Positions 1-64,000 of a stretch of DNA of 64,000 bases are shown piece by piece. A model generated the notes under the pieces. That model did no database searches and had not been told where the DNA came from. It worked only from the letters and a program-made list of their open reading frames with translations. How positions within the stretch are numbered: position 1 is the first letter of the stretch; each line of letters begins with the position of its first letter. The stretch is from positions 35,774,001 to 35,838,000 of the forward strand of contig NC_083292.1 in NCBI RefSeq assembly GCF_963506605.1, given 5' to 3'. Both the position numbers and the translations under genes were made by a program. This DNA comes from Zootoca vivipara (Eukaryota).

Positions 1-124
1 CGACTGCTTGTATCTTCACCCTGCTACAACTCTTACATTTTGTGAGAATGGACACATTGTGGAAGGTCTTTTTACTATCCCAAATTAAATACGAGCCAAA
101 GATTACCCCTTGCCTCTCTCCTTA

Positions 125-792
125 CCGTGTTTCTCCTAAAATAAGACGGTCCTCAAAAATAAGCCATGTCAGGCTTTTAATTAGTAGAATAAATATAAGA
201 CATCCCCCGAAAATAAGCCGGGGGTGGGAGCCGCTTCAGGGAGCGCAGCGCGAAGAGCCTGGTGAGAGGCAGCTGCGGCTGCAGGTGAAGCCCGGGATCT
301 GCGTGGGCGACTGGGGGCGAACGCACTGAGCGCTGCGGCGGTGGCGAAGAAGCGCCCGATCAGCCCGCTTCTCAGCTGATCGGGCGCCTCTTCGCTACCG
401 CCGCAGCGCTCAGTGCGTTCACCCCCAGTCGCCCACGCAGATCCCGGGCTTCACCTGCAGCCGCAGCTGCCTCTCACCGGGCTCTTCGTGCTGCCGCTTC
501 GGGGAGCACAGTGCAGCGCGAAGAGCACTCTTCTGGTGCTCTTGTGCGTGCGTGCGCGCGAGGGAGAAGTCCCCTTTTCCTTACCCAGGTGCAGCAGCAG
601 GAGGTTACCCCCGCGAGGTGGGCAGTCTGTGCTCTGCACACACACACACACACCGTTTCGCCTCGCTCCGTCTCTCCCCCCTCCGCAAAGACACCAAAAA
701 AAAAAAAAAGACATCCCCTGAAAATAAGCCGTGGTGTGTTTTTGGGGAGGAAAAATAAATATAAGACGTGTCTTATTTTAGGAGAAACACGG
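125..792. mobile_element. Non-autonomous Tc1/mariner-superfamily MITE with internal 120-bp hairpin
   Basis: 23-bp perfect TIR ccgtgtttctcctaaaataagac (125-147 and 770-792) flanked by TA on both sides. Confidence 0.85.
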
Positions 793-1164
793 TATATACT
801 ATGTTTCTGTAAGGGAAAACTGTTGTCATGGTGTAGTTCTCATGGGTGCCAGTAGGTGGCAACTGCAACATGATGACAGAGCAGCAGGCAGGTGGCACAG
901 GCAGGCGGAAAAGTGAGTACAAGGGCTGAGGAAGCTGCTGAGGAATAGCTAGGTGAGGACAGGGCACCTCCCCTCTCCAGCAGCTGTGCTGCTCTGCTGC
1001 ATACCTCTGGCCAATACTGCTGTTTCAGCCTCAGCAGCATCAGATGCCAAGGAGGAAGAATGGGGCAACAAAGCAGGCAAGCAGCCTCCGGGGGGAGGAG
1101 GATGGAACCAGAGGCAGACAGGCAGCCGGATCAAGCTTTGAAGATTTCCACACTCTTCCCTGAG

Positions 1165-1903
1165 TGAGGGCATCCTGAGGAAGTTTGCAGACGGCACCAA
1201 ATTGGGAGGGGTGGCCAATACCCCAGAGGACAGGATCACACTTCAAAATGACCTTAACAGATTAGACAACTGGGTCAAAGCAAACAAGATGAATTTTAAC
1301 AAGGAGAAATGTAAAGTACTACACTTGGGCAAAAAAAATGAAAGGCACAAATACAGGATGGGAGACACCTGGCTTGAGAGCAGTACATGTGAAAAGGATC
1401 TAGGAGTCTTGGTAGACCACAAACTTGACATGAGTCAGCAGTGTGATGCAGCAGCTAAAAAAGCCAATGCAATTCTGGGCTGCATCAATAGGAGTATAGC
1501 ATCTAGATCAAGGGAAGTAATAGTACCACTGTATTCTGCTCTGGTCAGACCTCACCTGGAGTACTGTGTCCAGTTCTGGGCACCAGAGTTCAAGAAGGAT
1601 ACTGACAAGCTGGAACGTATTCAGAGGAGGGCAACCAAAATGGTCAAAGACCTGGAAACGATGCCTTATGAGGAACGGCTTAGGGAGCTGGGTATGTTTA
1701 GCCTGGAGAAGAGAAGGTTAAGAGATGATATGATAGCCATGTTCAAATATATAAAAGGATGTCATATAGAGGAGGGAGAAAGGTTGTTTTCTGCTGCTCC
1801 AGAGATGCGGACACGGAGCAATGGATTCAAACTACAAGAAAGAAGACTCCACCTAAACATTAGGAAGAACTTCCTGTCAGTAAGAGCTGTTCGGCAGTGG
1901 AAT
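1165..1903 (+). mobile_element. CR1 LINE ORF2 3' fragment lacking its tail
   Basis: KLGGVANT...KCKVLHLG...[11 protein letters not shown]...RRLR typical of the CR1 RT C-terminus; near-identical to 51286-53692. Confidence 0.9.
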
Positions 1904-2960
1904 TTTTCTTATCTGTCCTGAACACTTCATGTAATTGATGGTATTGGATCCAACCCGTAAGGTGTTGTTTAATTTTCTCATCATCTTTAATTACCAATTT
2001 ATTGTCTTTCTCCTTAATCAGATCTTTATATGTGGCCATTCTAATTCCATATTTTTCTTTTAAATTGGATTTTACCATCAATGACAGCCCTTGTGGAAAG
2101 ATAACTGCCCAGGTAAAATGTGATCGACAAGTGATCCACACTCCACACTTTCCAACGTTACACCATTGAGTTGCATTTGTGGCACTGCAGAGGGGTTGTT
2201 TTGTGCTTGTTGGTGCAGCACTTTGGTTTTCTGGATATTGAACAATAGGCCATGTTGTTCGTCAGCTTCTGCAAAGATATTTAGGGTGGTTTGGAGGTCA
2301 TCCTCTGAGTGTACAGATACTACGTTGTCATCAGCATACTGAAGCTCTATGATGGAAGTTATGGTAACCTTACTCTTTGCTTTCAGCTTACTCAGATTAA
2401 AAAGCTTTCATATATCTCTTTGATATATGACTCCAGTGGGGAGTTTCCCCTCCACAAAGTGTAGGATCATGGCAATCAAAATAGTGAATAGAGTTGGGGC
2501 AGTAACACAACCCTGTTTAACATCTGGTTCCACCGTGAATGGTTCACTTTGAGAGCCATTATTATCTGTGATTGTCACTGTCATACTATCATGGAGGAGC
2601 TGAATGATGTTTACAAATTTATATGGGCAGTCAATTTTCAGAAGGACAGTCCACAGGGCATTACAATTTACAGTGTCGAAAGCCGTAGTAAGGTCAATAA
2701 ACGCCATATACAGGGGTTGGTTTTGCTCTCTGCATTTTTCTTGAAACTGTTGAGAGGTGAAAATGAAATCATGTCCACTGTCCCCCTAGAAGGTCTAAAA
2801 CCATTTTGGGATTCAGGAAGTGTTTGCTAAGATCCTTCAAGAATTTTGCTGGCTGCAGCTGATAAAGAGATGCACCAATAGTTTCCGCAATCCATTTTAT
2901 CACCTTTTCTAAAAGAGATTGATAATTTTGGCATCCCTAAAGCCTGCTGGGATCTCTTCT
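1904..2960 (-). mobile_element. Degenerate L1 fragment (about 1904-2060) plus RTE-clade LINE fragment
   Basis: AFIDLTTAFDTV, VKQGCVTAPTLF and QYADD motifs; NYWCISLSAAASKI; inverted paralog of 29828-30515. Confidence 0.7.
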
Positions 2961-4524
2961 CTCCCTCCCAGACTCTTTTTTCCAATGAGCTTGTGATACT
3001 ACTGTTATTTTTACCTTTACACTTTTGAGAAACTACCATTTGTTGCCGTGCTTCACAACTCTCTAGGCATCCACAACCAACAATAAAATCCATTCCCCCA
3101 AAATCCATTTACTCCATCAGTCAAAGGAACTGCTTCAAGCTTCTGCCTATATTTACTTTTGAAGTCAGTCATTTTAGCAAAGTCTGGTGAGGAGAGAGCT
3201 GCTATTCTTGAATCCATCTCTTTCTGTATCTGCTTCATCACAAACTGAATTTGCTCCCTGAATATTAGACAAGGACTCCACCTCAGCGGAAAACAGTCCC
3301 CAAGTATGCCTACAGCAGCTTTTACCTTTTGACTCCTAGTGACAGTGTAAACCTTCTCTCCTGTTCCCAGTACATTCTGCCTAAGAATTTTGGCTCATCT
3401 TTCCCTCTCCAATAAATCTTTGCCTCAGACACTGGGAGCTAATCTGGATGTTGTGAGGCAACATCTTTGTGGAAGTATCTAGATCTTCTCTTAATAAAGT
3501 GATTCCTGTACCTGTGTCTAGAGATGCCCAGTATGTGCTGTTATTCATTAAAACTTCCTCCATTAACTCAGTGTCAAAGTTTGCAGCTTTCTCAAACCTC
3601 ATTTTACAGAGTTTAACCTCTTGGGAGGGCTTTGGGGGAGATGTCTACAGCTTTTGCCATTTTAACTGGGGAGCTAGGGCACTAGGTGTTACCGACCTGA
3701 CTTTCCACCGTTCCAGAAGATGTGGCGATTGCCACTAATTTGGACGGCTTTAAATGCAGATTACAAATCAATAAATGAAGTCAAGGTTTAAATGTGCTTA
3801 ATTTTTTTTTTTAACTCGTGTATGCAATAATTTAAAACTGTATCAAAATACAGTATCTGACTGAGAGGCTGGGTAATCCTGCACCATTTGACTACATTAT
3901 CTCCCATCAAAAAATATGTTATTGTCCAAAGTCTTGTAACATATTGATTACAAAAGCTACATTGCACAATACATTCCACACGATGTACATATGCAAATGT
4001 TGCAAAACTACAAAAGATTATCCAGCTATTATGACTGTTGCTCCCTGAATAAATAATGGTTTGAGGCACTCTGAAAGGGGACCCAGCACTTGTTTTGAAA
4101 AAGGGGGAAATGATAATTCTCTCAAGGCGAATGTACCTTATTCTAACCACATAGAACTAAACCATTCAGGGGGCCAGAGAGAAAGATGTCCTGCAAATGC
4201 ACTGATTTTAGTTTGGCCAAAAACTGCTTCAGACACCTAGCTATGCGGAACTGAGGCTCTACATTTAAAAATCAAGACAAACAGGTGATCAGAATGCAGA
4301 ACAAGCTTTATTGAAAAGGTCAAAGAAAAAGCATTGACATTTTAAAAGGGGCAAAGAAGACAATCGGTGTAGAAGGATCTTTTTCTTCTGGACTCTAAAG
4401 CAAAGAATGGAGGATGAATTCCAGGAGTGATTGCTTGAATCCAGCTCTTCTGAACCATGGCCAATACAGCTGTGTCAAGCTCCGTGGATATCAGTTCAGG
4501 ATATACTTCTCGGGTTTAATTGGC

Positions 4525-5055
4525 CTATGCACAGATGCTACCACGACGCCCAAACTTCCTTCCAAGGAGTGCCCTCCTCCCAGAGCCCAAACCATAGCCC
4601 CAGCCCCCAGAGCTTCCAAGGAGGCCTGACCCATAGCCCAAGCCCCCAAATCCATAGCCTCCTACTACCCCAGAGCCACCAACAGCACATGGAGTGTTGC
4701 CTCCCACAGCCACAGGCTCACAGCTGGCAGAGAGGATGGGCCCTGGGATGGTCACAACGGAGGCAGGTGGCTGGATCACGACTTCTGCTGGTGGGATCTG
4801 GTTGACGGGTTTAGGGATGATCCCATCTAGGATGCCAAGATTGCTTGCTCTTTCAGCACCTCCATATCCATAGCCCAGGCCTCCAAATCCGAAGCCCTGA
4901 CCTCCCCATCCATAGCCGAGACCTCCCAATCCAGAGCCGAGACCTCCAAATCCAGAGCCGAGACCACCATAGCCAAGACCTCCTGCTGATCCAAACCCAA
5001 CAGTGGGGGTGGAGGCCCAGGATGGGACAGCACAGGATGGACCACAGTCAACCAT
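4525..5055 (-). CDS. Corneous beta-protein (beta-keratin), Gly-rich, gene 1 (176 aa)
   Basis: MVDCGPSCAVPS N-terminus, GGLG[SY]G repeats, beta-core VNQIPPAEVVIQPPASVVTIPGPILSASCEPVAV, basic C-terminus RRGSICA; acceptor tttcag 18 nt before ATG; AATAAA on minus strand at 4307-4312. Confidence 0.95.
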   Translation of the reverse strand: MVDCGPSCAVPSWASTPTVGFGSAGGLGYGGLGSGFGGLGSGLGGLGYGWGGQGFGFGGLGYGYGGAERASNLGILDGIIPKPVNQIPPAEVVIQPPASVVTIPGPILSASCEPVAVGGNTPCAVGGSGVVGGYGFGGLGYGSGLLGSSGGWGYGLGSGRRALLGRKFGRRGSICA

Positions 5056-5912
5056 TGTTGGATGGAGGTGAGTCTGAAACCAAAAACACCAAGGGACAAA
5101 ATTAGCACAGGGGACATCACTTCAATGGACAGTGGGGAGAATATTTCAGACATAATGATCCTGAGGTGTTAGGATATTTTTCCCATTCCTGGTTCACTAA
5201 ACTCAAACCATCTTCCTTTCTCCATGACTGAAAATCAGCTGTCTTTGATAATTCTGAAAACATTAAGCCCTCATGCCTGAATCCTTTTTTGTTCTCTGCT
5301 TTTGTTACTACAGCCCTTCTCTTCATTGTGGATCCCAAATCCAATCCCTGGTAATTTCAGGATGGTCTAGCAATATCCCCTGCTTCAAGGCTTGTAGAAC
5401 AACAGCCAATCTGAGTAGATAAAACTGAACTAGGGGTTCCAGTGGTCTGTCATGGTATAGGACAACTCCCTATGCTCATTCGTGTAGGTTATTTGTTTGG
5501 AACCATGAAGATTAGAACCTTACTTTAATTTTATGGGGAGGACAATTGTTCAGGGGCCGAACATGTGATTTTCATGCAGAACATCCCAAGTTCATTTCCT
5601 GGGATCTGCAGATTGAGCTGGTAAAGATTCTCTTCTTGAAACTCTGGAGAACTACAGCTGGTCAGGGTAGACAAAACTGAGCTAGATAGACTAACACTCT
5701 CAGTATCAGGCAGGTAAATACTTGATTTCATAAGGTACATATAGAAAAGAAGCCAGCCAACAACTTAAGAGTGTAAGGTTCCTGGTGGAAGATCTACCCA
5801 ATTCACAGAGTAATAGAATTTTAGCTTTCTCTTGGAGTTCAGTTACCTGAACCCTCTGGCCACTGCAAGAATCATTCAAATATAACATCATATTTGCGCA
5901 CACTTGACTTAC

Positions 5913-5999
5913 CAAAGTCTCAGAGGAGTAGAAGTGAAGTGAAGGAGATGAAGCCAAAGGAAGCTGTTGGAAGATCTCAGCTAAAGGAGACCTTTTATA
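5913..5999 (-). promoter_or_regulatory. Gene 1 TATA box and non-coding exon 1 (intron 5074-5912, 839 nt)
   Basis: TATAAAA at 5999-5993; donor G|GTAAGT at 5912; matches the known two-exon CBP/EDC architecture. Confidence 0.8.
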
Positions 6000-6387
6000 C
6001 CATTTCATCTACATCTGCTGGTGGTTCCACATCCAGCTTGGATACGCCTCCTTTCCCCTCAGGCTTTAATTAGTAAGCAATTTCTGGAATGCATCATGGC
6101 CCTAATTAAGAAACGAGGCAAAAGTGTTAAGTGTTTTCTCAGTACCTCACTCTCTTCATAGTCATTCTTCCGCAAGACAAAGTTAATAGAAGCTTTTATG
6201 TTCCTCCTGGCAGGCGGATCAAAAGGTGCTTTGTCCCCATTTTTTTCAAAATAGTTGTTGATTTTCTCAGAAGTCTAATTGACCTTTATATCCAGGATTT
6301 TAGTTAGTCATTCTGTGCGCAACACATAGCAGTTTTTGTTTTTGTTTTAACCTCCGCTGTTGGAGGTAAGATTGGGGGAGAAATTTG

Positions 6388-6955
6388 ATCCAGGTTGCAT
6401 TTTCTCGCTTGGACTACTGCAATGCGCTCTACGTTGGGCTACCTTTGAAGGTGACCCGGAAACTACAATTAATCCAGAATGCGGCAGCTAGACTGGTGAC
6501 TGGGAGCAGCCGCCAAGACCACACAACCCCGGTCTTGAAATACCTGCATTGGCTCCCAGTACGTTTCCGAGCACAATTCAAAGTGTTGGTGCTGACCTTT
6601 AAAGCCGTAAACGGCCTCGGTCCAGTATACCTGAAGGAGCATCTCCACCTCCATCGTTCTGCCCGGACACTGAGGTCCAGGGCTGAGGGCCTTCTGGCGG
6701 TTCCCTCGCTGTGAGAAGCCAAGTTACAGGGAACCAGGCAGAGGGCCTTCTCGGTAGTGGCACGCACCCTGGAGAACGCCCTCCCACCAGATGTCAAAAA
6801 GAAAAATAACTACCAGACTTTTAGAGGACATCTGAAGGCAGCCCTGTTTAGGGAGGCTTTTAATGTTTAATCGATTATTTTATTTTATTTTTCTGTTGGA
6901 AGCCGCCCAGAATGGCTGGGGATACCCAGCCAGATGGGCGGGGTATAAATAATAA

Positions 6956-6998
<43 letters not shown>
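6388..6998 (+). mobile_element. L2 LINE 3' fragment with (ATT)n tail
   Basis: SRLDYCNALY..LQLIQNAAARL..LHWLPV..FKVLVL; 3' end gggcggggtataaat(att)n; paralog at 24195-24817. Confidence 0.85.
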
Positions 6999-6999
<1 letters not shown>

Positions 7000-7843
7000 C
7001 ATTATGAAACGGTATAGCAATTGAAGCAGTGTAGTCCTATGAACCCACACTTTCATGAATATTTCCATGTCGTTCTGCAGCCAGGTGATGTGTACAAATT
7101 TGCCCATAAGAATGGACATACTGTACTAAGTGAAAATAACATACAAAAAATGCATTATAATCGAGAAAATTGTTTTTTCGGGAAAGTGTTGTTGTTATGC
7201 TAAGTTCGCGCTAAGTTCCCATAGACATCTGGTTGGTCATTGAGAACAAGGCTCTTCCAGTCTTCAATGATGCAAACGTATCATATACCGAGGTATAGAT
7301 AAGTGTATGCAATAAAACAAGAAAGAGTATGAGAATTTCCACAATTATTTGGGAATTCTTTTTAAAGAAGATATTTGAAGAAATAAAAGGTTAATATAGT
7401 GCCAGCTGTTTTCGAAGAACCAGGGATTTAAGAACATAAAAAGGGTTGACTGGATCAGACTAAGGGCCCATCTTATCCAGTATTCTGTTATCACACATGT
7501 CTATGGAAAGCTCACCGTCATGGCCTGAATTCAACAGCAGTGATTTCCAGCAATAGGTATACAAAAGCGTGCTGACAGTAGTGCTAGAAGATAGTCATCA
7601 TGGCTCATAACCATTGGTTCCCTTATTCTCCATGAATTCACACAGTTCTAAAAAAGAATCCTTCTGGATCAGGCTAAAGGTGGCCCATTAAGCCCAGCAT
7701 CCTATTCTCCCAATGGCCAACCAATGGGAAGTCTGCAAACAAGATCTGAATGCAAAAGCACAGTCACCACCTGAGATTCCCCACAACTGGTATTCAGAGG
7801 CTTACTGTCTCTGATAGTGGAAATAGAACATGCATACAGTGTT

Positions 7844-8185
7844 GGGACATGGGTGGCGCTGTGGGTTAAACCACAGAGCCTAGGGCTTGCTGATCAGAAG
7901 GTTGGTGGTTCGAATCTCTGCGACGGGATGAGCTCCCGTTGCTCGGACCCTACTCCTGCCAACCTAGCAGTTCCAAAGTGCAAGTAGATAAATAGGTACT
8001 GCTCCGGCGGGAAGGTAAACAGCGTTTCTGTGTGCTGCTCTGGTTCGCCAGAAGCAGCTTTGTCATGCTGGCCACATGACCTGGAAGCTGTACGCCGGCT
8101 CATTCAGCCAATAACGTGAGATGACCGATGCAACCCCTGAGTCGATCACGACTGGACCTAATGGTCAGGGGTCCCTTTACCTTTA
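7844..8185 (+). mobile_element. Sauria SINE
   Basis: tRNA-like head gggtggcgctgtgggttaaacc...ggttcgaatc, tail ggggtccctttaccttt, flanking repeat acagtgtt; paralog 25657-25987. Confidence 0.85.
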
Positions 8186-8652
8186 CAGTGTTGGAAGCTC
8201 AGATATAGAAGCTAGGTGACATATGGCTCCTTAAACCAGGGGTACAGTTGGCAAAATGGAATGCCTAGTTGCCATTTTGGGGCCAGATGGCTCAAAAGTT
8301 GTATTTTTCAATATACAACCTTTTGGTTCCTGAAGTTGGTCATTGAGAACAGAATGAAGTTCATCCTGATTGTGCAGATAAAATATAACAGAATTCGACA
8401 GGGTGTGCAGCTAGCTAGTGTATGAAAACAGCCCAGATCCAAGGATCCCCAGGCAGGCACCTCCAGATGGTGGAGACATCAGGCACCATCCTGGTGCCTG
8501 GGCATCTGCACTTGGTCACAAGTGGCCAATAGCCAGGTGCAAAATGAGCCTGGCGCCTGGTGAATTTCAAACACTGCTATCATAGCTATTAGCCATTCAT
8601 AGCTCAGCTTCTGGCATTGTTACAAAATGACAAGAAGGGGGTCTGAATAGGG

Positions 8653-9026
8653 CAGCGTTTCTCAACCGCTGTTCCGTGGCACACTAGTGTGCCGCGAGAC
8701 GCTGGCTGCTGTGCCGTGGCGTGCGGCGACGAGAAGGGCGATTTGCATTGTCACGTGCCTGGCGGCCGCCAATATACAGCACTGACCCGCCGGAAAGCAA
8801 TATTTCTCCTCCTCTTTCCCAAAGCTCAGTGCAAACGAGCCTGGCGGCCGCCAATATACGACACTGACCCGCCGGAAAGCAATATTTGGCAAGTGTTTCT
8901 TACAGTCATAATTATAATATAGGGCGGCACAGAGTTAAATTTTTTAACTTTTTAAATGGTGGTGTGCCTCGTGATTTTTTTCACGGAACAAGTGTGCCGT
9001 GGCCCAAAAAAGGTTGAGAAACACTG
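8653..9026. mobile_element. hAT (Charlie-like) MITE
   Basis: TIR cagcgtttctcaacc/ggttgagaaacactg; 8-bp TSD gaataggg (8645-8652, 9027-9034). Confidence 0.88.
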
Positions 9027-9457
9027 GAATAGGGAACTGTGCACACTTTTCCATGAATGCGAACCTCAGCAATATCTGAGGTTCCACAGATTCCCCATTC
9101 CTGGATTGGATGTAGTTGCTTTAGGATTATTTTAAGCAGTGCAGAGGTAGCCAAAAGGATCCCCCCTAGTTTTTTGTTTTTGTTTTTGTGGATTTCACTC
9201 ACATAATTCTTTACTATTGACCATGCTGGCTGGGGCTAATGGGAGTGCAGTGATATCTTGTCAGAACCATATACACTACTATGACAGTAGGGAACAAGGA
9301 CCAAGGCGAGTCTAGGAATGGGAGAGAAATTCAATTCAATTGACCCTTAAAGAAAAACAAAATTTATTCACCCTTTTTGAAACAATGTGCAAATTGAAGC
9401 ATTGCTATGCTACAAAATCTGTAGCTGTCTGCATTTCCCAGCGCAGTTGTCCAAGTA

Positions 9458-10485
9458 CAGTGGAATCTTGGTTCTCAAACGTAATCCGTTCGACTCCCGA
9501 AACTGTTGGAAAACCAAGGTGTGGCTTCCGATTGGCTGCAGGAGCTTCCAGAGTGTCTCGCCAGAGTGGTGCATGCTCTGGTTATCTCCTGCTTGGACTA
9601 CTGCAATGCGCTCTACGTGGGGCTACCTTTGAAGGTGACCCGGAAACTACAACTAACCCAGAATGCGGCAGCTAGATTGGAGATTGGGAGCGGCCGCCGA
9701 GGCCACATAACACCGGTCTTGAAAGACCTACATTGGCTCCCAGAACATTTCCGAGCACAGTTCAAATTGTTGGTGCTGACCTTTAGAGCCCTAAATGGCC
9801 TCGGTCCAGTATACCTGAAGGAGCATCTCCACCCCATCGTTCTGCCCGGACACTGAGGTCCAGTACCGAGAGCCTTCTGGTGGTTCCCTCATTGCGAGAA
9901 GCCAAGTTGCAGGGAACCAGGCAGAGGGCCTTCTGGGTGGTGGCGCCCGCCCTGTTGAACACCCTCCCATCAGATGTCAAAGAGAAAAACAGCTACCAGA
10001 TTTTTAGAAGGCATCTGAAGGCAGCCCTGTTTAGGGAGGCTTTTAATGTTTAATAGATTATTTTATTTCATTTTTCTGTTGGAAGCCGCCCAGAGTGGCT
10101 GGGGAAACCCAGCCAGATGGGCGGGATATAAAAAGGTAAAGGGACCCCTGACCATTAGGTCCAGTCGTGACCGACTCTGGGGTTGCACGCTCATCTCGCA
10201 TTATTGGCCGAGGGAGCCGGCGTATAGCTTCCAGGTCATGTGGCCAGCATGACAAAGCCGCTCCTGGCAAACCAGAGCAGCACATGGAAACGCCGTTTAC
10301 CTTCCCGCTGTAGCGGTTCCTATTTATCTACTTGCATTTTGACGTGCTTTCGAACTGCTAGGTTGGCAGGAGCTGGGACCAAGCAACGGGAGCTCACCCC
10401 GTCACAGGGATTCGAACCGCCGACCTTCTGATCAGCAAGCCCTAGGCTCAGTGGTTTAACCACAGCGCCACCTGGGCGGGATATA

Positions 10486-10535
<50 letters not shown>

Positions 10536-10647
10536 GCTGCGTTGGGCATAAAACATTCAAAAACCAGAACACTTACTTCCAGGTTTTTTGTTGTTTGGGA
10601 GCTGATTTGTTTGACAACTAAGTCATTTGAGAACCAAGGTAGCACTG
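9458..10647. mobile_element. Nested stack: Tc1/mariner (Tigger-like) MITE > L2 3' fragment (about 9550-10535) > Sauria SINE (10131-10472, minus)
   Basis: TA-flanked TIRs cagtgg..ttggttctcaaa / tttgagaaccaag..cactg; L2 peptide SCLDYCNALY; SINE TSD tgggcgggatata (10118-10130, 10473-10485). Confidence 0.8.
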
Positions 10648-10894
10648 TAATGGGTAGCAAAATGAATACATTCGAGTAAACTATAATGCCTACATATCTT
10701 AAAGAAAAGAAGGCACAACAATGTATGATATTAAAGAGAATTGCACTTCAGAAATGTGTAATTCAATACAATTGTGTGCTGATGGATTTTCATGAGGACA
10801 CTGATAATGGAGATCTCTGGGAATCCGGTATGCATATGCAAAATCTTTGATGATGTCCTAGAGTCCCTTAAGTTGATGAAAGAGCTTTGAAGAT

Positions 10895-11997
10895 TTTCAC
10901 CGGCAGAAGCTAAAACCCAAAAAAGACTGAACATGTCAACAAACTGGTTGAGATATAGGGATATCCTAATGGAAGACGGTGATCAGATAAAGCTAAAACC
11001 ATATGAGGTGTTGAAGAGTAAAGTAAGGGATTGGTTTCAATATTATCAAATTAATGAAATGTTTAAAATGGATAAAAAAGTTGGTTTTCAAATGCAAAAG
11101 TCTAAATTAGAAACAGAATTGTTATATTCCAAAGGTAAAAATTTACCAAAAATGTATAATGTATTCTTGGAATGGCATACAAAGGACAAGCAAACAAAAC
11201 ATGTGATGATAAAATGGGCAAATGATGTGGGGCACAACATCATGGTGGAGGAGTGGGAAAGGTTATGGAAGCAAAATATGAAATTTACCGCGAGAAAATT
11301 TAATGAAAATGATTTATAGATGGTATCTGACTCCAGTAAAGTTAGCTAAGATTTATCATAAACAAGGCAATAAGTGCTGGAAATGTAAAAAGCAAGAAGG
11401 TACTTTCTTCCACATGTGGTGGACATGCCCCCAAGTGAGAGACTTCTGGGAAAAGATTTATAATGAACTGAAAAAAGTGCTGAAAAGCACTTTTGTTAAG
11501 GAACCAGAGGCCTTCTTACTTGGGATAACGGGGGATGATATCCCTAAGAAAGATGTTGTTTTCTTTTTATATGCCACAACAGCAGCAAGAATATTACTGG
11601 CAAAGAATTGGAAGAATGAAGAATTACCAACTGTGGATGAATGGCAGAAGAAATTGATAGAATATATGGAACTGTCTGAGTTGACGGGGAGACTTCGGGA
11701 TCGGAGTGAAGAAGCAGCGGAAGAAGACTGGAAGAAATTTAAAATTTATTTGAAAAATAAGCATGTAATAGATTGATTTAATGGTAGTGAGGGAGATACA
11801 AGGAAGTTGTAGATAATACAAGGGTTTGAAAATAAGCATTGTTAGAAGATATTATAATTAAGAAGTAAGATATAGACTGAGTGTTTAAAAGATAAGATAT
11901 AATAGATATAGTAAAATGATAATATTGAAGCAAATTTAGAGTTGATATAAGATTTAGAACTTACTAAATATGAAATGTAAAGAAGAATTAAAAAAAA
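10895..11997 (+). mobile_element. 5'-truncated L1 with TSD
   Basis: ORF2 C-terminus with CCHC (CWKC..FFHMWWTC); A-tail; TSD gaaagagcttt[g/c]aagat; empty site in paralog at about 26732. Confidence 0.9.
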
Positions 11998-12251
11998 GAA
12001 AGAGCTTTCAAGATCTCTATCTGCTCCCTCTGGGTGCATCTGGTTTCAAGCATCAGACTGGAAGTCAGCAAAATTAAAAGGAAGGGAGGGGGAATGGTGT
12101 TGAGACAATTAGTCTTTCATTATTGCAACCACTTAATGTTGTGACCTTTTGTGCTTAGTGAAGTAATTTTGCACATTAAATTGCCAACAACGAAATAAAA
12201 GATTAGTCAGAAGAGGCAGTCCCTTGGTCACTGGGGCGGCTTGCAGAACTG

Positions 12252-12333
12252 TATAAAAGCTCGAAGTTCTCCCAGTTTCTCCAACAGCTTCACCTGACTC
12301 TCCTGTCTTCACCACATCTCACCAAAGCAGCAG
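12252..12333 (+). promoter_or_regulatory. Gene 2 TATA box and non-coding exon 1 (intron 12334-15872)
   Basis: TATAAAA 12252-12258; donor CAG|GTAAGC at 12334. Confidence 0.8.
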
Positions 12334-12829
12334 GTAAGCCCATTTCCTTGGGGTGATATTTCCAAGCTTGTCGTAGGTTCACATTGAAGTAGGGCCAGAT
12401 GGCTCTTCCAATGAGAGCAGGGATGGGTATCCTGTGGTCCTTGCAATGTTGCTTCCATCATCCTTGTCCATTGGGAATGCTGGCTGAGAGGACTTGCGAT
12501 CCTGCAACAACTGCAGGGCCACAGCTTCCCCATCCCTCCTTCACACCCTGCAGGTTTATTAAATAAGGTAACCCTGATTCTTTGGACGTATGTCTAGAAC
12601 CGGGAAGGAGAACCAGGGGCTTTGCAGATGTTTATGAACTTCAGCTCCTATATTCCATGACCATTGTCTATGGTGGCTGAGGCAGATGGGAGCTAAAGTC
12701 TGGTTGTGCCACTTAGCAAACATAGCAGGAGAAGATCTCCACGGTAATGTCATCTATGCTTGTTAAATATAATTGTGATATCTAGAAGGTGGCACCAGCT
12801 TTCTATTCTCTCTCTTCCTAAATGTCATT

Positions 12830-12830
<1 letters not shown>

Positions 12831-12887
<57 letters not shown>

Positions 12888-12888
12888 C
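12831..12888. repeat. (AC)n microsatellite in gene 2 intron (paralog 27527-27563)
   Basis: Direct reading. Confidence 0.9.
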
Positions 12889-13050
12889 TTCTGCCTTTTA
12901 GAGCACAAGCACAAAACTCTGCATTTTACTGATAAGTAAACCTGATTGTATTCACTAATGCTTAGTCCCAGATAAATAGATAAAGGATTGCTGCTTTATT
13001 TTTTCAAATTCACCCCCACCTGGATCGATAATACTTGACTGTGGTCCAGC

Positions 13051-13140
13051 CATAGCTGCCAAGTTATCCCTTTTTTAAAGGGATTTTCCCTTATGCTGAA
13101 TAGGCTTCCTCGCGAGAAAAGGGAAAACTTGGCAGCTATG
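13051..13140. mobile_element. 90-bp hAT MITE
   Basis: TIR catagctgccaagtt/aacttggcagctatg; 8-bp TSD ggtccagc; empty site in gene 4 intron at about 27719. Confidence 0.9.
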
Positions 13141-13408
13141 GGTCCAGCCTGTCAAAAAATGTTTTTGATAGAATTGTTGACATAGCATGCTTTTTTATTT
13201 AGAGCACGATCATGGAAGCAGCCTAATAAGGTATGTGAGTAGTTTCTTGTTTTTCTACAGCGTCTAGCACAGGGGTGTAGTTCTCACTCAGTAGTTATAG
13301 TGAGGTTCCTATAGTCTTGTAACCCTTCTCTGTCGTTCATGCCGGCTGGATCTGATGGGAGTTGAAGTCTGCAACATCAGAAAAGACTACACACTGACTC
13401 CCCCGTTA

Positions 13409-15694
13409 TCTATATATATAAAAATGTAAAAATCGTGAAACTGCGTTTTTTAAGTTTCTCCATAACCGCTTGACCGACCGTCCTGAAATTTTGACACAAC
13501 GTTCCAGGCCACTCCCAGAGCGTTGTTGGGGGCAAAAAAACTCAAATCGCACACCTGTGCAGGTACAGACCTGCTTTTCCACCAACTCAAACAGCGCCCT
13601 CAAGTGGCGTAATACCCTCCTCCACCCCCTCCCTTCCTGTGAAATCTAAGCCACACCCACAAACCAAATGACATCATCATCAACCAAGCAACTGAAATCA
13701 CCAAGGCTGCCATTGTCACAGGACGCAGCACGGCCTCTGTTTATGTAGGCCCCCACTAGGCCCGGGGGGGGGGGATAACCCACAGCAACGCACATGGGGG
13801 CACGGCAAGGGGTTTTTACTTTACAATTTAGCAGCAATACCCCCCCCCCAAATAAATACCATCCTTCAAAACGTCATGAGATATGCTGGTCACGGAGGTG
13901 GGGGGAGAAACAGAATAGATCATGGATCGGGACACGTGGGGCCAGTCACAGGGATTAGCCACAACAATGCACCACACCCACAAACCTGTAAAACAGGGGG
14001 GCTCTGAGGCTCAGGGGGATCTGAAGGGGGTCTATTACCAGACAACCCACAGAGTCAGGCCAGGGCCAAGGAATGGAGATACAGGGCGGAGGCCTCGGGT
14101 CACATTTAAATACTAGTCCAAGCCAAGGCCTCGCTTCTACTTTACAGCCTAAAGACTAGGCCTAGGCTCCATTTTACAGACTAGGCCTCAACTCTATAAC
14201 CCTTTAAATACTATCCCGAATGGAGCCCTGGGGGGAACCCTGGGGGGAGGAGGAGCCCAAATAGGTCATGGGCTGACGTAGGGTGGGGGGAGCAACTGTC
14301 CAACAGCCACTAAAACAGCCATTCCACCCCAAGCCCAACCAAAGCCTGTCCCGGTGGCTGCATTAATAAACGCCTGGCAGCATTAGGCAGTCATTCATCA
14401 TTTCTCCTAACACGCACTTGGGGGCACAGCGAGGGGTTTCCGCTTCATAATTCAGTGACCGTTGTGTCACATGCGAGGCTACGGCGGCCATTTTAAGTAA
14501 GGGCAGTCGTGCCCCTTTTAGCCAAGGCTTTACCGTGTTTCTCCGAAAATAAGACACTGTCTTATATTTATTATTCCTAAAAAAAACCCACATTGGCTTA
14601 TTTTCATGAGATATCTTATTTTTTATTACGCGTCCAGCCTTGCCTCTTCCTTGGGGCCCTCCAGAACTGCGCCTATCACTATGTCTTATTTTTTGGGTAT
14701 GGCTTATATTGCGCAAATGCGTAGAAATCCTGCTATGGCTTATTTTATGGGTATGTCTTATTTTAGGAGAAACAACTGATTGTAAGCCTCTGTGTCTTTT
14801 TTAAAAAAACAACAACCGTGCACTTTTTCTCCCCAGATATTTGCAGTGGCCACTCCCACCCCCGATTTACAATCCCCTACCTTCCCCTTGCCACTTCCTG
14901 GGTTTTTTTATGGAACTGAACAACTCAGGTACTTCAGAACGCGCCTTCTGCTGCCAGGCCCTTGCAGGGCCAGACAGAGGCCTGGGCCAGGTAGATAAGA
15001 TAATGTGGCCCTGTTTTTAACCCTTTTGTTACTTTTTTTCATTTTACTGATTGTGAATATGCAGACCGAGACTCCCTTTTGATTTGGAGGCCCGCGCCAA
15101 GTGGCCCATATGACCCCCCTCCATCTATCTGGGCCTGTCTGTTGCTACGGGGCTATGGGGCTTCGCTATTTGACACCCCCCCCCTCAGGATTTTTAAAGT
15201 AGATCTCTGCCTCCCAGGGCACATCATCACCCCCGATCCTTAATCTAAATATAAAGAAATGCTCGTGATGTGTGCGCAGGGGCCAATGTATGGAGATACA
15301 GGGGGGAGGGGACAACAGAGGGCTCAGACAAAAGTAAATACTGGGAAATGGAACCCAGAAACTGACAGCTCCTTCTCCAAGGCTGGGGGCCAATGTAGGA
15401 AGCTACCGGGGGTAGGGGCCAACACTCCCCAGGGACAACAGAGGGCTCAGACAGAAGTGCATGCTGGGAAATAAAACCCAGAACCTAACAGTTCCTTCTC
15501 CAAGGGTGGGGGCCAAAGTATGGAGATACATGGGGGAGGGGCCAACACTCCCCAGGGACAACAGAGGAAAGGGTATCCTACCGAAACACAGGGATGAGCC
15601 GGGGTGGAGGGAGGAGGGGCAGGATACGTCATGGATCGGGACAGGGTGGGGATCACAGGAAAGAACCACAGCAATGCGTGGCCGGGTCAGCTAG
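13409..15694 (+). mobile_element. Non-autonomous Helitron (2286 bp) in gene 2 intron
   Basis: 5' TC(tatatatataaa), 3' CTAG, inserted between A and T with no TSD, subterminal imperfect hairpin ccacagcaatgcgtgg; empty site in gene 4 intron (about 27986). Confidence 0.88.
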
Positions 15695-15890
15695 TACCTT
15701 ATATCTGAGCTTTTATAATTATTTGGTCTTCTTTGGTTTTCATGTTCCATATTCATCTCAGTTGTTCAATTTCATGCTTTAGATTCTTCTTCAGCCATGG
15801 TTGACTGTGGTCCATTCCCATTGAAGTGATGTACCCCACACTTATTTTCTCCCTTGGTGTTTTTGGTTTCAGACTCACCTCCACCCAACA

Positions 15891-16442
15891 ATGGTAGACT
15901 GTGGTCCATCCTGTGCTGTCCCATCCTGTGCCTCCACCCCCACTGTTGGGTTTGGCTCAGCAGGAGGTCTTGGCTACGGTGGTCTTGGCTATGGACTGGG
16001 AGGTCTCGGCTCTGGATTGGGAGGTCTCGGCTCTGGATGGGGAGGTCAGGGCTTCGGATTTGGAGGACTGGGCTATGGATTTGGAGGACTGGGCTATGGA
16101 TATGGAGGTGCTGAAAGAGCAAGCAATCTTGGCATCCTAGATGGGATCATCCCTAAACCCGTCAACCAGATCCCACCAGCAGAAGTCGTGATCCAGCCAC
16201 CTGCCTCCGTTGTGACCATCCCAGGGCCCATCCTGTCTGCCAGCTGTGAGCCTGTGGCTGTTGGAGGCAACACTCCATGTGCTGTTGGTGGCTCTGGGGT
16301 AGTAGGAGGCTATGGATTTGGGGGCTTGGGCTATGGGTCTGGCCTCCTTGGAAGCTCTGGGGCCTGGGGCTATGGTTTGGGCTCTGGGAGGAGGGCACTC
16401 CTTGGAAGGAAGTTTGGGCGTCGTGGTAGCATCTGTGCATAG
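15891..16442 (+). CDS. Corneous beta-protein gene 2 (183 aa)
   Basis: Same core box and Gly repeats; acceptor AG 15871-15872; AATAAA 16655-16660. Confidence 0.95.
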   Translation: MVDCGPSCAVPSCASTPTVGFGSAGGLGYGGLGYGLGGLGSGLGGLGSGWGGQGFGFGGLGYGFGGLGYGYGGAERASNLGILDGIIPKPVNQIPPAEVVIQPPASVVTIPGPILSASCEPVAVGGNTPCAVGGSGVVGGYGFGGLGYGSGLLGSSGAWGYGLGSGRRALLGRKFGRRGSICA

Positions 16443-18384
16443 GCCAATTAAACCCGAGAAGTATATCCTGAACTGATATCCACGGAGCTTGATACAGCTG
16501 TATTGGCCATGGTTCAGAAGAGCTGAATTCAAGCAATCACTCCTGGAATTCATCCTTCATTCTTTGCTTTAGAGTCCAGAAGAAAAAGATCTTTCTACAC
16601 CGATTGTCTTCTTTGCCCCTTATAAAATTTCAATGCTTTTTCTTTGACCTTTTCAATAAAGCTTGTTCTGCATTCTGATCACCTGTTTGTCTTGATTTTT
16701 AAATGTAAAGCCTCAGTTCCACATAGCAAGGTGTCTGAAGCAGTTTTTGGCCAAACTAAAATCAGTGCATTTGCAGGACATCTTTGTCTCTGGCCCCCTG
16801 AATGGTTTAGTTCCATGTGGTTAGAATAAGGTACATTCGCCTTGAGAGAATTATCATTTCCCCCTTTTTCAAAACAAGTGCTGGGTCCCCTTTCAGAGTG
16901 CCTCAAACCATTATTTATTCAGAGAGCAACAGTCATAATAGCTGGATAATCTTTTGTAGTTTTGCAAAATTTGCATATGTACATCGTGTGGAATGTATTG
17001 CGGAATGTAGCTTTTGTAATCAATATGTTACAAGACTTTGGACAATAACATATTTTTTGATGGGAGATAATGTAGTCAAATGGTGCAGGATTACCCAGCC
17101 TCTCAGTCAGATACTGTATTTTGATACAGTTTTAAATTATTGCATACACGAGTTAAAAAAAAATTAAGCACATTTAAACCTTGTCTTCATTTATTGATTT
17201 GTAATCTAAATTTAAAGCCGTCCAAATTAGTGGAAATCGCCACATCTTCTGGAAATGTGGAAAGTCAGGTTGGTAACACCTAGTGCCCTAGCTCCCCAGT
17301 TAAAATGGCAAAGGCTGTAGAGATCTCCCCCAAAGCCCTCCCAAAAGGTTAAAGTCTGTAAAATGAGGTTTGAGAAAGCAGCAAACGTTGACACTGAGTT
17401 AATGGCGGAAGTTTTAATGAATAACAGCACATACTGGGCATCTCTAGACACAGGTACAGGAATCACTTTATTAAGAGAAGATCTAGATACTTCCACAAAG
17501 ATGTTGCCTCACAAAACAACAAAGGTCACAAAGGGCATCCAGATTAGCTCCCAGTGTCTGAGGCCGCCTGGGACAGATCTGACTCCCACTAGCCTAATAG
17601 GGGAGCCAGTAGGTAAGGACCCTCTGAGAGAGGTCGGGGCAGGGGCCCACACCGTTGACCTCATCCCTCCGATGCTCCCCGAGACTCATGCATGGCCCTG
17701 GCCCCTAACGGGGATAAACCTACAAACATGTAGAGCCCCGGGATTCCTTTAACGGAATACCCCTAAAGGCATCAGCAACCATGAGGGAAAGGCCCAGCCA
17801 AAATCCATACCCCTCCACCATCCAATTTGAAGCAATGCCTAACCGCCAACCTTACAAGTTGTGACTTATTGCTACGCAGTAGGAAGGCGCCCCCCCCCCC
17901 CGGCACCAGCCAATCAGCCAAGTGGGCAAATTCCTACCAGGCCCCTGATCCAAAACAGGTGACCCCATGACAGGCACAGCAAGGTCAATGCAAAGAACAT
18001 CTAAAATTAGTGGAGGGCAGGCAGGAGATTTGTTGCGAGCAGCAAAGTGGAACTAAAAGCTGCTCGCTAAGCACATATAAGGCTAAGACTGTCAATCTAT
18101 CATTTGCTACATGCTAAACTCCCCAGCAACAGCCAACCAATTGGTGTGCCAACCAACCACACATGTGGCTATCCAAACTGAACCGCCCAACCAACCCTGG
18201 GATGTCTTGTTAACCCTTCCGCAACCCATGTTCTCCTTTAAGGGGAGAACCTGCTCTGTCCTGAGATGCTGGCTGCATCGGTCATTTCCTTTCCCTCACT
18301 TGTTATCTCGCAGCAGCCATCTCAGCCGTCAGGCCTTGCGGGACCCTGCTCCCCCCTGGCGGCTCATTAGAAGAGCTGGTCGAG

Positions 18385-20611
18385 AACTGGAATAACCGGC
18401 TCTTGGCGGCCATCGATGAGATCGCACCTAAGCGCCCTCTATGACCCCGCCGAAACTGGGCCCCTTGGTTTACCGAGGAACTTCGGAAAATGAAGCGGGA
18501 CCTTAGACGGCTAGAGCGAGTATGGCGGCGTGCTCACGACGGAGCCTCAAGAACATCTTACAGGAAACTTATGAAAGCCTATGAGATGGCGGTGAAAGCT
18601 GCAAAAAAGTCCTACTTCTCAGCTTCCATCGCATCCACTAGCTCTCGCCCAGCACAACTTTTTAGAATAATTAGGTCTCTAACAACCCTAGAGGAACAGC
18701 CAAATTTAAATATGAATTTGACCCATAGCTGTGAGGCATTTGCGAGCTTTTTTGCGGAGAAAGTCTTGACACTCCGCCGTGACCTCCCTGCCAATTTGGA
18801 TACAATAACGGAACTGGAGGCCCCTCGACTGTCTTCGAGTTCAGTATTGGACCAATTCGATCAGATACTCCCTGTCGATGTAGCTGGAAGGCCCACCACT
18901 TGCTCCCTGGACCCGTGCCCGTCTTGGCTGATTAGAGCGTGTCCAGATGAGGTACGGGCCCCCCTGGGTGAGATCATCAACTTGTCCCTGGGCACAGGGA
19001 CTTTCCCAGAGGAGTTGAAGGAGGCAGTGGTGCGTCCACTCTTAAAGAAAACATCTCTAGATCCTTTAGATCTATCCAATTATTGCCCGGTTTCGAATCT
19101 TCCGTACCTGGGTAAGATAATTGAGAGAGCGGTTGCCGAACAGCTTGGTAGGTTTCTGGATGAAACATCGGCTCTAGATCCATTTCAGTCCGGCTTTCGC
19201 CCTGGTCATGGGACCGAGACAGCTCTGGTCGCCTTAACAGATGATCTCCGTAGACAGCTGGATCGAGGTGGGTCGGGACTGCTGATTCTTTTAGACCTGT
19301 CAGCAGCCTTCGATATGGTCGATCATGAACTTTTAGACCACCGCCTTGCCGACGTGGGGATTCAGGGCACAGTCCAACAATGGCTGCGTTCCTTCATCTC
19401 AGGTCGGGGACAGAGGGTGGTGCTAGGGAGGGAGTTGTCGCCGCGGCACCCCTTGGTGTGTGGAGTCCCGCAAGGCGCAATCCTTTCCCCAATGCTTTTT
19501 AATATCTTTATGCGCCCCCTTGCCCAGATTGTCCGGAGCTTTGGGCTGGGTTGTCATCAATATGCTGATGACACCCAGATCTATCTGTTGATGGACGGCT
19601 GCCCTGCCTCGGCCCCAGACACACTCACCAGGTGCTTGGAAGCTGTGGCTGGATGGCTACGTGGGAGCCGACTGAAGCTAAATCCTTCGAAGACAGAGGT
19701 CCTCTGGCTAGGTCGGGGCGACACGGCCAACTCCCATCTTTTGCAGGGGCTCAATTGGTACCAGCGCCTTCTGTCAAGAGTTTGGGTGTAACCTTTGACG
19801 CCTCCCTTTCCATGGAGGCACAGGTTGCATCCACAGCAAAGGTGGCATTTTTCCATCTCCGCCGCATCAAGCAGTTGGTCCCTTACCTCTCTCGCCCCGA
19901 TCTGGCCACAGTGATCCATGCGACGATCACCTCCAGGCTTGACTATTGTAACTCGCTCTACGCAGGGTTGCCCTTAAAGCTGACCCAGAAACTCCAGTGG
20001 GTGCAGAATGCCGCGACGAGGCTCCTTACAGGGTCCCGGCCGTGGGATCACATTCACCCAGTGCTTTACCAGCTGCACTGGCTCCCGGTGGAGTACAGGA
20101 TCAGGTTTAAGGTGCTGGTTTTGACCTTTAAAGCCCTATGCGACTTGGGACCCTCGTACCTATGGGACCGCCTCTCCTGGTATGCCCCGCGGAGGACCTT
20201 AAGGTCCACAAATAATAATATTCTGGAGATCCCGAGTCATAAGATGGCTAGATTGGTCTCTACTAGAGCCAGGGCCTTTTCAGTACTGGCCCCAACCTGG
20301 TGGAACGCTCTTTCCCAGGAGACCAGGGCCCTGCGGGATTTGTCTTCTTTCCGCAGGGCCTGCAAGACAGAGCTGTTCCGCCTGGCCTTTGGGTTAGACT
20401 CAGCCTGACCCCTGTGTTTTTCTCCTTCATGGCTTGGATTTATGGCCTACTTGAAATGAGGCTGCACTTTAATTTTAATACTGTATTTTAATCTGTATTT
20501 TAATTAATTGTTTTTATGTTTTATTGTAATTCTGTTGGTGTCAGCCGCCCTGAGCCCGGTTTTTGACTGGGGAGGGCGGGGTATAAATAAAAAAATTATT
20601 ATTATTATTAT
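18385..20611 (+). mobile_element. L2 LINE, 5'-truncated and frameshifted
   Basis: RT motifs QSGFRPGHGTETAL, LLDLSAAFD, GVPQGAILSP, YADDTQ, LKLNPSKT; (ATT)n tail. Confidence 0.92.
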
Positions 20612-21564
20612 CTCAGCAGATTTCAGCAGAGGTGGGGGCACAGAAGCAGGGCCCCTCCTTCAGCTCTGCTTCATTAGGGTAGCTCCCTCTACCAGCTTTC
20701 AGCCCACCAATGCCACTCTATCAGACTGCAGCAGAGAGAGCAGAGAGAAAGAGAAGGGAAGCAAAACCACTCTGTTGCATACATTAAGAGAACAGTTCCT
20801 CCTTCTGCCAACTATCAGCTAACTTCTGTAATTCCACCAGGCTGCGGCAGAGGGAGCAGGGAGGGAGGAAATGGGAGCTCACTTGGAACCAGCAACTTTT
20901 GACTTGTGTTGTGTCTTTTTTTAGTTTTAAGCCGAAGGGCAGGGACCGGCTTGATAATCTCAGCAGACTGTTCTGCAAACTATCTTGGCTGAAGCGTGGA
21001 TAAGAATGCAATAAATAGGTACACAATAGTTTGAGGGGGGAGACTTCATCAGGCAAGGCTTTGCCCGGCCCTCCATACAAAGTAGCTCCTGATGCCCCTA
21101 CTTAAACCAGCCTTTTATTCAGAATCAGAAGGACTGGGATTCTATTTTACTTCTACAGGAAGGACCATATTGCAGTGCTGGAGCACCTGCTTTGCTTGCA
21201 GAAGGCACTCCCTGGCATCTCCAAGTCAAGCTCGGAAAGAACCCTTTCTGGAACTCTGGAAAACCACTGCCGGTCACTAAAGACAGCACTGATCCAGCTG
21301 GACCCAACAGTGTGATTCAATGTGAAGCAGCTTCCTATATACCTGTTCTCCAACTCCTCAATAATGAAGGGATTCACCTAAGTCAACAGTAAGGATCTCT
21401 CTTTGACCCCGTTGCACAGAGAGCATCCACCTTCCAACCCCAAAAAAGTTTTAACTAGGTCCCTGTTAGACTTTAAGAAATAGCTATTATTAAGTCCAAA
21501 ACAAAGTACAACCAGTGGCCAGGGAGGATTGGAGTTGTACCTTAGCAACATTTGGGAAGCCCAA

Positions 21565-21790
21565 GGAGCCAGTGTTGTGTAGTGGTTAGAGTGTTGGACG
21601 AATACCTGGAGAATTAGTGTTCAAAGCCCCACTTGGCCATGAAGGTCACTGGGTGAGCTTGTGCCAGTCAACTTACTCTCAGCCTAACAAACTTCACAGG
21701 ATTGTTGTGAGGATAAAATGGGGAGGAGGAGAACTATGTATTCTACCTTGAGCTCCCTGAAGAAAGGGTGGGATACAAATGTGATAAATA
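21565..21790 (+). mobile_element. Old tRNA-derived MIR/Squam3-like SINE
   Basis: Head gtgtagtggttagagtgttggac, core ctctcagcctaac..cacagg..gttgtgaggataaaa, L2-like tail. Confidence 0.6.
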
Positions 21791-22291
21791 TTGAATTCAT
21801 GCAGTTTCCCACTTTCCCACTTACTTATGAGCCTAGTATGTCCTCCCTTCGGTTCTTGGTTAGCTCAGGAAATAGGCCAAAATACTCCAAAACTGTTCCA
21901 GCGTGAGAGAATACCCTTTCCCCCCTTTTCCTTCTGAGACATAAGGGAAGGTAACAAACCAAGAAAGAGAGATGTTCAAATTCAGAATGAGCTTTAATGA
22001 AAATGTGGAAGATATTGAGTGGGCAATTGTACAAGAAGCAGAAATGAGCAAGGAAAAGGCACACACAATGGAACTTCTTATTGGTCTATAGACTTTGAGG
22101 GAATACTTGGAAAGGAGGAAGGAAAGGTTGCTGAAAGCCATTTAAAAGCTGTTGGCTTGATGATGGTCCCCAAAGCTCAGATTTCAGAATCCAGAATGAG
22201 ACACTCAGTAATGGTGGATCTGCATCATCTTTTTCCGTTGAGGGTCATTCCTGTCAACATCACACATATGTTCTTCAAGAGTTCAATATAT

Positions 22292-22843
22292 CTAATTGCA
22301 CACACTGCCACGACGCCCCAGGAGGGATCTTCTCCCAAAGAGTCCACCCCTCCTAAGACCAAATTGGGAACCTCCAAGGAAGCCACCAAAATTGCTTCCA
22401 AGGAGACCTGACCCGTAGCCATAGCCTCCTACAAGCCCAGAACCACCAACGGCACATGGAGTGTTGCCTCCAACAGCCACAGGCTCACAGCTGGCAGAGA
22501 GGATGGGCCCTGGGATGGTCACAACGGAGGCAGGTGGCTGGATCACGACTTCTGCTGGTGGGATCTGGTTGACGGGTTTAGGGATGATCCCATCTAGGAT
22601 GCCAAGATTGCTTGCTCTTTCAGCACCTCCATATCCATAGCCCAGGCCACCAAATCCGAAGCCCTGACCTCCCCATCCAGAGCCGAGACCTCCCAATCCA
22701 GAGCCGAGACCTCCAAATCCAGAGCCGAGACCTCCCAATCCAGAGCCGAGACCACCATAGCCAAGACCTCCTGCTGATCCAAACCCAACAGTGGGGGTTG
22801 AGGCCCAGGATGGGACAGCACAGGATGGACCACAGTCAACCAT
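22292..22843 (-). CDS. Corneous beta-protein gene 3 (183 aa, alternative C-terminus RRSLLGRRGSVCN)
   Basis: Core box intact; acceptor at 22862-22863 (minus); ATTAAA on minus strand at 21993-21998. Confidence 0.95.
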   Translation of the reverse strand: MVDCGPSCAVPSWASTPTVGFGSAGGLGYGGLGSGLGGLGSGFGGLGSGLGGLGSGWGGQGFGFGGLGYGYGGAERASNLGILDGIIPKPVNQIPPAEVVIQPPASVVTIPGPILSASCEPVAVGGNTPCAVGGSGLVGGYGYGSGLLGSNFGGFLGGSQFGLRRGGLFGRRSLLGRRGSVCN

Positions 22844-23700
22844 TGTTGGATGGAGGTGAGTCTGAAACCAAAAACACCAAGGGACAAAATTAGCACAGGG
22901 TACATCACTTCAATGGACAGTGGGGAGAATATTTCAGACATAATGATCCTGAGGTATTAGGATAATTTTCCCATTCCTGGTTCACTAAACTCAAACCATC
23001 TTCCTTTCTCCATGACTGAAAATCAGCTGTCTTTGATAATTCTGAAAACATTAAGCCCTCATGCCTGAATCCTTTATTGTTCTCTGCTTTTGTTACTACA
23101 GCCCTTCTTTTCATTGTGGATCCCAAATCCAATCCCTGGTAATTTCAGCATGGTCTAGGAATATCCCCTGCCTCAAGGCTTGTAGAACAACAGCCAATCT
23201 GAGTAGATAAAACTGAACTAGGGGTTCCAATGGTCTGTCATGGTATAGGACAATTCCCTATGCTCATTTGTGTAGGTTATTTGTTTGGAACCATGAAGAT
23301 TAGAACCTTACTTTAATTTTATGGGGAGGACAATTGTTCAGGGGCCGAACATGTGATTTTCATGCAGAACATCCCAAGTTCATTTCCTGGGATCTGCAGA
23401 TTGAGCTGGTAAAGATTCTCTTCTTGAAACTCTGGAGAACTACAGCTGGTCAGGGTAGACAAAACTGAGCTAGATAGACTAACACTCTCAGTATCAGGCA
23501 GGTAAATACTTGATTTCATAAGGTACATATAGAAAAGAAGCCAGCCAACAACTTAAGAGTGTAAGGTTCCTGGTGGAAGATCTACCCAATTCACAGAGTA
23601 ATAGAATTTTAGCTTTCTCTTGGAGTTCAGTTACCTGAACCCTCTGGCCACTGCAAGAATCATTCAAATATAACGTCATATTTGCGCACACTTGACTTAC

Positions 23701-23787
23701 CAAAGTCTCAGAGGAGTAGAAGTGAAGTGAAGGAGATGAAGCCAAAGGAAGCTGTTGGAAGATCTCAGCTAAAGGAGACCTTTTATA
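23701..23787 (-). promoter_or_regulatory. Gene 3 TATA box and non-coding exon 1 (intron 22862-23700, 839 nt)
   Basis: TATAAAA 23787-23781; donor GTAAGT at 23700; paralogous to the gene 1 promoter. Confidence 0.8.
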
Positions 23788-24763
23788 CCATTTCATCTAC
23801 ATCTGCTGGTGGTTCCACATCCAGCTTGGATACGCCTCCTTTCCCCTCAGGCTTTAATTAGTAAGCAATTTCTGGAATGCATCATGGCCCTAATTAAGAA
23901 ACGAGGCAAAAGTGTTAAGTGTTTTCTCAGCACCTCACTCTCTTCATAGGCATTATTCGGCAAGACAAAGTTAATAAAAGCTTAAGAAAAATAAAAAAAA
24001 TATTGTTTGTTCCTCCTGGCAGGCGGATCAAAAGGTGCTTTGTCCCCATTTTTTTCAAAATAGTTGTTGATTTTCTCAGAAGTCTAATTGACCTTTATAT
24101 CCAGGATTTTAGTTAGTCATTCTGTGCGCAACACATAGCAGTTTTTGTGTTTTTTTAACCTCAGCTGTTGGAGGTAAGATTGGGGGAGAAATTTGATCCA
24201 GGTTGCGTTTTCTTGCTTGGACTAAAGCAATGCGCTCTATGTGGGGTTACCTTTGAAGGTGACCCGGAAACTACAATTAATCCAGAATGCGGCAGCTAGA
24301 CTGGTGACTGGGAGCAGCCGCCAAGACCACATAACACCGGTCTTGAAATACCTGCATTGGCTCCCAGTACGTTTCAGAGCACAATTCAAAGTGTTGGCGC
24401 TGACCTTTAAAGCCCCAAACGGCCTCGGTCCAGTATACCTGAAGGAGCATCTCCACCTCCATCGTTCTGCCCGGACACTGAGGTCCAGGGCTGAGGGCCT
24501 TCTGGCGGTTCCCTCGCTGTGAGAAGCCAAGTTACAGGGAACCAGGCAGAGGGCCTTCTCGGTAGTGGCACGCACCCTGGAGAACGCCCTCCCACCAGAT
24601 GTCAAAAAGAAAAATAACTACCAGACTTTTAGAGGACATCTGAAGGCAGCCCTGTTTAGGGAGGCTTTTAATGTTTAATTGATTATTTTATTTTATTTTT
24701 CTGTTGGAAGCCGCCCAGAATGGCTGGGGAAACCCAGCCAGATGGGCGGGGTATAAATAATAA

Positions 24764-24818
<55 letters not shown>

Positions 24819-26324
24819 TGAAACGGTATAGCAATTGAAGCAGTGTAGTCCTATGAATCCACACTTTCATGAATATTTCCATGTCGTTCTGCAGCCAGGT
24901 GATGTGTACGAAATTGCACATAAGAATGGACATACTGTACTAAGTGAAAATAACATACAAAAAATGCATTATAATCGAGAATATTGTTTTTTCGGGAAAG
25001 AGTTGCTGTTCTGCTAAGTTCGCGCTAAGTTCCCATAGACATCTGGTTGGTCATTGAGAACAAGGCTCTTCCAGTCTTCAATGATGCAAACGTATCATAT
25101 ACCGAGGCATAGATAACTGTATGCAATAAACAAGAAAGAGTATGAGAATTTCCACAATTATTTGGGAATTCTTTTCAAAGAAGATATTTGAAGAAATAAA
25201 AGGTTAATATAGTGCCAGCTGTTTTTAAAGAACCAGGGATTTAAGAACATAAAAACGGTTGACTGGATCAGACTAAGGGCCCATCTTATCCAGTATTCTG
25301 TTATCACACATGTCAATGGAAAGCTCACCGTCATGGCCTGAATTCAACAGCAGTGATTTCCAGCAATAGGCATACAAAAGCGTGCTGACAGTAGTGCTAG
25401 AAGATAGTGATCATGGCTCATAACCATTGGTTCCCTTATTCTCCATGAATTCACACAGTTCTAAAAAAGAATCCTTCTGGATCAGGCTAAAGGTGGCCCA
25501 TTAAGCCCAGCATCCTATTCTCCCAATGGCCAACCAATGGGAAGTCTGCAAACAAGATCTGAATGCAAAAGCACAGTCACCACCTGAGATTCCCCACAAC
25601 TGGTATTCAGAGGCTTACTGTCTCTGATAGTGGAAATAGAACATGCATACAGTGTTGGGACATGGGTGGCGCTGTGGGTTAAACCACAGAGCCTAGGGCT
25701 TGCTGATCAGAAGGTTGGTGGTTCGAATCTCTGCGACGGGGTGAGCTCCCGTTGCTCGGACCCTGCTCCTGCCAACCTAGCAGTTCCAAAGTGCAAGTAG
25801 ATAAATAAGTACTGCTCCGGCGGGAAGGTATGTGTGCTGCTCTGGTTCGCCAGAAGCAGCTTTGTCATGCTGGCCACATGACCTGGAAGCTGTACGCAGG
25901 CTCCTTCGGCCAATAACGCGAGATGAGCGCCGCAACCCCAGAGTCGGTCACAATTGGACCTACTGGCCAGGGGTCCCTTTACCTTTACAGTGTTGGAAGC
26001 TCAGATATAGAAGCTAGGTGACATATGGCTCCTTAAACCAGGGTTACAGTTGCCAAAATGGAATGCCTAGTTGCCATTTTGGGGCCAGATGGCTCAAAAG
26101 TTGTATTTTTCAATACAACCTTTTGGTTCCTGAAGTTGGTCATGGAGAACAGAATGAAGTTCATTCTGATTGTGCAGATAAAATATAACAGAATTCTACA
26201 GGGTGTGCAGCTATTTAGTGTATGAAAACAGCCAAGACCCAAGGATCCCCAGGCATTCCATGGAAGCCGCCCAGAGTGGCTGGGGAAACCCAGCCAGATG
26301 GGCGGGGTATAAATAATAATAATA

Positions 26325-26365
<41 letters not shown>

Positions 26366-26985
26366 GCAGAAGCTGTGTTGGGTGTTTGGCTTCCAAAAAA
26401 ACATTCAAAAACCAGAACACTTACTTCCAGGTTTTTTGTTGTTTGGGAGATGATTTGTTTGATAACTAAGTCATTTGAGAACCAAGGTAGCACTGTAATG
26501 GGTTACAAAATGAATACATTGGAGTAAACTGTGACTACAATGCCTGCATATCTTAAAGAAAAGAAGGCACAACAATGTATGATATTAAAGAGAATTGCAC
26601 TTCAGAAATGTGTAATTCAATACAACTGTGTGCTGATGGATTTTCATGAGGACACTGATAATGGAGATCTCTGGGAATCCGGTATGCATATGCAAAATAT
26701 TTGATGATGTCCTAGAGTCCCTCAAGCTGATGAAAGAGCTTTGAAGATCTCTATCTGTTCCCTCTGGGTGCATCTGGTTTCAAGCATCAGACTCGAAGTC
26801 AGCAAAATTAAAAGGAAGGGAGGGGGAATGGTGTTGAGACTATTAGTCTTTCATTATTGCAACCACTAAATGTTGTGACCTTTTGTGCTTAGTGAAGTAA
26901 TTTTGCACATTAAATTGTCAACAACAAAATAAAAGATTAGTCAGAAGAGGCAGTCCCTTGGTCACTGGGGCGGCTTGCAGAACTG

Positions 26986-27067
26986 TATAAAAGCTCGAAG
27001 TTCTCCCAGTTTCTCCCACAGCTTCACCTGACTCTCCTGTCTTCACTACATCTCACCAAAGCAGCAG
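26986..27067 (+). promoter_or_regulatory. Gene 4 TATA box and non-coding exon 1 (intron 27068-28164)
   Basis: TATAAAA 26986-26992; donor CAG|GTAAGC at 27068. Confidence 0.8.
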
Positions 27068-27522
27068 GTAAGCCCATTTCCTTGGGGTGATATTTCCAAG
27101 CTTGTCGTAGGTTCACATTGAAGTAGGGCCAGATGGCTCTTCCAATGAGAGCAGGGATGGGTATCCTGTGGTCCTTGCAATGTTGCTTCCATCATCCTTG
27201 TCCATTGGGAATGCTGGCTGAGAGGACTTGCGATCCTGCAACAACCGCAGGGCCACAGCTTCCCCATCCCTCCTTCACACCCTGCAGGTTCATTAAATAA
27301 GTCACCCCTGATTCTTTGGGCATATATCTAGAACCGGGAAGGAAAACCAGGGGCTTTGTAGATGTTTATGAACTACAGCAGATGGGAGCTAAAGTCTGGT
27401 TGTGCCATTTAGCAAACACAGCAGGAGAAGATCTCCATGGTAATGTCATCTATGCCTGTTAAATATAATTGTGATATTTAGAAGGTGGCACCAGCTTTCT
27501 ATTCTCTCTCTTCCTAAATGTC

Positions 27523-27566
<44 letters not shown>

Positions 27567-28182
27567 CTGCCTTTTAGAGCACAAGCACAAAACTCTGCAT
27601 TTTACTGATAAGTAAACCTGATTGTATTCACTAATGCTTAATCCCAGATGAATAGATAAATGATTGCTGCTTTATTTTTTCATATTCACCCCCACCTGGA
27701 TCGATAATACTTGACTGTGGTCCAGCCTGTCAAAAAATGTTTTTGATAGAATTGTTGACATAACATGCTTTTTTATTCAGACCACGATCATGGAAGCAGC
27801 CTAATAAGGTATGTGAGTATTTTCTTGTTTTTCTACAGCGTCTACCACAGGAGTGTAGTTCTCACTCAGTAGTTATAGTGAGGTTCCTATAGTCTTGTAA
27901 CCCTTCTCTGTCGTTCATGCCGGCTGGATCTGATGGGAGTTGAAGTCTGCAACATCAGAAAAGACTACACACTGACTCCCCCAATATACCTTATATCTGA
28001 GCTTTTATAATTATTTGGTCTTCTTTGGTTTTCATGTTCCATATTCATCTCAGTTGTTCAATTTCATGCTTTAGATTCTTCTTCAGCCATGGTTGACTGT
28101 GATCCATCCCCATTGAAGTGATGTACCCCACACTTATGTTCTCCCTTGGTGTTTTTGCTTTCAGACTCACCTCCATCCAACA

Positions 28183-28734
28183 ATGGTTGACTGTGGTCCA
28201 TCCTGCGCCGTCCCATCCTGCGCTTCCACCCCCACTGTTGGGTTTGGCTCAGCAGGAGGTCTTGGCTACGGTGGTCTTGGCTATGGACTGGGAGGTCTCG
28301 GCTCTGGATTTGGAGGTCTCGGCTCTGGATTGGGAGGTCTCGGCTCTGGATGGGGAGGTCAGGGCTTCGGATTTGGAGGCCTGGGCTATGGATATGGAGG
28401 TGCTGAAAGAGCAAGCAATCTTGGCATCCTAGATGGGATCATCCCTAAACCCGTCAACCAGATCCCACCAGCAGAGGTTGTGATCCAGCCACCTGCCTGC
28501 ATTGTGACCATCCCAGGGGCCATCCTCTCTGCCAGCTGTGAGCCTGTGGCTGTGGGAGGCAACACTCCATGTGCTGTTGGTGGCTCTGGGGTAGTAGGAG
28601 GCTATGGACTTGGGGGCTTGGGCTATGGGTCTGGCCTTCTTGGAAGCTCTGGGGGCTGGGGCTATGGTTTGGGCTCCGGGAGGAGGGCACTCCTTGGAAG
28701 GAAGTTTGGGCGTCGTGGTAGCATCTGTGCATAG
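28183..28734 (+). CDS. Corneous beta-protein gene 4 (183 aa)
   Basis: Core box variant QPPACIVTIPGAIL; acceptor AG 28163-28164; AATAAA 28947-28952. Confidence 0.95.
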   Translation: MVDCGPSCAVPSCASTPTVGFGSAGGLGYGGLGYGLGGLGSGFGGLGSGLGGLGSGWGGQGFGFGGLGYGYGGAERASNLGILDGIIPKPVNQIPPAEVVIQPPACIVTIPGAILSASCEPVAVGGNTPCAVGGSGVVGGYGLGGLGYGSGLLGSSGGWGYGLGSGRRALLGRKFGRRGSICA

Positions 28735-29827
28735 GCCAATTAAACCCGAGAAGTATATCCTGAACTGATATCCACGGAGCTTGATACAGCTGTATTGGCC
28801 ATGGTTCAGAAGAGCTGAATTCAAGCAATCACTCCTGGAATTCATCCTCCATTCTTTGCTTTAGAGTCCAGAAGAAAAAGATCCTTCTACACCGATTGTC
28901 TTCTTTGCCCCTTATAAAATTTCAATGCTTTTTCTTTGACCTTTTCAATAAAGCTTGTTCTGCATTCTGATCACCTGTTTGTCTTGATGTTTAAATGTAA
29001 AGCCTCAGTTCCGCATAGCAAGGTGTCTGAAGCAGTTTTTGGCCAAACTAAAACCAGTGCATTTGCAGGACATCTTTCTCTCTGGCCCCCTGAATGGTTT
29101 AGTTCTATGTGGTTAGAATAAGGTACATTCGCCTCGAGAGAATTATCATTTCCCCCTTTTTCAAAACAAGTGCTGGGTCCCCTTTCAGAGTGCCTCAAAC
29201 CATTATTTATTCAGGGAGCAACAGTCATAATAGCTGGATAATCTTTTGTAGTTTTGCAACATTTGCATATGTACATCGTGTGGAATGTATTGCGGAATGT
29301 AGCTTTTGTAATCAATATGTTACAAGACTTTGGACAATAACATATTTTTTGATACGAGATAATGTAGTCAAATGGTGCAGGATTACCCAGCCTCTCAGTC
29401 AGATACTGTATTTTGATACAGTTTTAAATTATTGCATACACGAGTTAAAAAAAAATTAAGCACATTTAAACCTTGACTTCATTTATTGTTTTGTAATCTG
29501 CATTTAAAGCCGTCCAAATTAGTAGCAATCGCCACATCTTCTGGAAAGGTGGAAAGTCAGGTCGGTAACACCTAGTGCCCTAGCTCCCCAGTTAAAATGG
29601 CAAAAGCTGTAGACATCTCCCCCCAAAGCCCTCCCAAGAGGTTAAACTCTGTAAAATGAGGTTTGAGAAAGCTGCAAACTTTGACACTGAGTTAATGGAG
29701 GAAGTTTTAATGAATAACAGCACATACTGGGCATCTCTAGACACAGGTACAGGAATCACTTTATTAAGAGAAGATCTAGATACTTCCACAAAGATGTTGC
29801 CTCACAACATCCAGATTAGCTCCCAGA

Positions 29828-32380
29828 TAGTATGACAGTGACAATCACAGATAATAATGGCTCTCAAAGTGAACCATTCACGGTGGAATCAGATGTTAAA
29901 CAGGGTTGTGTTACTGCCCCAACTCTATTCACTATTTTGATTGCCATGATCCTACACTTTGTGGAGGGGAAACTCCCCACTGGAGTCATATATCAAAGAG
30001 ATATATGAAAGCTTTTTAATCTGAGTAAGCTGAAAGCAAAGAGTAAGGTTACCATAACTTCCATCATAGAGCTTCAGTATGCTGATGACAACGTAGTATC
30101 TGTACACTCAGAGGATGACCTCCAAACCACCCTAAATATCTTTGCAGAAGCTTACGAACAACATGGCCTATTGTTCAATATCCAGAAAACCAAAGTGCTG
30201 CACCAACAAGCACAAAACACTACGCCTCTGCAGTGCCACAAATGAAACTCAATGGTGTAACGTTGGAAAGTGTGGAGTGTGGATCACTTGTCGATCACAT
30301 TTTACCTGGGCAGTTATCTTTCCACAAGGGCTGTCATTGATGGTAAAATCCAATTAAAAAGGAAAAAATGGAATTAGAATGGGCCACATATAAAGATCTG
30401 ATTAAGGAAAAAGACAATAAATTGGTAAATAAAGATGATGAGGAAATTAAACAACACCTTACGGGTTGGATCCAATACCATCAATTACATGAAGAGTTCA
30501 GGAGAGATAAGAAAAAAAGGTTTCTCAAATGAACCTACATTATTAGAAAAAGTTATTACAAAACCAAACCAAGGTAATATCAAAACTGTGTGATACATTA
30601 TTGGAGTGGGAGGTCAAAGACGAACAGGTCAAGGAGTTAATGATCAAGTGGGCTTTAGATATTGGGAAAACCATTAACTTAACAGCATGGGAAGAACTAT
30701 GGAGAAGGAACTGGAAATTTACAGCCTGTGAAGTATTGAGGGAAAACCTAATCAAGATGTTTTATAGGTGGTACTTAACACCTACCAAAATAGCTAAAAT
30801 GTATAAGACGAAAACAAATCTGTGCTGGAGGTGTGGTAAAACAGAGGGGACACTTATACATGTTTGGTGGACCTGTGAAAAAATACACAGTGTATGACGA
30901 GCTTAAAAAAAAAAAGTTTAATTACAGTGGTACCTCGACTTACGAAGACGATCTGTTCCGCGGCCATCTTCATAAAAGTCTTCGGTTGTTGAAGCGCCGC
31001 TTCTGCGCATGCGACGACCGCGCGCACCACTTTGCGCAGGCGCAGAACCCGCACGCGTGGTGAAAAGACTTCCGCGGTTGTCGGCTTCGGAAGTTGAAAC
31101 CTTTGGAAGTTGAATCGTTCAGTTGTCGAGGTACCACTGTATAACTTTAAGAAAAATACAGAAGCTTTTCTACTAGGGATAATGCACACAGGTATAGCAA
31201 GAGATGATAAGAAAATATTCCTCTATGCCACAGGAGCGGCAAGGATCCTAATTGGTAAAAACTGGAAAAAATAAACTGTGCCAATTCAAAAAAGGAATGG
31301 CAAGATAAACTGTTAGAGCATATTGTACTGGCTAGATTAACAGAGGCAATTAGAGGTCACACTAGGCAAGAGTTTCAAAAAGCATGGGAAGAATACAGAG
31401 AATACTTCACAAAACAGTGCCCTTAAATACATACCTGGACTTGTTTTAATTAATGTCTGCATGAGACTTCATGCATGTTTAAGTTATAATTAGAAAAATC
31501 TTAATAATTATTCATAAAGGAAACAGTTTATAAAAAGTAAATATGGAGGACAGATACAGGATAAAGGAAGTCTTTTATTTGGTTGTTTATATTGTTGTAT
31601 GTTATGTTTACTGTATGTTATGTTCACGTTTAATTTGTGTATTGGGGTGGGGGGGTTTGTGTTATGTTGTAAATAAAATTCCAAATTTAAAGAAAGAAAG
31701 AAAGAAATCCAGCATCGCCTGAGTCTGGAGAATGCAGCTTTCTCCCGAATCAAGTGCAGAGTGTTTGAGGACCAAGACATTCGCAGGGAAACCAAAATGC
31801 TTGTTTACAAAGCTATTGTACTGCCAACCTTACTGCATGCTTGTGAAACATGGACTATTTATGAATGCCATCTCCAACTCCTTGAAAGTTTCCATAAACG
31901 GTGTCTCCGAAAAATTTTGTACATCACTTGAGAAGGTAGACGAACTAATGCCAGTGTACTGCAAAGATCACCAGTGTTGAAGCAATGATTCTTCAACATC
32001 AACTTCGTTGGACTGGTCATGTTGTTCGGATGCCTGATTATCGTCTTCCACACTTAAAAATGGAAAGTGTAATGCTGGTGGTCAACAAAAGAGGTCTAAA
32101 GACTCTCTCGAGGCAAATAAAAAAAATGTAGTATAAACACAGACAACTGGGAAACACTGGTCTGTGAGCGCTCCAGTTGGAGAACAACCTTTACCAAAAT
32201 GTCATGGTCTTTGAAGAAACTCGATCTCAGGACGAAAGAGAGAAATATGCTCAGAGGAAGGCACTTTTGGCAAACCCTCACCATGATCAACTCCCACCTG
32301 GAAACCTATGTCCCAGCTGTGGAAGGACGTGTGGCTCCAGAACTGGCCTTCACAATCACTTATGAACTCAGTGTTAATAC
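29828..32380 (+). mobile_element. RTE-clade LINE remnant interrupted by an L1 3' fragment (about 30350-31700)
   Basis: QYADD-coding sequence near 30075; L1 MFYRWYLTP..CWRC..HVWWTC; RTE C-terminal CPSCGRTCGSRTGLHNH zinc-finger-like end. Confidence 0.75.
30925..31139. mobile_element. Tc1/mariner (Tigger-like) MITE inside the L1 fragment
   Basis: TIR cagtggtacctcgac/gtcgaggtaccactg; TA TSD. Confidence 0.88.
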
Positions 32381-32454
32381 CGTCCAGCAGCACCTTAGGG
32401 ACCAACTAAGTTTGTCATAGCCATGAGCTTTTGTGTGCATGCACACTTCTTCAG

Positions 32455-32779
32455 CATAGCTGCCAAGTACCCCGTTTCCCCCGGGAAACCCCTGTTTTTT
32501 CTTATCTTTTCCTGGCAGTCCCCCGTATCACGTCGTCTCCCATTATTCTCCCTTATATTCTCCTGCCGGCGGCAATTTTTTTTTTCTGATTTCCCCATCT
32601 ATGGGCACCGAAAATGGCTGGCTTCGCCAGAAGTGCGTAGACGCGACTTCCGGTGTCGGCGGTGGCCATTTTCGGTGCCCATAGATGGGCAGAGCGACAC
32701 TGGAAGTTGCATCTACGCAACTTCTGGTGTCATGCGGCTGCCGGTCCCGGATTCTGCAGTCCGGGACTTGGCAGGTATG
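32455..32779. mobile_element. hAT MITE (325 bp)
   Basis: TIR catagctgccaagt/acttggcaggtatg; 8-bp TSD ttcttcag. Confidence 0.88.
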
Positions 32780-32821
32780 TTCTTCAGATACTGACCCCAA
32801 TCAGTGACTTCTGTTTCAGCA

Positions 32822-32858
32822 TATCTGATGAAGTGTGCATGCACACGAAAGCTCATAC
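32822..32858 (+). ncRNA. Minimal type I hammerhead ribozyme motif (Penelope-associated)
   Basis: tat-CTGATGA-a-gtgtg catg cacac-GAAA-gc-TC-ata. Confidence 0.6.
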
Positions 32859-33825
32859 CTATGACAAACTTAGTTGGTCTCTAAGGTGCTATTGGAAGGA
32901 ATTTTTTGTTTGTTTGTTTCGACTATGTCAGACCAACACGGCTACCTACCTGTAACTGTTAATATTGTGTTCATGGAAGAAAATCTTACTTGGCTACAAG
33001 TGGTCGCCAAAGAAGAAGTATCAACCATATTTTAAAAATGTTATTTGAGGTGGAATTTGGCCATTTTATGGTCACAAAAATTCCTTGGCACACAGACTTT
33101 GAAGTAATAATCTCAAATGAAAAGCAAAACACGCTTGTGGGGAGGGAAACACTCCAAAACATTTTTGGTGCAATTAATGGAATCCTCTTTGAAACTCTTA
33201 CATAGCTGGTCTCTTGCCCTTTTCTGTATTTCCCACATGATACCAGGGGTGACATCAATCTTAGTACTGGATCTTAGTACATACTGTACATATGTAGTGG
33301 TTTTGCAAATCTGCTTATCCATTTTGGATTCTGGTATTTAAAGAACTGAGTTTAATATACAAAATGAGCATGCCCATCAACTTGCTTTGCTTGGGATAAA
33401 GGGCATGTCTACTCCACCAATTGCTCATAAAGTACTTTTTATGTTTCTCCTCATAGTGGCACATATGGAAATAGTCATGTGATGGCACACTGCCTTGGGC
33501 TTGAACATGAAAGCATGGTATTCTAGAGCTTGGACAATTGCTGTGGCTGAAAATCTGATGTGCTAGATTGTGAAACCAAGGAGAATTCTAACCCCCATCT
33601 TTTTTATAATGTGTGACAACCATTTTTGGATTATATGTGTCAATAAGGTTGTGCTGTTGTTCAACATCTTTATAAATGACTTCGATGAAGGAACTGAGTG
33701 GATGCTCATCAGATGTGCAGATGGTACCAAACAAGGAGAGGTAGCTAACGCCACTGAAGACAGGATCAGGATTCAAAATGACCTTAACAGATTGGAGAGC
33801 TGGGCTCAAATGAGTTTCAATAGGG

Positions 33826-33826
<1 letters not shown>

Positions 33827-33880
<54 letters not shown>

Positions 33881-34783
33881 CCTGCCCATCTGGCTGGGTT
33901 TCCCCAGCCACTCTGGGCAGCTTCCAACAGAAGTATTAAAATACACTAATTTCTTAAAGATTAAAAGCTTCCCTAAACAGGGCTGCCTTCTGATGTCCTC
34001 TAAAAGTCTGGTAGTTGTTTTTCTTCTTGACATCTGGTGGGAGGGTGTTCCACAGGGTGGGTGCCACTACCAAGAAGGCCCTCTGCCTGGTTACCTGTAA
34101 CTTGGCTTCTCGCAGCGAGGGAACTGCTAGAAGGCCCTCAGCACTGGACCTCAGTGTCCGGGCAGAGTGATGGAGGTGGATACGCTCCTTCAGGTATACT
34201 GGACGGAGGCCGTTTAGGGCTTTAAAGGTCAGCACCAACACTTTGAATTGTGCTCGGAAACGTACTGGGAGCCAATGCAGGTCTTTCAAGGCCGGTGTTA
34301 TGTGCTCTTGTCAGCTGCTCCCAGTCACCAGTCTAGCTTCCGCATTCTGGATTAAATGTAGTTTCTGGGCCGCCTGCAAAGGTAGCCCCACATAGAGCGC
34401 ATTGCAGTAGTCCAAGCAAGAGATAACTAGAGCATGCACCACTCTGGCGAGACAGTTCACGGGCAGGTAGGGTTTCAGCCTGTGTACCAGATGAATCTGA
34501 TAAACAGCTGCCCTGGATACAGAATTAACTTGCACCTCTATGGACAGCTGTGAGTCCAAAATGACTCCCAGGTTGCGTACCTGGTCCTTCAGGGGCACAG
34601 TTACCCCATTCAGGACCAGGGAGTCTTCCACACCTGCCTGCCTCCTGTCTCCCACAAACAGTACTTCTGTCTTGCCAGGATTCAACCTCTGTTAGCCGCC
34701 ATCCAACCTCCAACCGCCTCCAGACACTCACACAGGACCTTCACTGCCTTCACTGGTTCTGATTTGGAAGAGAGGTAGAGCTA
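33827..34783 (-). mobile_element. L2 3' fragment inserted in an old CR1 fragment (33650-34800, plus)
   Basis: NPGKTEVL..SCLDYCNALY..LHWLPV; (AAT)n tail; CR1 [12 protein letters not shown] continues on the other side. Confidence 0.85.
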
Positions 34784-35489
34784 GGCAAATGTAAGGTTCT
34801 GCATTTATCAAATTATTCAGGGTCTCCCTAGGCCAGCATACTCCAAGAATGTGCCAGTGTGAGGGGCTACCATTCTACTTATCTCAAATCAAAGCCCATC
34901 TATCACTCTCAGCATAGAAATGTATTGTGCTGCAGCGAGCACAATTCACCAAGAACTGACATTTGACTTCTGGAATTTTCCTCTTTGGACTTTGTGCTAT
35001 GATTTAGATGTTTCAAATGTTGATGCCCATTTTACTTCAACCTATGCTCCTTGTATGGTACCTTGCTTCACACTACTTGTATTTATTTAATGTTATTCAT
35101 CGCCCCCCCCCCTTATGAAACACACCTGGACAACGTGTTCTTAATGCTGATCAATGACCATGATATTATAGATGAAGATGGAGATTTCCCTCTTTGAGGA
35201 ATTGTCGCCACTAGGTGCCAAATGAAGAGAGAGCCATATTAGAATAAAGAATGAGCTTTAATGAAAAGGCGGAAAGTATCAAGTTGACAATTGTACAAGA
35301 AGAAGGAGATGGGGAAGGCAAAGGAACACAGAGCACAATGTGGCTCTGAACTCATTCATGGATTAAATACTTTCAAGGGGAAAAGCAGGAGAAATGAAAC
35401 ATGGCTGGAATTCAGGACAAGACACTACATAATAATAGATTTGCATCATCTTCACCCATTCAGGGTCATTGCTATAACCATCAGACAGA

Positions 35490-36026
35490 TTACCACACAT
35501 TACACACATTACCACGGCCTCCCAGCAGGGATCTCCTTCCAAAGAGCCCACCCCTTCTCAGACCAAACTGGGAACTTCCAAGGAAGCCACCAAAATTGCT
35601 TCCAAGGAGACCTGACCCGTAGCCATAGCCTCCTACCAGCCCAGAGCCACCAACAGCACATGGAGTGTTGCCTCCAACAGCCACGGGCTCACAGCTGGCA
35701 GAGAGGATGGGCCCTGGGATGGTCAGGACGGAGGCAGGTGGCTGGATCACGACCTCTGCTGGTGGGATCTGGTTGATGCAGGATGGGGCAACTCCTGCCA
35801 GGACTCCAAGATTGGCTGCTCTTTCAGCACCTCCATATCCATAGCCCAGGCCTCCAAATCCGAAGCCCTGACCTCCCCATCCAGAGCCGAGACCTCCAAA
35901 TCCAGAGCCGAGACCTCCAAATCCAGAGCCGAGACCACCATAGCCAAGACCTCCTGCTGATCCAAACCCAACAGTGGGGGTGGACGCACAGGATGGGACA
36001 GCACAGGATGGACCACAGTCAACCAT
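35490..36026 (-). CDS. Corneous beta-protein gene 5 (178 aa, C-terminus GRGNVCNVW)
   Basis: True start is the MVDCG ATG at 36026 (the ORF-track extension to 36128 is intronic); acceptor 36045-36046; ATTAAA on minus strand 35257-35262. Confidence 0.95.
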   Translation of the reverse strand: MVDCGPSCAVPSCASTPTVGFGSAGGLGYGGLGSGFGGLGSGFGGLGSGWGGQGFGFGGLGYGYGGAERAANLGVLAGVAPSCINQIPPAEVVIQPPASVLTIPGPILSASCEPVAVGGNTPCAVGGSGLVGGYGYGSGLLGSNFGGFLGSSQFGLRRGGLFGRRSLLGGRGNVCNVW

Positions 36027-37772
36027 TGTTGGATGGAGGTGAGTCTGAAACAAAAAAAAACACACACCAAGGGACAAAATAAGTGTGGGGTACATCACTT
36101 CAGTGGGGCACATCACTTTCCATTTCACCCAACTTAAACCATCTTCCTTGATTGAAAATCAGCTGTCTTCTGTTATTCGTGAAACATTAAGCCCTAATTT
36201 ATGGATTCTGTATTGTCCTGTACGTCATCACTACAGCCCTTCTCATCCTTGTGGGTCCTAAATCTGATCCCTCATGGTTCCAGGAAGGTCAGAGCCATGA
36301 GGTCTGAGCTCTTTCTTTCTAGGGGAAGGACCATCACTTTCTAGGGGATGGGCACATAGTTTGCAAGCAGAAAGTCTCAGGTTCAGTCCCAGGAACCTCC
36401 AGGTTGAACAGGGAAATGCTTCCTACTTGAAACCCTGGAGATTCACAGCTGATCATTGTGGACAATACCAAGCTATATGGACCAAGAGTCTGACTCAGTA
36501 CAAGGCAGCTAAATACTTGATTTCATAAAATACACAAGATATACTGTACACAATACTGAGTTAGATGGACCAATACCCTGTTTTTTAAGCACAGATATTC
36601 CATGAAAATTTGTTCCATGAAAAACACATTAATATTAGTCTGTGCTTCCCTCTGGTGCCAGTCCTCATGAAGGTTACATGATTGGTGAAATATGAAAAGG
36701 ATTCCATTGAGCACTGGCACATGTATCCAACCACAGAGAGTGATGAGTCCTAGTTTTTGTTGGTTCAATAAATAAATAAAAGGTATAAAAGAGAATTCAT
36801 GGAAATAAAGCATGGAAATAAAAACTGTTATACCTTTAAAATACGCCCTTGTGAGTTCCAAAACTTCCCTCCTTACCGAGCATAGGAAAAGAGCACACAG
36901 TTGGTAATTTTGAAATTGGTTTACTTACAAACCCTTCAAAGGTCAGTTTCATGTGCTTTTCCACACATCAGTCAGAAAAGTTGCACAGGCAGTACTTGGC
37001 TTAATTGCAACATGATGAACGTTCTTAAATTATTGGTATGAGAACTCAAGAGTGGCTTGTGAGAGCCATGCAGCAAAGCTGGATCAACCAGCCTAGCCTC
37101 TTCGCTTGCTGAACTTCTCAGATAGACTGGGAGAGAACAAAACCTTAATTATCTAACCCCTCACAAGGTGAGCTAACAAGACAGCTTACTCTATGGTCTT
37201 AGCCCCTTCATGAATTAAAAAGACTTAAGAATATGAGGCTAGTCATCCCACAGTTTTGCTCAAGGTAATGATGAACGCTGGATTTGCACAATGTGTGGCA
37301 GAATGGGACCCAGATTCCCAACTTTCCAAGAAAACAGAGGTACCTACTTTTGAAAGCATGTTTCAAATACTATAACATGGGTAGGGGGGGGGGGAGAGGC
37401 TGTAGTTAATTGGGAGAGTATCTGCTCTGCATGCAGAATGCCATGGGCTGGGTGCAGGTGGGCAGGGAGAGAATCTGATCAGAAATCCTGGATCTTTACT
37501 GGTGGCCATTGTTGGTGAGCTCAACAGGCTAACACTGCAACCTAGGAGAAGGCAGCTTCCAGTTTTCAGAAGACTGTGTATACACACATACAATCACAAA
37601 GAAACCAGCCAGTGACATTAGGTAATTTAATTTCTTGGTACAAGATCTACACATCTCAAAGATTAATAGAATTTTGGTGTTCTCTTGGAGTTCAGATATT
37701 GAACCACTTGAAAGTGCAAGAATCATTTAAAGATAACATTCTAACATATGTATATACATAGACTTGACTTAC

Positions 37773-37859
37773 CAAAGTTTCCAAGGAGTAGAAATGGAGA
37801 GGAGGAGATCAAGTCAAGTGAAGCTGTTGGGATATCTCAGCCCAGGGAACCCTTTTATA
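37773..37859 (-). promoter_or_regulatory. Gene 5 TATA box and non-coding exon 1 (intron 36045-37772)
   Basis: TATAAAA 37859-37853; donor GTAAGT at 37772; same TATA-donor spacing as genes 1 and 3. Confidence 0.8.
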
Positions 37860-39600
37860 CTCTTTTGTCTGTGTCCCTAGATGGCCCTACAGCTAGCTGG
37901 GATACACCCCCTTCACCCCGAAGCTTTAATTAGCAAACTGTTTCTGAAATGTCTCATGCCCCCTAATTACTTTAATAAGAAAGAAAAATGATGCAAAATC
38001 GTTAGCATTTCCTCAACTCCCCACGATGCGCCTTGCCCTTTCTGACACTTTTGATCTTTGCATTTTCATTCCTCTGCTAAACAAATTTAATGAAAAATAA
38101 AATTGCTTGTATGTTCCATGCTTTCAGGCAGCTCAGCAGATACCCTGTCCCTATTCAATCCCTCTAAAGTAGCTGAAGTAGCTGGCTATTTTCTCAGCAG
38201 CTTATGTTACTGTCATACATAGGATTTCAGTTGAACATTCCATGCACAAAACAAAACTCTTGTTTTCTTTGCCTAGGGTTTGCCGATCAGAAGGTCGGCG
38301 GTTCGAATTCCTGCGACGGGGTGAGCTCCCGTTGCTTGGTCCCTGCTCCTGCCAACCTAGCAGTTCGAAAGCACGTCAAAGTGCAAGTAGATAAATAGGT
38401 ACCGCTCCGACGGGAAGGTAAACGGCATTTCCGTGCGCTGCTATGGTTCGCCAGAAGCAGCTTTGTCATGCTGGCCACATGACCTGGAAGCTGTCTGCGG
38501 ACAAACGCCGGCTCCCTCGGCCTGTAGAGTGAGATAAGCGCCGCAACCCCAAAGTTGTCCGTGACTGGGGACTTCCGCTTGATCGCGGAGCTGGTCGGAC
38601 GGGAGTTTCCCAGCTGTGGGAACCTCCGGCACTCTGGGGGCAAGGAAACCGCGGCAACGGCGATGCGGGTTTCCATACAAGCCTCATATCGAGCGTTATG
38701 AGGACAGGATTCGGCAGGTGTCTGGACGTCTCCCTTACTCCCCGGTAGACCCTAGTAAGGGTCGCTGAGAGCGGGTGAGGTTGAAGACTAGGGCGCCATC
38801 GAAGCACTTTCGCTATCCCCGGAGCGCGCAGCCGCAAGTCCGACAGATCTTCAAGCGATCAAGTTCTCCAACCAAAACAAGGCTAAATGGACTAATTTGT
38901 ACTCCGTGAGTAAATTCAATTAAAGCCTGGATAATTTGGACAATTATTTGATTTGCGGGGGGGAGTTAAAATGGAGGTCGCTCCCCCTTCTTGCCGCGTT
39001 TATAACGGAAGCAAGTAAGAATTGCTGCAATAATTAAGCTTCTTGGACTTTTTAAAAGCAAAATCCCACCCTCGGGTCCCCCTCCCGCGATAGGGCAGTG
39101 GGGGGGGGGAAGATAGAGACTAATTTTGCCCTGTAAAGTCAGTGAAAGAGAAGCCGCATCCCACCCTGGGAGGGAGAGACCGGATCAGATCGTCAAATGC
39201 TTCGAACAACGTAAGGGAATGAAGTAATATACAGTATTGGACAGTGTTTCTAACGGGAGACAAAGTGACTTTGCAACAGCCTGGGCTCCTGAGAAAAGAT
39301 ATTTTAGACTCTTAAGCATAAAGACAATTGGCAACGCTTCTGATTTCTTGTGGTTTGTAGCCTGTGGACTATATTTGAAATTGTTTTTTGGCAGCATGAA
39401 AGTTTCCATTACTGGGGATTGGTGGAACTGATGTGTTTCGCAGCTGCAGCCGGCTGAGACAGTGAGAAAGCGGTGACCTTGAAATTCCAAGCTTGCAAGT
39501 AAGCAAGCAAAACGGCTCTTTAACTGTGGGAAGCCGCTATACAGGAGAGAAAGCCTGATTAACTCTTTAGTGACTGTATAGCTTTACGCTGCAGGCTGGT

Positions 39601-40521
39601 ATGGCAGGCGAGGGGCCGGGTCCAGGTTCAGGAGCTAGACCAAGGAGGAAAGCATCGGTTTCGCCAACCTTTGAAGATGAGGTGCTTAAATTGCTAGGTT
39701 CCCTTAAGGAGGGGCAGGATAAATTACAAGAGACACAAGATAAACATACAGAGGAATTCAAGGATTTAAAAGAGAAGATTGGCACTTTGAAACAAGATGT
39801 TCAACAGGTGAAGACGGAAGTGGCAGGAGTGGAAACCAGAGTGGCACATTTGGAAAACATAAGAGTGCAAGACTTGGAAAGCCAGCAATATCAAACGCAG
39901 GTGCAAATTGCGTTTTTACAGTTAAGGCAGAGACAGATGAACTTGAGGATAAGGAATTTTCCGGAGATAGAAAAAGAGGACTTAAAAGCTGCTTTAATCC
40001 AGGAATTCATGACGACTTGGAATTTAACAAGAGAGGAAGTAGAACCAACAATTGTAAAGGCATACAGATTTGGAGCAAAATCAAAGAAGAAAGATTCCCA
40101 ATTTATTAGTGATTGTATGGTGGTTTTTCAGACAAAGGAGCAGAGAGATAAAATTTTGGGTCTACACTACCAGAGAAAGTTAAAGGTGCAAGGAAAACAG
40201 GTTATTTTTTTCAAGGATATTCCGAAATTCTTCCTGTCGCTCAGGGAGAGATACACTGATTTAACGAACCTTTTGACAAAGAAAGGCATTCTCTTTCGCT
40301 GGGAATTTCCGGAGGGAATTTTCTTTAAATTTCAACAGAAGAAAGTGTGGATTAAATCAGTGGAAGATAAGTTAAGATTTCTAGAGCAACACGCAATAGA
40401 CTTTGAGAGAGAAAAAGAATCAGATACAGACCCACAGGTGAAATCACCACCTTTGTTTGATCCGAATCTGCTGGTAGGAGCGGGACCAGGAGCAGCACCA
40501 TTTTCATTATTTTCAAATTAA
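39601..40521 (+). CDS. L1 ORF1p (306 aa)
   Basis: Heptad coiled coil, then NLRIRNFPE RRM-like start and C-terminal IFFKD motif; 6 nt upstream of ORF2. Confidence 0.88.
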   Translation: MAGEGPGPGSGARPRRKASVSPTFEDEVLKLLGSLKEGQDKLQETQDKHTEEFKDLKEKIGTLKQDVQQVKTEVAGVETRVAHLENIRVQDLESQQYQTQVQIAFLQLRQRQMNLRIRNFPEIEKEDLKAALIQEFMTTWNLTREEVEPTIVKAYRFGAKSKKKDSQFISDCMVVFQTKEQRDKILGLHYQRKLKVQGKQVIFFKDIPKFFLSLRERYTDLTNLLTKKGILFRWEFPEGIFFKFQQKKVWIKSVEDKLRFLEQHAIDFEREKESDTDPQVKSPPLFDPNLLVGAGPGAAPFSLFSN

Positions 40522-40527
40522 GCAGTC

Positions 40528-43500
40528 ATGATGGCGTTGAGAATACTTACATGGAATGTTCACGGTTTTAACTCTAAGGTGAAAAGAAATCAAATCTGCC
40601 ACGTGTTAAGAAAACAAAATTTGGATGTGATATGTCTGCAGGAAACACATGTGACAAGATCTCACAGAAAAATTCTGCAAAATAAAAATTTGGGAAATGA
40701 TTTTATATCATCGGACAGAGTTAAGAAAAGAGGAGTAGTGATTTATGTCAAGGATAAATTGGAAGCCAAGTTGTTATTTAAAGATGATGAAGGAAGATAT
40801 GTTGCAGTGGAAATAAAAGCGCAAGGCGAAAAATTTTTGGTTATTGGAATTTATGCCCCAAATGATGCTAAATCTGATTTCTTCCAAAAGTTGCATGAAA
40901 GACTGCTGGATTATTTGGATTACAAAATAATTCTGATGGGAGATTTTAATGGAGTTGTATCGACGTTGATGGATAGGTCACAAAGACAAAGAATAACAAA
41001 TGAAGGCAGACTCCCTAAGACTTTTTTTGAGTTGGTAGAAAATTTTGACATGATAGATACATGGAGGTTGAAAAATCCATTAGAAAAAGAGTTTACGTTT
41101 TTCTCAGATGTGCATCAAACAGGTTCCAGATTGGACTATATTTGGACTACAAGAGATTTATCTCCCAAAATAATAAAGGCGGAAATTTGCCCAAAGACTT
41201 TCTCTGATCATAATGCAGTTTTAATGGAACTGAAATTATTTCTGCAGGGTTCGTTTAGATGGAGAATGAATGATGCCCTATTAAGGAATGAACAGATAGT
41301 GCAAAAAGCTCAGAAAACCCTTAAAGACTATTTTGAATTAAATTCAAATAATGAAACGGACACAAGGGTTATATGGGATGCCAGCAAGGCGGTGATGAGA
41401 GGTTTTTTAATTCAACAAAATACATTAAAAAGGAAAACCCAAGAGGCAAAGAAAGAGGGTATATTAAATAGATTAAAAGAAGAAGAGAAGAGATTAAGAG
41501 CGAAGCCAAAAGATCAACAGATACAAAAAGAAATAAAGGCATTACAGACACAGTATTCTCAATTAATAAATTTGGAAATTGAGTGGAAGGTAAAGATGAT
41601 GAGGCAAAGAACCTTTGAATCAGCAAATAAGTGTGGAAAATTGTTGGCATGGCAAATGAAAAAGAGATTAAAGCAAAGCACAATAAGTAAGATAATACAG
41701 GAGGATAAGATAATAGAGAAACCTGCAGAAATTAGGAAATGTTTTCAGAAATATTATAAAGAATTATATAAGAAGGATAAAGAAGATTTGGGAGAATTGG
41801 ATCAATTTGTGACCAAATATGGATTACAAAAAATCTCATATCAAAATAAAATTATACTTAACAGCAGGATAACAAGGAAGGAAATCGAAACAGCAATTAA
41901 TCAAATGCAATTGGGCAAAGCACCAGGACCAGACGGATTGACTGCAAAATATTATAAGACATTAAAGGACTGGCTAATACAGCCTTTGATGGAAGTTTGC
42001 AACAAAATATTGGAAGGGGATCGGGCACCAGAGTCGTGGAAAGACGCCTTCATCACATTGTTGCCAAAGGAAGGGGCGGACAGGACTCAAGTTAAGAATT
42101 ACCGTCCCATTTCCTTATTGAATGTGGATTACAAAATTTTTGCGAATATTATGGCATCGAGATTGAAAAGAATCCTTAAGGACTTGATACACCATGATCA
42201 AGCAGGTTTCTTACCAACAAGGCATATGAAGGATAATATACGGAACATTGTAGATATATTAGAGTTTCTGCAGTCCAAAAAGAATACACATGCGACCTTG
42301 ATGTTTATAGATGCAGAGAAGGCCTTCGATAATATTTCATGGGATTTTATGAAGAAAAATATGGAAGGTATGGGCGTGGGTTCAGGCTTTATGAATGGTC
42401 TGAATGCATTATATTATGAGCAAAAAGCGAAAATTATAGTCAACAATGTGGTGGCGGATGAAATCAGGATTGAAAAAGGAACTAGACAAGGGTGCCCGCT
42501 CTCCCCACTGTTATTTATAACGGTCCTGGAGGTTTTGCTGAATATGATTAGAAGGGAAGAAGAGATTAGAGGAGTAGTGGTGGGGTCAAAGCAATACAAA
42601 CTAAAAGCCTTTGCGGATGATTTAGTGCTTACTTTAGAGGACCCAGAAACCAGCGTAGTTAAAGCGCTGGAAATAATTCAGGAGTTTGGACATGTTGCGG
42701 GGTTTAAACTGAACAAGACTAAAATGAAGGTTTTAGAAAAAAATTTGACGTTAGAGGAAAGAAATAAGATACAAGAGGCCACAGGCTTGAACTTTGTAAA
42801 AAAGGTGAAGTACCTGGGTGTAAACATGACAGCAAAGAACTTGACTTTGTATAAAGACAATTATGAGAAGATATGGAATGAGATAAAAAGGGATCTTGAA
42901 ACATGGTCTAGATTAAAATTGTCATTGCTAGGTAGAATTTCAGTTATTAAGATGAATGTATTGCCAAGGATGTTGTTTTTATTCCAAGTCTTACCTATAA
43001 TTGATAATGTGAAATGCTTCAAGGAATGGCAAAAGATGTTATCGAAATTTATCTGGCAGGGGAAAAAACCCAGAATTAAGTTTAAGATTTTAACAGATAC
43101 TAAAGAAAGGGGGGGCTTCTCCTTGCCAGACTTGAAATTATATTTTGAAGCCGCGGCTTTATGTTGGATGAAGGAATGGTTTTTGCTAGAAAATACGGAT
43201 GTATTAGACCTGGAAGGCTTTGATAATGTGTATGGATGGCATGCATATTTATGGTATGACAAAGCAAAGGTTTATAAAGGTTTCAAGACCCATATAATCA
43301 GGAAAGCATTGTTAAATGTTTGGTTGAGATATAAGGATCTATTAGAGAGTAAAACACCCAGGTGGCTTTCACCACTGGAGGCCAAAGCCTTTAAAAGGCG
43401 TAATATGGAAGCCAGATGGCCAAAATATAAGGATATTTTAGTACAGGAAGGTGATCAATATAAACTTAAACCATATGACCAGTTGAAAGATATATTATCT

Positions 43501-44266
43501 GATTGGTTACAGTACCATCAAATCAATGAAGTGTTTAAAATGGACCAAAAAGTAGGTTTTCAAAAAGAAGAATCCAAGTTGGAAACATTGTTGTTAAATT
43601 CGAAATCTAAAAATTTATCTAAGATGTATAATTTATTGCTGGAGTGGCAAACGAAGGATGAACAAACAAAGTCAGTAATGATAGAGTGGGCCAAAGATGT
43701 TGGGCATAATATAATGATACAGGATTGGGAAAAAATGTGGAAAAAATCTATAAAATTTACAGCATGTAATGCTTTGAAAGAAAATATGTTGAAGATGATG
43801 TACAGATGGTATCTGACCCCAGTTAAGTTAGCAAAGATGTACCACACACATGATAATAAGTGTTGGAAATGTAAAGTAAGTGAAGGGACGTTTTATCATA
43901 TGTGGTGGACTTGCCCCAAGGTAAAAGACTTCTGGGATAAGATTTATAACGAATTAAAGAAAATGTTCAAAAATACGTTTATTAAGAAACCAGAGGCCTT
44001 TTTGTTGGGGATTTTGGGGGGGGGAGATACCAAAGAAAGAGGTTACTGTTTTTTTGTATGCCACAACAGCAGCAAGAATGTTGATCGCACAGAAGTGGAA
44101 GATGCAGGAGCTACCTTCAGTGGAAGAATGGCAAATGAAAATGTTGGACTATATGGAATTGGCTGATCTGACCGGAAGACTCCGTGACCGGGGGGAGAAA
44201 GCGACAGAAGAAGAATGGACTAGTTTTAAGACTTATTTGAAGAAATATAGTATTGTAATTGATTAA
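40528..44266 (+). CDS. L1 ORF2p (APE endonuclease, RT, CCHC); one +1 frameshift in G9 run 44016-44024
   Basis: WNVHG, LQETH, GDFN, RLDY, SDH; KAPGPDG, YRPISLLN, DAEKAFD, GTRQGCPLSP, FADD, KYLG; CWKC..HMWWTC; C-terminus continues in ORF 44054-44266. Confidence 0.92.
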
Positions 44267-44697
44267 GAATAGGGATTTTGAATGTTATTAGAAATTGTAG
44301 TGTAATATGAAAGTAAAGTGAAGAAAGATAGAGGATGAATATAATTATAGAACATTATAAAAGAGGAGTGAGATATAGTAATTTTAGAAATGGGTAATGA
44401 GCTAGAATTGCTATTTGTGATTAATAGTGAATCGCAGCGAGTAGGGAGCAGAGGAAGTCGATGTAAGAAGATTAGGATAAAGATTCAGAATTGTGATTTT
44501 TTCTTTTTTTTTTCTTTTTTTTTCTTTTATTGTTTTGTTTTTGTGTGTATATGTAGTTTTCTTTGTATAGGTTTTTTTTTTTTTATTACTGTATTACTTT
44601 TTTGTGTATGTTTAAAATGAATAAAAATTTTTTGAAAAAAAAACAAAAACAAAGTTGTCCGTGACTGGACTTAACAGTCAGGGGTCCCTTTACCTTT

Positions 44698-45159
44698 GTT
44701 GTTGTTGTTTAGTCGTTTAGCCGTGTCCGACTCTTCGTGACCCCATGGACCATAGCACGCCAGGCACTCCTGTCTTCCACTGCCTCCTGCAGTTTGGTCA
44801 AACTCATGTTCGTAGCTTCGAGAACACTGTCCAACCATCTCGTCCTCTGTCGTCCCCTTCTCCTAGTGCCCTCCATCTTTCCCAACATCAGGGTCTTTTC
44901 CAGGGAGTCTTCTCTTCTCATGAGGTGGCCATAGTATTGGAGCCTCAGCTTCAGGATCTGTCCTTCCAGTGAGCACTCAGGGCTGATTTCCTTCAGAATG
45001 GATAGGTTTGATCTTCTTGCAGTCTATGGGACTCTCAAGAGTCTCCTCCATCACCACAATTCAAAAGCATCAATTCTTCGGCGATCAGCCTTCTTTATGG
45101 TCCAGCTCTCACTTCCATACATCACTACTGTGAAAACCATAGTTTTAACTATACGGACC
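44698..45159 (-). mobile_element. RTE-BovB 3' fragment
   Basis: SLEKTLMLGKMEGTRRRGRQRTRWLD..WRAMVHGVTKSRTRLND; (CAA)n tail. Confidence 0.88.
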
Positions 45160-46716
45160 AATTGTCCCAACCAATTAGAGATCACATATCAAATGCACTT
45201 ACATTACTAGACGCCTGTGATTTTGTGAATTTCTAAACTGCCTGTTAGCTGTAATGTCAAAGCAGTTAACACAATGTAATAGTAAGAAAAGCCCTCAATG
45301 GCCATCTGTTTCCATATTCAACTTTGAGACCACCCTATCCTCTGACTCATCGATATGCGAGAGCAAATGGACACATAAATGAGATGGTGCCTTCAGTAAA
45401 GATCTTTAGGTATCCATCTACCTCCCTTCTTAGATTTTTTCAGAAATACTACCATAGTTATTTCCAGCTAAAGTCATACTGATAGTAGACCTGTTGAAAG
45501 CAATCAGCAAGTCAGTCATCACAATTGATTTTGATGGATGCAACCTGAGAGTGACTATTTTAGGTAAAACCCACCAACCTGTCACCACCACCCAGCTATG
45601 CATGTGAGTGATTTTCTGCCTTTAAATGAATTTGTTTTGAGTTGCAGCCTTTGAAAACACTTCATGGCTTCCCAATATGCAAGTTTTAATTCCTTTCAAC
45701 AGCCACTTTAAAAAAAAGAAGAATGTCACCATTTTTCTTTTGATTTCAAATCTTTACTGATTTTATATTTCTGGCTTGGGCTTGGTTTCTTGAATTGTGT
45801 TTATATGTGTATGTGTGTGGGGGTGGGGCGGTATCTGTGTCTCTTAAACACATACAAACATACACTACTGCTTCTCTTATTTTCAAATAAGCACTGCTCC
45901 TGCTCTGAGGTACACAACTTCAGATTAGCCCTAAACTTTGCTAGGCTGTAGGAAAGATCTCTGACATGCCAGGGTGAGTGCGAGTGGAGAAGATAAGAAT
46001 ATAAAGAGCACTGCAGTTAGCTCAAACAAAAAGAGCTATATCCTCTAGCATCTTGTTTCCTACAGTGGCCAACCAGATGCTTCTTGGTTATCCCAGACCA
46101 TGGGGGGCATAGCTCTTTCCAACACTTTCCCTCCAACTGGCGTTGGCGTTGCTAGCTTTTTGGTAAGGGATCTGGTGGGCAAGTGAAAGAAAGGGGTGCC
46201 AAATTTGATGGGCTTTTTGGCCTTGTTCAGCACGACTTTTCCTGCTTGGCGGGGGGTTGGACTGGATGGCCCTTGTGGTCTCTTCCAACTCTATGATTCT
46301 ATGATTCTATGACTCTTCTGATGTACCTATGGCATTCAAAGACACTGTTTCCCACTGTTACTGGAGATGTCTCAGAATCCTGTATGCATATGCAAAAAGC
46401 TTTGATGATGTCCTACAGACCCCAGTGCTGATGAAAGAGCTTTGATGATCTCTATCTCCTCCCTCTGGGTATTTCTGCTTAAAAACATCAGAGAAACTGG
46501 AGCTATTTGACTCGAGGTCAGCAAAATTAAAAGGAAGGGAGGCACAAAAGAATAGGTGTCATGATTTATGTCACACTGTTACCACAGTTTAATTTTGTGG
46601 CCTCCCTCTTTGTGCTTCGTAAACTGATTTTATTTTTTCACGTGAAAGAACAATTGCCAACAGCGATTAGTTGGAATGAGGCAGCTCCTTAGGCACTGGG
46701 GAGGCTGGCTGAACTG

Positions 46717-46798
46717 TATAAAAGCTCAGACTGCCTTCAGTTCCTCCAACAACTCCATCTGACTCTTCCATCTCTACTTCATCTTCTCAAAGAAGCAG
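46717..46798 (+). promoter_or_regulatory. Gene 6 TATA box and non-coding exon 1 (intron 46799-48004)
   Basis: TATAAAA 46717-46723; donor CAG|GTAAGT at 46799. Confidence 0.8.
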
Positions 46799-47447
46799 GT
46801 AAGTCTGTTTTCTAGGTGGAATATTCCCAGGTTTGTCAAAAGATAGGCTAGATGGATTTCCCAGCTAGAACAGGGATAGCTATCCTGTGGTCCTTGAGAT
46901 GTTGCTCACATCATCCCTGACCATTGGCAATGATGTCTGAGGTGACTTGGGATATTGAACAACTGGAGGGCCACAGGTTCCCCAACCCTATGCTACCCTC
47001 TGTAAGTATATTTAATATGTGATCCCTGGCTGGTTGGGACACATGTCTAGGGGAAAAGAGGTCTTGCACACATTGTTGAGCCATAAGTACCATCATCCTT
47101 GACCATTTCATGTGCTGGCTGAGGCGGAGGGAATTGGAGGCTGGCTCTGCCACCTTACATTTAGGAAGCCTGAGGTGGGAAATTCATATTAATGAACTCT
47201 AAATTTGTTAGGGAGAATTGTGATATTTGGAAGGCACCATCAGCTTTCCATTCTCTCCCTGAGTGTAATTTAAACACAGTCAGGGATAAATAGACAGGTG
47301 CTTGCATGCACACAGGCAAACCTCTCTATTTTATGGCTCAAAATATCTGCATTTTACTGAAAAGTAAGCCCTGTTGTGTTCGCAGATGCTTAATCCCAGG
47401 TAAATAGATAAAGTGATTACAGCTTTTCTCCCTCTCTCCCTCTCTCC

Positions 47448-47510
<63 letters not shown>
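47448..47510. repeat. (TTTC)n microsatellite in gene 6 intron
   Basis: Direct reading. Confidence 0.9.
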
Positions 47511-48022
47511 TTCTCATTCCTACCCTGCTAGAAAATGGTTTATTGTGTTCCAGCCTGTTAAAAATTGTTTTTGATAGTATTGTAGACATAGCATGCTTTT
47601 TTAAAAAAAAATAAAAAAAATTCAGAACACCATCACTGAATCATCCTGCTAAGGTATAGGAGCATTTTCTTGTTTTTCTACAGCGTCTACCACAGGGGTG
47701 TTGTTCTCACTCTGTAGTTATAGCAAGGTTCCTATAGTCTCATAACCCTTCTATGTTGTCCATGCTGGCTGGGTCTGATGGGAGTTGAAGTCTGCAACAT
47801 CAGAAAAGACTACACACTGACTAGCCCCTCATGTATCCGAGCTTTTATAATTATTTGGTCCTCTTTGGTTTTCATGCTCCATATTCAACTCATTTCTTCA
47901 ACTGTATACTTTAGATTCTTCTTCTGCCATGGTTGACTGTGGTCCATCCCCATTGAAGTGATGTATCCCACACTTATTTTCTCCCTTGGTGTTTTTGCTT
48001 TCAGACTCACCTCCATCCAGCA

Positions 48023-48532
48023 ATGGTTGACTGTGGTCCATCCTGTGCTGTCCCATCCTGGGCCTCCACCCCCACTGTTGGGTTTGGATCAGCAGGAGGT
48101 CTTGGCTATGGTGGTCTCGGCTCTGGATTGGGAGGTCTCGGCTATGGATGGGGAGGTCAGGGCTTCGGATTTGGAGGCCTGGGCTATGGATATGGAGGTG
48201 CTGAAAGAGCAGCCAACCTCGGAGTCCTGGCAGGAGTTGCCCCATCATGCGTCAACCAGATCCCACCAGCAGAGGTCGTGATCCAGCCACCTGCCTCCGT
48301 TGTGACCATCCCAGGGCCCATCCTCTCTGCCAGCTGTGAGCCTGTGGCTGTTGGAGGCAACACCCCATGTGCTGTTGGTGGTTCCGGGATCGTAGGGGGT
48401 TATGGCTATGGAGGGTGGGGCCATGGGTCTGGCCTCCTTGGAAGCTCTGGGGGCTGGGGCTATGGTTTGGGCTACGGGAAGGGGGCACTCCTTGGCAGGA
48501 GGTTTGGGCGTCGTGGTAGCATCTGTTCATAA
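48023..48532 (+). CDS. Corneous beta-protein gene 6 (169 aa)
   Basis: Core box intact; acceptor AG 48003-48004; AGTAAA 48748-48753 at the position of the polyA signal in paralogs. Confidence 0.95.
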   Translation: MVDCGPSCAVPSWASTPTVGFGSAGGLGYGGLGSGLGGLGYGWGGQGFGFGGLGYGYGGAERAANLGVLAGVAPSCVNQIPPAEVVIQPPASVVTIPGPILSASCEPVAVGGNTPCAVGGSGIVGGYGYGGWGHGSGLLGSSGGWGYGLGYGKGALLGRRFGRRGSICS

Positions 48533-48898
48533 GCCAATTAATCCCAAGAAGAATATCCTGAACTGATATCCACGGAGCTTGATGCAGATCCTTTGACGTT
48601 GCGTCAGAAGAGCTGAATCTAAATAACCATGGCTGAAAAATCACACAAACACCCTTTGTTTTAAAGTATAGAAGAATAAGATCCTTCCACACTGTGTGCC
48701 TTCCTTGCTTCTTGTACAACTTTTTGTGCTATTTCCTTGAACTTTTCAGTAAAGCTTCTTCATTCTTTTCATGTCTCTGTGTGTGTTGGTTTTTGAACCT
48801 CAGGTATGTGAAGCACCCTTTGGCCATTTTAAAACTGGGTGTGTGTGGGAAGCCCTCCACTCTAGCACCCTGAATGCTTTACTTATATGTTGAAATAA

Positions 48899-48940
<42 letters not shown>

Positions 48941-49844
48941 TTATTTTTATTTATACCCCGCCCTCCCCAGTCAAAGCCAGGCTCAGGGCGGCTAATGCCA
49001 ATAAAATTACACTAAGACATAAAAGAAAGAAAACCAATTAATTAAAATACAGATATTAAAATTTAAAATGCAGCCTCATTTTAAACACAGGGGTCAGACT
49101 GAATCCAACCCAAAGGCCAGGCGGAACAGCTCTGTCTTGCAGGAAAGATAACAAATCCTGCAGGGCCCTGGTCTCCTGTGAAAGAGCATTCCACCAAGTC
49201 GGGGCCAGTACTGAAAAGGCCCTGGCCCTAGTCGAGACCAATCTAACCACCTTATGGCTCAGAATCTTCAGAATGTTGTTATTTATGGACCTTAAGGTCC
49301 TCTGCGGGGCATACCAGGAGAGGCGGTCCCGTAGGTACGAGGGTCCTAATTAAGATAATGTCATCTTGATAAAATTCACATTTCCCACTTTTTCAACACG
49401 AGTGCAGTGTCTTCCTTCAGTGTCACGAATGGTTAATTCAGGGAAAGAACTGGGGCTGAATGCCAGTTTGGGTGATTCTTAATGGACCAAGAATGAGCTT
49501 TGATTTTGCCTGTGGGCCAGCTTGATACAAGAAAAAGCCCCTCATTACTCTGTGCTGTCATTTGGGGGAGGTGGGTTGTAATTAGTGCGTCTGATTAGGT
49601 AGCCAGATTGCTCATAACATCCAGACGGGTCCTATGGTTCAGGAAGAGTAATTGGCAATGCAATTCTTTTGGCAATAAATTTTACTGGGATTTTTTATGA
49701 CTGCAATACAAAAGGCTGGCTAGAGTCCAGAAACTTCAGGAGAGCTACAGCTTCCACTCCCCAGACCTAGAAGCATAAATGGGATTTACAAATATTGTCC
49801 TAATGGCTGCAAGACCTGTGGCATGGGGGGAAAAACATTTTTTT

Positions 49845-50760
49845 AAAATAAATAAATAAATAAACTTTATTAGAATTCAAATTAAAATACATTCACAAAC
49901 ACACTAAAGAAACAATAATATAAAAATAATAACATACAAAAATCATATATAAATAATGATAATATAACATAAAAATGATACCATACAACTTCAAATTTAA
50001 ATAATCATAATCATAATATAATGTAAATCATAATAATCATAATAATTATAATCTTAAAGAAAACACAAACAAACAAAAAACAAAAATCATACGTTCAGAC
50101 ATTCATTCATACCCAAAATCAAAATAATCAAAATACATTTCAGCTATATTCCTAATTTTCTTTTTACCATACACCTTTATTTATTCCCCTATATCTCCTC
50201 CTCCCGTATTATCCCGTATTATCTCCCTCTCAGGTTCTTTAATTTGTATACTCTGGTACTGCTTCCCTTCAATCCTATGAGAATATATCCTATGATTCTC
50301 AAATAATATCTAATCTCAAAAAAGAGAAAAAAGTTCACCATTATTCAGCTTTATCAACTTAAATTAAATCAAATCAACTCAATACGAGACATTAGAAATA
50401 AACCCAAGATTTTACCGTGGGGCACGGCCCCTTCATGTTCTCTCCAGTTTTTCCCCAATTCTGATGGAATTTCTTATTAGTATACCCTCTAATTGAATTG
50501 GTCAGGTTATCCAGATCTAAATAGCTATATAGCTTCTCCTGCCATTCCAGAATATGGGGTATTTCTTTCTTCTTCCAATAGGATGCAGCCAGAGTTCTTG
50601 CAGCTGTCACAGCATACAAGAACAATGTCACATCCTGTTTTTTTTAATTGTATTGTCCATTATCCCCAATAGAATAGATTCAGGGTTTTTCTTTATATTA
50701 TATTTGAGTATTTTTTTTATTTCTTCAAATACTTGGTTCCAGAAATTCTTTAGGGGGGGG
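49845..50760 (-). mobile_element. L1 3' fragment with AT-rich 3'UTR
   Basis: TLFLYAVTAAR..WKK..EWQEKL resembles the ORF2 C-terminus of the other L1s here. Confidence 0.7.
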
Positions 50761-51026
50761 GGACATTTAAATGTTGGATCAAGAGAAAGGTCTATTTAGT
50801 TCAGCACTCTGTTCTCACAGTGGCTAACCTTTTGCCTATGGGATGCCTGCAAACAAGACATGAGCCTAATGCCCAGCAACAGGAATTCAGAGTCATGCCA
50901 CCTCTGGTATGAAATGTAATATCTAGCCATTGTAGGTTGTAGCCACTGGTAGCCTTGTCCTCCATAAATCCATCTAATTCCCCTTTAAAGAAAACAAAAT
51001 CTGGAGAGTGTAGTCCCTGACCAAAC

Positions 51027-51116
51027 CATAGCTGCCAAGTTTTCCCTTTTCTCGCGAGGAAGCCTATTCAGCATAATGGAATTTCCCTTAAAAAAAGGGA
51101 TAACTTGGCAGCTTTG
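51027..51116. mobile_element. 90-bp hAT MITE (same family as 13051-13140, opposite orientation)
   Basis: TIR catagctgccaagtt; 8-bp TSD gaccaaac. Confidence 0.9.
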
Positions 51117-51285
51117 GACCAAACACTAAATATAATTGAATGAAGTAACAGTTCAAATGCACATATTATTATATCTACACATGTATGAAAGAATTTTAAA
51201 TTATTTCAAAACAGAATCTCTGGCTGATAGGCAATATGATATGCAATAATAGGTAAATCATCCTACATGAGTTTACGTTTCCATA

Positions 51286-53692
51286 CATAGAATCATAGAA
51301 TCATAGAATCATAGAATCATAGAGTTGGAAGAGACCACGAGGGCCATCCAGTCCAACCCCCTGCCAAGCAGGAAACACCATCAAAGCATTCCTGACAGAT
51401 GGGTGTCAAGCCTCTGCTTAAAGACCTCCAAAGAAGGAGACTCCACCACACTCCTTGGCAGCAAATTCCACTGCCGAACAGCTCTTACTGTCAGGAAGTT
51501 CTTCCTAATGTTTAGGTGGAATTTTCTTTCTTGTAGTTTGAATCCGTTGCTCCGTGTCCGCTTCTCTGGAGCAGCAGAAAACAACCTTTCTCCCTCCTTT
51601 ATATGACATCCTTTTATATATTTGAACATGGTTATCATATCACCCCTTAACCTTCTCTTCTCCAGGCTAAACATACCCAGCTCCCTAAGCCGTTCCTCAT
51701 AAGGCATCGTTTCCAGGCCTTTGACCATTTTGGTTGCCCTCTTCTGGACACGTTCCAGCTTATCAGTATCCTTCTTGAACTGTGGTGCCCAGAACTGGAC
51801 ACAATACTCCAGGTGAGGTCTGACCAGAGCAGAATACAGTGGTACTATTACTTCCCTTGATCTAGATGCTATACTCCTATTGATGCAGCCCAGAATTGCA
51901 TTGGCTTTTTTAGCTGCTGCATCACACTGCTGACTCATGTCAAGTTTGTGGTCAACCAAAACTCCTAGATCCTTTTCACATGTACTGCTCTCAAGCCAGG
52001 TGTCTCCCATCCTGTATTTGTGCCTTTCATTTTTTTTTGCCCAAGTGTAGTACTTTACATTTCTCCTTGTTAAAATTCATCTTGTTTGCTTTGGCCCAGT
52101 TGTCTAATCTGTTAAGGTCATTCTGAAGTGTGATCCTGTCCTCTGGGGTGTTAGCCACCCCTCCCAACTTGGTGTCATCTGCAAACTTGCTCAGGATTCC
52201 CTCAAGCCCATCATCCAAGTCATTGATAAAGATGTTGAACAAGACTGGGCCCAAGACAGAACCCTGTGGCACCCCACTAGTCACTACTCTCCAGGATGAG
52301 GAGGAGCCATTGATGAGCACCCTTTGGGTTCGGTCAGTAATCCAGCTACAAATCCACTGAATGGTAGCATTGTCTAGCCCACATTTTACCAGCTTCTTTA
52401 CAAGAATATCATGGGGCACCTTGTCAAAGGCCTTGCTGAAATCAAGATAGGCTACATCCACAGCGTTCCCTTCATCTACCAGGCTTGTAATTCTGTCAAA
52501 AAATGAGATCAGATTAGTCTGACATGACTTATTTTTCAGGAACCCATGCTGACTTTTAGTGATCACAGAGTTTCTTTCTAGGTGCTCACAGACTGTTTGC
52601 TTAATGATCTGCTCTAGAATCTTTCCTGGTATTGATGTCAGGCTGACTGGGCGGTAATTGTTTGGGTCCTCTCTTTCCCCCTTTTTGAAAATAGGGACAA
52701 CATTTGCCCTCCTCCAGTCTGCTGGAACTTCGCCTGTTCTCCAGGAATTTTCAAAGATTATTGCCAGTGGTTCTGAAATCACCTCTGCCAGTTCTTTTAA
52801 TACTCTTGGATGTAGTTCATCTGGCCCTGGAGACTTGAATACATCTAAACTAGCCAAGTATTCTTGTACTACCTCCTTACTTATTCTGGGCTGTGTTTCC
52901 CCTGCTGAATCATCTGCTCCATATTCTTCAGGTCGGGCGTTGTTTTCTTTCTTGGAGAAGACTGAGGCAAAGAAGGCATTGAGGAGTTCTGCCCTTTCTC
53001 TGTCCCCTGTTTGCATTTCACCATCTTCTCCTCTGAGTGACCCCACTGTTTCCTTGTTTTTCCTTTTGCTACGGACATACCCATAAAAGCCCTTTTTGTT
53101 GCTTTTAACCTCTCTGGCGAGCCTGAGTTCATTCTGTGCTTTAGCTTTTCTGACTTTGTCTCTACACGTGCTGGCTATATGTTTGAATTCCTCTCTGGAG
53201 ATTTCCCCCCTTTTCCATTTTTTGTACATATCCCTTTTAAATCTTAACTCAGTCAAAAGTTCTTTAGATAGCCAGCCTGGCTTCTTTAGGCACCTTCCAT
53301 GTTTCCGTCTCATTGGTATTGCCTGAAGTTGTGCTTTTAATATCTCCCTTTTAACAAACTCCCAACCATCATGAACTCCCTTCCCTTTTAGTATTACTGT
53401 CCATGGGATTTCACCCAGCGTTTCCCTAAGTTTTCTGAAGTCGGCTTTCTTAAAGTCTAGAATTTGGACCTTAGTATGCTTGGTTGCTCCTTTCCGCTGG
53501 ATAATAAACTCCAGAAGAGCATGGTCACTCCCACCTAATGATCCTGCCACTTCTACCCCACTAACCAAGTCATCACTATTGGTTAGGACCAGATCTAAAA
53601 TGGCTGATCCTCTTGTTGCTTCTCCCACTTTCTGGACAATGAAGTTGTCTGCAAGGCCAGTGAGGAATCTGTTCGACCTTATGCTCTTGGCT
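51286..53692 (-). mobile_element. Young 5'-truncated CR1 LINE (2.4 kb)
   Basis: [42 protein letters not shown]; (ATTCTATG)n tail; one frameshift in a 9-T run near 52030-52038. Confidence 0.95.
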
Positions 53693-53861
53693 ACACAGTG
53701 TAGATTTTGTAATTAATGTGCTGCAAGCTTCGGACAATAATATTTTTGTTCATGTTACATGATGCACTGTGCATGTATGGGAATGTTGTCAAAATATACC
53801 ATATTATCTAGCAATGATGGCATTTTATGTTGGCTACCAGCCAGATATTGTATTTTTCATA

Positions 53862-55029
53862 TCCTATATAATAATGTCCATGTTGTCCCTGCGTCCAGTT
53901 GTCCCGTGTGTCCCTGGGGTACTGCGCATGTACCCCAGAGACACAGGGATTGGACGGAGGGACAACGGCCAACCGCCGCTCCGCCAACCGCCGTTCCGAA
54001 GCCCAGTCTCATGCTGGAGGTGCGCGGCGAGGTGGCGGGGGAAAGAAGCACTCCCCCCGGCAGCCTTGCCGCGCACCTCCAGCATGGGACGGCGCTTCCT
54101 CGGCCGAAGCGGCAGCGGGCGCCGAGGGAAGCCGGCTTTGGCTTGGCGGCGGCGGGAAGAAGAGGAGGAATTCCTCCTCTTTTTCCCACCGCCGCCAAGC
54201 CAGTCCCCAAGCCGAAGTGCGGCGCGGTGGGGGCTTTTCGCTGTTTGACTTCCCGGAGTGAAGGGGGAGGCAAACGGCAAAAAGCACCCGCCGCGCCGCA
54301 CTTCGGCTCGGGGACTGGCTTGGCGGCGGCGGGAAGAAGGGGAGGAATTCCTCCCCTTCTTCCCGCCGCCGCCAAGCCAGTCCCCGAGCCAAAGTATGGC
54401 GCGGCGGGTTTTTTCGCCGTTTGCCTCCCCCTGGGGGGAAGGCAAATGGCGAAAAGCCCCCACTGCGGACTGGCTTGGCGGTGGCGGGAAGAAGGGGAGG
54501 AATTCCTCCCCTTCTTCCCGCCACCGCCAAGCCACTCCCGGAGCCGAATTGCGGCGTGGCGGGGGCTTTTTGCCATTTGCCTCCCCCTTAGCTCGGGGAA
54601 GGCAAACGGCGAAAAGCCCCCCCCCCCGTGCCGCAATTCGGCTCTGTCCCCCGCGCGCTTTAGTTTGGGGAAGCAGGCAGGGAGACGCAACAGCCCGGGA
54701 AGCTGCTGGCTGTTGCGTCTCCCTGCCTGCTTCCCCGAGCCGTAGCGCATCGTGGGACAGCCGAAGATCGGCGGGCGCTGTTTGCCGGGGTTGACAAACC
54801 CCGGCAAGCGGCGCCCGCCGATCTTCGTGTGACAGGCAGTGGGGAATGCAGGCAGGCAATAGAGCAAGCGCCTGCCTGCCTTCCCCGCCGCCAGTCCCCC
54901 GGTGCTTCGTGCAGCGCTGCTGGGTGCCGACCCGGCAGGCGCTTCCTTGATCTGGCGGCGTGCCGGGTCGGCACTGATCAGCCGGCATGCATTCTAGCGC
55001 CCGTTTATTTAACGGGCTGAAGACACTAG
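53862..55029 (+). mobile_element. Non-autonomous Helitron (1168 bp), GC-rich
   Basis: A|TCCTATATAATAA start; hairpin gcccgtt-tattt-aacgggc then CTAG|T end. Confidence 0.85.
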
Positions 55030-55034
55030 TAGAT

Positions 55035-55974
55035 CAATGTTGTCTGTCAGTACTTAGCAAAGAAAGCTATGATTACAAAGACCCAGCACAGGTTTCTCAA
55101 AAACAAACAATGCCAGGTGAATCTCACTATTTTTTATAGGGTCTTACAAGCTTGGCAGACCAGGGGAATGCAGTGGACATAGTGTATCTTGATTTCAGTA
55201 AGGCTTTTGACAAAGTCCCCGATTATATTCTTGTGAGGAAGCTGGTAAAATGTGGGCTGAACAGTCTGAGTCAGAATCTCGCAATGGCTGCTTTCTGTTT
55301 CCTTTCCAACGTAACAGCCTGGGAACCCCGAAGCGCCTCTCTCTGCTCCGACGGGGAGCCGTTCGTCTCAATTCCGGCGTGGGGGGGGGGGAATGGCCTC
55401 CCGGCTGACTGTCTGCCAGTTCCTTCTTCCACTGCTCTCTCTCCCTCCCCTTGGAGCAAGGGCTCTCTGAGGCTGTCAGTAATCTGATCCTGTGCTCTAG
55501 TAATCTGATCCTGTGCTTGACTTACTGCTTGGCGAGGAATTCGACCTGATGAGGGGGGGGGGTCCCTATAAGCCTTCCCCCTTACAGATGGATTTGTAGG
55601 TTGCTGACTGATTGAACCCAAAGAATACTCATTACTGGCCTCGGTCCAGTATACCTGAAGGAGCGTCTCCACCTCCATCATTCTGCCCGGACACTGAGGT
55701 CCAGCACCGAGGGCCTTCTGGCAGTTCCCTCGTTGCGAGAAGCCAAGTTGCAGGGAACTAGGCAGAGGGCCTTCTCAGTGGTGGTGCCTGCCCTGTGGAA
55801 CGCCCTCCCAACACATGTCAAAAAGGAAAACAACTACCAGACTTTTAGACGACATCTGAAGGCAGTCCTGTTCAGGGCGGCTTTTAATGTTTAATAGATT
55901 GTTGTTTTATTCTTCTGTTGGAAGCCGCCCAGAGTGGCTGGGGAGACCCGGCCAGATGGGCAGGGTATAAATAA

Positions 55975-56019
<45 letters not shown>

Positions 56020-56312
56020 GATTCCTCATCATCCTAGGGAAAAGTTACAAGTGGGGTGCCATAGGGTTCAGTCCTGGGCCCATTGTTGTTCAACATCTTT
56101 ATAAATGACTTTGATGAAGCAAATGAACAGACTGGCAGGAATAGCTAATGCTGCAGAAGACAGAATTGGGATTCAAAATGACCTTAACAGATTGGAGAAC
56201 TGGGCCCAAAATAACAATATGAATTTTATTTGGGACAAATGTAAGTTTCTGCACTTAGGTGGAAAGAACTAGCTGCACAAATATAAGATCGGGGGCATCT
56301 GGCTTAGTAGTA
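55035..56312 (+). mobile_element. Old CR1 remnant interrupted by an unclassified insertion (about 55265-55585) and an L2 3' fragment (55636-56019)
   Basis: [19 protein letters not shown]; GVP.GSVLGP-coding sequence near 56050; L2 (ATT)n tail. Confidence 0.7.
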
Positions 56313-56544
56313 GTACAGTGGTACCTTGGGTTACAAACACCTCGGATTACAAACACTTTGGGTTACAGACTCTGCTAACCCGGAAGTAGTACCTCGGGTT
56401 AAGAACTTTGCCACAGTATGAGAACAGAAATCACATGGCAGCGGCGAGGCAGCAGCGGGAGGCTAAAGTGGTACCTCAGGTTAGCTAAAGTGGTACCTCA
56501 GGTTAAGAACAGTTTCAGGTTAAGAACAGACCTCTGTAGTAGTA

Positions 56545-57560
56545 GTAGTAGTAGTAATAATAATAATAATAATTATTATTTATTTATACCCCACCCATCT
56601 GGTTGGGTTCCCCAGCCACTCTGGGCAGCTTCCAACAGAATATTAAAATACAATAATCTATTAAACATTAAAAGCTTCCCTAAACAGGACTGCCTTCAGA
56701 TGTCTTCTAAAAGTCTGGTAGTTGTTCTTCTCTTTGTCATCTGGTGAGAGGGCATTCCACAGGGTGGGTGCCACTACCGAGGAGGCCCTCTGCCTGGTTC
56801 CCTGTAACTTGCGTAGTGAGGGAACTGCCAGAAGGCCCTCGGCGCTGGACCTGTCTGGGCTAAACGATGGGGGTGGAAACGCTCCTTCAGGTATACTGGA
56901 CCGAGGCCATTTAGAGCTTTAAAGGTCAGCACCAACACTTTGAATTGTGCTCGGAAATGTTCTGGGAGCCAATGGAGGTCTTTCAATACCGGTGTTACGT
57001 GGTCTCGGCAGCCGCTCCCAGTCACCAGTCTAGCTGCATACTGATGAGCACCCAGCCCAAACCCCCTGATGATCTCTCCCAGCGGCTGCATGTAGAATGT
57101 GAAAAGCATGGGGAAGAGGACAGAACCCTGAGGCACCCCACAAGTGAGAGCCCAGGGGTCTGAACATCCACCCCCCCACTTTCTGAACACACCCCAAGAA
57201 GAAGGAGCAGAACCACTGTATAATAGTGCCCCCAGCTCCCAACCCCTCTAGATGGTCCAGAAGGATGTTATGATCGATGGTGTCAAAAGCTGCTGAGAGA
57301 TCCAGCAGGACCAGGAAACAGCTCTCACCTTTGTCCCTAGCCTGCCAGAGATCATCAATCAGTGCGATCAAGGCAGTTTCAGTCCCATGATAAGGCCTGA
57401 ATCCCGACTGGAAGGGATTCAAATGGTCCGCTTCTTCCAGGCGTGCCTGGAGTTGTTCAGCAACCACTTGCTCACTCACCTTGCCAAGAATGGAAGATTC
57501 AAGACTGGGCGATAGTTGGCCATATTGGCTGCATCCAAAGATTTTTTTTTAAGAAGCGGT
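56545..57560 (-). mobile_element. Internally deleted L2 fragment adjoining a Tigger-like MITE end (56315-56535)
   Basis: [36 protein letters not shown]. Confidence 0.8.
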
Positions 57561-57622
57561 TTAATGATCGCCTCTTTCAGCGGGTCTGGGAAAGCTGAAA
57601 GCTCTTTCAGCGGGTCTGGAAA

Positions 57623-57853
57623 ATCTCATGAGAAGAGAAGACTCCCTGGAAAAGACCCTGGGGTTGGGAAAGATTGAGGGCACAAGGAGAAGGGGGCGAC
57701 AGAGGACGAGATGGTTGGACAGTGTTCTCGAAGCTACTAGCATGAGTTTTACCAAACTGCAGGAGGCAGTGGAAGACAGGAGTGCCTGGCGTGCTCTGGT
57801 CCATGGGGTCACGAAGAGTCGGACACGACTAAAGGACTAAACAACAACAACAA
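57623..57853 (+). mobile_element. RTE-BovB 3' fragment
   Basis: SLEKTLGLGKIEGTRRRGRQRTRWLD; (CAA)n tail. Confidence 0.85.
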
Positions 57854-58037
57854 GAGAGGATAAGGCAAATTCATTGGGTGGGTGGGGGGAGGCAATCAGT
57901 GTTCATTAGTCATGATGACTATGTTTCCCTTCCACTGTTGCAGCCAAAATGCCTCTGAATACCGGTGATTGAGAATCATAAATGAGGAGAGGTGTGGGTG
58001 TGCATATTCATAGAATCATATTGTTGTAGAGTTGGAA

Positions 58038-58484
58038 GTCAGAAGTGGAACGGGAAGTGTGAGGGGCAAGGGATATCGCGAAGCCCCTCCCCTCCTGAGT
58101 TCCAGCCCAGACCCGAGCGAGGCTGAAAAGAAGGAAAGCTCCAGCTCAAGTGGGGAAACAGGAAGTGGGTTCCAAGGCTCTGGCAGGGAAAGAGAGCCAT
58201 CGTCCCAGGTGGGACAGGAAGGGGAAAGGAAGGGGGGCAGGCCAGTCCCACCAACTCCGGAACTTCGCAAAAGGCGTCGGGGGAAGAGGATGGGTCTCCC
58301 CAAGTTATTATGCTGGCGCAAAACGCGCCAAAAGCCACTTGGAGGTTCTGATTCAAGCTGAACAGATGTGTCTTTGTAAATAGCACTGCCATTAGCACTG
58401 TAAATACTCTGCACCAATAAAAGATGAAAGGCAGAGTTGTGTAGAGTCGTTACTCTGAAGTAGCCTTCTCCGGCGACCGTGACA
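58038..58484 (+). mobile_element. Candidate solo LTR
   Basis: gtcag...gtgaca ends, internal AATAAA about 65 nt before the end, possible ggaa TSD; 5' T missing. Confidence 0.35.
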
Positions 58485-58710
58485 GGAAGGATTACCAACT
58501 AAGGAGGAATGGCTTATGAAACTGATGGAATATGCTGAAATGGCAAAATATGCTGCCAAATTAAGAAGACATTTCGACAAAGTGTTTAAGGAGGAATGGA
58601 GACCACCAATGGGTTATCTATCAAATTATCACCAATACAAGAAGATGTGGGCAGGATTTTAAATATAATCAGTGGATTAGTGAAAGATTTAATGGTACAG
58701 GGGTGTAGAA

Positions 58711-58764
<54 letters not shown>

Positions 58765-60067
58765 TGTTATAAAGCAGCTAATAAAAATGAGGGGGAAAAA
58801 CATCAGGAAAGGAGGGGTGGGAATTCAAGAAGAAACTTTGTATATTAAAATGTATATGATGATAAATGCTTTGAAATATAAATAAAATTGTGTGTTTGTG
58901 TGTGTGTGTCTTTTGAGTTGAAAAGGATCCCAAGGGTGTTCTAGTCCAACGACTTGCATTGCAGGTATCTGAGCTAAAGCATCCATGGCAGATGGCCATC
59001 CAACCTCTGCTTAAAAACCTCCAAGGACGGAGAGTCCACAACCTCCCAAGGGAGACCTTTCCACTGTTGAACAGCTTTCAGAATCACACCCCCCCCCCCC
59101 GATGTTTAGTCAGAATCTCATTTCTTGTAACTTGAAGCCATTGGTCCCTACTTGTGGACTTCCCAATAGGACAACTAAGCCGAGTCTTTGAGTAAATGGA
59201 CCTTTGGCCTTATCAAGAAGGCCTGCTCTAATGTCATGGTAAGGGCAGTGTATAATCCCAGTAAAAATTATTGCCAAAAAAATTGCATTGCCAATTACTC
59301 TTCCTGAACCATAGGACCTGTCCGGATGTTATGAGCAATCTGGCTACCTAAGCAGACGCACTAATTACAACCCACCTCCCCCAAATGACAGCACAGAGTA
59401 ATGAGGGGCTTTTTCTTGTATCAAGCTGGCCCACAGGCAAAATCAAAGCTCATTCTTGGCCCATTAAGAATCACCCAAACTTGCATTCAGCCCCAGTTTC
59501 AATGCAAGTTCTTTCCCTAAATTAACCATTTGTGACACTGAAGGAGAACACTGCACTCGTGTTGAAAAAGTGGGAAATGTGAATTTTATCAAGATGACTT
59601 TATCTTAATTAGGACCCTCGTACCTACTGGACCGCCTCTCCTGTTAGGCCCCGCGGAGGACCTTAAGGTCCACAAATAACAACATTCTGGAGATTCTGAG
59701 CCATAAGGTGGTTAGATTGGTCTCAACTAGGGCCAGGGCCTTTTCAGTACTGGCCCCAACTTGGTGGAATGCTCTTTCACAGGAGACCAGGGCCCTGTGG
59801 GATTTGTCATCTTTATGCAGGGCCTGCAAGACCCTGCAAGTTCCGCCTGGCCTTTGGGTTGGATTCAGTCTGACCCCTGTGTTTTCCTCCTTCATGGTTT
59901 GGATTTATGGACTACTTAAAATGAGGCTGCATTTAAATTTTTAAATTTTAATATTGTATTTTAATCTGTATTTTAATTAATTGTTTTCTTTTCTTTTATA
60001 TCTTCTTGTAATTTTATTGGCATTAGCCGCCCTGAGCCCGGTTTTGACTGGGGACAGTGGGGTATAA

Positions 60068-60100
<33 letters not shown>

Positions 60101-60465
60101 TTATTTCCACATATAAGTAAAGCATTCAGGGTGCTAGAATGGAGGGCTTCCCACACATACACCAGTTTTAATATGGCCAAAGGGTGCTTCACATACCTGA
60201 GGTTCAAAAACCAACACAGAGAGACATTAAAAGAATGAAGAAGCTTTACTGAAAAGTTCAAGGAAATAGCACAAAAAGTTGTACAAGAAGCAAGGAAGAC
60301 ACACAGTGTGGAAGGATCTTATTCTTCTATACTTTAAAATAAAGGGTGTTTGTGTGATTTTTCAGCCATGGTTATTTAGATTCAGCTCTTCTGACGCAAC
60401 GTCAAATGATCTGTATCAAGCTCCGTGGATATCAGTTCAGGATATTCTTCTTGGGATTAATTGAC

Positions 60466-60975
60466 CTATGCACAGATGCTACCACGACGCCCAAACCTCC
60501 TTCCAAGGAGTGCCCCCTTCCCGTAGCCCAAACCATAGCCCCAGCCCCCAGAGCTTCCAAGGAGGCCAGACCCATAGCCCCACCCTCCATAGCCATAACC
60601 CCCTACGATCCCGGAACCACCAACAGCACATGGAGTGTTGCCTCCAACAGCCACAGGCTCACAGCTGGCAGAGAGGATGGGCCCTGGGATGGTCACAACG
60701 GAGGCAGGTGGCTGGATCACGACCTCTGCTGGTGGGATCTGGTTGACGCATGATGGGGCAACTCCTGCCAGGACTCCAAGGTTGGCTGCTCTTTCAGCAC
60801 CTCCATATCCATAGCCCAGGCCTCCAAATCCGAAGCCCTGACCTCCCCATCCATAGCCGAGACCTCCCCATCCAGAGCCGAGACCACCATAGCCAAGACC
60901 TCCTGCTGAGCCAAACCCAACAGTGGGGGTGGAAGCGCAGGATGGGACAGCACAGGATGGACCACAGTCAACCAT
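60466..60975 (-). CDS. Corneous beta-protein gene 7 (169 aa)
   Basis: True start MVDCG at 60975; acceptor 60994-60995; near-identical to gene 6; AGTAAA on minus strand 60245-60250. Confidence 0.95.
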   Translation of the reverse strand: MVDCGPSCAVPSCASTPTVGFGSAGGLGYGGLGSGWGGLGYGWGGQGFGFGGLGYGYGGAERAANLGVLAGVAPSCVNQIPPAEVVIQPPASVVTIPGPILSASCEPVAVGGNTPCAVGGSGIVGGYGYGGWGYGSGLLGSSGGWGYGLGYGKGALLGRRFGRRGSICA

Positions 60976-61957
60976 TGTTGGATGGAGGTGAGTCTGAAAC
61001 CAAAAAACACCAAGGGACAAAATAAGTGTGGGATACATCACTTCAATGGGGAGTGCAAGCAATCTGTCAGAGGTATTATGATATTTTCCCCATCCCCATT
61101 TTCCCCAACTTAAACCATCTTCCTTTCTCCTTGATTGAAAAACAGCTGTTTTTGGTTATTCAACAAACATTAAGCACTAATTCATGCATTCTGTATTGTC
61201 CACCTCAGTCTTTCTCTCCATTGTGGGTCCTAAATCTTATCCCTCATGGTTCCAGGAAGGTGAGGGGACGTCCCTTAGCCTGAAGTCCTTTAGAGCAGCT
61301 TCTAGTCAGTGTAGACAATACTGAACTAGGGGTCCAGTGGTCTGACATGGTACGGGTCAACTCCATATACTTCTACTTGAGTCAGCACTTTACACAGAGC
61401 CTTGAAGTCTAGAGTTTTTCTTTGTTTCTATGGGAAGGGTCATAGGGTCATTGCTCAGTGGCAGGATGCATGGTTTTTATGCAGAAATCCCCAGGTTCTG
61501 TCCCAGGAATCTGCAGGTTGAGCTGGTAAGTGCTCCCTCCTTGAAGCTTTGGAGAGTCATATCTGGTCATTTTAAATGATACCAATCTGGATGGACCAAG
61601 AGTCTAACTCAGTATAAGACAGCTAAATACGTGATTTCATAAGATACATACAGAAAAGAAGCCAGCCAACAACATGAAGGATTAAGTTTCCTGGTCCCTT
61701 TGGCTCACCCATAAAATATTTGTGTGGGCTCTTCCCCCCCCCCCCAAAGTTGATTACCATTGCCATACAAAAGGTGCCGGCGTGTCACATTTTGTGATCA
61801 ATTATGTGGGGCAGTGATCACTTGGGCCCCCCTATTTTAATCAATTTGGCACCCCTGGGGAGAGCTATCCATCTCACAGAATAATAGAGTTGGAATTCAG
61901 TTTGTTGAATCCTCAGATCAGTGCAAGAATCATGCAAATGCAGAATCCCAGCATAGA

Positions 61958-62086
61958 TTCACAGAATGGTAGAGTTGAAAGGGACCCAGAGGGTAATCTA
62001 GCTCAACCAATCGAGGAATCTTTTTGCCCAGTGTAGGGCTCAAATCCATGACCCTGAGGTTAAGAGCCTCATGCTCTACTGAGTGA
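61958..62086 (-). mobile_element. tRNA-Lys(CTT)-derived SINE with CR1-like tail, in gene 7 intron
   Basis: Minus strand gtagagcatgaggctcttaacctcagggtc..gagccc..gggc followed by ggtccctttcaactctaccattctgtga. Confidence 0.65.
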
Positions 62087-62099
62087 ACATGTGACTTAC

Positions 62100-62186
62100 C
62101 AAAGTCTCGGAGGAGTAGAAATGGACAGAAGGAGATCAAGTTCAGGGAAGCTGTTGAGATATCTCAGCCCAGGGAACCCTTTTATA
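62100..62186 (-). promoter_or_regulatory. Gene 7 TATA box and non-coding exon 1 (intron 60994-62099)
   Basis: TATAAAA 62186-62180; donor GTAAGT at 62099. Confidence 0.8.
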
Positions 62187-62749
62187 CTCTTTTGACTGGA
62201 TCCCCTGATGGCCCCACAGCTGGCTTGGATACACCCCCTGTTCCTCTGAAGCTGGAATTAGCAAATAATTTGTGATATGCCTCAGGCCCGCTAATTATTT
62301 TAATAATAATGAAAAATGAGACAAAAGTGTTAGCATTTCCTCAACTTCCCACAACGCGTCTCTCCCACTCTGACACGTTTGATCTTGGCTTCTTAAAACT
62401 TCTGCAAAACAAAGTTGAAAGAAATGAGTGTATGTTCCTTTTCTGACAGATCAACAGATATGTTGTCCCCATTTTCCCCCTCTTCAAAATAGCTAAAGTA
62501 GCCGTGGGTGTTCAGAGTGGGCTACTTGACTTTCATATCCAGGATTTCAGTTGATCTTTCCAGCCACAACACATTGCCATCGTTCTCTACCTCCACTGCA
62601 GTGGGAACCATTGGGAAGAGGGCTATTGAAATCACATCCTTCTTGTGGGTTTTTCATTGAATCTGGTTGGGCACAGTGGGGACAGGATGCTGGTCTAGAT
62701 GCGGTTTTTCCTTTTTATTTATTTTTCTGATTATTATTTTTTAAAAGAG

Positions 62750-62972
62750 AGCTAGTGTGGTATAGTGGTTAAGAGCGGTAGACTCGTAATCTGGGGAACC
62801 GGGTTCGCGTCTCCGCTCCTCCACATGCAGCTGCTGGGTGACCTTGGGCTAGTCACACTTCTCTGAAGTCTCTCAGCCCCACTCACCTCACAGAGTGTTT
62901 GTTGTGGGGGAGGAAGGGAAAGGAGAATGTTAGCCACTTTGAGACTTCTTCGGGTAGTGATAAAGCGGGATA
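62750..62972 (+). mobile_element. Squam3-like tRNA-derived SINE running into the gap
   Basis: A box gtggtatagtggtt, B-box-like gggttcgcgtct, core tgggtgaccttgggctagtcac, L2-like tail. Confidence 0.7.
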
Positions 62973-63101
62973 NNNNNNNNNNNNNNNNNNNNNNNNNNNN
63001 NNNNNNNNNNNNNNNNNNNNNNNNNNNNNNNNNNNNNNNNNNNNNNNNNNNNNNNNNNNNNNNNNNNNNNNNNNNNNNNNNNNNNNNNNNNNNNNNNNNN
63101 N
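62973..63101. other. Assembly gap (129 N)
   Basis: Run of N. Confidence 1.
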
Positions 63102-64000
63102 CAAGAAACATTCCACATATTAGCAAGGCAAACAGTGCTGTAAAATATGAAGCAGGTTAGACTCATCGTTTAGAGTTGGTTTTTATCGCTTCTGTCTTCC
63201 ACTTTGCCTTAACTTATTGCTCCAGAGTGAGCAATGGGTGGCTTTGTTCTTTCCACTGTGTTGAGTAAACATATACCATACAGTTTCCAAGTGATCTTTG
63301 GTCTTTATGTTTCTTGGTGCTCTAAAATGCTTCACTTGGTGTCTCCGCAAGAGCTATGTTCCATAGTCATCATGCTTCTGAAGCTAAACTAGTTGCTGTT
63401 TTCCAATGTTGTGTTTATGAATTTCTAGCTGCAGACCAAAAGACTGCTAGATCCTTCCACATTTAATTTTTATGGACATCTCTTAACAAATTAAGTAAAG
63501 CTAGCTTTTAATCAGGTTGTATCGCCTGCCTGTAATAAAAGATATCTCTTCAAAGGCAATTTCAAAAAATAACTGTATAAGTAATGCTCTAATATTCATT
63601 GACACAAGATTATCATATATACAGGTACCCAATGAGGCAACATTATTCGACTGTGTTAGTGAGAAAACATGGTTTTTTTGGGGGGGGGAATAGGTTTGAT
63701 GTATCCAGTGATGATGGGAGTTGTGATCCAGTAAAACATCTGGAGAACTACAGATTTAGCTGCCCTGTACTAGAAAATGGTGCCAGTAAATAAAGGATCA
63801 AATATTAAACTCACTTATTATATTAGCCATTCCTGGATTACACAAATTTCCAATCTCTCTCTAATTCATAATGCCAAAGTTGCCAACAAAATGCAAAATT
63901 TTTAAAAAATGTAATAAAATCCCTGAATAGCCACCTGTTTCCATATTCATTCTTACACAAGCATCAGAAATCCTATCCTCTGTCCCATCAATATGCAAGA

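What the first reader, a model, noticed from the sequence alone, without database searches (positions are those of the whole stretch)
4300..62190. Three modules (promoter/intron, pre-core segment, C-terminus/3'UTR) assort independently across seven genes
Seen: promoter/intron type follows strand (type M in genes 1, 3, 5, 7; type P in genes 2, 4, 6). The pre-core segment follows position (ASNLGILDGIIPKPVNQ in genes 1-4; AANLGVLAGVAPSC[VI]NQ in genes 5-7). The C-terminus follows neither (SSGxWGYGLG..RRGSIC in genes 1, 2, 4, 6, 7; SNFGGFLG..QFGLRRGG in genes 3 and 5). The N-terminal PSC/PSW site is also scattered (W in 1, 3, 6; C in 2, 4, 5, 7). No single tree fits all four patterns. Inference: gene conversion or inversion between oppositely oriented coding exons shuffles protein and UTR modules between two promoter types, generating combinatorial diversity in scale proteins.
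Basis: partly seen in the sequence, partly recalled or inferred. Interest (0 to 1): 0.7.

Follow-up and report, generated by a model that had tools for sequence, protein, structure and literature searches.

The report
Lizard scale genes copy neighbours' parts
Seven neighbouring scale-protein (corneous beta-protein) genes of a lizard are patchworks whose promoters, middles and tails have different family trees, likely because oppositely facing genes copied stretches from one another one-way, which put one gene type's tail behind the other type's promoter.

Summary
Observation confirmed; interpretation partly. The seven genes are lacertid corneous beta-protein (CBP) genes in head-to-head pairs of one M-promoter and one P-promoter gene. 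Promoter, pre-core and tail give three conflicting splits (1357|246, 41 sites; 1234|567, 17; 12467|35, 46), and 41 of 42 cross-segment tree tests reject. Core synonymous divergence between M and P genes is 7.6% although their introns are unalignable. But the modules are not independent. Genes 1/2 and 3/4 are one duplicated unit; tail X never sits on a P promoter (0 of 6); tail Y subtypes follow position; W/C is one codon. Best reading: tandem pair duplication plus one-way copying between inverted paralogues. Genes 1 and 7 took P-type tails with 1.2-2.6 kb of flank. Genes 2, 4, 6 and 8 carry a pasted M-type acceptor behind a relic P acceptor and ATG. No reciprocal inversion product is seen. Contigs from other individuals fit the assembly, and RNA-guessed contigs fit a spliced gene 1. 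The mechanism is known (silkmoth chorion), yet conversion was reported rare or undetected in bird and turtle beta-keratins. The scan noted a like case 26 kb downstream. Adaptive value is untested.

The parts
4525..5055 (-). g1 CBP coding exon: M promoter, pre-core A, Y1 tail; mosaic, g3-like up to about 4740 and g4-like from about 4705 on
5074..5999 (-). g1 intron (5912-5074), non-coding exon 1 (ends 5913) and TATA (5999), type M
1903..4705 (-). P-type tail, 3' UTR and 2.6 kb flank of g1, likely copied from g4 (1.5% and 2.0% divergent from g4's flank, 2.7% from g2's); ends at a CR1-like fragment
12252..15872 (+). g2 TATA (12252), exon 1 (ends 12333) and 3.5-kb intron, type P
15778..15818 (+). 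relic P-type acceptor (AG ends 15782) and relic ATG (15797) with 6 further codons, joined at 15818 to an M-type intron end
15891..16442 (+). g2 CBP coding exon: P promoter, pre-core A, Y1 tail
22292..22843 (-). g3 CBP coding exon: M promoter, pre-core A, X tail
22862..23787 (-). g3 intron (23700-22862), exon 1 (ends 23701) and TATA (23787), type M; this splice is shown by a contig of run X13
26986..28164 (+). g4 TATA (26986), exon 1 (ends 27067) and intron, type P
28070..28110 (+). relic P acceptor (AG ends 28074), relic ATG (28089), junction 28110
28183..28734 (+). g4 CBP coding exon: P promoter, pre-core A, Y1 tail; likely donor of g1's tail and flank (to 30516)
35490..36026 (-). g5 CBP coding exon: M promoter (TATA 37859, intron 37772-36045), pre-core B, X tail
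47910..47950 (+). relic P acceptor (AG ends 47914), relic ATG (47929), junction 47950 in g6
48023..48532 (+). g6 CBP coding exon: P promoter (TATA 46717, intron 46799-48004), pre-core B, Y2 tail
47947..49692 (+). left arm of the g6/g7 inverted repeat (acceptor, coding exon, 1.16 kb flank)
59254..61052 (-). right arm: g7 acceptor, coding exon and Y2 tail with 1.2 kb flank, likely copied from g6
60466..60975 (-). g7 CBP coding exon: M promoter (TATA 62186, intron 62099-60994), pre-core B, Y2 tail
4612..29807 (.). two copies of the head-to-head unit (g1/g2 at 4612-17514; g3/g4 at 22394-29807), 89-98% identical in blocks

Best explanation
These seven corneous beta-protein genes lie in tandemly repeated head-to-head pairs of an M-promoter and a P-promoter gene, and their patchwork was likely made by repeated one-way copying (non-allelic gene conversion or template switching) between oppositely oriented copies, primed in the shared coding exon. 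Shown: the pair layout, the conflicting segment trees, near-zero synonymous divergence of the core between genes with unalignable introns, switch points inside the core of g1 (4740-4705) and at or before 60634-60616 in g7, and a duplicated start in g2/4/6/8. The result is mainly homogenisation, with occasional new promoter-protein pairings.
For: Segment identities and trees. Site splits and permutation tests. Core synonymous difference is 7.6% over 12 M-P pairs in the window and 0% for g0/g7 and g5/g10, against 37-68% to g21, g22 and g24, so these sites are free to drift. Breakpoint tables: g1 45:2 then 3:92, g7 10:14 then 1:119. The relic matches the native P acceptor of g14 at 19-20 of 24 sites and the M acceptor at 6 of 24. 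A second start (17-18 of 18) occurs at -94 in 4 of 25 genes, all P; the other 21 reach at most 12 of 18. g4 exon 1 joined to the relic reads like the N-terminus annotated for a Podarcis lilfordi relative, P0088. Outgroup proteins pair the P head with the Y tail (P0001, P0088-90) and the M head with X-type tails (P0004, P0093). The pattern repeats down the array: in 6 of 8 head-to-head pairs outside the g9-g14 types and g22/23, CDS identity is 94-98% with intron interiors at 46-54%; g3/4 and g5/6 give 88% and 83%. Run X7 (another study) shows contig depths 54, 102, 83-112 and 142 for X flank, M upstream, P upstream and Y1 flank, fitting 1:2:2:3 (the tool warns depth is no copy number). Run X13 holds M exon 1 spliced to a head, and a core-tail-UTR contig, whose mismatch counts equal g1's (2 vs g3, 2 vs g6, 11 vs g4).
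Against: One haplotype only; no contig bridges promoter to tail in any run. The X13 match is by mismatch counts plus two listed sites, not letter by letter; the head count also fits g6 against g3, and the run's RNA status is a guess. The distal ends of the two tail captures have no homology to a recipient flank, so they are not classical two-ended conversion. Divergences in the g1-g4 block are all about 1.5-2.7%, so one complex event fits as well as stepwise events. g10/g13 are not pure: the first half of their tail is Y2-like. No donor was found for pre-core A. P+X absence rests on 6 related genes, not 6 independent events.
Confidence: 0.8

Rival explanations
1. The g1-g4 block arose in one replication-based event with three template switches, one through the inverted cores, giving a duplication with an inverted third copy of the Y1 flank (DUP-TRP/INV-DUP-like; pattern recalled, not looked up). 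This is a variant of one-way copying for that block only.
For: Copy pattern X 1, M 2, P 2, Y1 3 with one inverted; similar divergences of 1.5-2.7%.
Against: g1's flank is closer to g4 (16 of 1078) than g2 is to either (27 of 1069, 29 of 1068), suggesting a later step. It does not explain g7, the relic start or the array-wide core identity.
Confidence: 0.25
2. Reciprocal inversions between opposite-strand coding exons swapped tails or promoters, with later deletion of the reciprocal products.
For: 1.7-kb inverted repeats at 91-96% exist (g1/g2, g1/g4, g6/g7) and are possible substrates; g1 sits at the block edge, where a partner could have been lost.
Against: No P+X gene (0 of 6); all four pairs g1-g8 keep M on minus and P on plus; g6 and g7 both carry Y2, and three Y1 flanks serve two P promoters, which needs copying, not swapping. 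g9/g10 is flipped as a whole within a 47-kb inverted duplication.
Confidence: 0.07
3. The shuffling is adaptive: M and P promoters drive different skin layers or body regions, and selection keeps new promoter-tail pairings.
For: All seven reading frames are intact; X and Y tails differ in aromatic residues (Tyr 2, Phe 4 versus Tyr 3-5, Phe 1-2); pre-core A removes two cysteines (5 versus 7 in total); g1 appears spliced in run X13.
Against: No expression data by tissue; tails are the same length and both Gly/Arg-rich; most events make genes more alike.
Confidence: 0.15
4. Ordinary duplication and purifying selection on the core, without exchange.
For: The core protein is conserved across all 25 genes.
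Against: Synonymous sites, intron ends, UTRs and kilobases of flank are shared across promoter types; relic start.
Confidence: 0.02
5. The mixed genes are assembly chimeras.
For: Near-identical exons in inverted orientation are hard to assemble; no read-level bridge was obtained.
Against: g1's upstream differs from g3's at 33 of 1699 sites and its flank from g4's at 16 of 1078, so both are distinct copies. Three Y1 flanks on two P promoters force one M+Y1 gene on any path. X7 depths fit. Contigs matching g7's flank occur in two samples (3-4 differences versus 9 for g6).
Confidence: 0.03

Closest known systems
Corneous beta-proteins (beta-keratins) of the squamate epidermal differentiation complex, cluster 2 type (PMC7393497: one section and passages read; PMC11431283: first part, passages and supplement hits read)
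   Same: Pfam PF02422 core, one coding exon behind a non-coding exon and TATA box, long Gly-rich N-terminus, clustered. Closest named proteins are from Podarcis, Zootoca and Lacerta.
   Different: None of the 7 exact proteins is in the protein collection. PMC11431283 says only that conversion 'may have contributed' and lists 4 CBPs in its supplement.
Silkmoth chorion A/B gene pairs (PMC4639761, passages read)
   Same: Structural-protein genes in tandem head-to-head pairs, an inverted sub-block, and high rates of conversion; a cited title reports transfer between the HcA and HcB families (title only seen).
   Different: Hc pairs share a 330-nt promoter region; here the TATA boxes of a pair are 3.2-8.9 kb apart. 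Here both members share one core, so whole acceptor-exon-flank cassettes move between promoter types.
Bird and turtle beta-keratin arrays (PMC2894828, PMC3673632; passages read)
   Same: Same gene family; bird scale genes also alternate strands.
   Different: Those papers found conversion 'very rare' in birds and no GENECONV signal in painted turtle, using coding sequences. Here the signal is strong and shows best when introns and flanks are included.
Scaffoldin 1/2 and avian loricrin concerted evolution in the same gene complex (PMC7393497, PMC6447390; passages read)
   Same: Conversion proposed between neighbouring paralogues; Scfn1 and Scfn2 are oppositely oriented and keep different C-termini.
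   Different: Two-gene cases without reported promoter-tail chimeras or a relic start in the passages read.

Membership tests
Corneous beta-protein gene | beta-sheet core (Pfam PF02422) | tested here: met
   7 of 7 pass the cut-off of 25 bits, at 30.6-41.7
Corneous beta-protein gene | single coding exon after a non-coding exon with TATA box | tested here: met
   TATA and GT donor in all 7; M exon 1 splice seen in one contig; P exon 1 splice not seen
Corneous beta-protein gene | lies in the CBP cluster of the epidermal differentiation complex | tested here: inconclusive
   38 core matches within 0.41 Mb; flanking loricrin/EDYM genes not searched
Corneous beta-protein gene | expressed in epidermis | not testable with these tools
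   tissue of runs X13, X19, X20 is not on record
Non-allelic gene conversion | tracts more alike than their flanks, synonymous sites included | tested here: met
Non-allelic gene conversion | non-reciprocal transfer | tested here: met
   in this haplotype: 0 of 6 P genes with X tail; donors keep their tails
Non-allelic gene conversion | homology at both tract ends | tested here: not met
   met for internal head, pre-core and core tracts; not met for the g1 and g7 tail captures or the relic junction, which work like conversion but close by another route
Non-allelic gene conversion | event observed in a pedigree or as a segregating tract | not testable with these tools
   one assembly; contigs only
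Invertible (shufflon-like) switch | reciprocal products or both orientations present | tested here: not met
   no P+X gene, no flipped spacer in g1-g8; other haplotypes untested
Chorion-type paired array | tandem head-to-head pairs of two gene types | tested here: met
   g1-g20 alternate strictly; 30 strand switches in 37 steps over 38 cores
Chorion-type paired array | short shared bidirectional promoter | tested here: not met
   TATA-TATA distances 6.3, 3.2, 8.9 and 3.9 kb

The most novel reading that the evidence does not exclude
The alternating-strand CBP array is a standing promoter-by-protein exchange system: inverted cores keep overwriting whole acceptor-exon-tail cassettes under two old promoter classes with different skin domains, chimeras and inversions still segregate among living lizards, and the relic start in P genes is a splice-selected upstream ORF that tunes their output.
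Probability: 0.12. Interest if true: 0.68.

Novelty: new member of a known kind. Interest (0 to 1): 0.42.

Why it matters
Beta-keratin families were reported to convert rarely (birds) or not detectably (turtle), and CBP trees are built from the beta-core (PMC7393497). Here the core is the most overwritten part: it is identical between g0 and g7, 66 kb apart, with unrelated promoters. Core-based orthology and dating would mislead in such arrays, and promoters or introns should be used. The locus also shows how a structural protein can gain a new promoter without a new gene, and the relic start gives the direction of one event. It offers a small, testable system for how reptile scale proteins diversify.

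Tried and rejected
Lay of four runs on 46500-62500: swamped by transposon contigs; no bridge of g6 or g7. No RNA holder was listed for the g4 stretch. No cover of P exon 1 in three RNA-guessed contig sets, so acceptor choice in g2/4/6 stays open. X7's contig stops 5 nt past the g4 relic junction and does not bridge it. A match of g7's distal flank to g10/g13 looked like a left-over M flank but is only a CR1-like 3' end without unique neighbours: rejected. The match of g6's distal flank to g9 also hits g8 in reverse, so it is a repeat. A donor for pre-core A was sought in 25 array genes and 19 further stretches: none; g0 is only partly like it. No M-head + Y-tail protein among 103 homologues, but annotation misses this window's own genes, so lineage specificity is not shown. 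W/C as a module: rejected (one base); W also occurs with an X tail in Lacerta P0004. g4's three core changes partly resemble g19/g20: too short to call. Literature; two searches returned nothing, and no listed paper described this in a squamate CBP array. Most subscription papers are outside the library. No folding or complex job was run, as it would not bear on the question.
Full report
What is there. Six-frame search finds seven intact coding exons at the stated places, on alternating strands. All pass the Pfam keratin cut-off, and their closest named relatives are lacertid proteins. None of the seven exact sequences is in the protein collection. Each gene has a TATA box, a short non-coding exon, an intron of 0.8-3.5 kb and one coding exon, the layout described for CBP genes (PMC11431283). 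The window lies inside a larger array: 38 core matches in 0.41 Mb, with g1-g20 alternating strictly. I fetched the neighbouring 200 kb and number genes g0 to g24.

The observation. Promoter, pre-core and tail give three incompatible splits: 1357|246 (41 sites), 1234|567 (17 sites) and 12467|35 (25 coding and 21 UTR sites), out of 255 informative sites. Neighbouring sites are far more compatible than shuffled ones (P<=0.0002), and 12 of 21 gene pairs have a significant identical run (my own simplified versions of PHI and GENECONV, which rate variation can inflate). Segment trees of 13 genes reject each other in 41 of 42 AU tests. So no single tree fits.

Why the modules are not independent. Upstream comparison puts g1, 3, 5, 7, 10, 13 in type M and g2, 4, 6, 8, 9, 14 in type P. 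Each head-to-head pair holds one of each, so the repeated unit is a pair. The strand rule fails for g9/g10, which lie inverted in a 47-kb inverted duplication. g1/g2 and g3/g4 are two copies of one unit (33 of 1699 differences upstream of g1/g3), which accounts for the shared pre-core A. Six of eight combinations occur and both missing ones are P + X; over 12 genes X-type tails sit on 4 of 6 M genes and 0 of 6 P genes. The Y tail splits into Y1 (g1,2,4) and Y2 (g6,7) by position. W/C is one base.

Conversion rather than selection. In the 117-nt core, synonymous difference between M and P genes of the window is 7.6%, and it is zero for g0/g7 and g5/g10, while g21, g22 and g24 differ by 37-68%. 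The introns of the same pairs are at random level. The same holds for g11/12, g15/16, g17/18 and g19/20 (CDS 96-98%, intron 49-54%), whereas g9/10 and g13/14 stay at 76% and 85%. Intron ends and flanks beyond the polyA signals travel with the exon, so the copying is DNA-level, not through mRNA (inference).

Direction, first event. g2, 4, 6 and 8 carry a second copy of the first 18 coding bases 94 nt upstream of the ATG; none of the other 21 genes does. The 24 nt before this relic ATG match the acceptor of the unmixed P gene g14 at 19-20 positions and the M acceptor at 6. Read from g4's exon 1, the relic gives the same residues as the N-terminus annotated for a Podarcis relative (that record is a gene prediction). 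After seven codons the sequence switches to the last 71 nt before an M-type ATG. An M-type acceptor and head were therefore pasted into a P gene out of register, once, or once and then spread. If the relic acceptor is used, the mRNA would begin with a 10-codon upstream ORF; which acceptor is used is unknown.

Direction, tail captures. Outgroup proteins and g9/g14, g10/g13 pair P with Y and M with X-type ends. g1 follows g3 at 45 of 47 sites and then g4 at 92 of 95, switching at 4740-4705 inside the core. Its flank follows g4's for 2.6 kb and is closer to g4 (16 of 1078) than to its neighbour g2 (29 of 1068). g7 follows g6 at 119 of 120 sites after 60616, with mixed signal before, and shares 1.2 kb of flank (52 of 1139 differences), part of which matches the P flank of g9/g14. 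Donors keep their tails and no reciprocal product exists. The far ends of both tracts show no homology to a recipient flank, so these look like one-ended copying closed by end joining or a second template switch (inferred). For g1-g4 a single complex event remains possible.

Is it real? Both halves of g1 are distinct copies, and three Y1 flanks on two P promoters force an M+Y1 gene on any assembly path. In DNA-guessed run X7 from another study, contig depths were 54, 102, 83-112 and 142 for X flank, M upstream, P upstream and Y1 flank; the tool warns that this is no copy number, so it is supporting only. In RNA-guessed run X13, one contig joins M exon 1 (0 differences) to the acceptor at 22861, and another covers core, Y1 tail and UTR; their mismatch counts equal g1's. 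X19 and X20 Y1 contigs (8 and 2 differences from g4) match neither g1 nor g2 by count, so alleles vary. X20 also holds the X tail. No contig bridges a whole gene.

Against the known. The proteins are ordinary cluster-2 CBPs (PMC7393497). The process works like concerted evolution of silkmoth chorion pairs (PMC4639761), without their short shared promoter. Conversion was called very rare in bird beta-keratins (PMC2894828), was not detected by GENECONV in painted turtle (PMC3673632), and was only suggested for wall-lizard genes (PMC11431283). Nine searches listed no account of such chimeras in a squamate CBP array; the library lacks most subscription papers, and the tuatara paper's supplements were not read.

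Verdict. Real and well supported; a clear new instance of a known process with an unusually legible scar. Reciprocal inversion and independent assortment are not supported, and adaptive shuffling is untested. Interest 0.42.

Noticed in passing
window 39601-44166 (+): L1-like retrotransposon between g5 and g6 with a 306-aa first ORF and a 1212-aa second ORF bearing endonuclease and reverse transcriptase domains.
   Followed up: partly
window 51381-53313 (-) and 1165-1905 (+): CR1-like element with a reverse transcriptase ORF broken near 52020; a 96% identical 3' fragment marks the far end of g1's copied flank. Family name recalled.
   Followed up: partly
window 18490-20611 (+): L2-like reverse transcriptase element between g2 and g3; a related 3' fragment lies at the same place in both g6 and g7 flanks. 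Family name recalled.
   Followed up: partly
window 53990-54900: GC-rich stretch packed with nested inverted repeats (12 arm pairs, up to 158 nt, 81-97%) and three 116-nt direct copies; repeated in the genome by contig depth; no Pfam match. Unexplained.
   Followed up: partly
window 245-494: Hairpin with 120-nt arms, 96% complementary, 10-nt loop; possibly a miniature inverted-repeat element.
   Followed up: no
G000:C17 about 35846500-35893400 (window-relative 72540-119427): 47-kb inverted duplication at 94-97% holding g9-g14.
   Followed up: partly
G000:C17 40.35-40.54 Mb and 36.32-36.37 Mb: Further CBP-like genes 4.5 Mb and 0.3 Mb from the main array; would fit the rearranged gene complex reported for lacertids (PMC11431283). 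Identical-protein inverted pairs occur there too (L025/L026).
   Followed up: partly
window 60139 and 60172: Contigs of two samples carry g6-type letters at these two places of an otherwise g7-type flank: a segregating conversion tract or a contig artefact.
   Followed up: no
window 13405-15694: 2.3-kb stretch in g2's intron absent from g4's; mostly unique in the region.
   Followed up: no
window 2596-3432: About 830 nt of a retroelement present in g1's flank and missing from g4's; g2's flank follows g1's for about 10 more bases, so g4 likely lost it.
   Followed up: partly

What the first reader, a model, noticed from the sequence alone, without database searches (positions are those of the whole stretch)
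15775..15893. All plus-strand CBP genes carry a remnant exon-2 start: a second acceptor plus a Kozak-strong 10-codon uORF
Seen: 90 nt upstream of the working acceptor, genes 2, 4 and 6 each have tttAG|attcttcttc(a/t)gccATGG followed by a copy of the protein's own first codons. These read MVDCGPFPLK* (15797-15829), MVDCDPSPLK* (28089-28121) and MVDCGPSPLK* (47929-47961). After codon 7 the sequence switches, at a TCC microhomology, into the intron end of the minus-strand genes (tccccattgaagtgatg..., compare gene 7 at 61041-61052). Minus-strand genes lack this element. Inference: the plus-strand class is a fusion in which an ancestral gene lost its coding exon after about 7 codons and acquired the intron end and exon 2 of the other class. 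The upstream AG, the gccATGG context and the stop are kept in all three copies, although the gene 6 intron has otherwise diverged visibly. Choice of 3' splice site could therefore act as a translation switch: the upstream AG gives a uORF-bearing mRNA and the downstream AG gives a clean 5'UTR. I know of no description of this in beta-keratin genes but cannot search the literature.
Basis: partly seen in the sequence, partly recalled or inferred. Interest (0 to 1): 0.78.

Follow-up and report, generated by a model that had tools for sequence, protein, structure and literature searches.

The report
Fossil exon start in lizard keratin-gene introns
Three lizard scale-protein genes carry, inside their leader intron, a leftover splice site and start codon from an older gene they were fused with; it looks like a harmless recombination scar, and no data yet show that it regulates anything.

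Summary
All 3 plus-strand corneous beta-protein (CBP, beta-keratin) genes carry a relic 94 nt before the true ATG, and 0 of 4 minus-strand genes do. The relic reads tttAG|attcttcttc(a/t)gccATGG plus 7 codons of the protein's own start, then switches into the last 55 nt of intron shared by all seven genes.

Homology between the two gene classes starts 73-76 nt before the ATG in every plus/minus pair. A single chimeric origin for the plus class is therefore well supported. I also found a second, older and more decayed relic of the same kind about 380 nt further upstream in all three plus introns. Its ATG is lost in two copies and it has no AG. It shows that such scars arise repeatedly here and then decay.

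The proposed splice-controlled translation switch is not supported, and it was not fairly tested. Keeping AG, ATG and stop in three copies is expected by chance (p about 0.3-0.5). The relic is not significantly better conserved than flanking intron (p 0.15-0.29). The downstream acceptor has the stronger signals. The one informative RNA run gave zero depth over the 90-nt segment, but only about 5 reads reached the exon-2 start, and at least 3 came from minus-class genes.

The parts
15781..15817 (+). Relic 1 of gene 2. AG at 15781-15782, diverged leader at 15783-15796, ATG plus 7 codons at 15797-15817. The short ORF runs to 15829.
28073..28109 (+). Relic 1 of gene 4. AG at 28073-28074, leader at 28075-28088, ATG plus 7 codons at 28089-28109. 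The short ORF runs to 28121. Its stop overlaps a second ATG (TGATG) that opens a long out-of-frame ORF across the main ATG.
47913..47949 (+). Relic 1 of gene 6. AG at 47913-47914, leader at 47915-47928, ATG plus 7 codons at 47929-47949. The short ORF runs to 47961.
28110..28164 (+). Intron end shared by all seven genes. It has a CTTAT branch candidate 28 nt before the AG, then a T-rich tract and cAG. The same block lies at 15818-15872 and 47950-48004, and on the minus strand before genes 1, 3, 5 and 7.
   Evidence: RNA reads that join gene 1/3 exon 1 to this acceptor type are.
28165..28734 (+). Gene 4 exon 2: an 18-nt leader and a CDS of 183 aa (CBP, Pfam PF02422). Gene 2 exon 2 is 15873-16442 and gene 6 exon 2 is 48005-48532.
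27009..27067 (+). Gene 4 non-coding exon 1. The 5' end is not mapped. TATAAAAG lies at about 26986 and the GT donor at 27068. The gene 2 donor is at 12334 and the gene 6 donor at 46799.
   Evidence: Depth is 0.62 in the exon 1 bin of run X11.
27707..27730 (+). Relic 2 of gene 4: ATACTTGACTGTGGTCCAGCCTGT (ILDCGPAC). It is preceded by a leader-like stretch and by cat where the acceptor cag would be.
13031..13152 (+). Relic 2 of gene 2. It is split after GGTCCAGCC by an 89-nt palindromic insertion (13052-13140) with a 9-nt target duplication.
47535..47558 (+). Relic 2 of gene 6: ATGGTTTATTGTGTTCCAGCCTGT (MVYCVPAC*).
22862..23786 (-). Minus-class 5' end of gene 3. TATAAAAG lies at about 23786, exon 1 ends at 23701, and the intron is 23700-22862 (839 nt). 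It contains no relic. Gene 1 has the same layout, with exon 1 ending at 5913 and intron 5912-5074.
   Evidence: Three reads with this exon 1 attached are.

Best explanation
The element is a recombination scar. An ancestral CBP gene kept its promoter, non-coding exon 1, intron, acceptor, leader and first 7 codons. After the letters TCC it was joined by an illegitimate, microhomology-type event to the last 55 nt of intron plus exon 2 of a gene of the minus-strand type.

The divergent gene pair (one minus, one plus) was then duplicated in tandem, so all three plus genes inherited the scar. Later gene conversion or inverted duplication homogenised everything from about -75 onward between the classes. 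The edge of that homogenised block is set by where homology ends.

In the mature mRNA the relic is most likely removed with the intron. The downstream acceptor is the one all seven genes share and it has the stronger branch and pyrimidine signals. The short ORF is a by-product of a start-codon copy running into intron sequence. The same process happened once before in this lineage and left relic 2, which is now decaying.

Shown: the anatomy, the common breakpoint, absence from minus genes, the second relic, and use of the shared acceptor type by genes 1/3. Inferred: the order of events, the mechanism of joining, and that the plus genes use the downstream AG.
For: - Homology between classes starts at gene-oriented position 4925-4928, that is 73-76 nt before the ATG, in all plus/minus pairs. 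Plus genes align with each other much further upstream.
- The relic aligns to true exon-2 starts. It has AG in register, 14-16 of 26 aligned leader letters, and 20-21 of 24 CDS letters.
- The element is present in 3 of 3 plus genes and 0 of 4 minus genes.
- Similarity of CDS and 3' flank cuts across the classes. Genes 1, 2 and 4 are about 96% alike over 1.7 kb, and genes 6 and 7 are 94.7% alike over 1.1 kb. Upstream parts are class-specific.
- Relic 2 is present in all 3 plus introns. It matches 21 of 24 true-start letters when set against gene 7, and 20 of 30 leader letters in gene 4. Its ATG is lost in genes 2 and 4, there is no AG, and one copy was hit by a transposon.
- The three relic-1 copies each carry one private change. 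The two changes that fall in codons both alter the peptide.
- The relic is not significantly more conserved than its flank: 35 of 37 letters against 293 of 337 (p 0.29), or against 73 of 87 (p 0.15).
- Downstream acceptor: CTTAT 28 nt before the AG, pyrimidine run of 9-11, C at -3. Upstream acceptor: pyrimidine run of 4-7, T at -3, and in genes 2 and 4 another AG 21 nt before it.
- In run X11, depth is 0 in all intron bins, including 28030-28089 and 28090-28149, against 4.07 in 28150-28209 and 0.62 on plus exon 1. Three reads join gene 1/3 exon 1 to the shared acceptor.
Against: - Identity between gene 6 and genes 2/4 rises from about 84% just before the relic (72% in the last 25 nt) to about 95% from the relic's AG onward. 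The rise starts at the relic, not at the -75 junction. A neutral scar outside the reach of minus-to-plus conversion would be expected to look like the left flank. With 37 letters this is not significant, and a plus-to-plus conversion tract would also explain it.
- AG, gccATGG and an in-frame stop are intact in all three copies.
- The RNA test has almost no power for plus genes. About 5 reads reach the exon-2 start, at least 3 of them are minus-class, and at most about one read touches plus exon 1. Which acceptor the plus genes use is therefore inferred, not seen.
- Two breaks within the first 8 codons of a 550-nt CDS are unlikely under random breakage (about 0.002). This needs either survivorship, where only short relics are tolerated, or a hot spot.
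Confidence: 0.7

Rival explanations
1. Splice-controlled translation switch. Plus genes use either AG. The upstream AG adds 90 nt carrying a strong-context 10-codon uORF. Its stop overlaps a second AUG (UGAUG) that opens a long out-of-frame ORF across the main AUG, so this isoform is poorly translated. The ratio of the two isoforms would be regulated, for example over the shedding cycle.
For: - AG, gccATGG and the stop are intact in 3 of 3 copies.
- A YTNAY branch candidate lies 22-27 nt before the upstream AG.
- The 90-nt segment holds the only ATGs of either leader form. Exon 1 and the 18-nt leader have none.
- Identity between genes 6 and 2/4 is about 95% from the relic AG onward, against about 84% just before it.
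Against: - No read covers the 90-nt segment in the one run with signal, though the depth is tiny.
- Retention of the signals is expected by chance (0.18-0.48).
- The conservation difference is not significant.
- The peptide is not conserved.
- The older relic 2 of the same kind has decayed.
- The upstream pyrimidine tract is weak.
- No paper was found describing such control in CBP genes.
Confidence: 0.12
2. The upstream AG is the main acceptor of plus genes. Their mRNAs would always carry the two uORFs, and the plus class would be translationally handicapped or on the way to silencing.
For: - The upstream AG is the first candidate acceptor met after the donor, and no read directly shows a plus exon 1 joined to the downstream AG as a listed joint.
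- Few reads in X11 carry gene-4-specific letters. At 28476, 190 of 197 reads show another letter.
- Gene 4 has three changes in the otherwise invariant core box.
Against: - Depth is 0 in 28075-28149 while the plus exon 1 bin has 0.62. If that read were joined to 28075 it would have given depth there.
- All three plus CDS are intact and 169-183 aa long.
- The downstream site has the better signals and is proven for genes 1/3.
Confidence: 0.08
3. Not one event. The same junction arose, or was copied into each plus gene separately, by gene conversion anchored on the conserved start codons. On this reading the relic says little about a single ancestral fusion.
For: Identity between genes 6 and 2/4 steps up at each relic: about 71% before relic 2, 85-89% between the relics, and about 95% from relic 1 on. 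This is what spread of the 3' block by conversion with its 5' anchor in the conserved first codons would give.
Against: - The junction letters are the same in all three copies.
- The original non-homologous join must still have happened once.
- This modifies the history rather than the nature of the scar.
Confidence: 0.1

Closest known systems
Single-coding-exon EDC genes, including corneous beta-proteins, of squamates (PMC11431283, passages of the Introduction, Results and Discussion read)
   Same: The layout matches: a TATA-box promoter, a non-coding exon 1, one intron in the leader, and the whole CDS in exon 2. The genes are clustered paralogues, and the paper suggests gene conversion keeps them alike. 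Pfam PF02422 is hit by genes 3, 4 and 6. The nearest proteins are lacertid CBPs.
   Different: In the passages I saw, the paper does not describe relics of exon-2 starts, chimeric 5' ends or alternative acceptors. It states that gene structures remain to be validated.
Chimeric genes made by recombination or deletion between neighbouring paralogues, such as haemoglobin Lepore and hybrid opsin genes (recalled, no call)
   Same: The 5' part, including the promoter, comes from one paralogue and the 3' part from another. The product is a working gene under a different promoter.
   Different: Those textbook cases arise by homologous unequal crossing-over and leave no scar. Here the join is non-homologous (a 3-letter overlap). 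It links a coding position to an intron position and leaves a fossil acceptor and start codon inside the intron. It happened twice in series.
Leader-intron alternative splicing that adds or removes uORFs (general knowledge; PMC3315328 seen only as a search listing and the start of its abstract)
   Same: If the upstream AG were used, the mRNA would gain a strong-context uORF plus an overlapping out-of-frame ORF. This is the classic way such isoforms are silenced.
   Different: Use of the upstream AG is not shown here. No conservation beyond chance is shown either.
Pseudoexons or exon remnants in introns (general knowledge, recalled)
   Same: The sequence has splice-site-like and coding-like features, sits in an intron, and is normally ignored by the spliceosome because a stronger neighbouring site wins.
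   Different: This one's origin can be traced exactly to a paralogous exon start, and it is multiplied by tandem duplication.

Membership tests
Corneous beta-protein (beta-keratin) gene of the epidermal differentiation complex | Protein with the beta-keratin core box (Pfam PF02422) | tested here: met
   genes 4, 6 and 3 score 30.6, 41.7 and 36.2 bits against a cutoff of 25; 69 of the 71 hits listed carry PF02422, and the top hits are lacertid CBPs.
Corneous beta-protein (beta-keratin) gene of the epidermal differentiation complex | TATA-box promoter, non-coding exon 1, one leader intron, and the whole CDS in exon 2 | tested here: met
   By sequence. For genes 1/3, 3 reads join exon 1 to the acceptor. 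For plus genes there is only 0.62 depth on exon 1 and zero intron depth.
Chimeric (fusion) gene scar | The relic is homologous to a real exon-2 start (acceptor, leader, ATG and codons) | tested here: met
   20-21 of 24 CDS letters, 14-16 of 26 aligned leader letters, and AG in register; 0.00 matches expected by chance.
Chimeric (fusion) gene scar | One common breakpoint, with class-specific sequence on one side and shared sequence on the other | tested here: met
   all plus/minus alignments begin 73-76 nt before the ATG.
Chimeric (fusion) gene scar | Absent from the donor-type (minus) genes | tested here: met
   0 of 4 minus genes in this window. The rest of the genome was not examined.
uORF-bearing alternative leader isoform with a regulatory role | The upstream AG is used in mRNA | tested here: inconclusive
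   depth is 0 over 28075-28149 in X11. Only about 5 reads reach the exon-2 start and most are from minus-class paralogues. X10 and X12 had no reads at all, and X1 contigs cover only 28295-28749.
uORF-bearing alternative leader isoform with a regulatory role | An upstream AUG in good context with a defined ORF in that isoform | tested here: met
   gccATGG, 10 codons, a stop 59 nt before the main ATG, and a second ATG overlapping that stop.
uORF-bearing alternative leader isoform with a regulatory role | Signals conserved beyond the neutral expectation | tested here: not met
   Fisher p 0.15 and 0.29; neutral retention probability 0.18-0.48. Only three paralogues were available. Orthologues could not be fetched.
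uORF-bearing alternative leader isoform with a regulatory role | The uORF lowers translation of the main ORF | not testable with these tools
   Needs reporter assays or ribosome profiling.

The most novel reading that the evidence does not exclude
The plus-class CBP genes have turned a fusion scar into a control point. Choice between two acceptors 90 nt apart decides whether the mRNA carries a strong 10-codon uORF. That uORF's UGA overlaps a second AUG (UGAUG) leading into a long out-of-frame ORF over the main start. One promoter class of scale proteins could therefore be transcribed early and translated only when splicing shifts, for example at a given stage of the shedding cycle. The stacked fossil starts would further mean that CBP clusters evolve by repeated capture of new promoters and leaders at a break-prone site just after the conserved first codons.
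Probability: 0.1. Interest if true: 0.6.

Novelty: new member of a known kind. Interest (0 to 1): 0.3.

Why it matters
The scar gives a dated, base-precise record of how paralogues in a reptile skin-protein cluster exchange promoters and coding parts. There were two successive non-homologous joins just after the conserved first codons. After them came tandem duplication of a divergent gene pair and conversion between genes in opposite orientation.

That is useful for annotating these clusters. Gene finders may pick the fossil AG or ATG by mistake. It also helps in understanding concerted evolution of CBP genes.

If the fossil acceptor were used, it would be a neat case of a recombination by-product recruited for translational control. 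Nothing here shows that.

Tried and rejected

**Metagenome scan.** A scan for the junction found nothing, as expected for an animal sequence.

**RNA.** I laid X1, X10, X11 and X12 on 26950-28749, which is gene 4 whole. The length was chosen so that one 60-nt bin, 28090-28149, falls between the two AGs. X10 and X12 gave 0 reads. X1 gave contigs on the CDS only. X11 gave 263 reads, of which 226 were 95-99% alike and so came from paralogues. No joint reached the listing threshold of 3 reads.

**Earlier findings of the scan.** Nothing near the place, and no note with the words I tried.

**Literature.**
- 0 papers for beta-keratin + lizard + uORF.
- 0 for beta-keratin + Podarcis + intron + untranslated.
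- 0 for corneous beta + alternative splicing + squamate.
- The wall-lizard EDC paper, read by passages, does not mention relics.
- Older subscription papers on lizard beta-keratin gene structure are outside the library, so 'not in print' holds only for these searches.

**Rejected ideas.**
- A simple 94-nt tandem duplication. The relic's leader and the intron before it differ from the true ones.
- An N-terminal extension of the protein. The relic ATG is 94 nt upstream, so it is out of frame, and it meets a stop after 10 codons.
- Chance similarity of relic 2. There were 0 hits at up to 7 mismatches of 27 in 20 shuffles, and the site is orthologous in all three plus introns.

**A weak point that I kept.** In genes 1 and 3, the 5 letters just before the shared block (ACTGT) equal relic letters if 9 nt were deleted. 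Genes 5 and 7 lack this. I take it for chance.

**Joined models.** The CDS lies in one exon and was searched alone.

Full report
**What the window is.** The window holds seven intact genes for corneous beta-proteins (CBPs, formerly beta-keratins) in alternating orientation:

| Gene | Coordinates | Strand |
|---|---|---|
| 1 | 4525-5055 | - |
| 2 | 15891-16442 | + |
| 3 | 22292-22843 | - |
| 4 | 28183-28734 | + |
| 5 | 35490-36026 | - |
| 6 | 48023-48532 | + |
| 7 | 60466-60975 | - |

Genes 3, 4 and 6 hit Pfam PF02422 above its cutoff. The nearest proteins in the word search are CBPs of the lacertids Podarcis muralis, Zootoca vivipara and Lacerta agilis. The known layout of such genes is a TATA-box promoter, a non-coding exon 1, one intron in the leader and a single coding exon. 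This is stated in the wall-lizard EDC paper (PMC11431283, passages read).

Before each plus-strand gene, 94 nt upstream of the true ATG, lies tttAG|attcttcttc(a/t)gccATGG. It is followed by the first 7 codons of the protein. The sequence then continues as CCATTGAAGTGATG..., the last 55 nt of intron that all seven genes share.
- The short ORFs read MVDCGPFPLK*, MVDCDPSPLK* and MVDCGPSPLK* at the stated coordinates.
- The acceptor-plus-leader motif occurs 3 times, only before genes 2, 4 and 6, with 0.00 matches expected.
- None of the 4 minus-strand genes has the element.

**It is a fusion scar.** In an all-against-all comparison of the seven loci, every plus/minus alignment starts 73-76 nt before the ATG. 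Genes of the same class align much further upstream.

Aligned with true exon-2 starts, the relic has its AG in register. Its leader is diverged (14-16 of 26 aligned letters) and 20-21 of its 24 CDS letters match. The break joins the CDS letters ...CCATCC to the intron letters ...TCC|CCATTG, an overlap of three letters.

The minus-type intron runs on without a break, and the plus-type sequence stops inside a coding sequence. The plus class is therefore the chimera. It has its own promoter, exon 1, intron and first 7 codons, followed by the intron end and exon 2 of a minus-type gene.

The repeat unit of the cluster is a divergent pair of one minus and one plus gene, so the join predates the tandem duplications.

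Downstream of -75, similarity cuts across the classes. Genes 1, 2 and 4 are about 96% alike over 1.7 kb, and genes 6 and 7 are 94.7% alike over 1.1 kb plus 0.6 kb. The upstream parts stay class-specific. This points to later conversion or inverted duplication whose 5' edge is set by the end of homology.

**A second, older scar.** The start-of-CDS search also hit 13031 and 27707. In all three plus introns, about 380 nt before relic 1, there is a further copy of the exon-2 start:
- Genes 2 and 4 have ATACTTGACTGTGGTCCAGCCTGT (ILDCGPAC).
- Gene 6 has ATGGTTTATTGTGTTCCAGCCTGT (MVYCVPAC*).

This copy is preceded by a leader-like stretch matching 20 of 30 letters in gene 4. Where the acceptor cag would be, it has cat. 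After codon 8 it switches to unrelated intron sequence.

Its ATG is lost in genes 2 and 4. In gene 2 it is split by an 89-nt palindromic insertion with a 9-nt target duplication. The same kind of join therefore happened twice in this lineage, and the older scar is decaying as neutral DNA does.

Identity between gene 6 and gene 4 rises in steps. It is about 71-74% from the promoter to relic 2, 85-89% between the relics, and 94-96% from relic 1 onward. This suggests that the 3' blocks were later passed between plus genes, with the conserved first codons serving as the 5' anchor. That is inference.

Two breaks within the first 8 codons would be unlikely by chance. I think survivorship is the simplest reason. 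Joins inside the intron leave nothing recognisable, and joins deeper in the CDS would leave a long competing pseudo-exon.

Four points weaken it:
- The stop lies in the shared block, which minus-gene introns also have, so it is not independent evidence.
- The tree length taken from the flanking intron is about 0.145 changes per site. With it, the chance that 5, 8 or 12 critical letters stay unchanged in all three copies is 0.48, 0.31 and 0.18.
- The relic differs by 2 of 37 letters in each pairwise comparison. Against the flank this gives Fisher p 0.29 (337 letters) or 0.15 (87 letters).
- Both changes that fall within the relic's codons change the amino acid.

The splice signals favour the downstream site:

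| Feature | Downstream AG | Upstream AG |
|---|---|---|
| Branch candidate | CTTAT, 28 nt before the AG | YTNAY candidate, 22-27 nt before the AG |
| Longest pyrimidine run | 9-11 | 4-7 |
| Letter at -3 | C | T |
| Other | none | In genes 2 and 4, another AG 21 nt before it |

If the upstream AG were used, the extra 90 nt would bring in the only ATGs of the leader. These are the strong-context 10-codon ORF and a second ATG that overlaps its stop (TGATG). The second ATG opens a long out-of-frame ORF across the main start. Such an isoform would be poorly translated. I judged this exon by exon and built no joined mRNA model.

**RNA evidence.** No run on record as RNA held the stretch. I laid one probable-RNA contig set (X1) and three 2026 raw-read RNA runs (X10-X12) on gene 4.
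- X10 and X12 gave no reads.
- X1 contigs cover only 28295-28749.
- X11 gave 263 reads, of which 226 were only 95-99% alike. These are mostly paralogue reads piling up on the conserved core box.

In X11, depth is 0 in every intron bin, including 28030-28089 and 28090-28149. It is 4.07 in 28150-28209 and 0.62 in the exon 1 bin.

Three reads end at 28164 with foreign letters that match exactly the end of exon 1 of genes 1 and 3 (5914-5943 and 23702-23731 on the minus strand). This proves the minus-class gene model (839-nt intron) and the use of the shared acceptor type.

For the plus class there is at most about one read on exon 1. It gave no depth in the 90-nt segment, so by inference it joins the downstream site. 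This result does not contradict the scar reading, but it is far too thin to exclude minor or stage-specific use of the upstream AG.

**What could not be done.** Orthologous lacertid loci would be the best test of constraint. A metagenome scan for the junction found nothing. Supplements of the wall-lizard paper were closed.

**Literature.** Searches found no description of such relics, or of uORF or alternative-acceptor control, in lizard CBP genes. Older subscription papers on lizard beta-keratin gene structure are outside the searched library.

**Verdict.** The anatomy is real and its origin as a chimeric join is well supported (about 0.9). The element is most likely a silent scar removed with the intron (about 0.7 for the whole reading). 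The translation-switch idea remains possible (about 0.1) and is directly testable with skin RNA-seq. The kind of thing is known: chimeric paralogues, exon remnants and concerted evolution in EDC clusters. The stacked pair of fossil starts is a tidy new example. Interest is 0.3.

Noticed in passing
window 27707-27730, 13031-13152, 47535-47558: There is a second, older fossil of a CBP exon-2 start (leader-like stretch, ATG region and 8 codons) in all three plus-gene introns. The ATG is lost in genes 2 and 4 and no acceptor AG is left. Identity between genes 6 and 4 steps up at this point.
   Followed up: yes
window 13052-13140: An 89-nt palindromic element sits inside relic 2 of gene 2 only. Its arms are about 25 nt and 96% complementary, and it is flanked by a 9-nt direct repeat GGTCCAGCC. 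It looks like a recent MITE-type insertion.
   Followed up: partly
window 28119-28123 (also 15827-15831 and 47959-47963): The stop of the 10-codon ORF overlaps a second ATG (TGATG). In the upstream-AG isoform this ATG would open a long out-of-frame ORF running across the main start codon. The same ORF shows up in the ORF list for minus genes, for example 22594-22941.
   Followed up: partly
window 28459-28530 (gene 4 core box): Gene 4 alone has three amino-acid changes in the otherwise invariant core box (PPACIVTIPGA against PPASVVTIPGP). Almost no X11 reads carry its specific letters; at 28476, 190 of 197 reads show the other letter. Gene 4 may be weakly expressed or drifting.
   Followed up: no
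window 4525-6600 / 15818-17500 / 28110-29800, and 47948-49700 / 59250-61050: There are large inverted repeats between genes of opposite strand. Each runs from 75 nt before the ATG to 1.1-1.2 kb past the stop. Genes 1/2/4 are about 96% alike and genes 6/7 are 94.7% alike. Gene 1 is a mosaic: its upstream part and 5' CDS resemble gene 3, and its 3' CDS and flank resemble genes 2 and 4.
   Followed up: partly
window 39601-44166 (+): A LINE-like element with two long open ORFs (306 aa and 1212 aa) lies between genes 5 and 6. It accounts for the wide spacing there. A shorter related fragment is at 10933-11776. It was not classified.
   Followed up: no
window 13400-15700: The gene 2 intron is about 2.3 kb longer than that of gene 4, owing to an insertion just before the intron end that precedes relic 1. 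Its content was not examined.
   Followed up: no
window 27900-27960 and 47745-47805: A SINE-like piece (…gggagttgaagtctgcaacatc…) lies between the two relics and is 89-98% identical between genes 4 and 6. The name is recalled, not tested.
   Followed up: no
window 53759-54988: A G+C-rich stretch has long overlapping ORFs on both strands and repeated peptide motifs. It is probably a tandem repeat.
   Followed up: no
window 5125-5131 and 22915-22921 (minus strand): In genes 1 and 3, the 5 letters just 5' of the shared intron block are ACTGT. These are the same as relic letters if 9 nt were deleted. Genes 5 and 7 do not have them. Probably chance.
   Followed up: no
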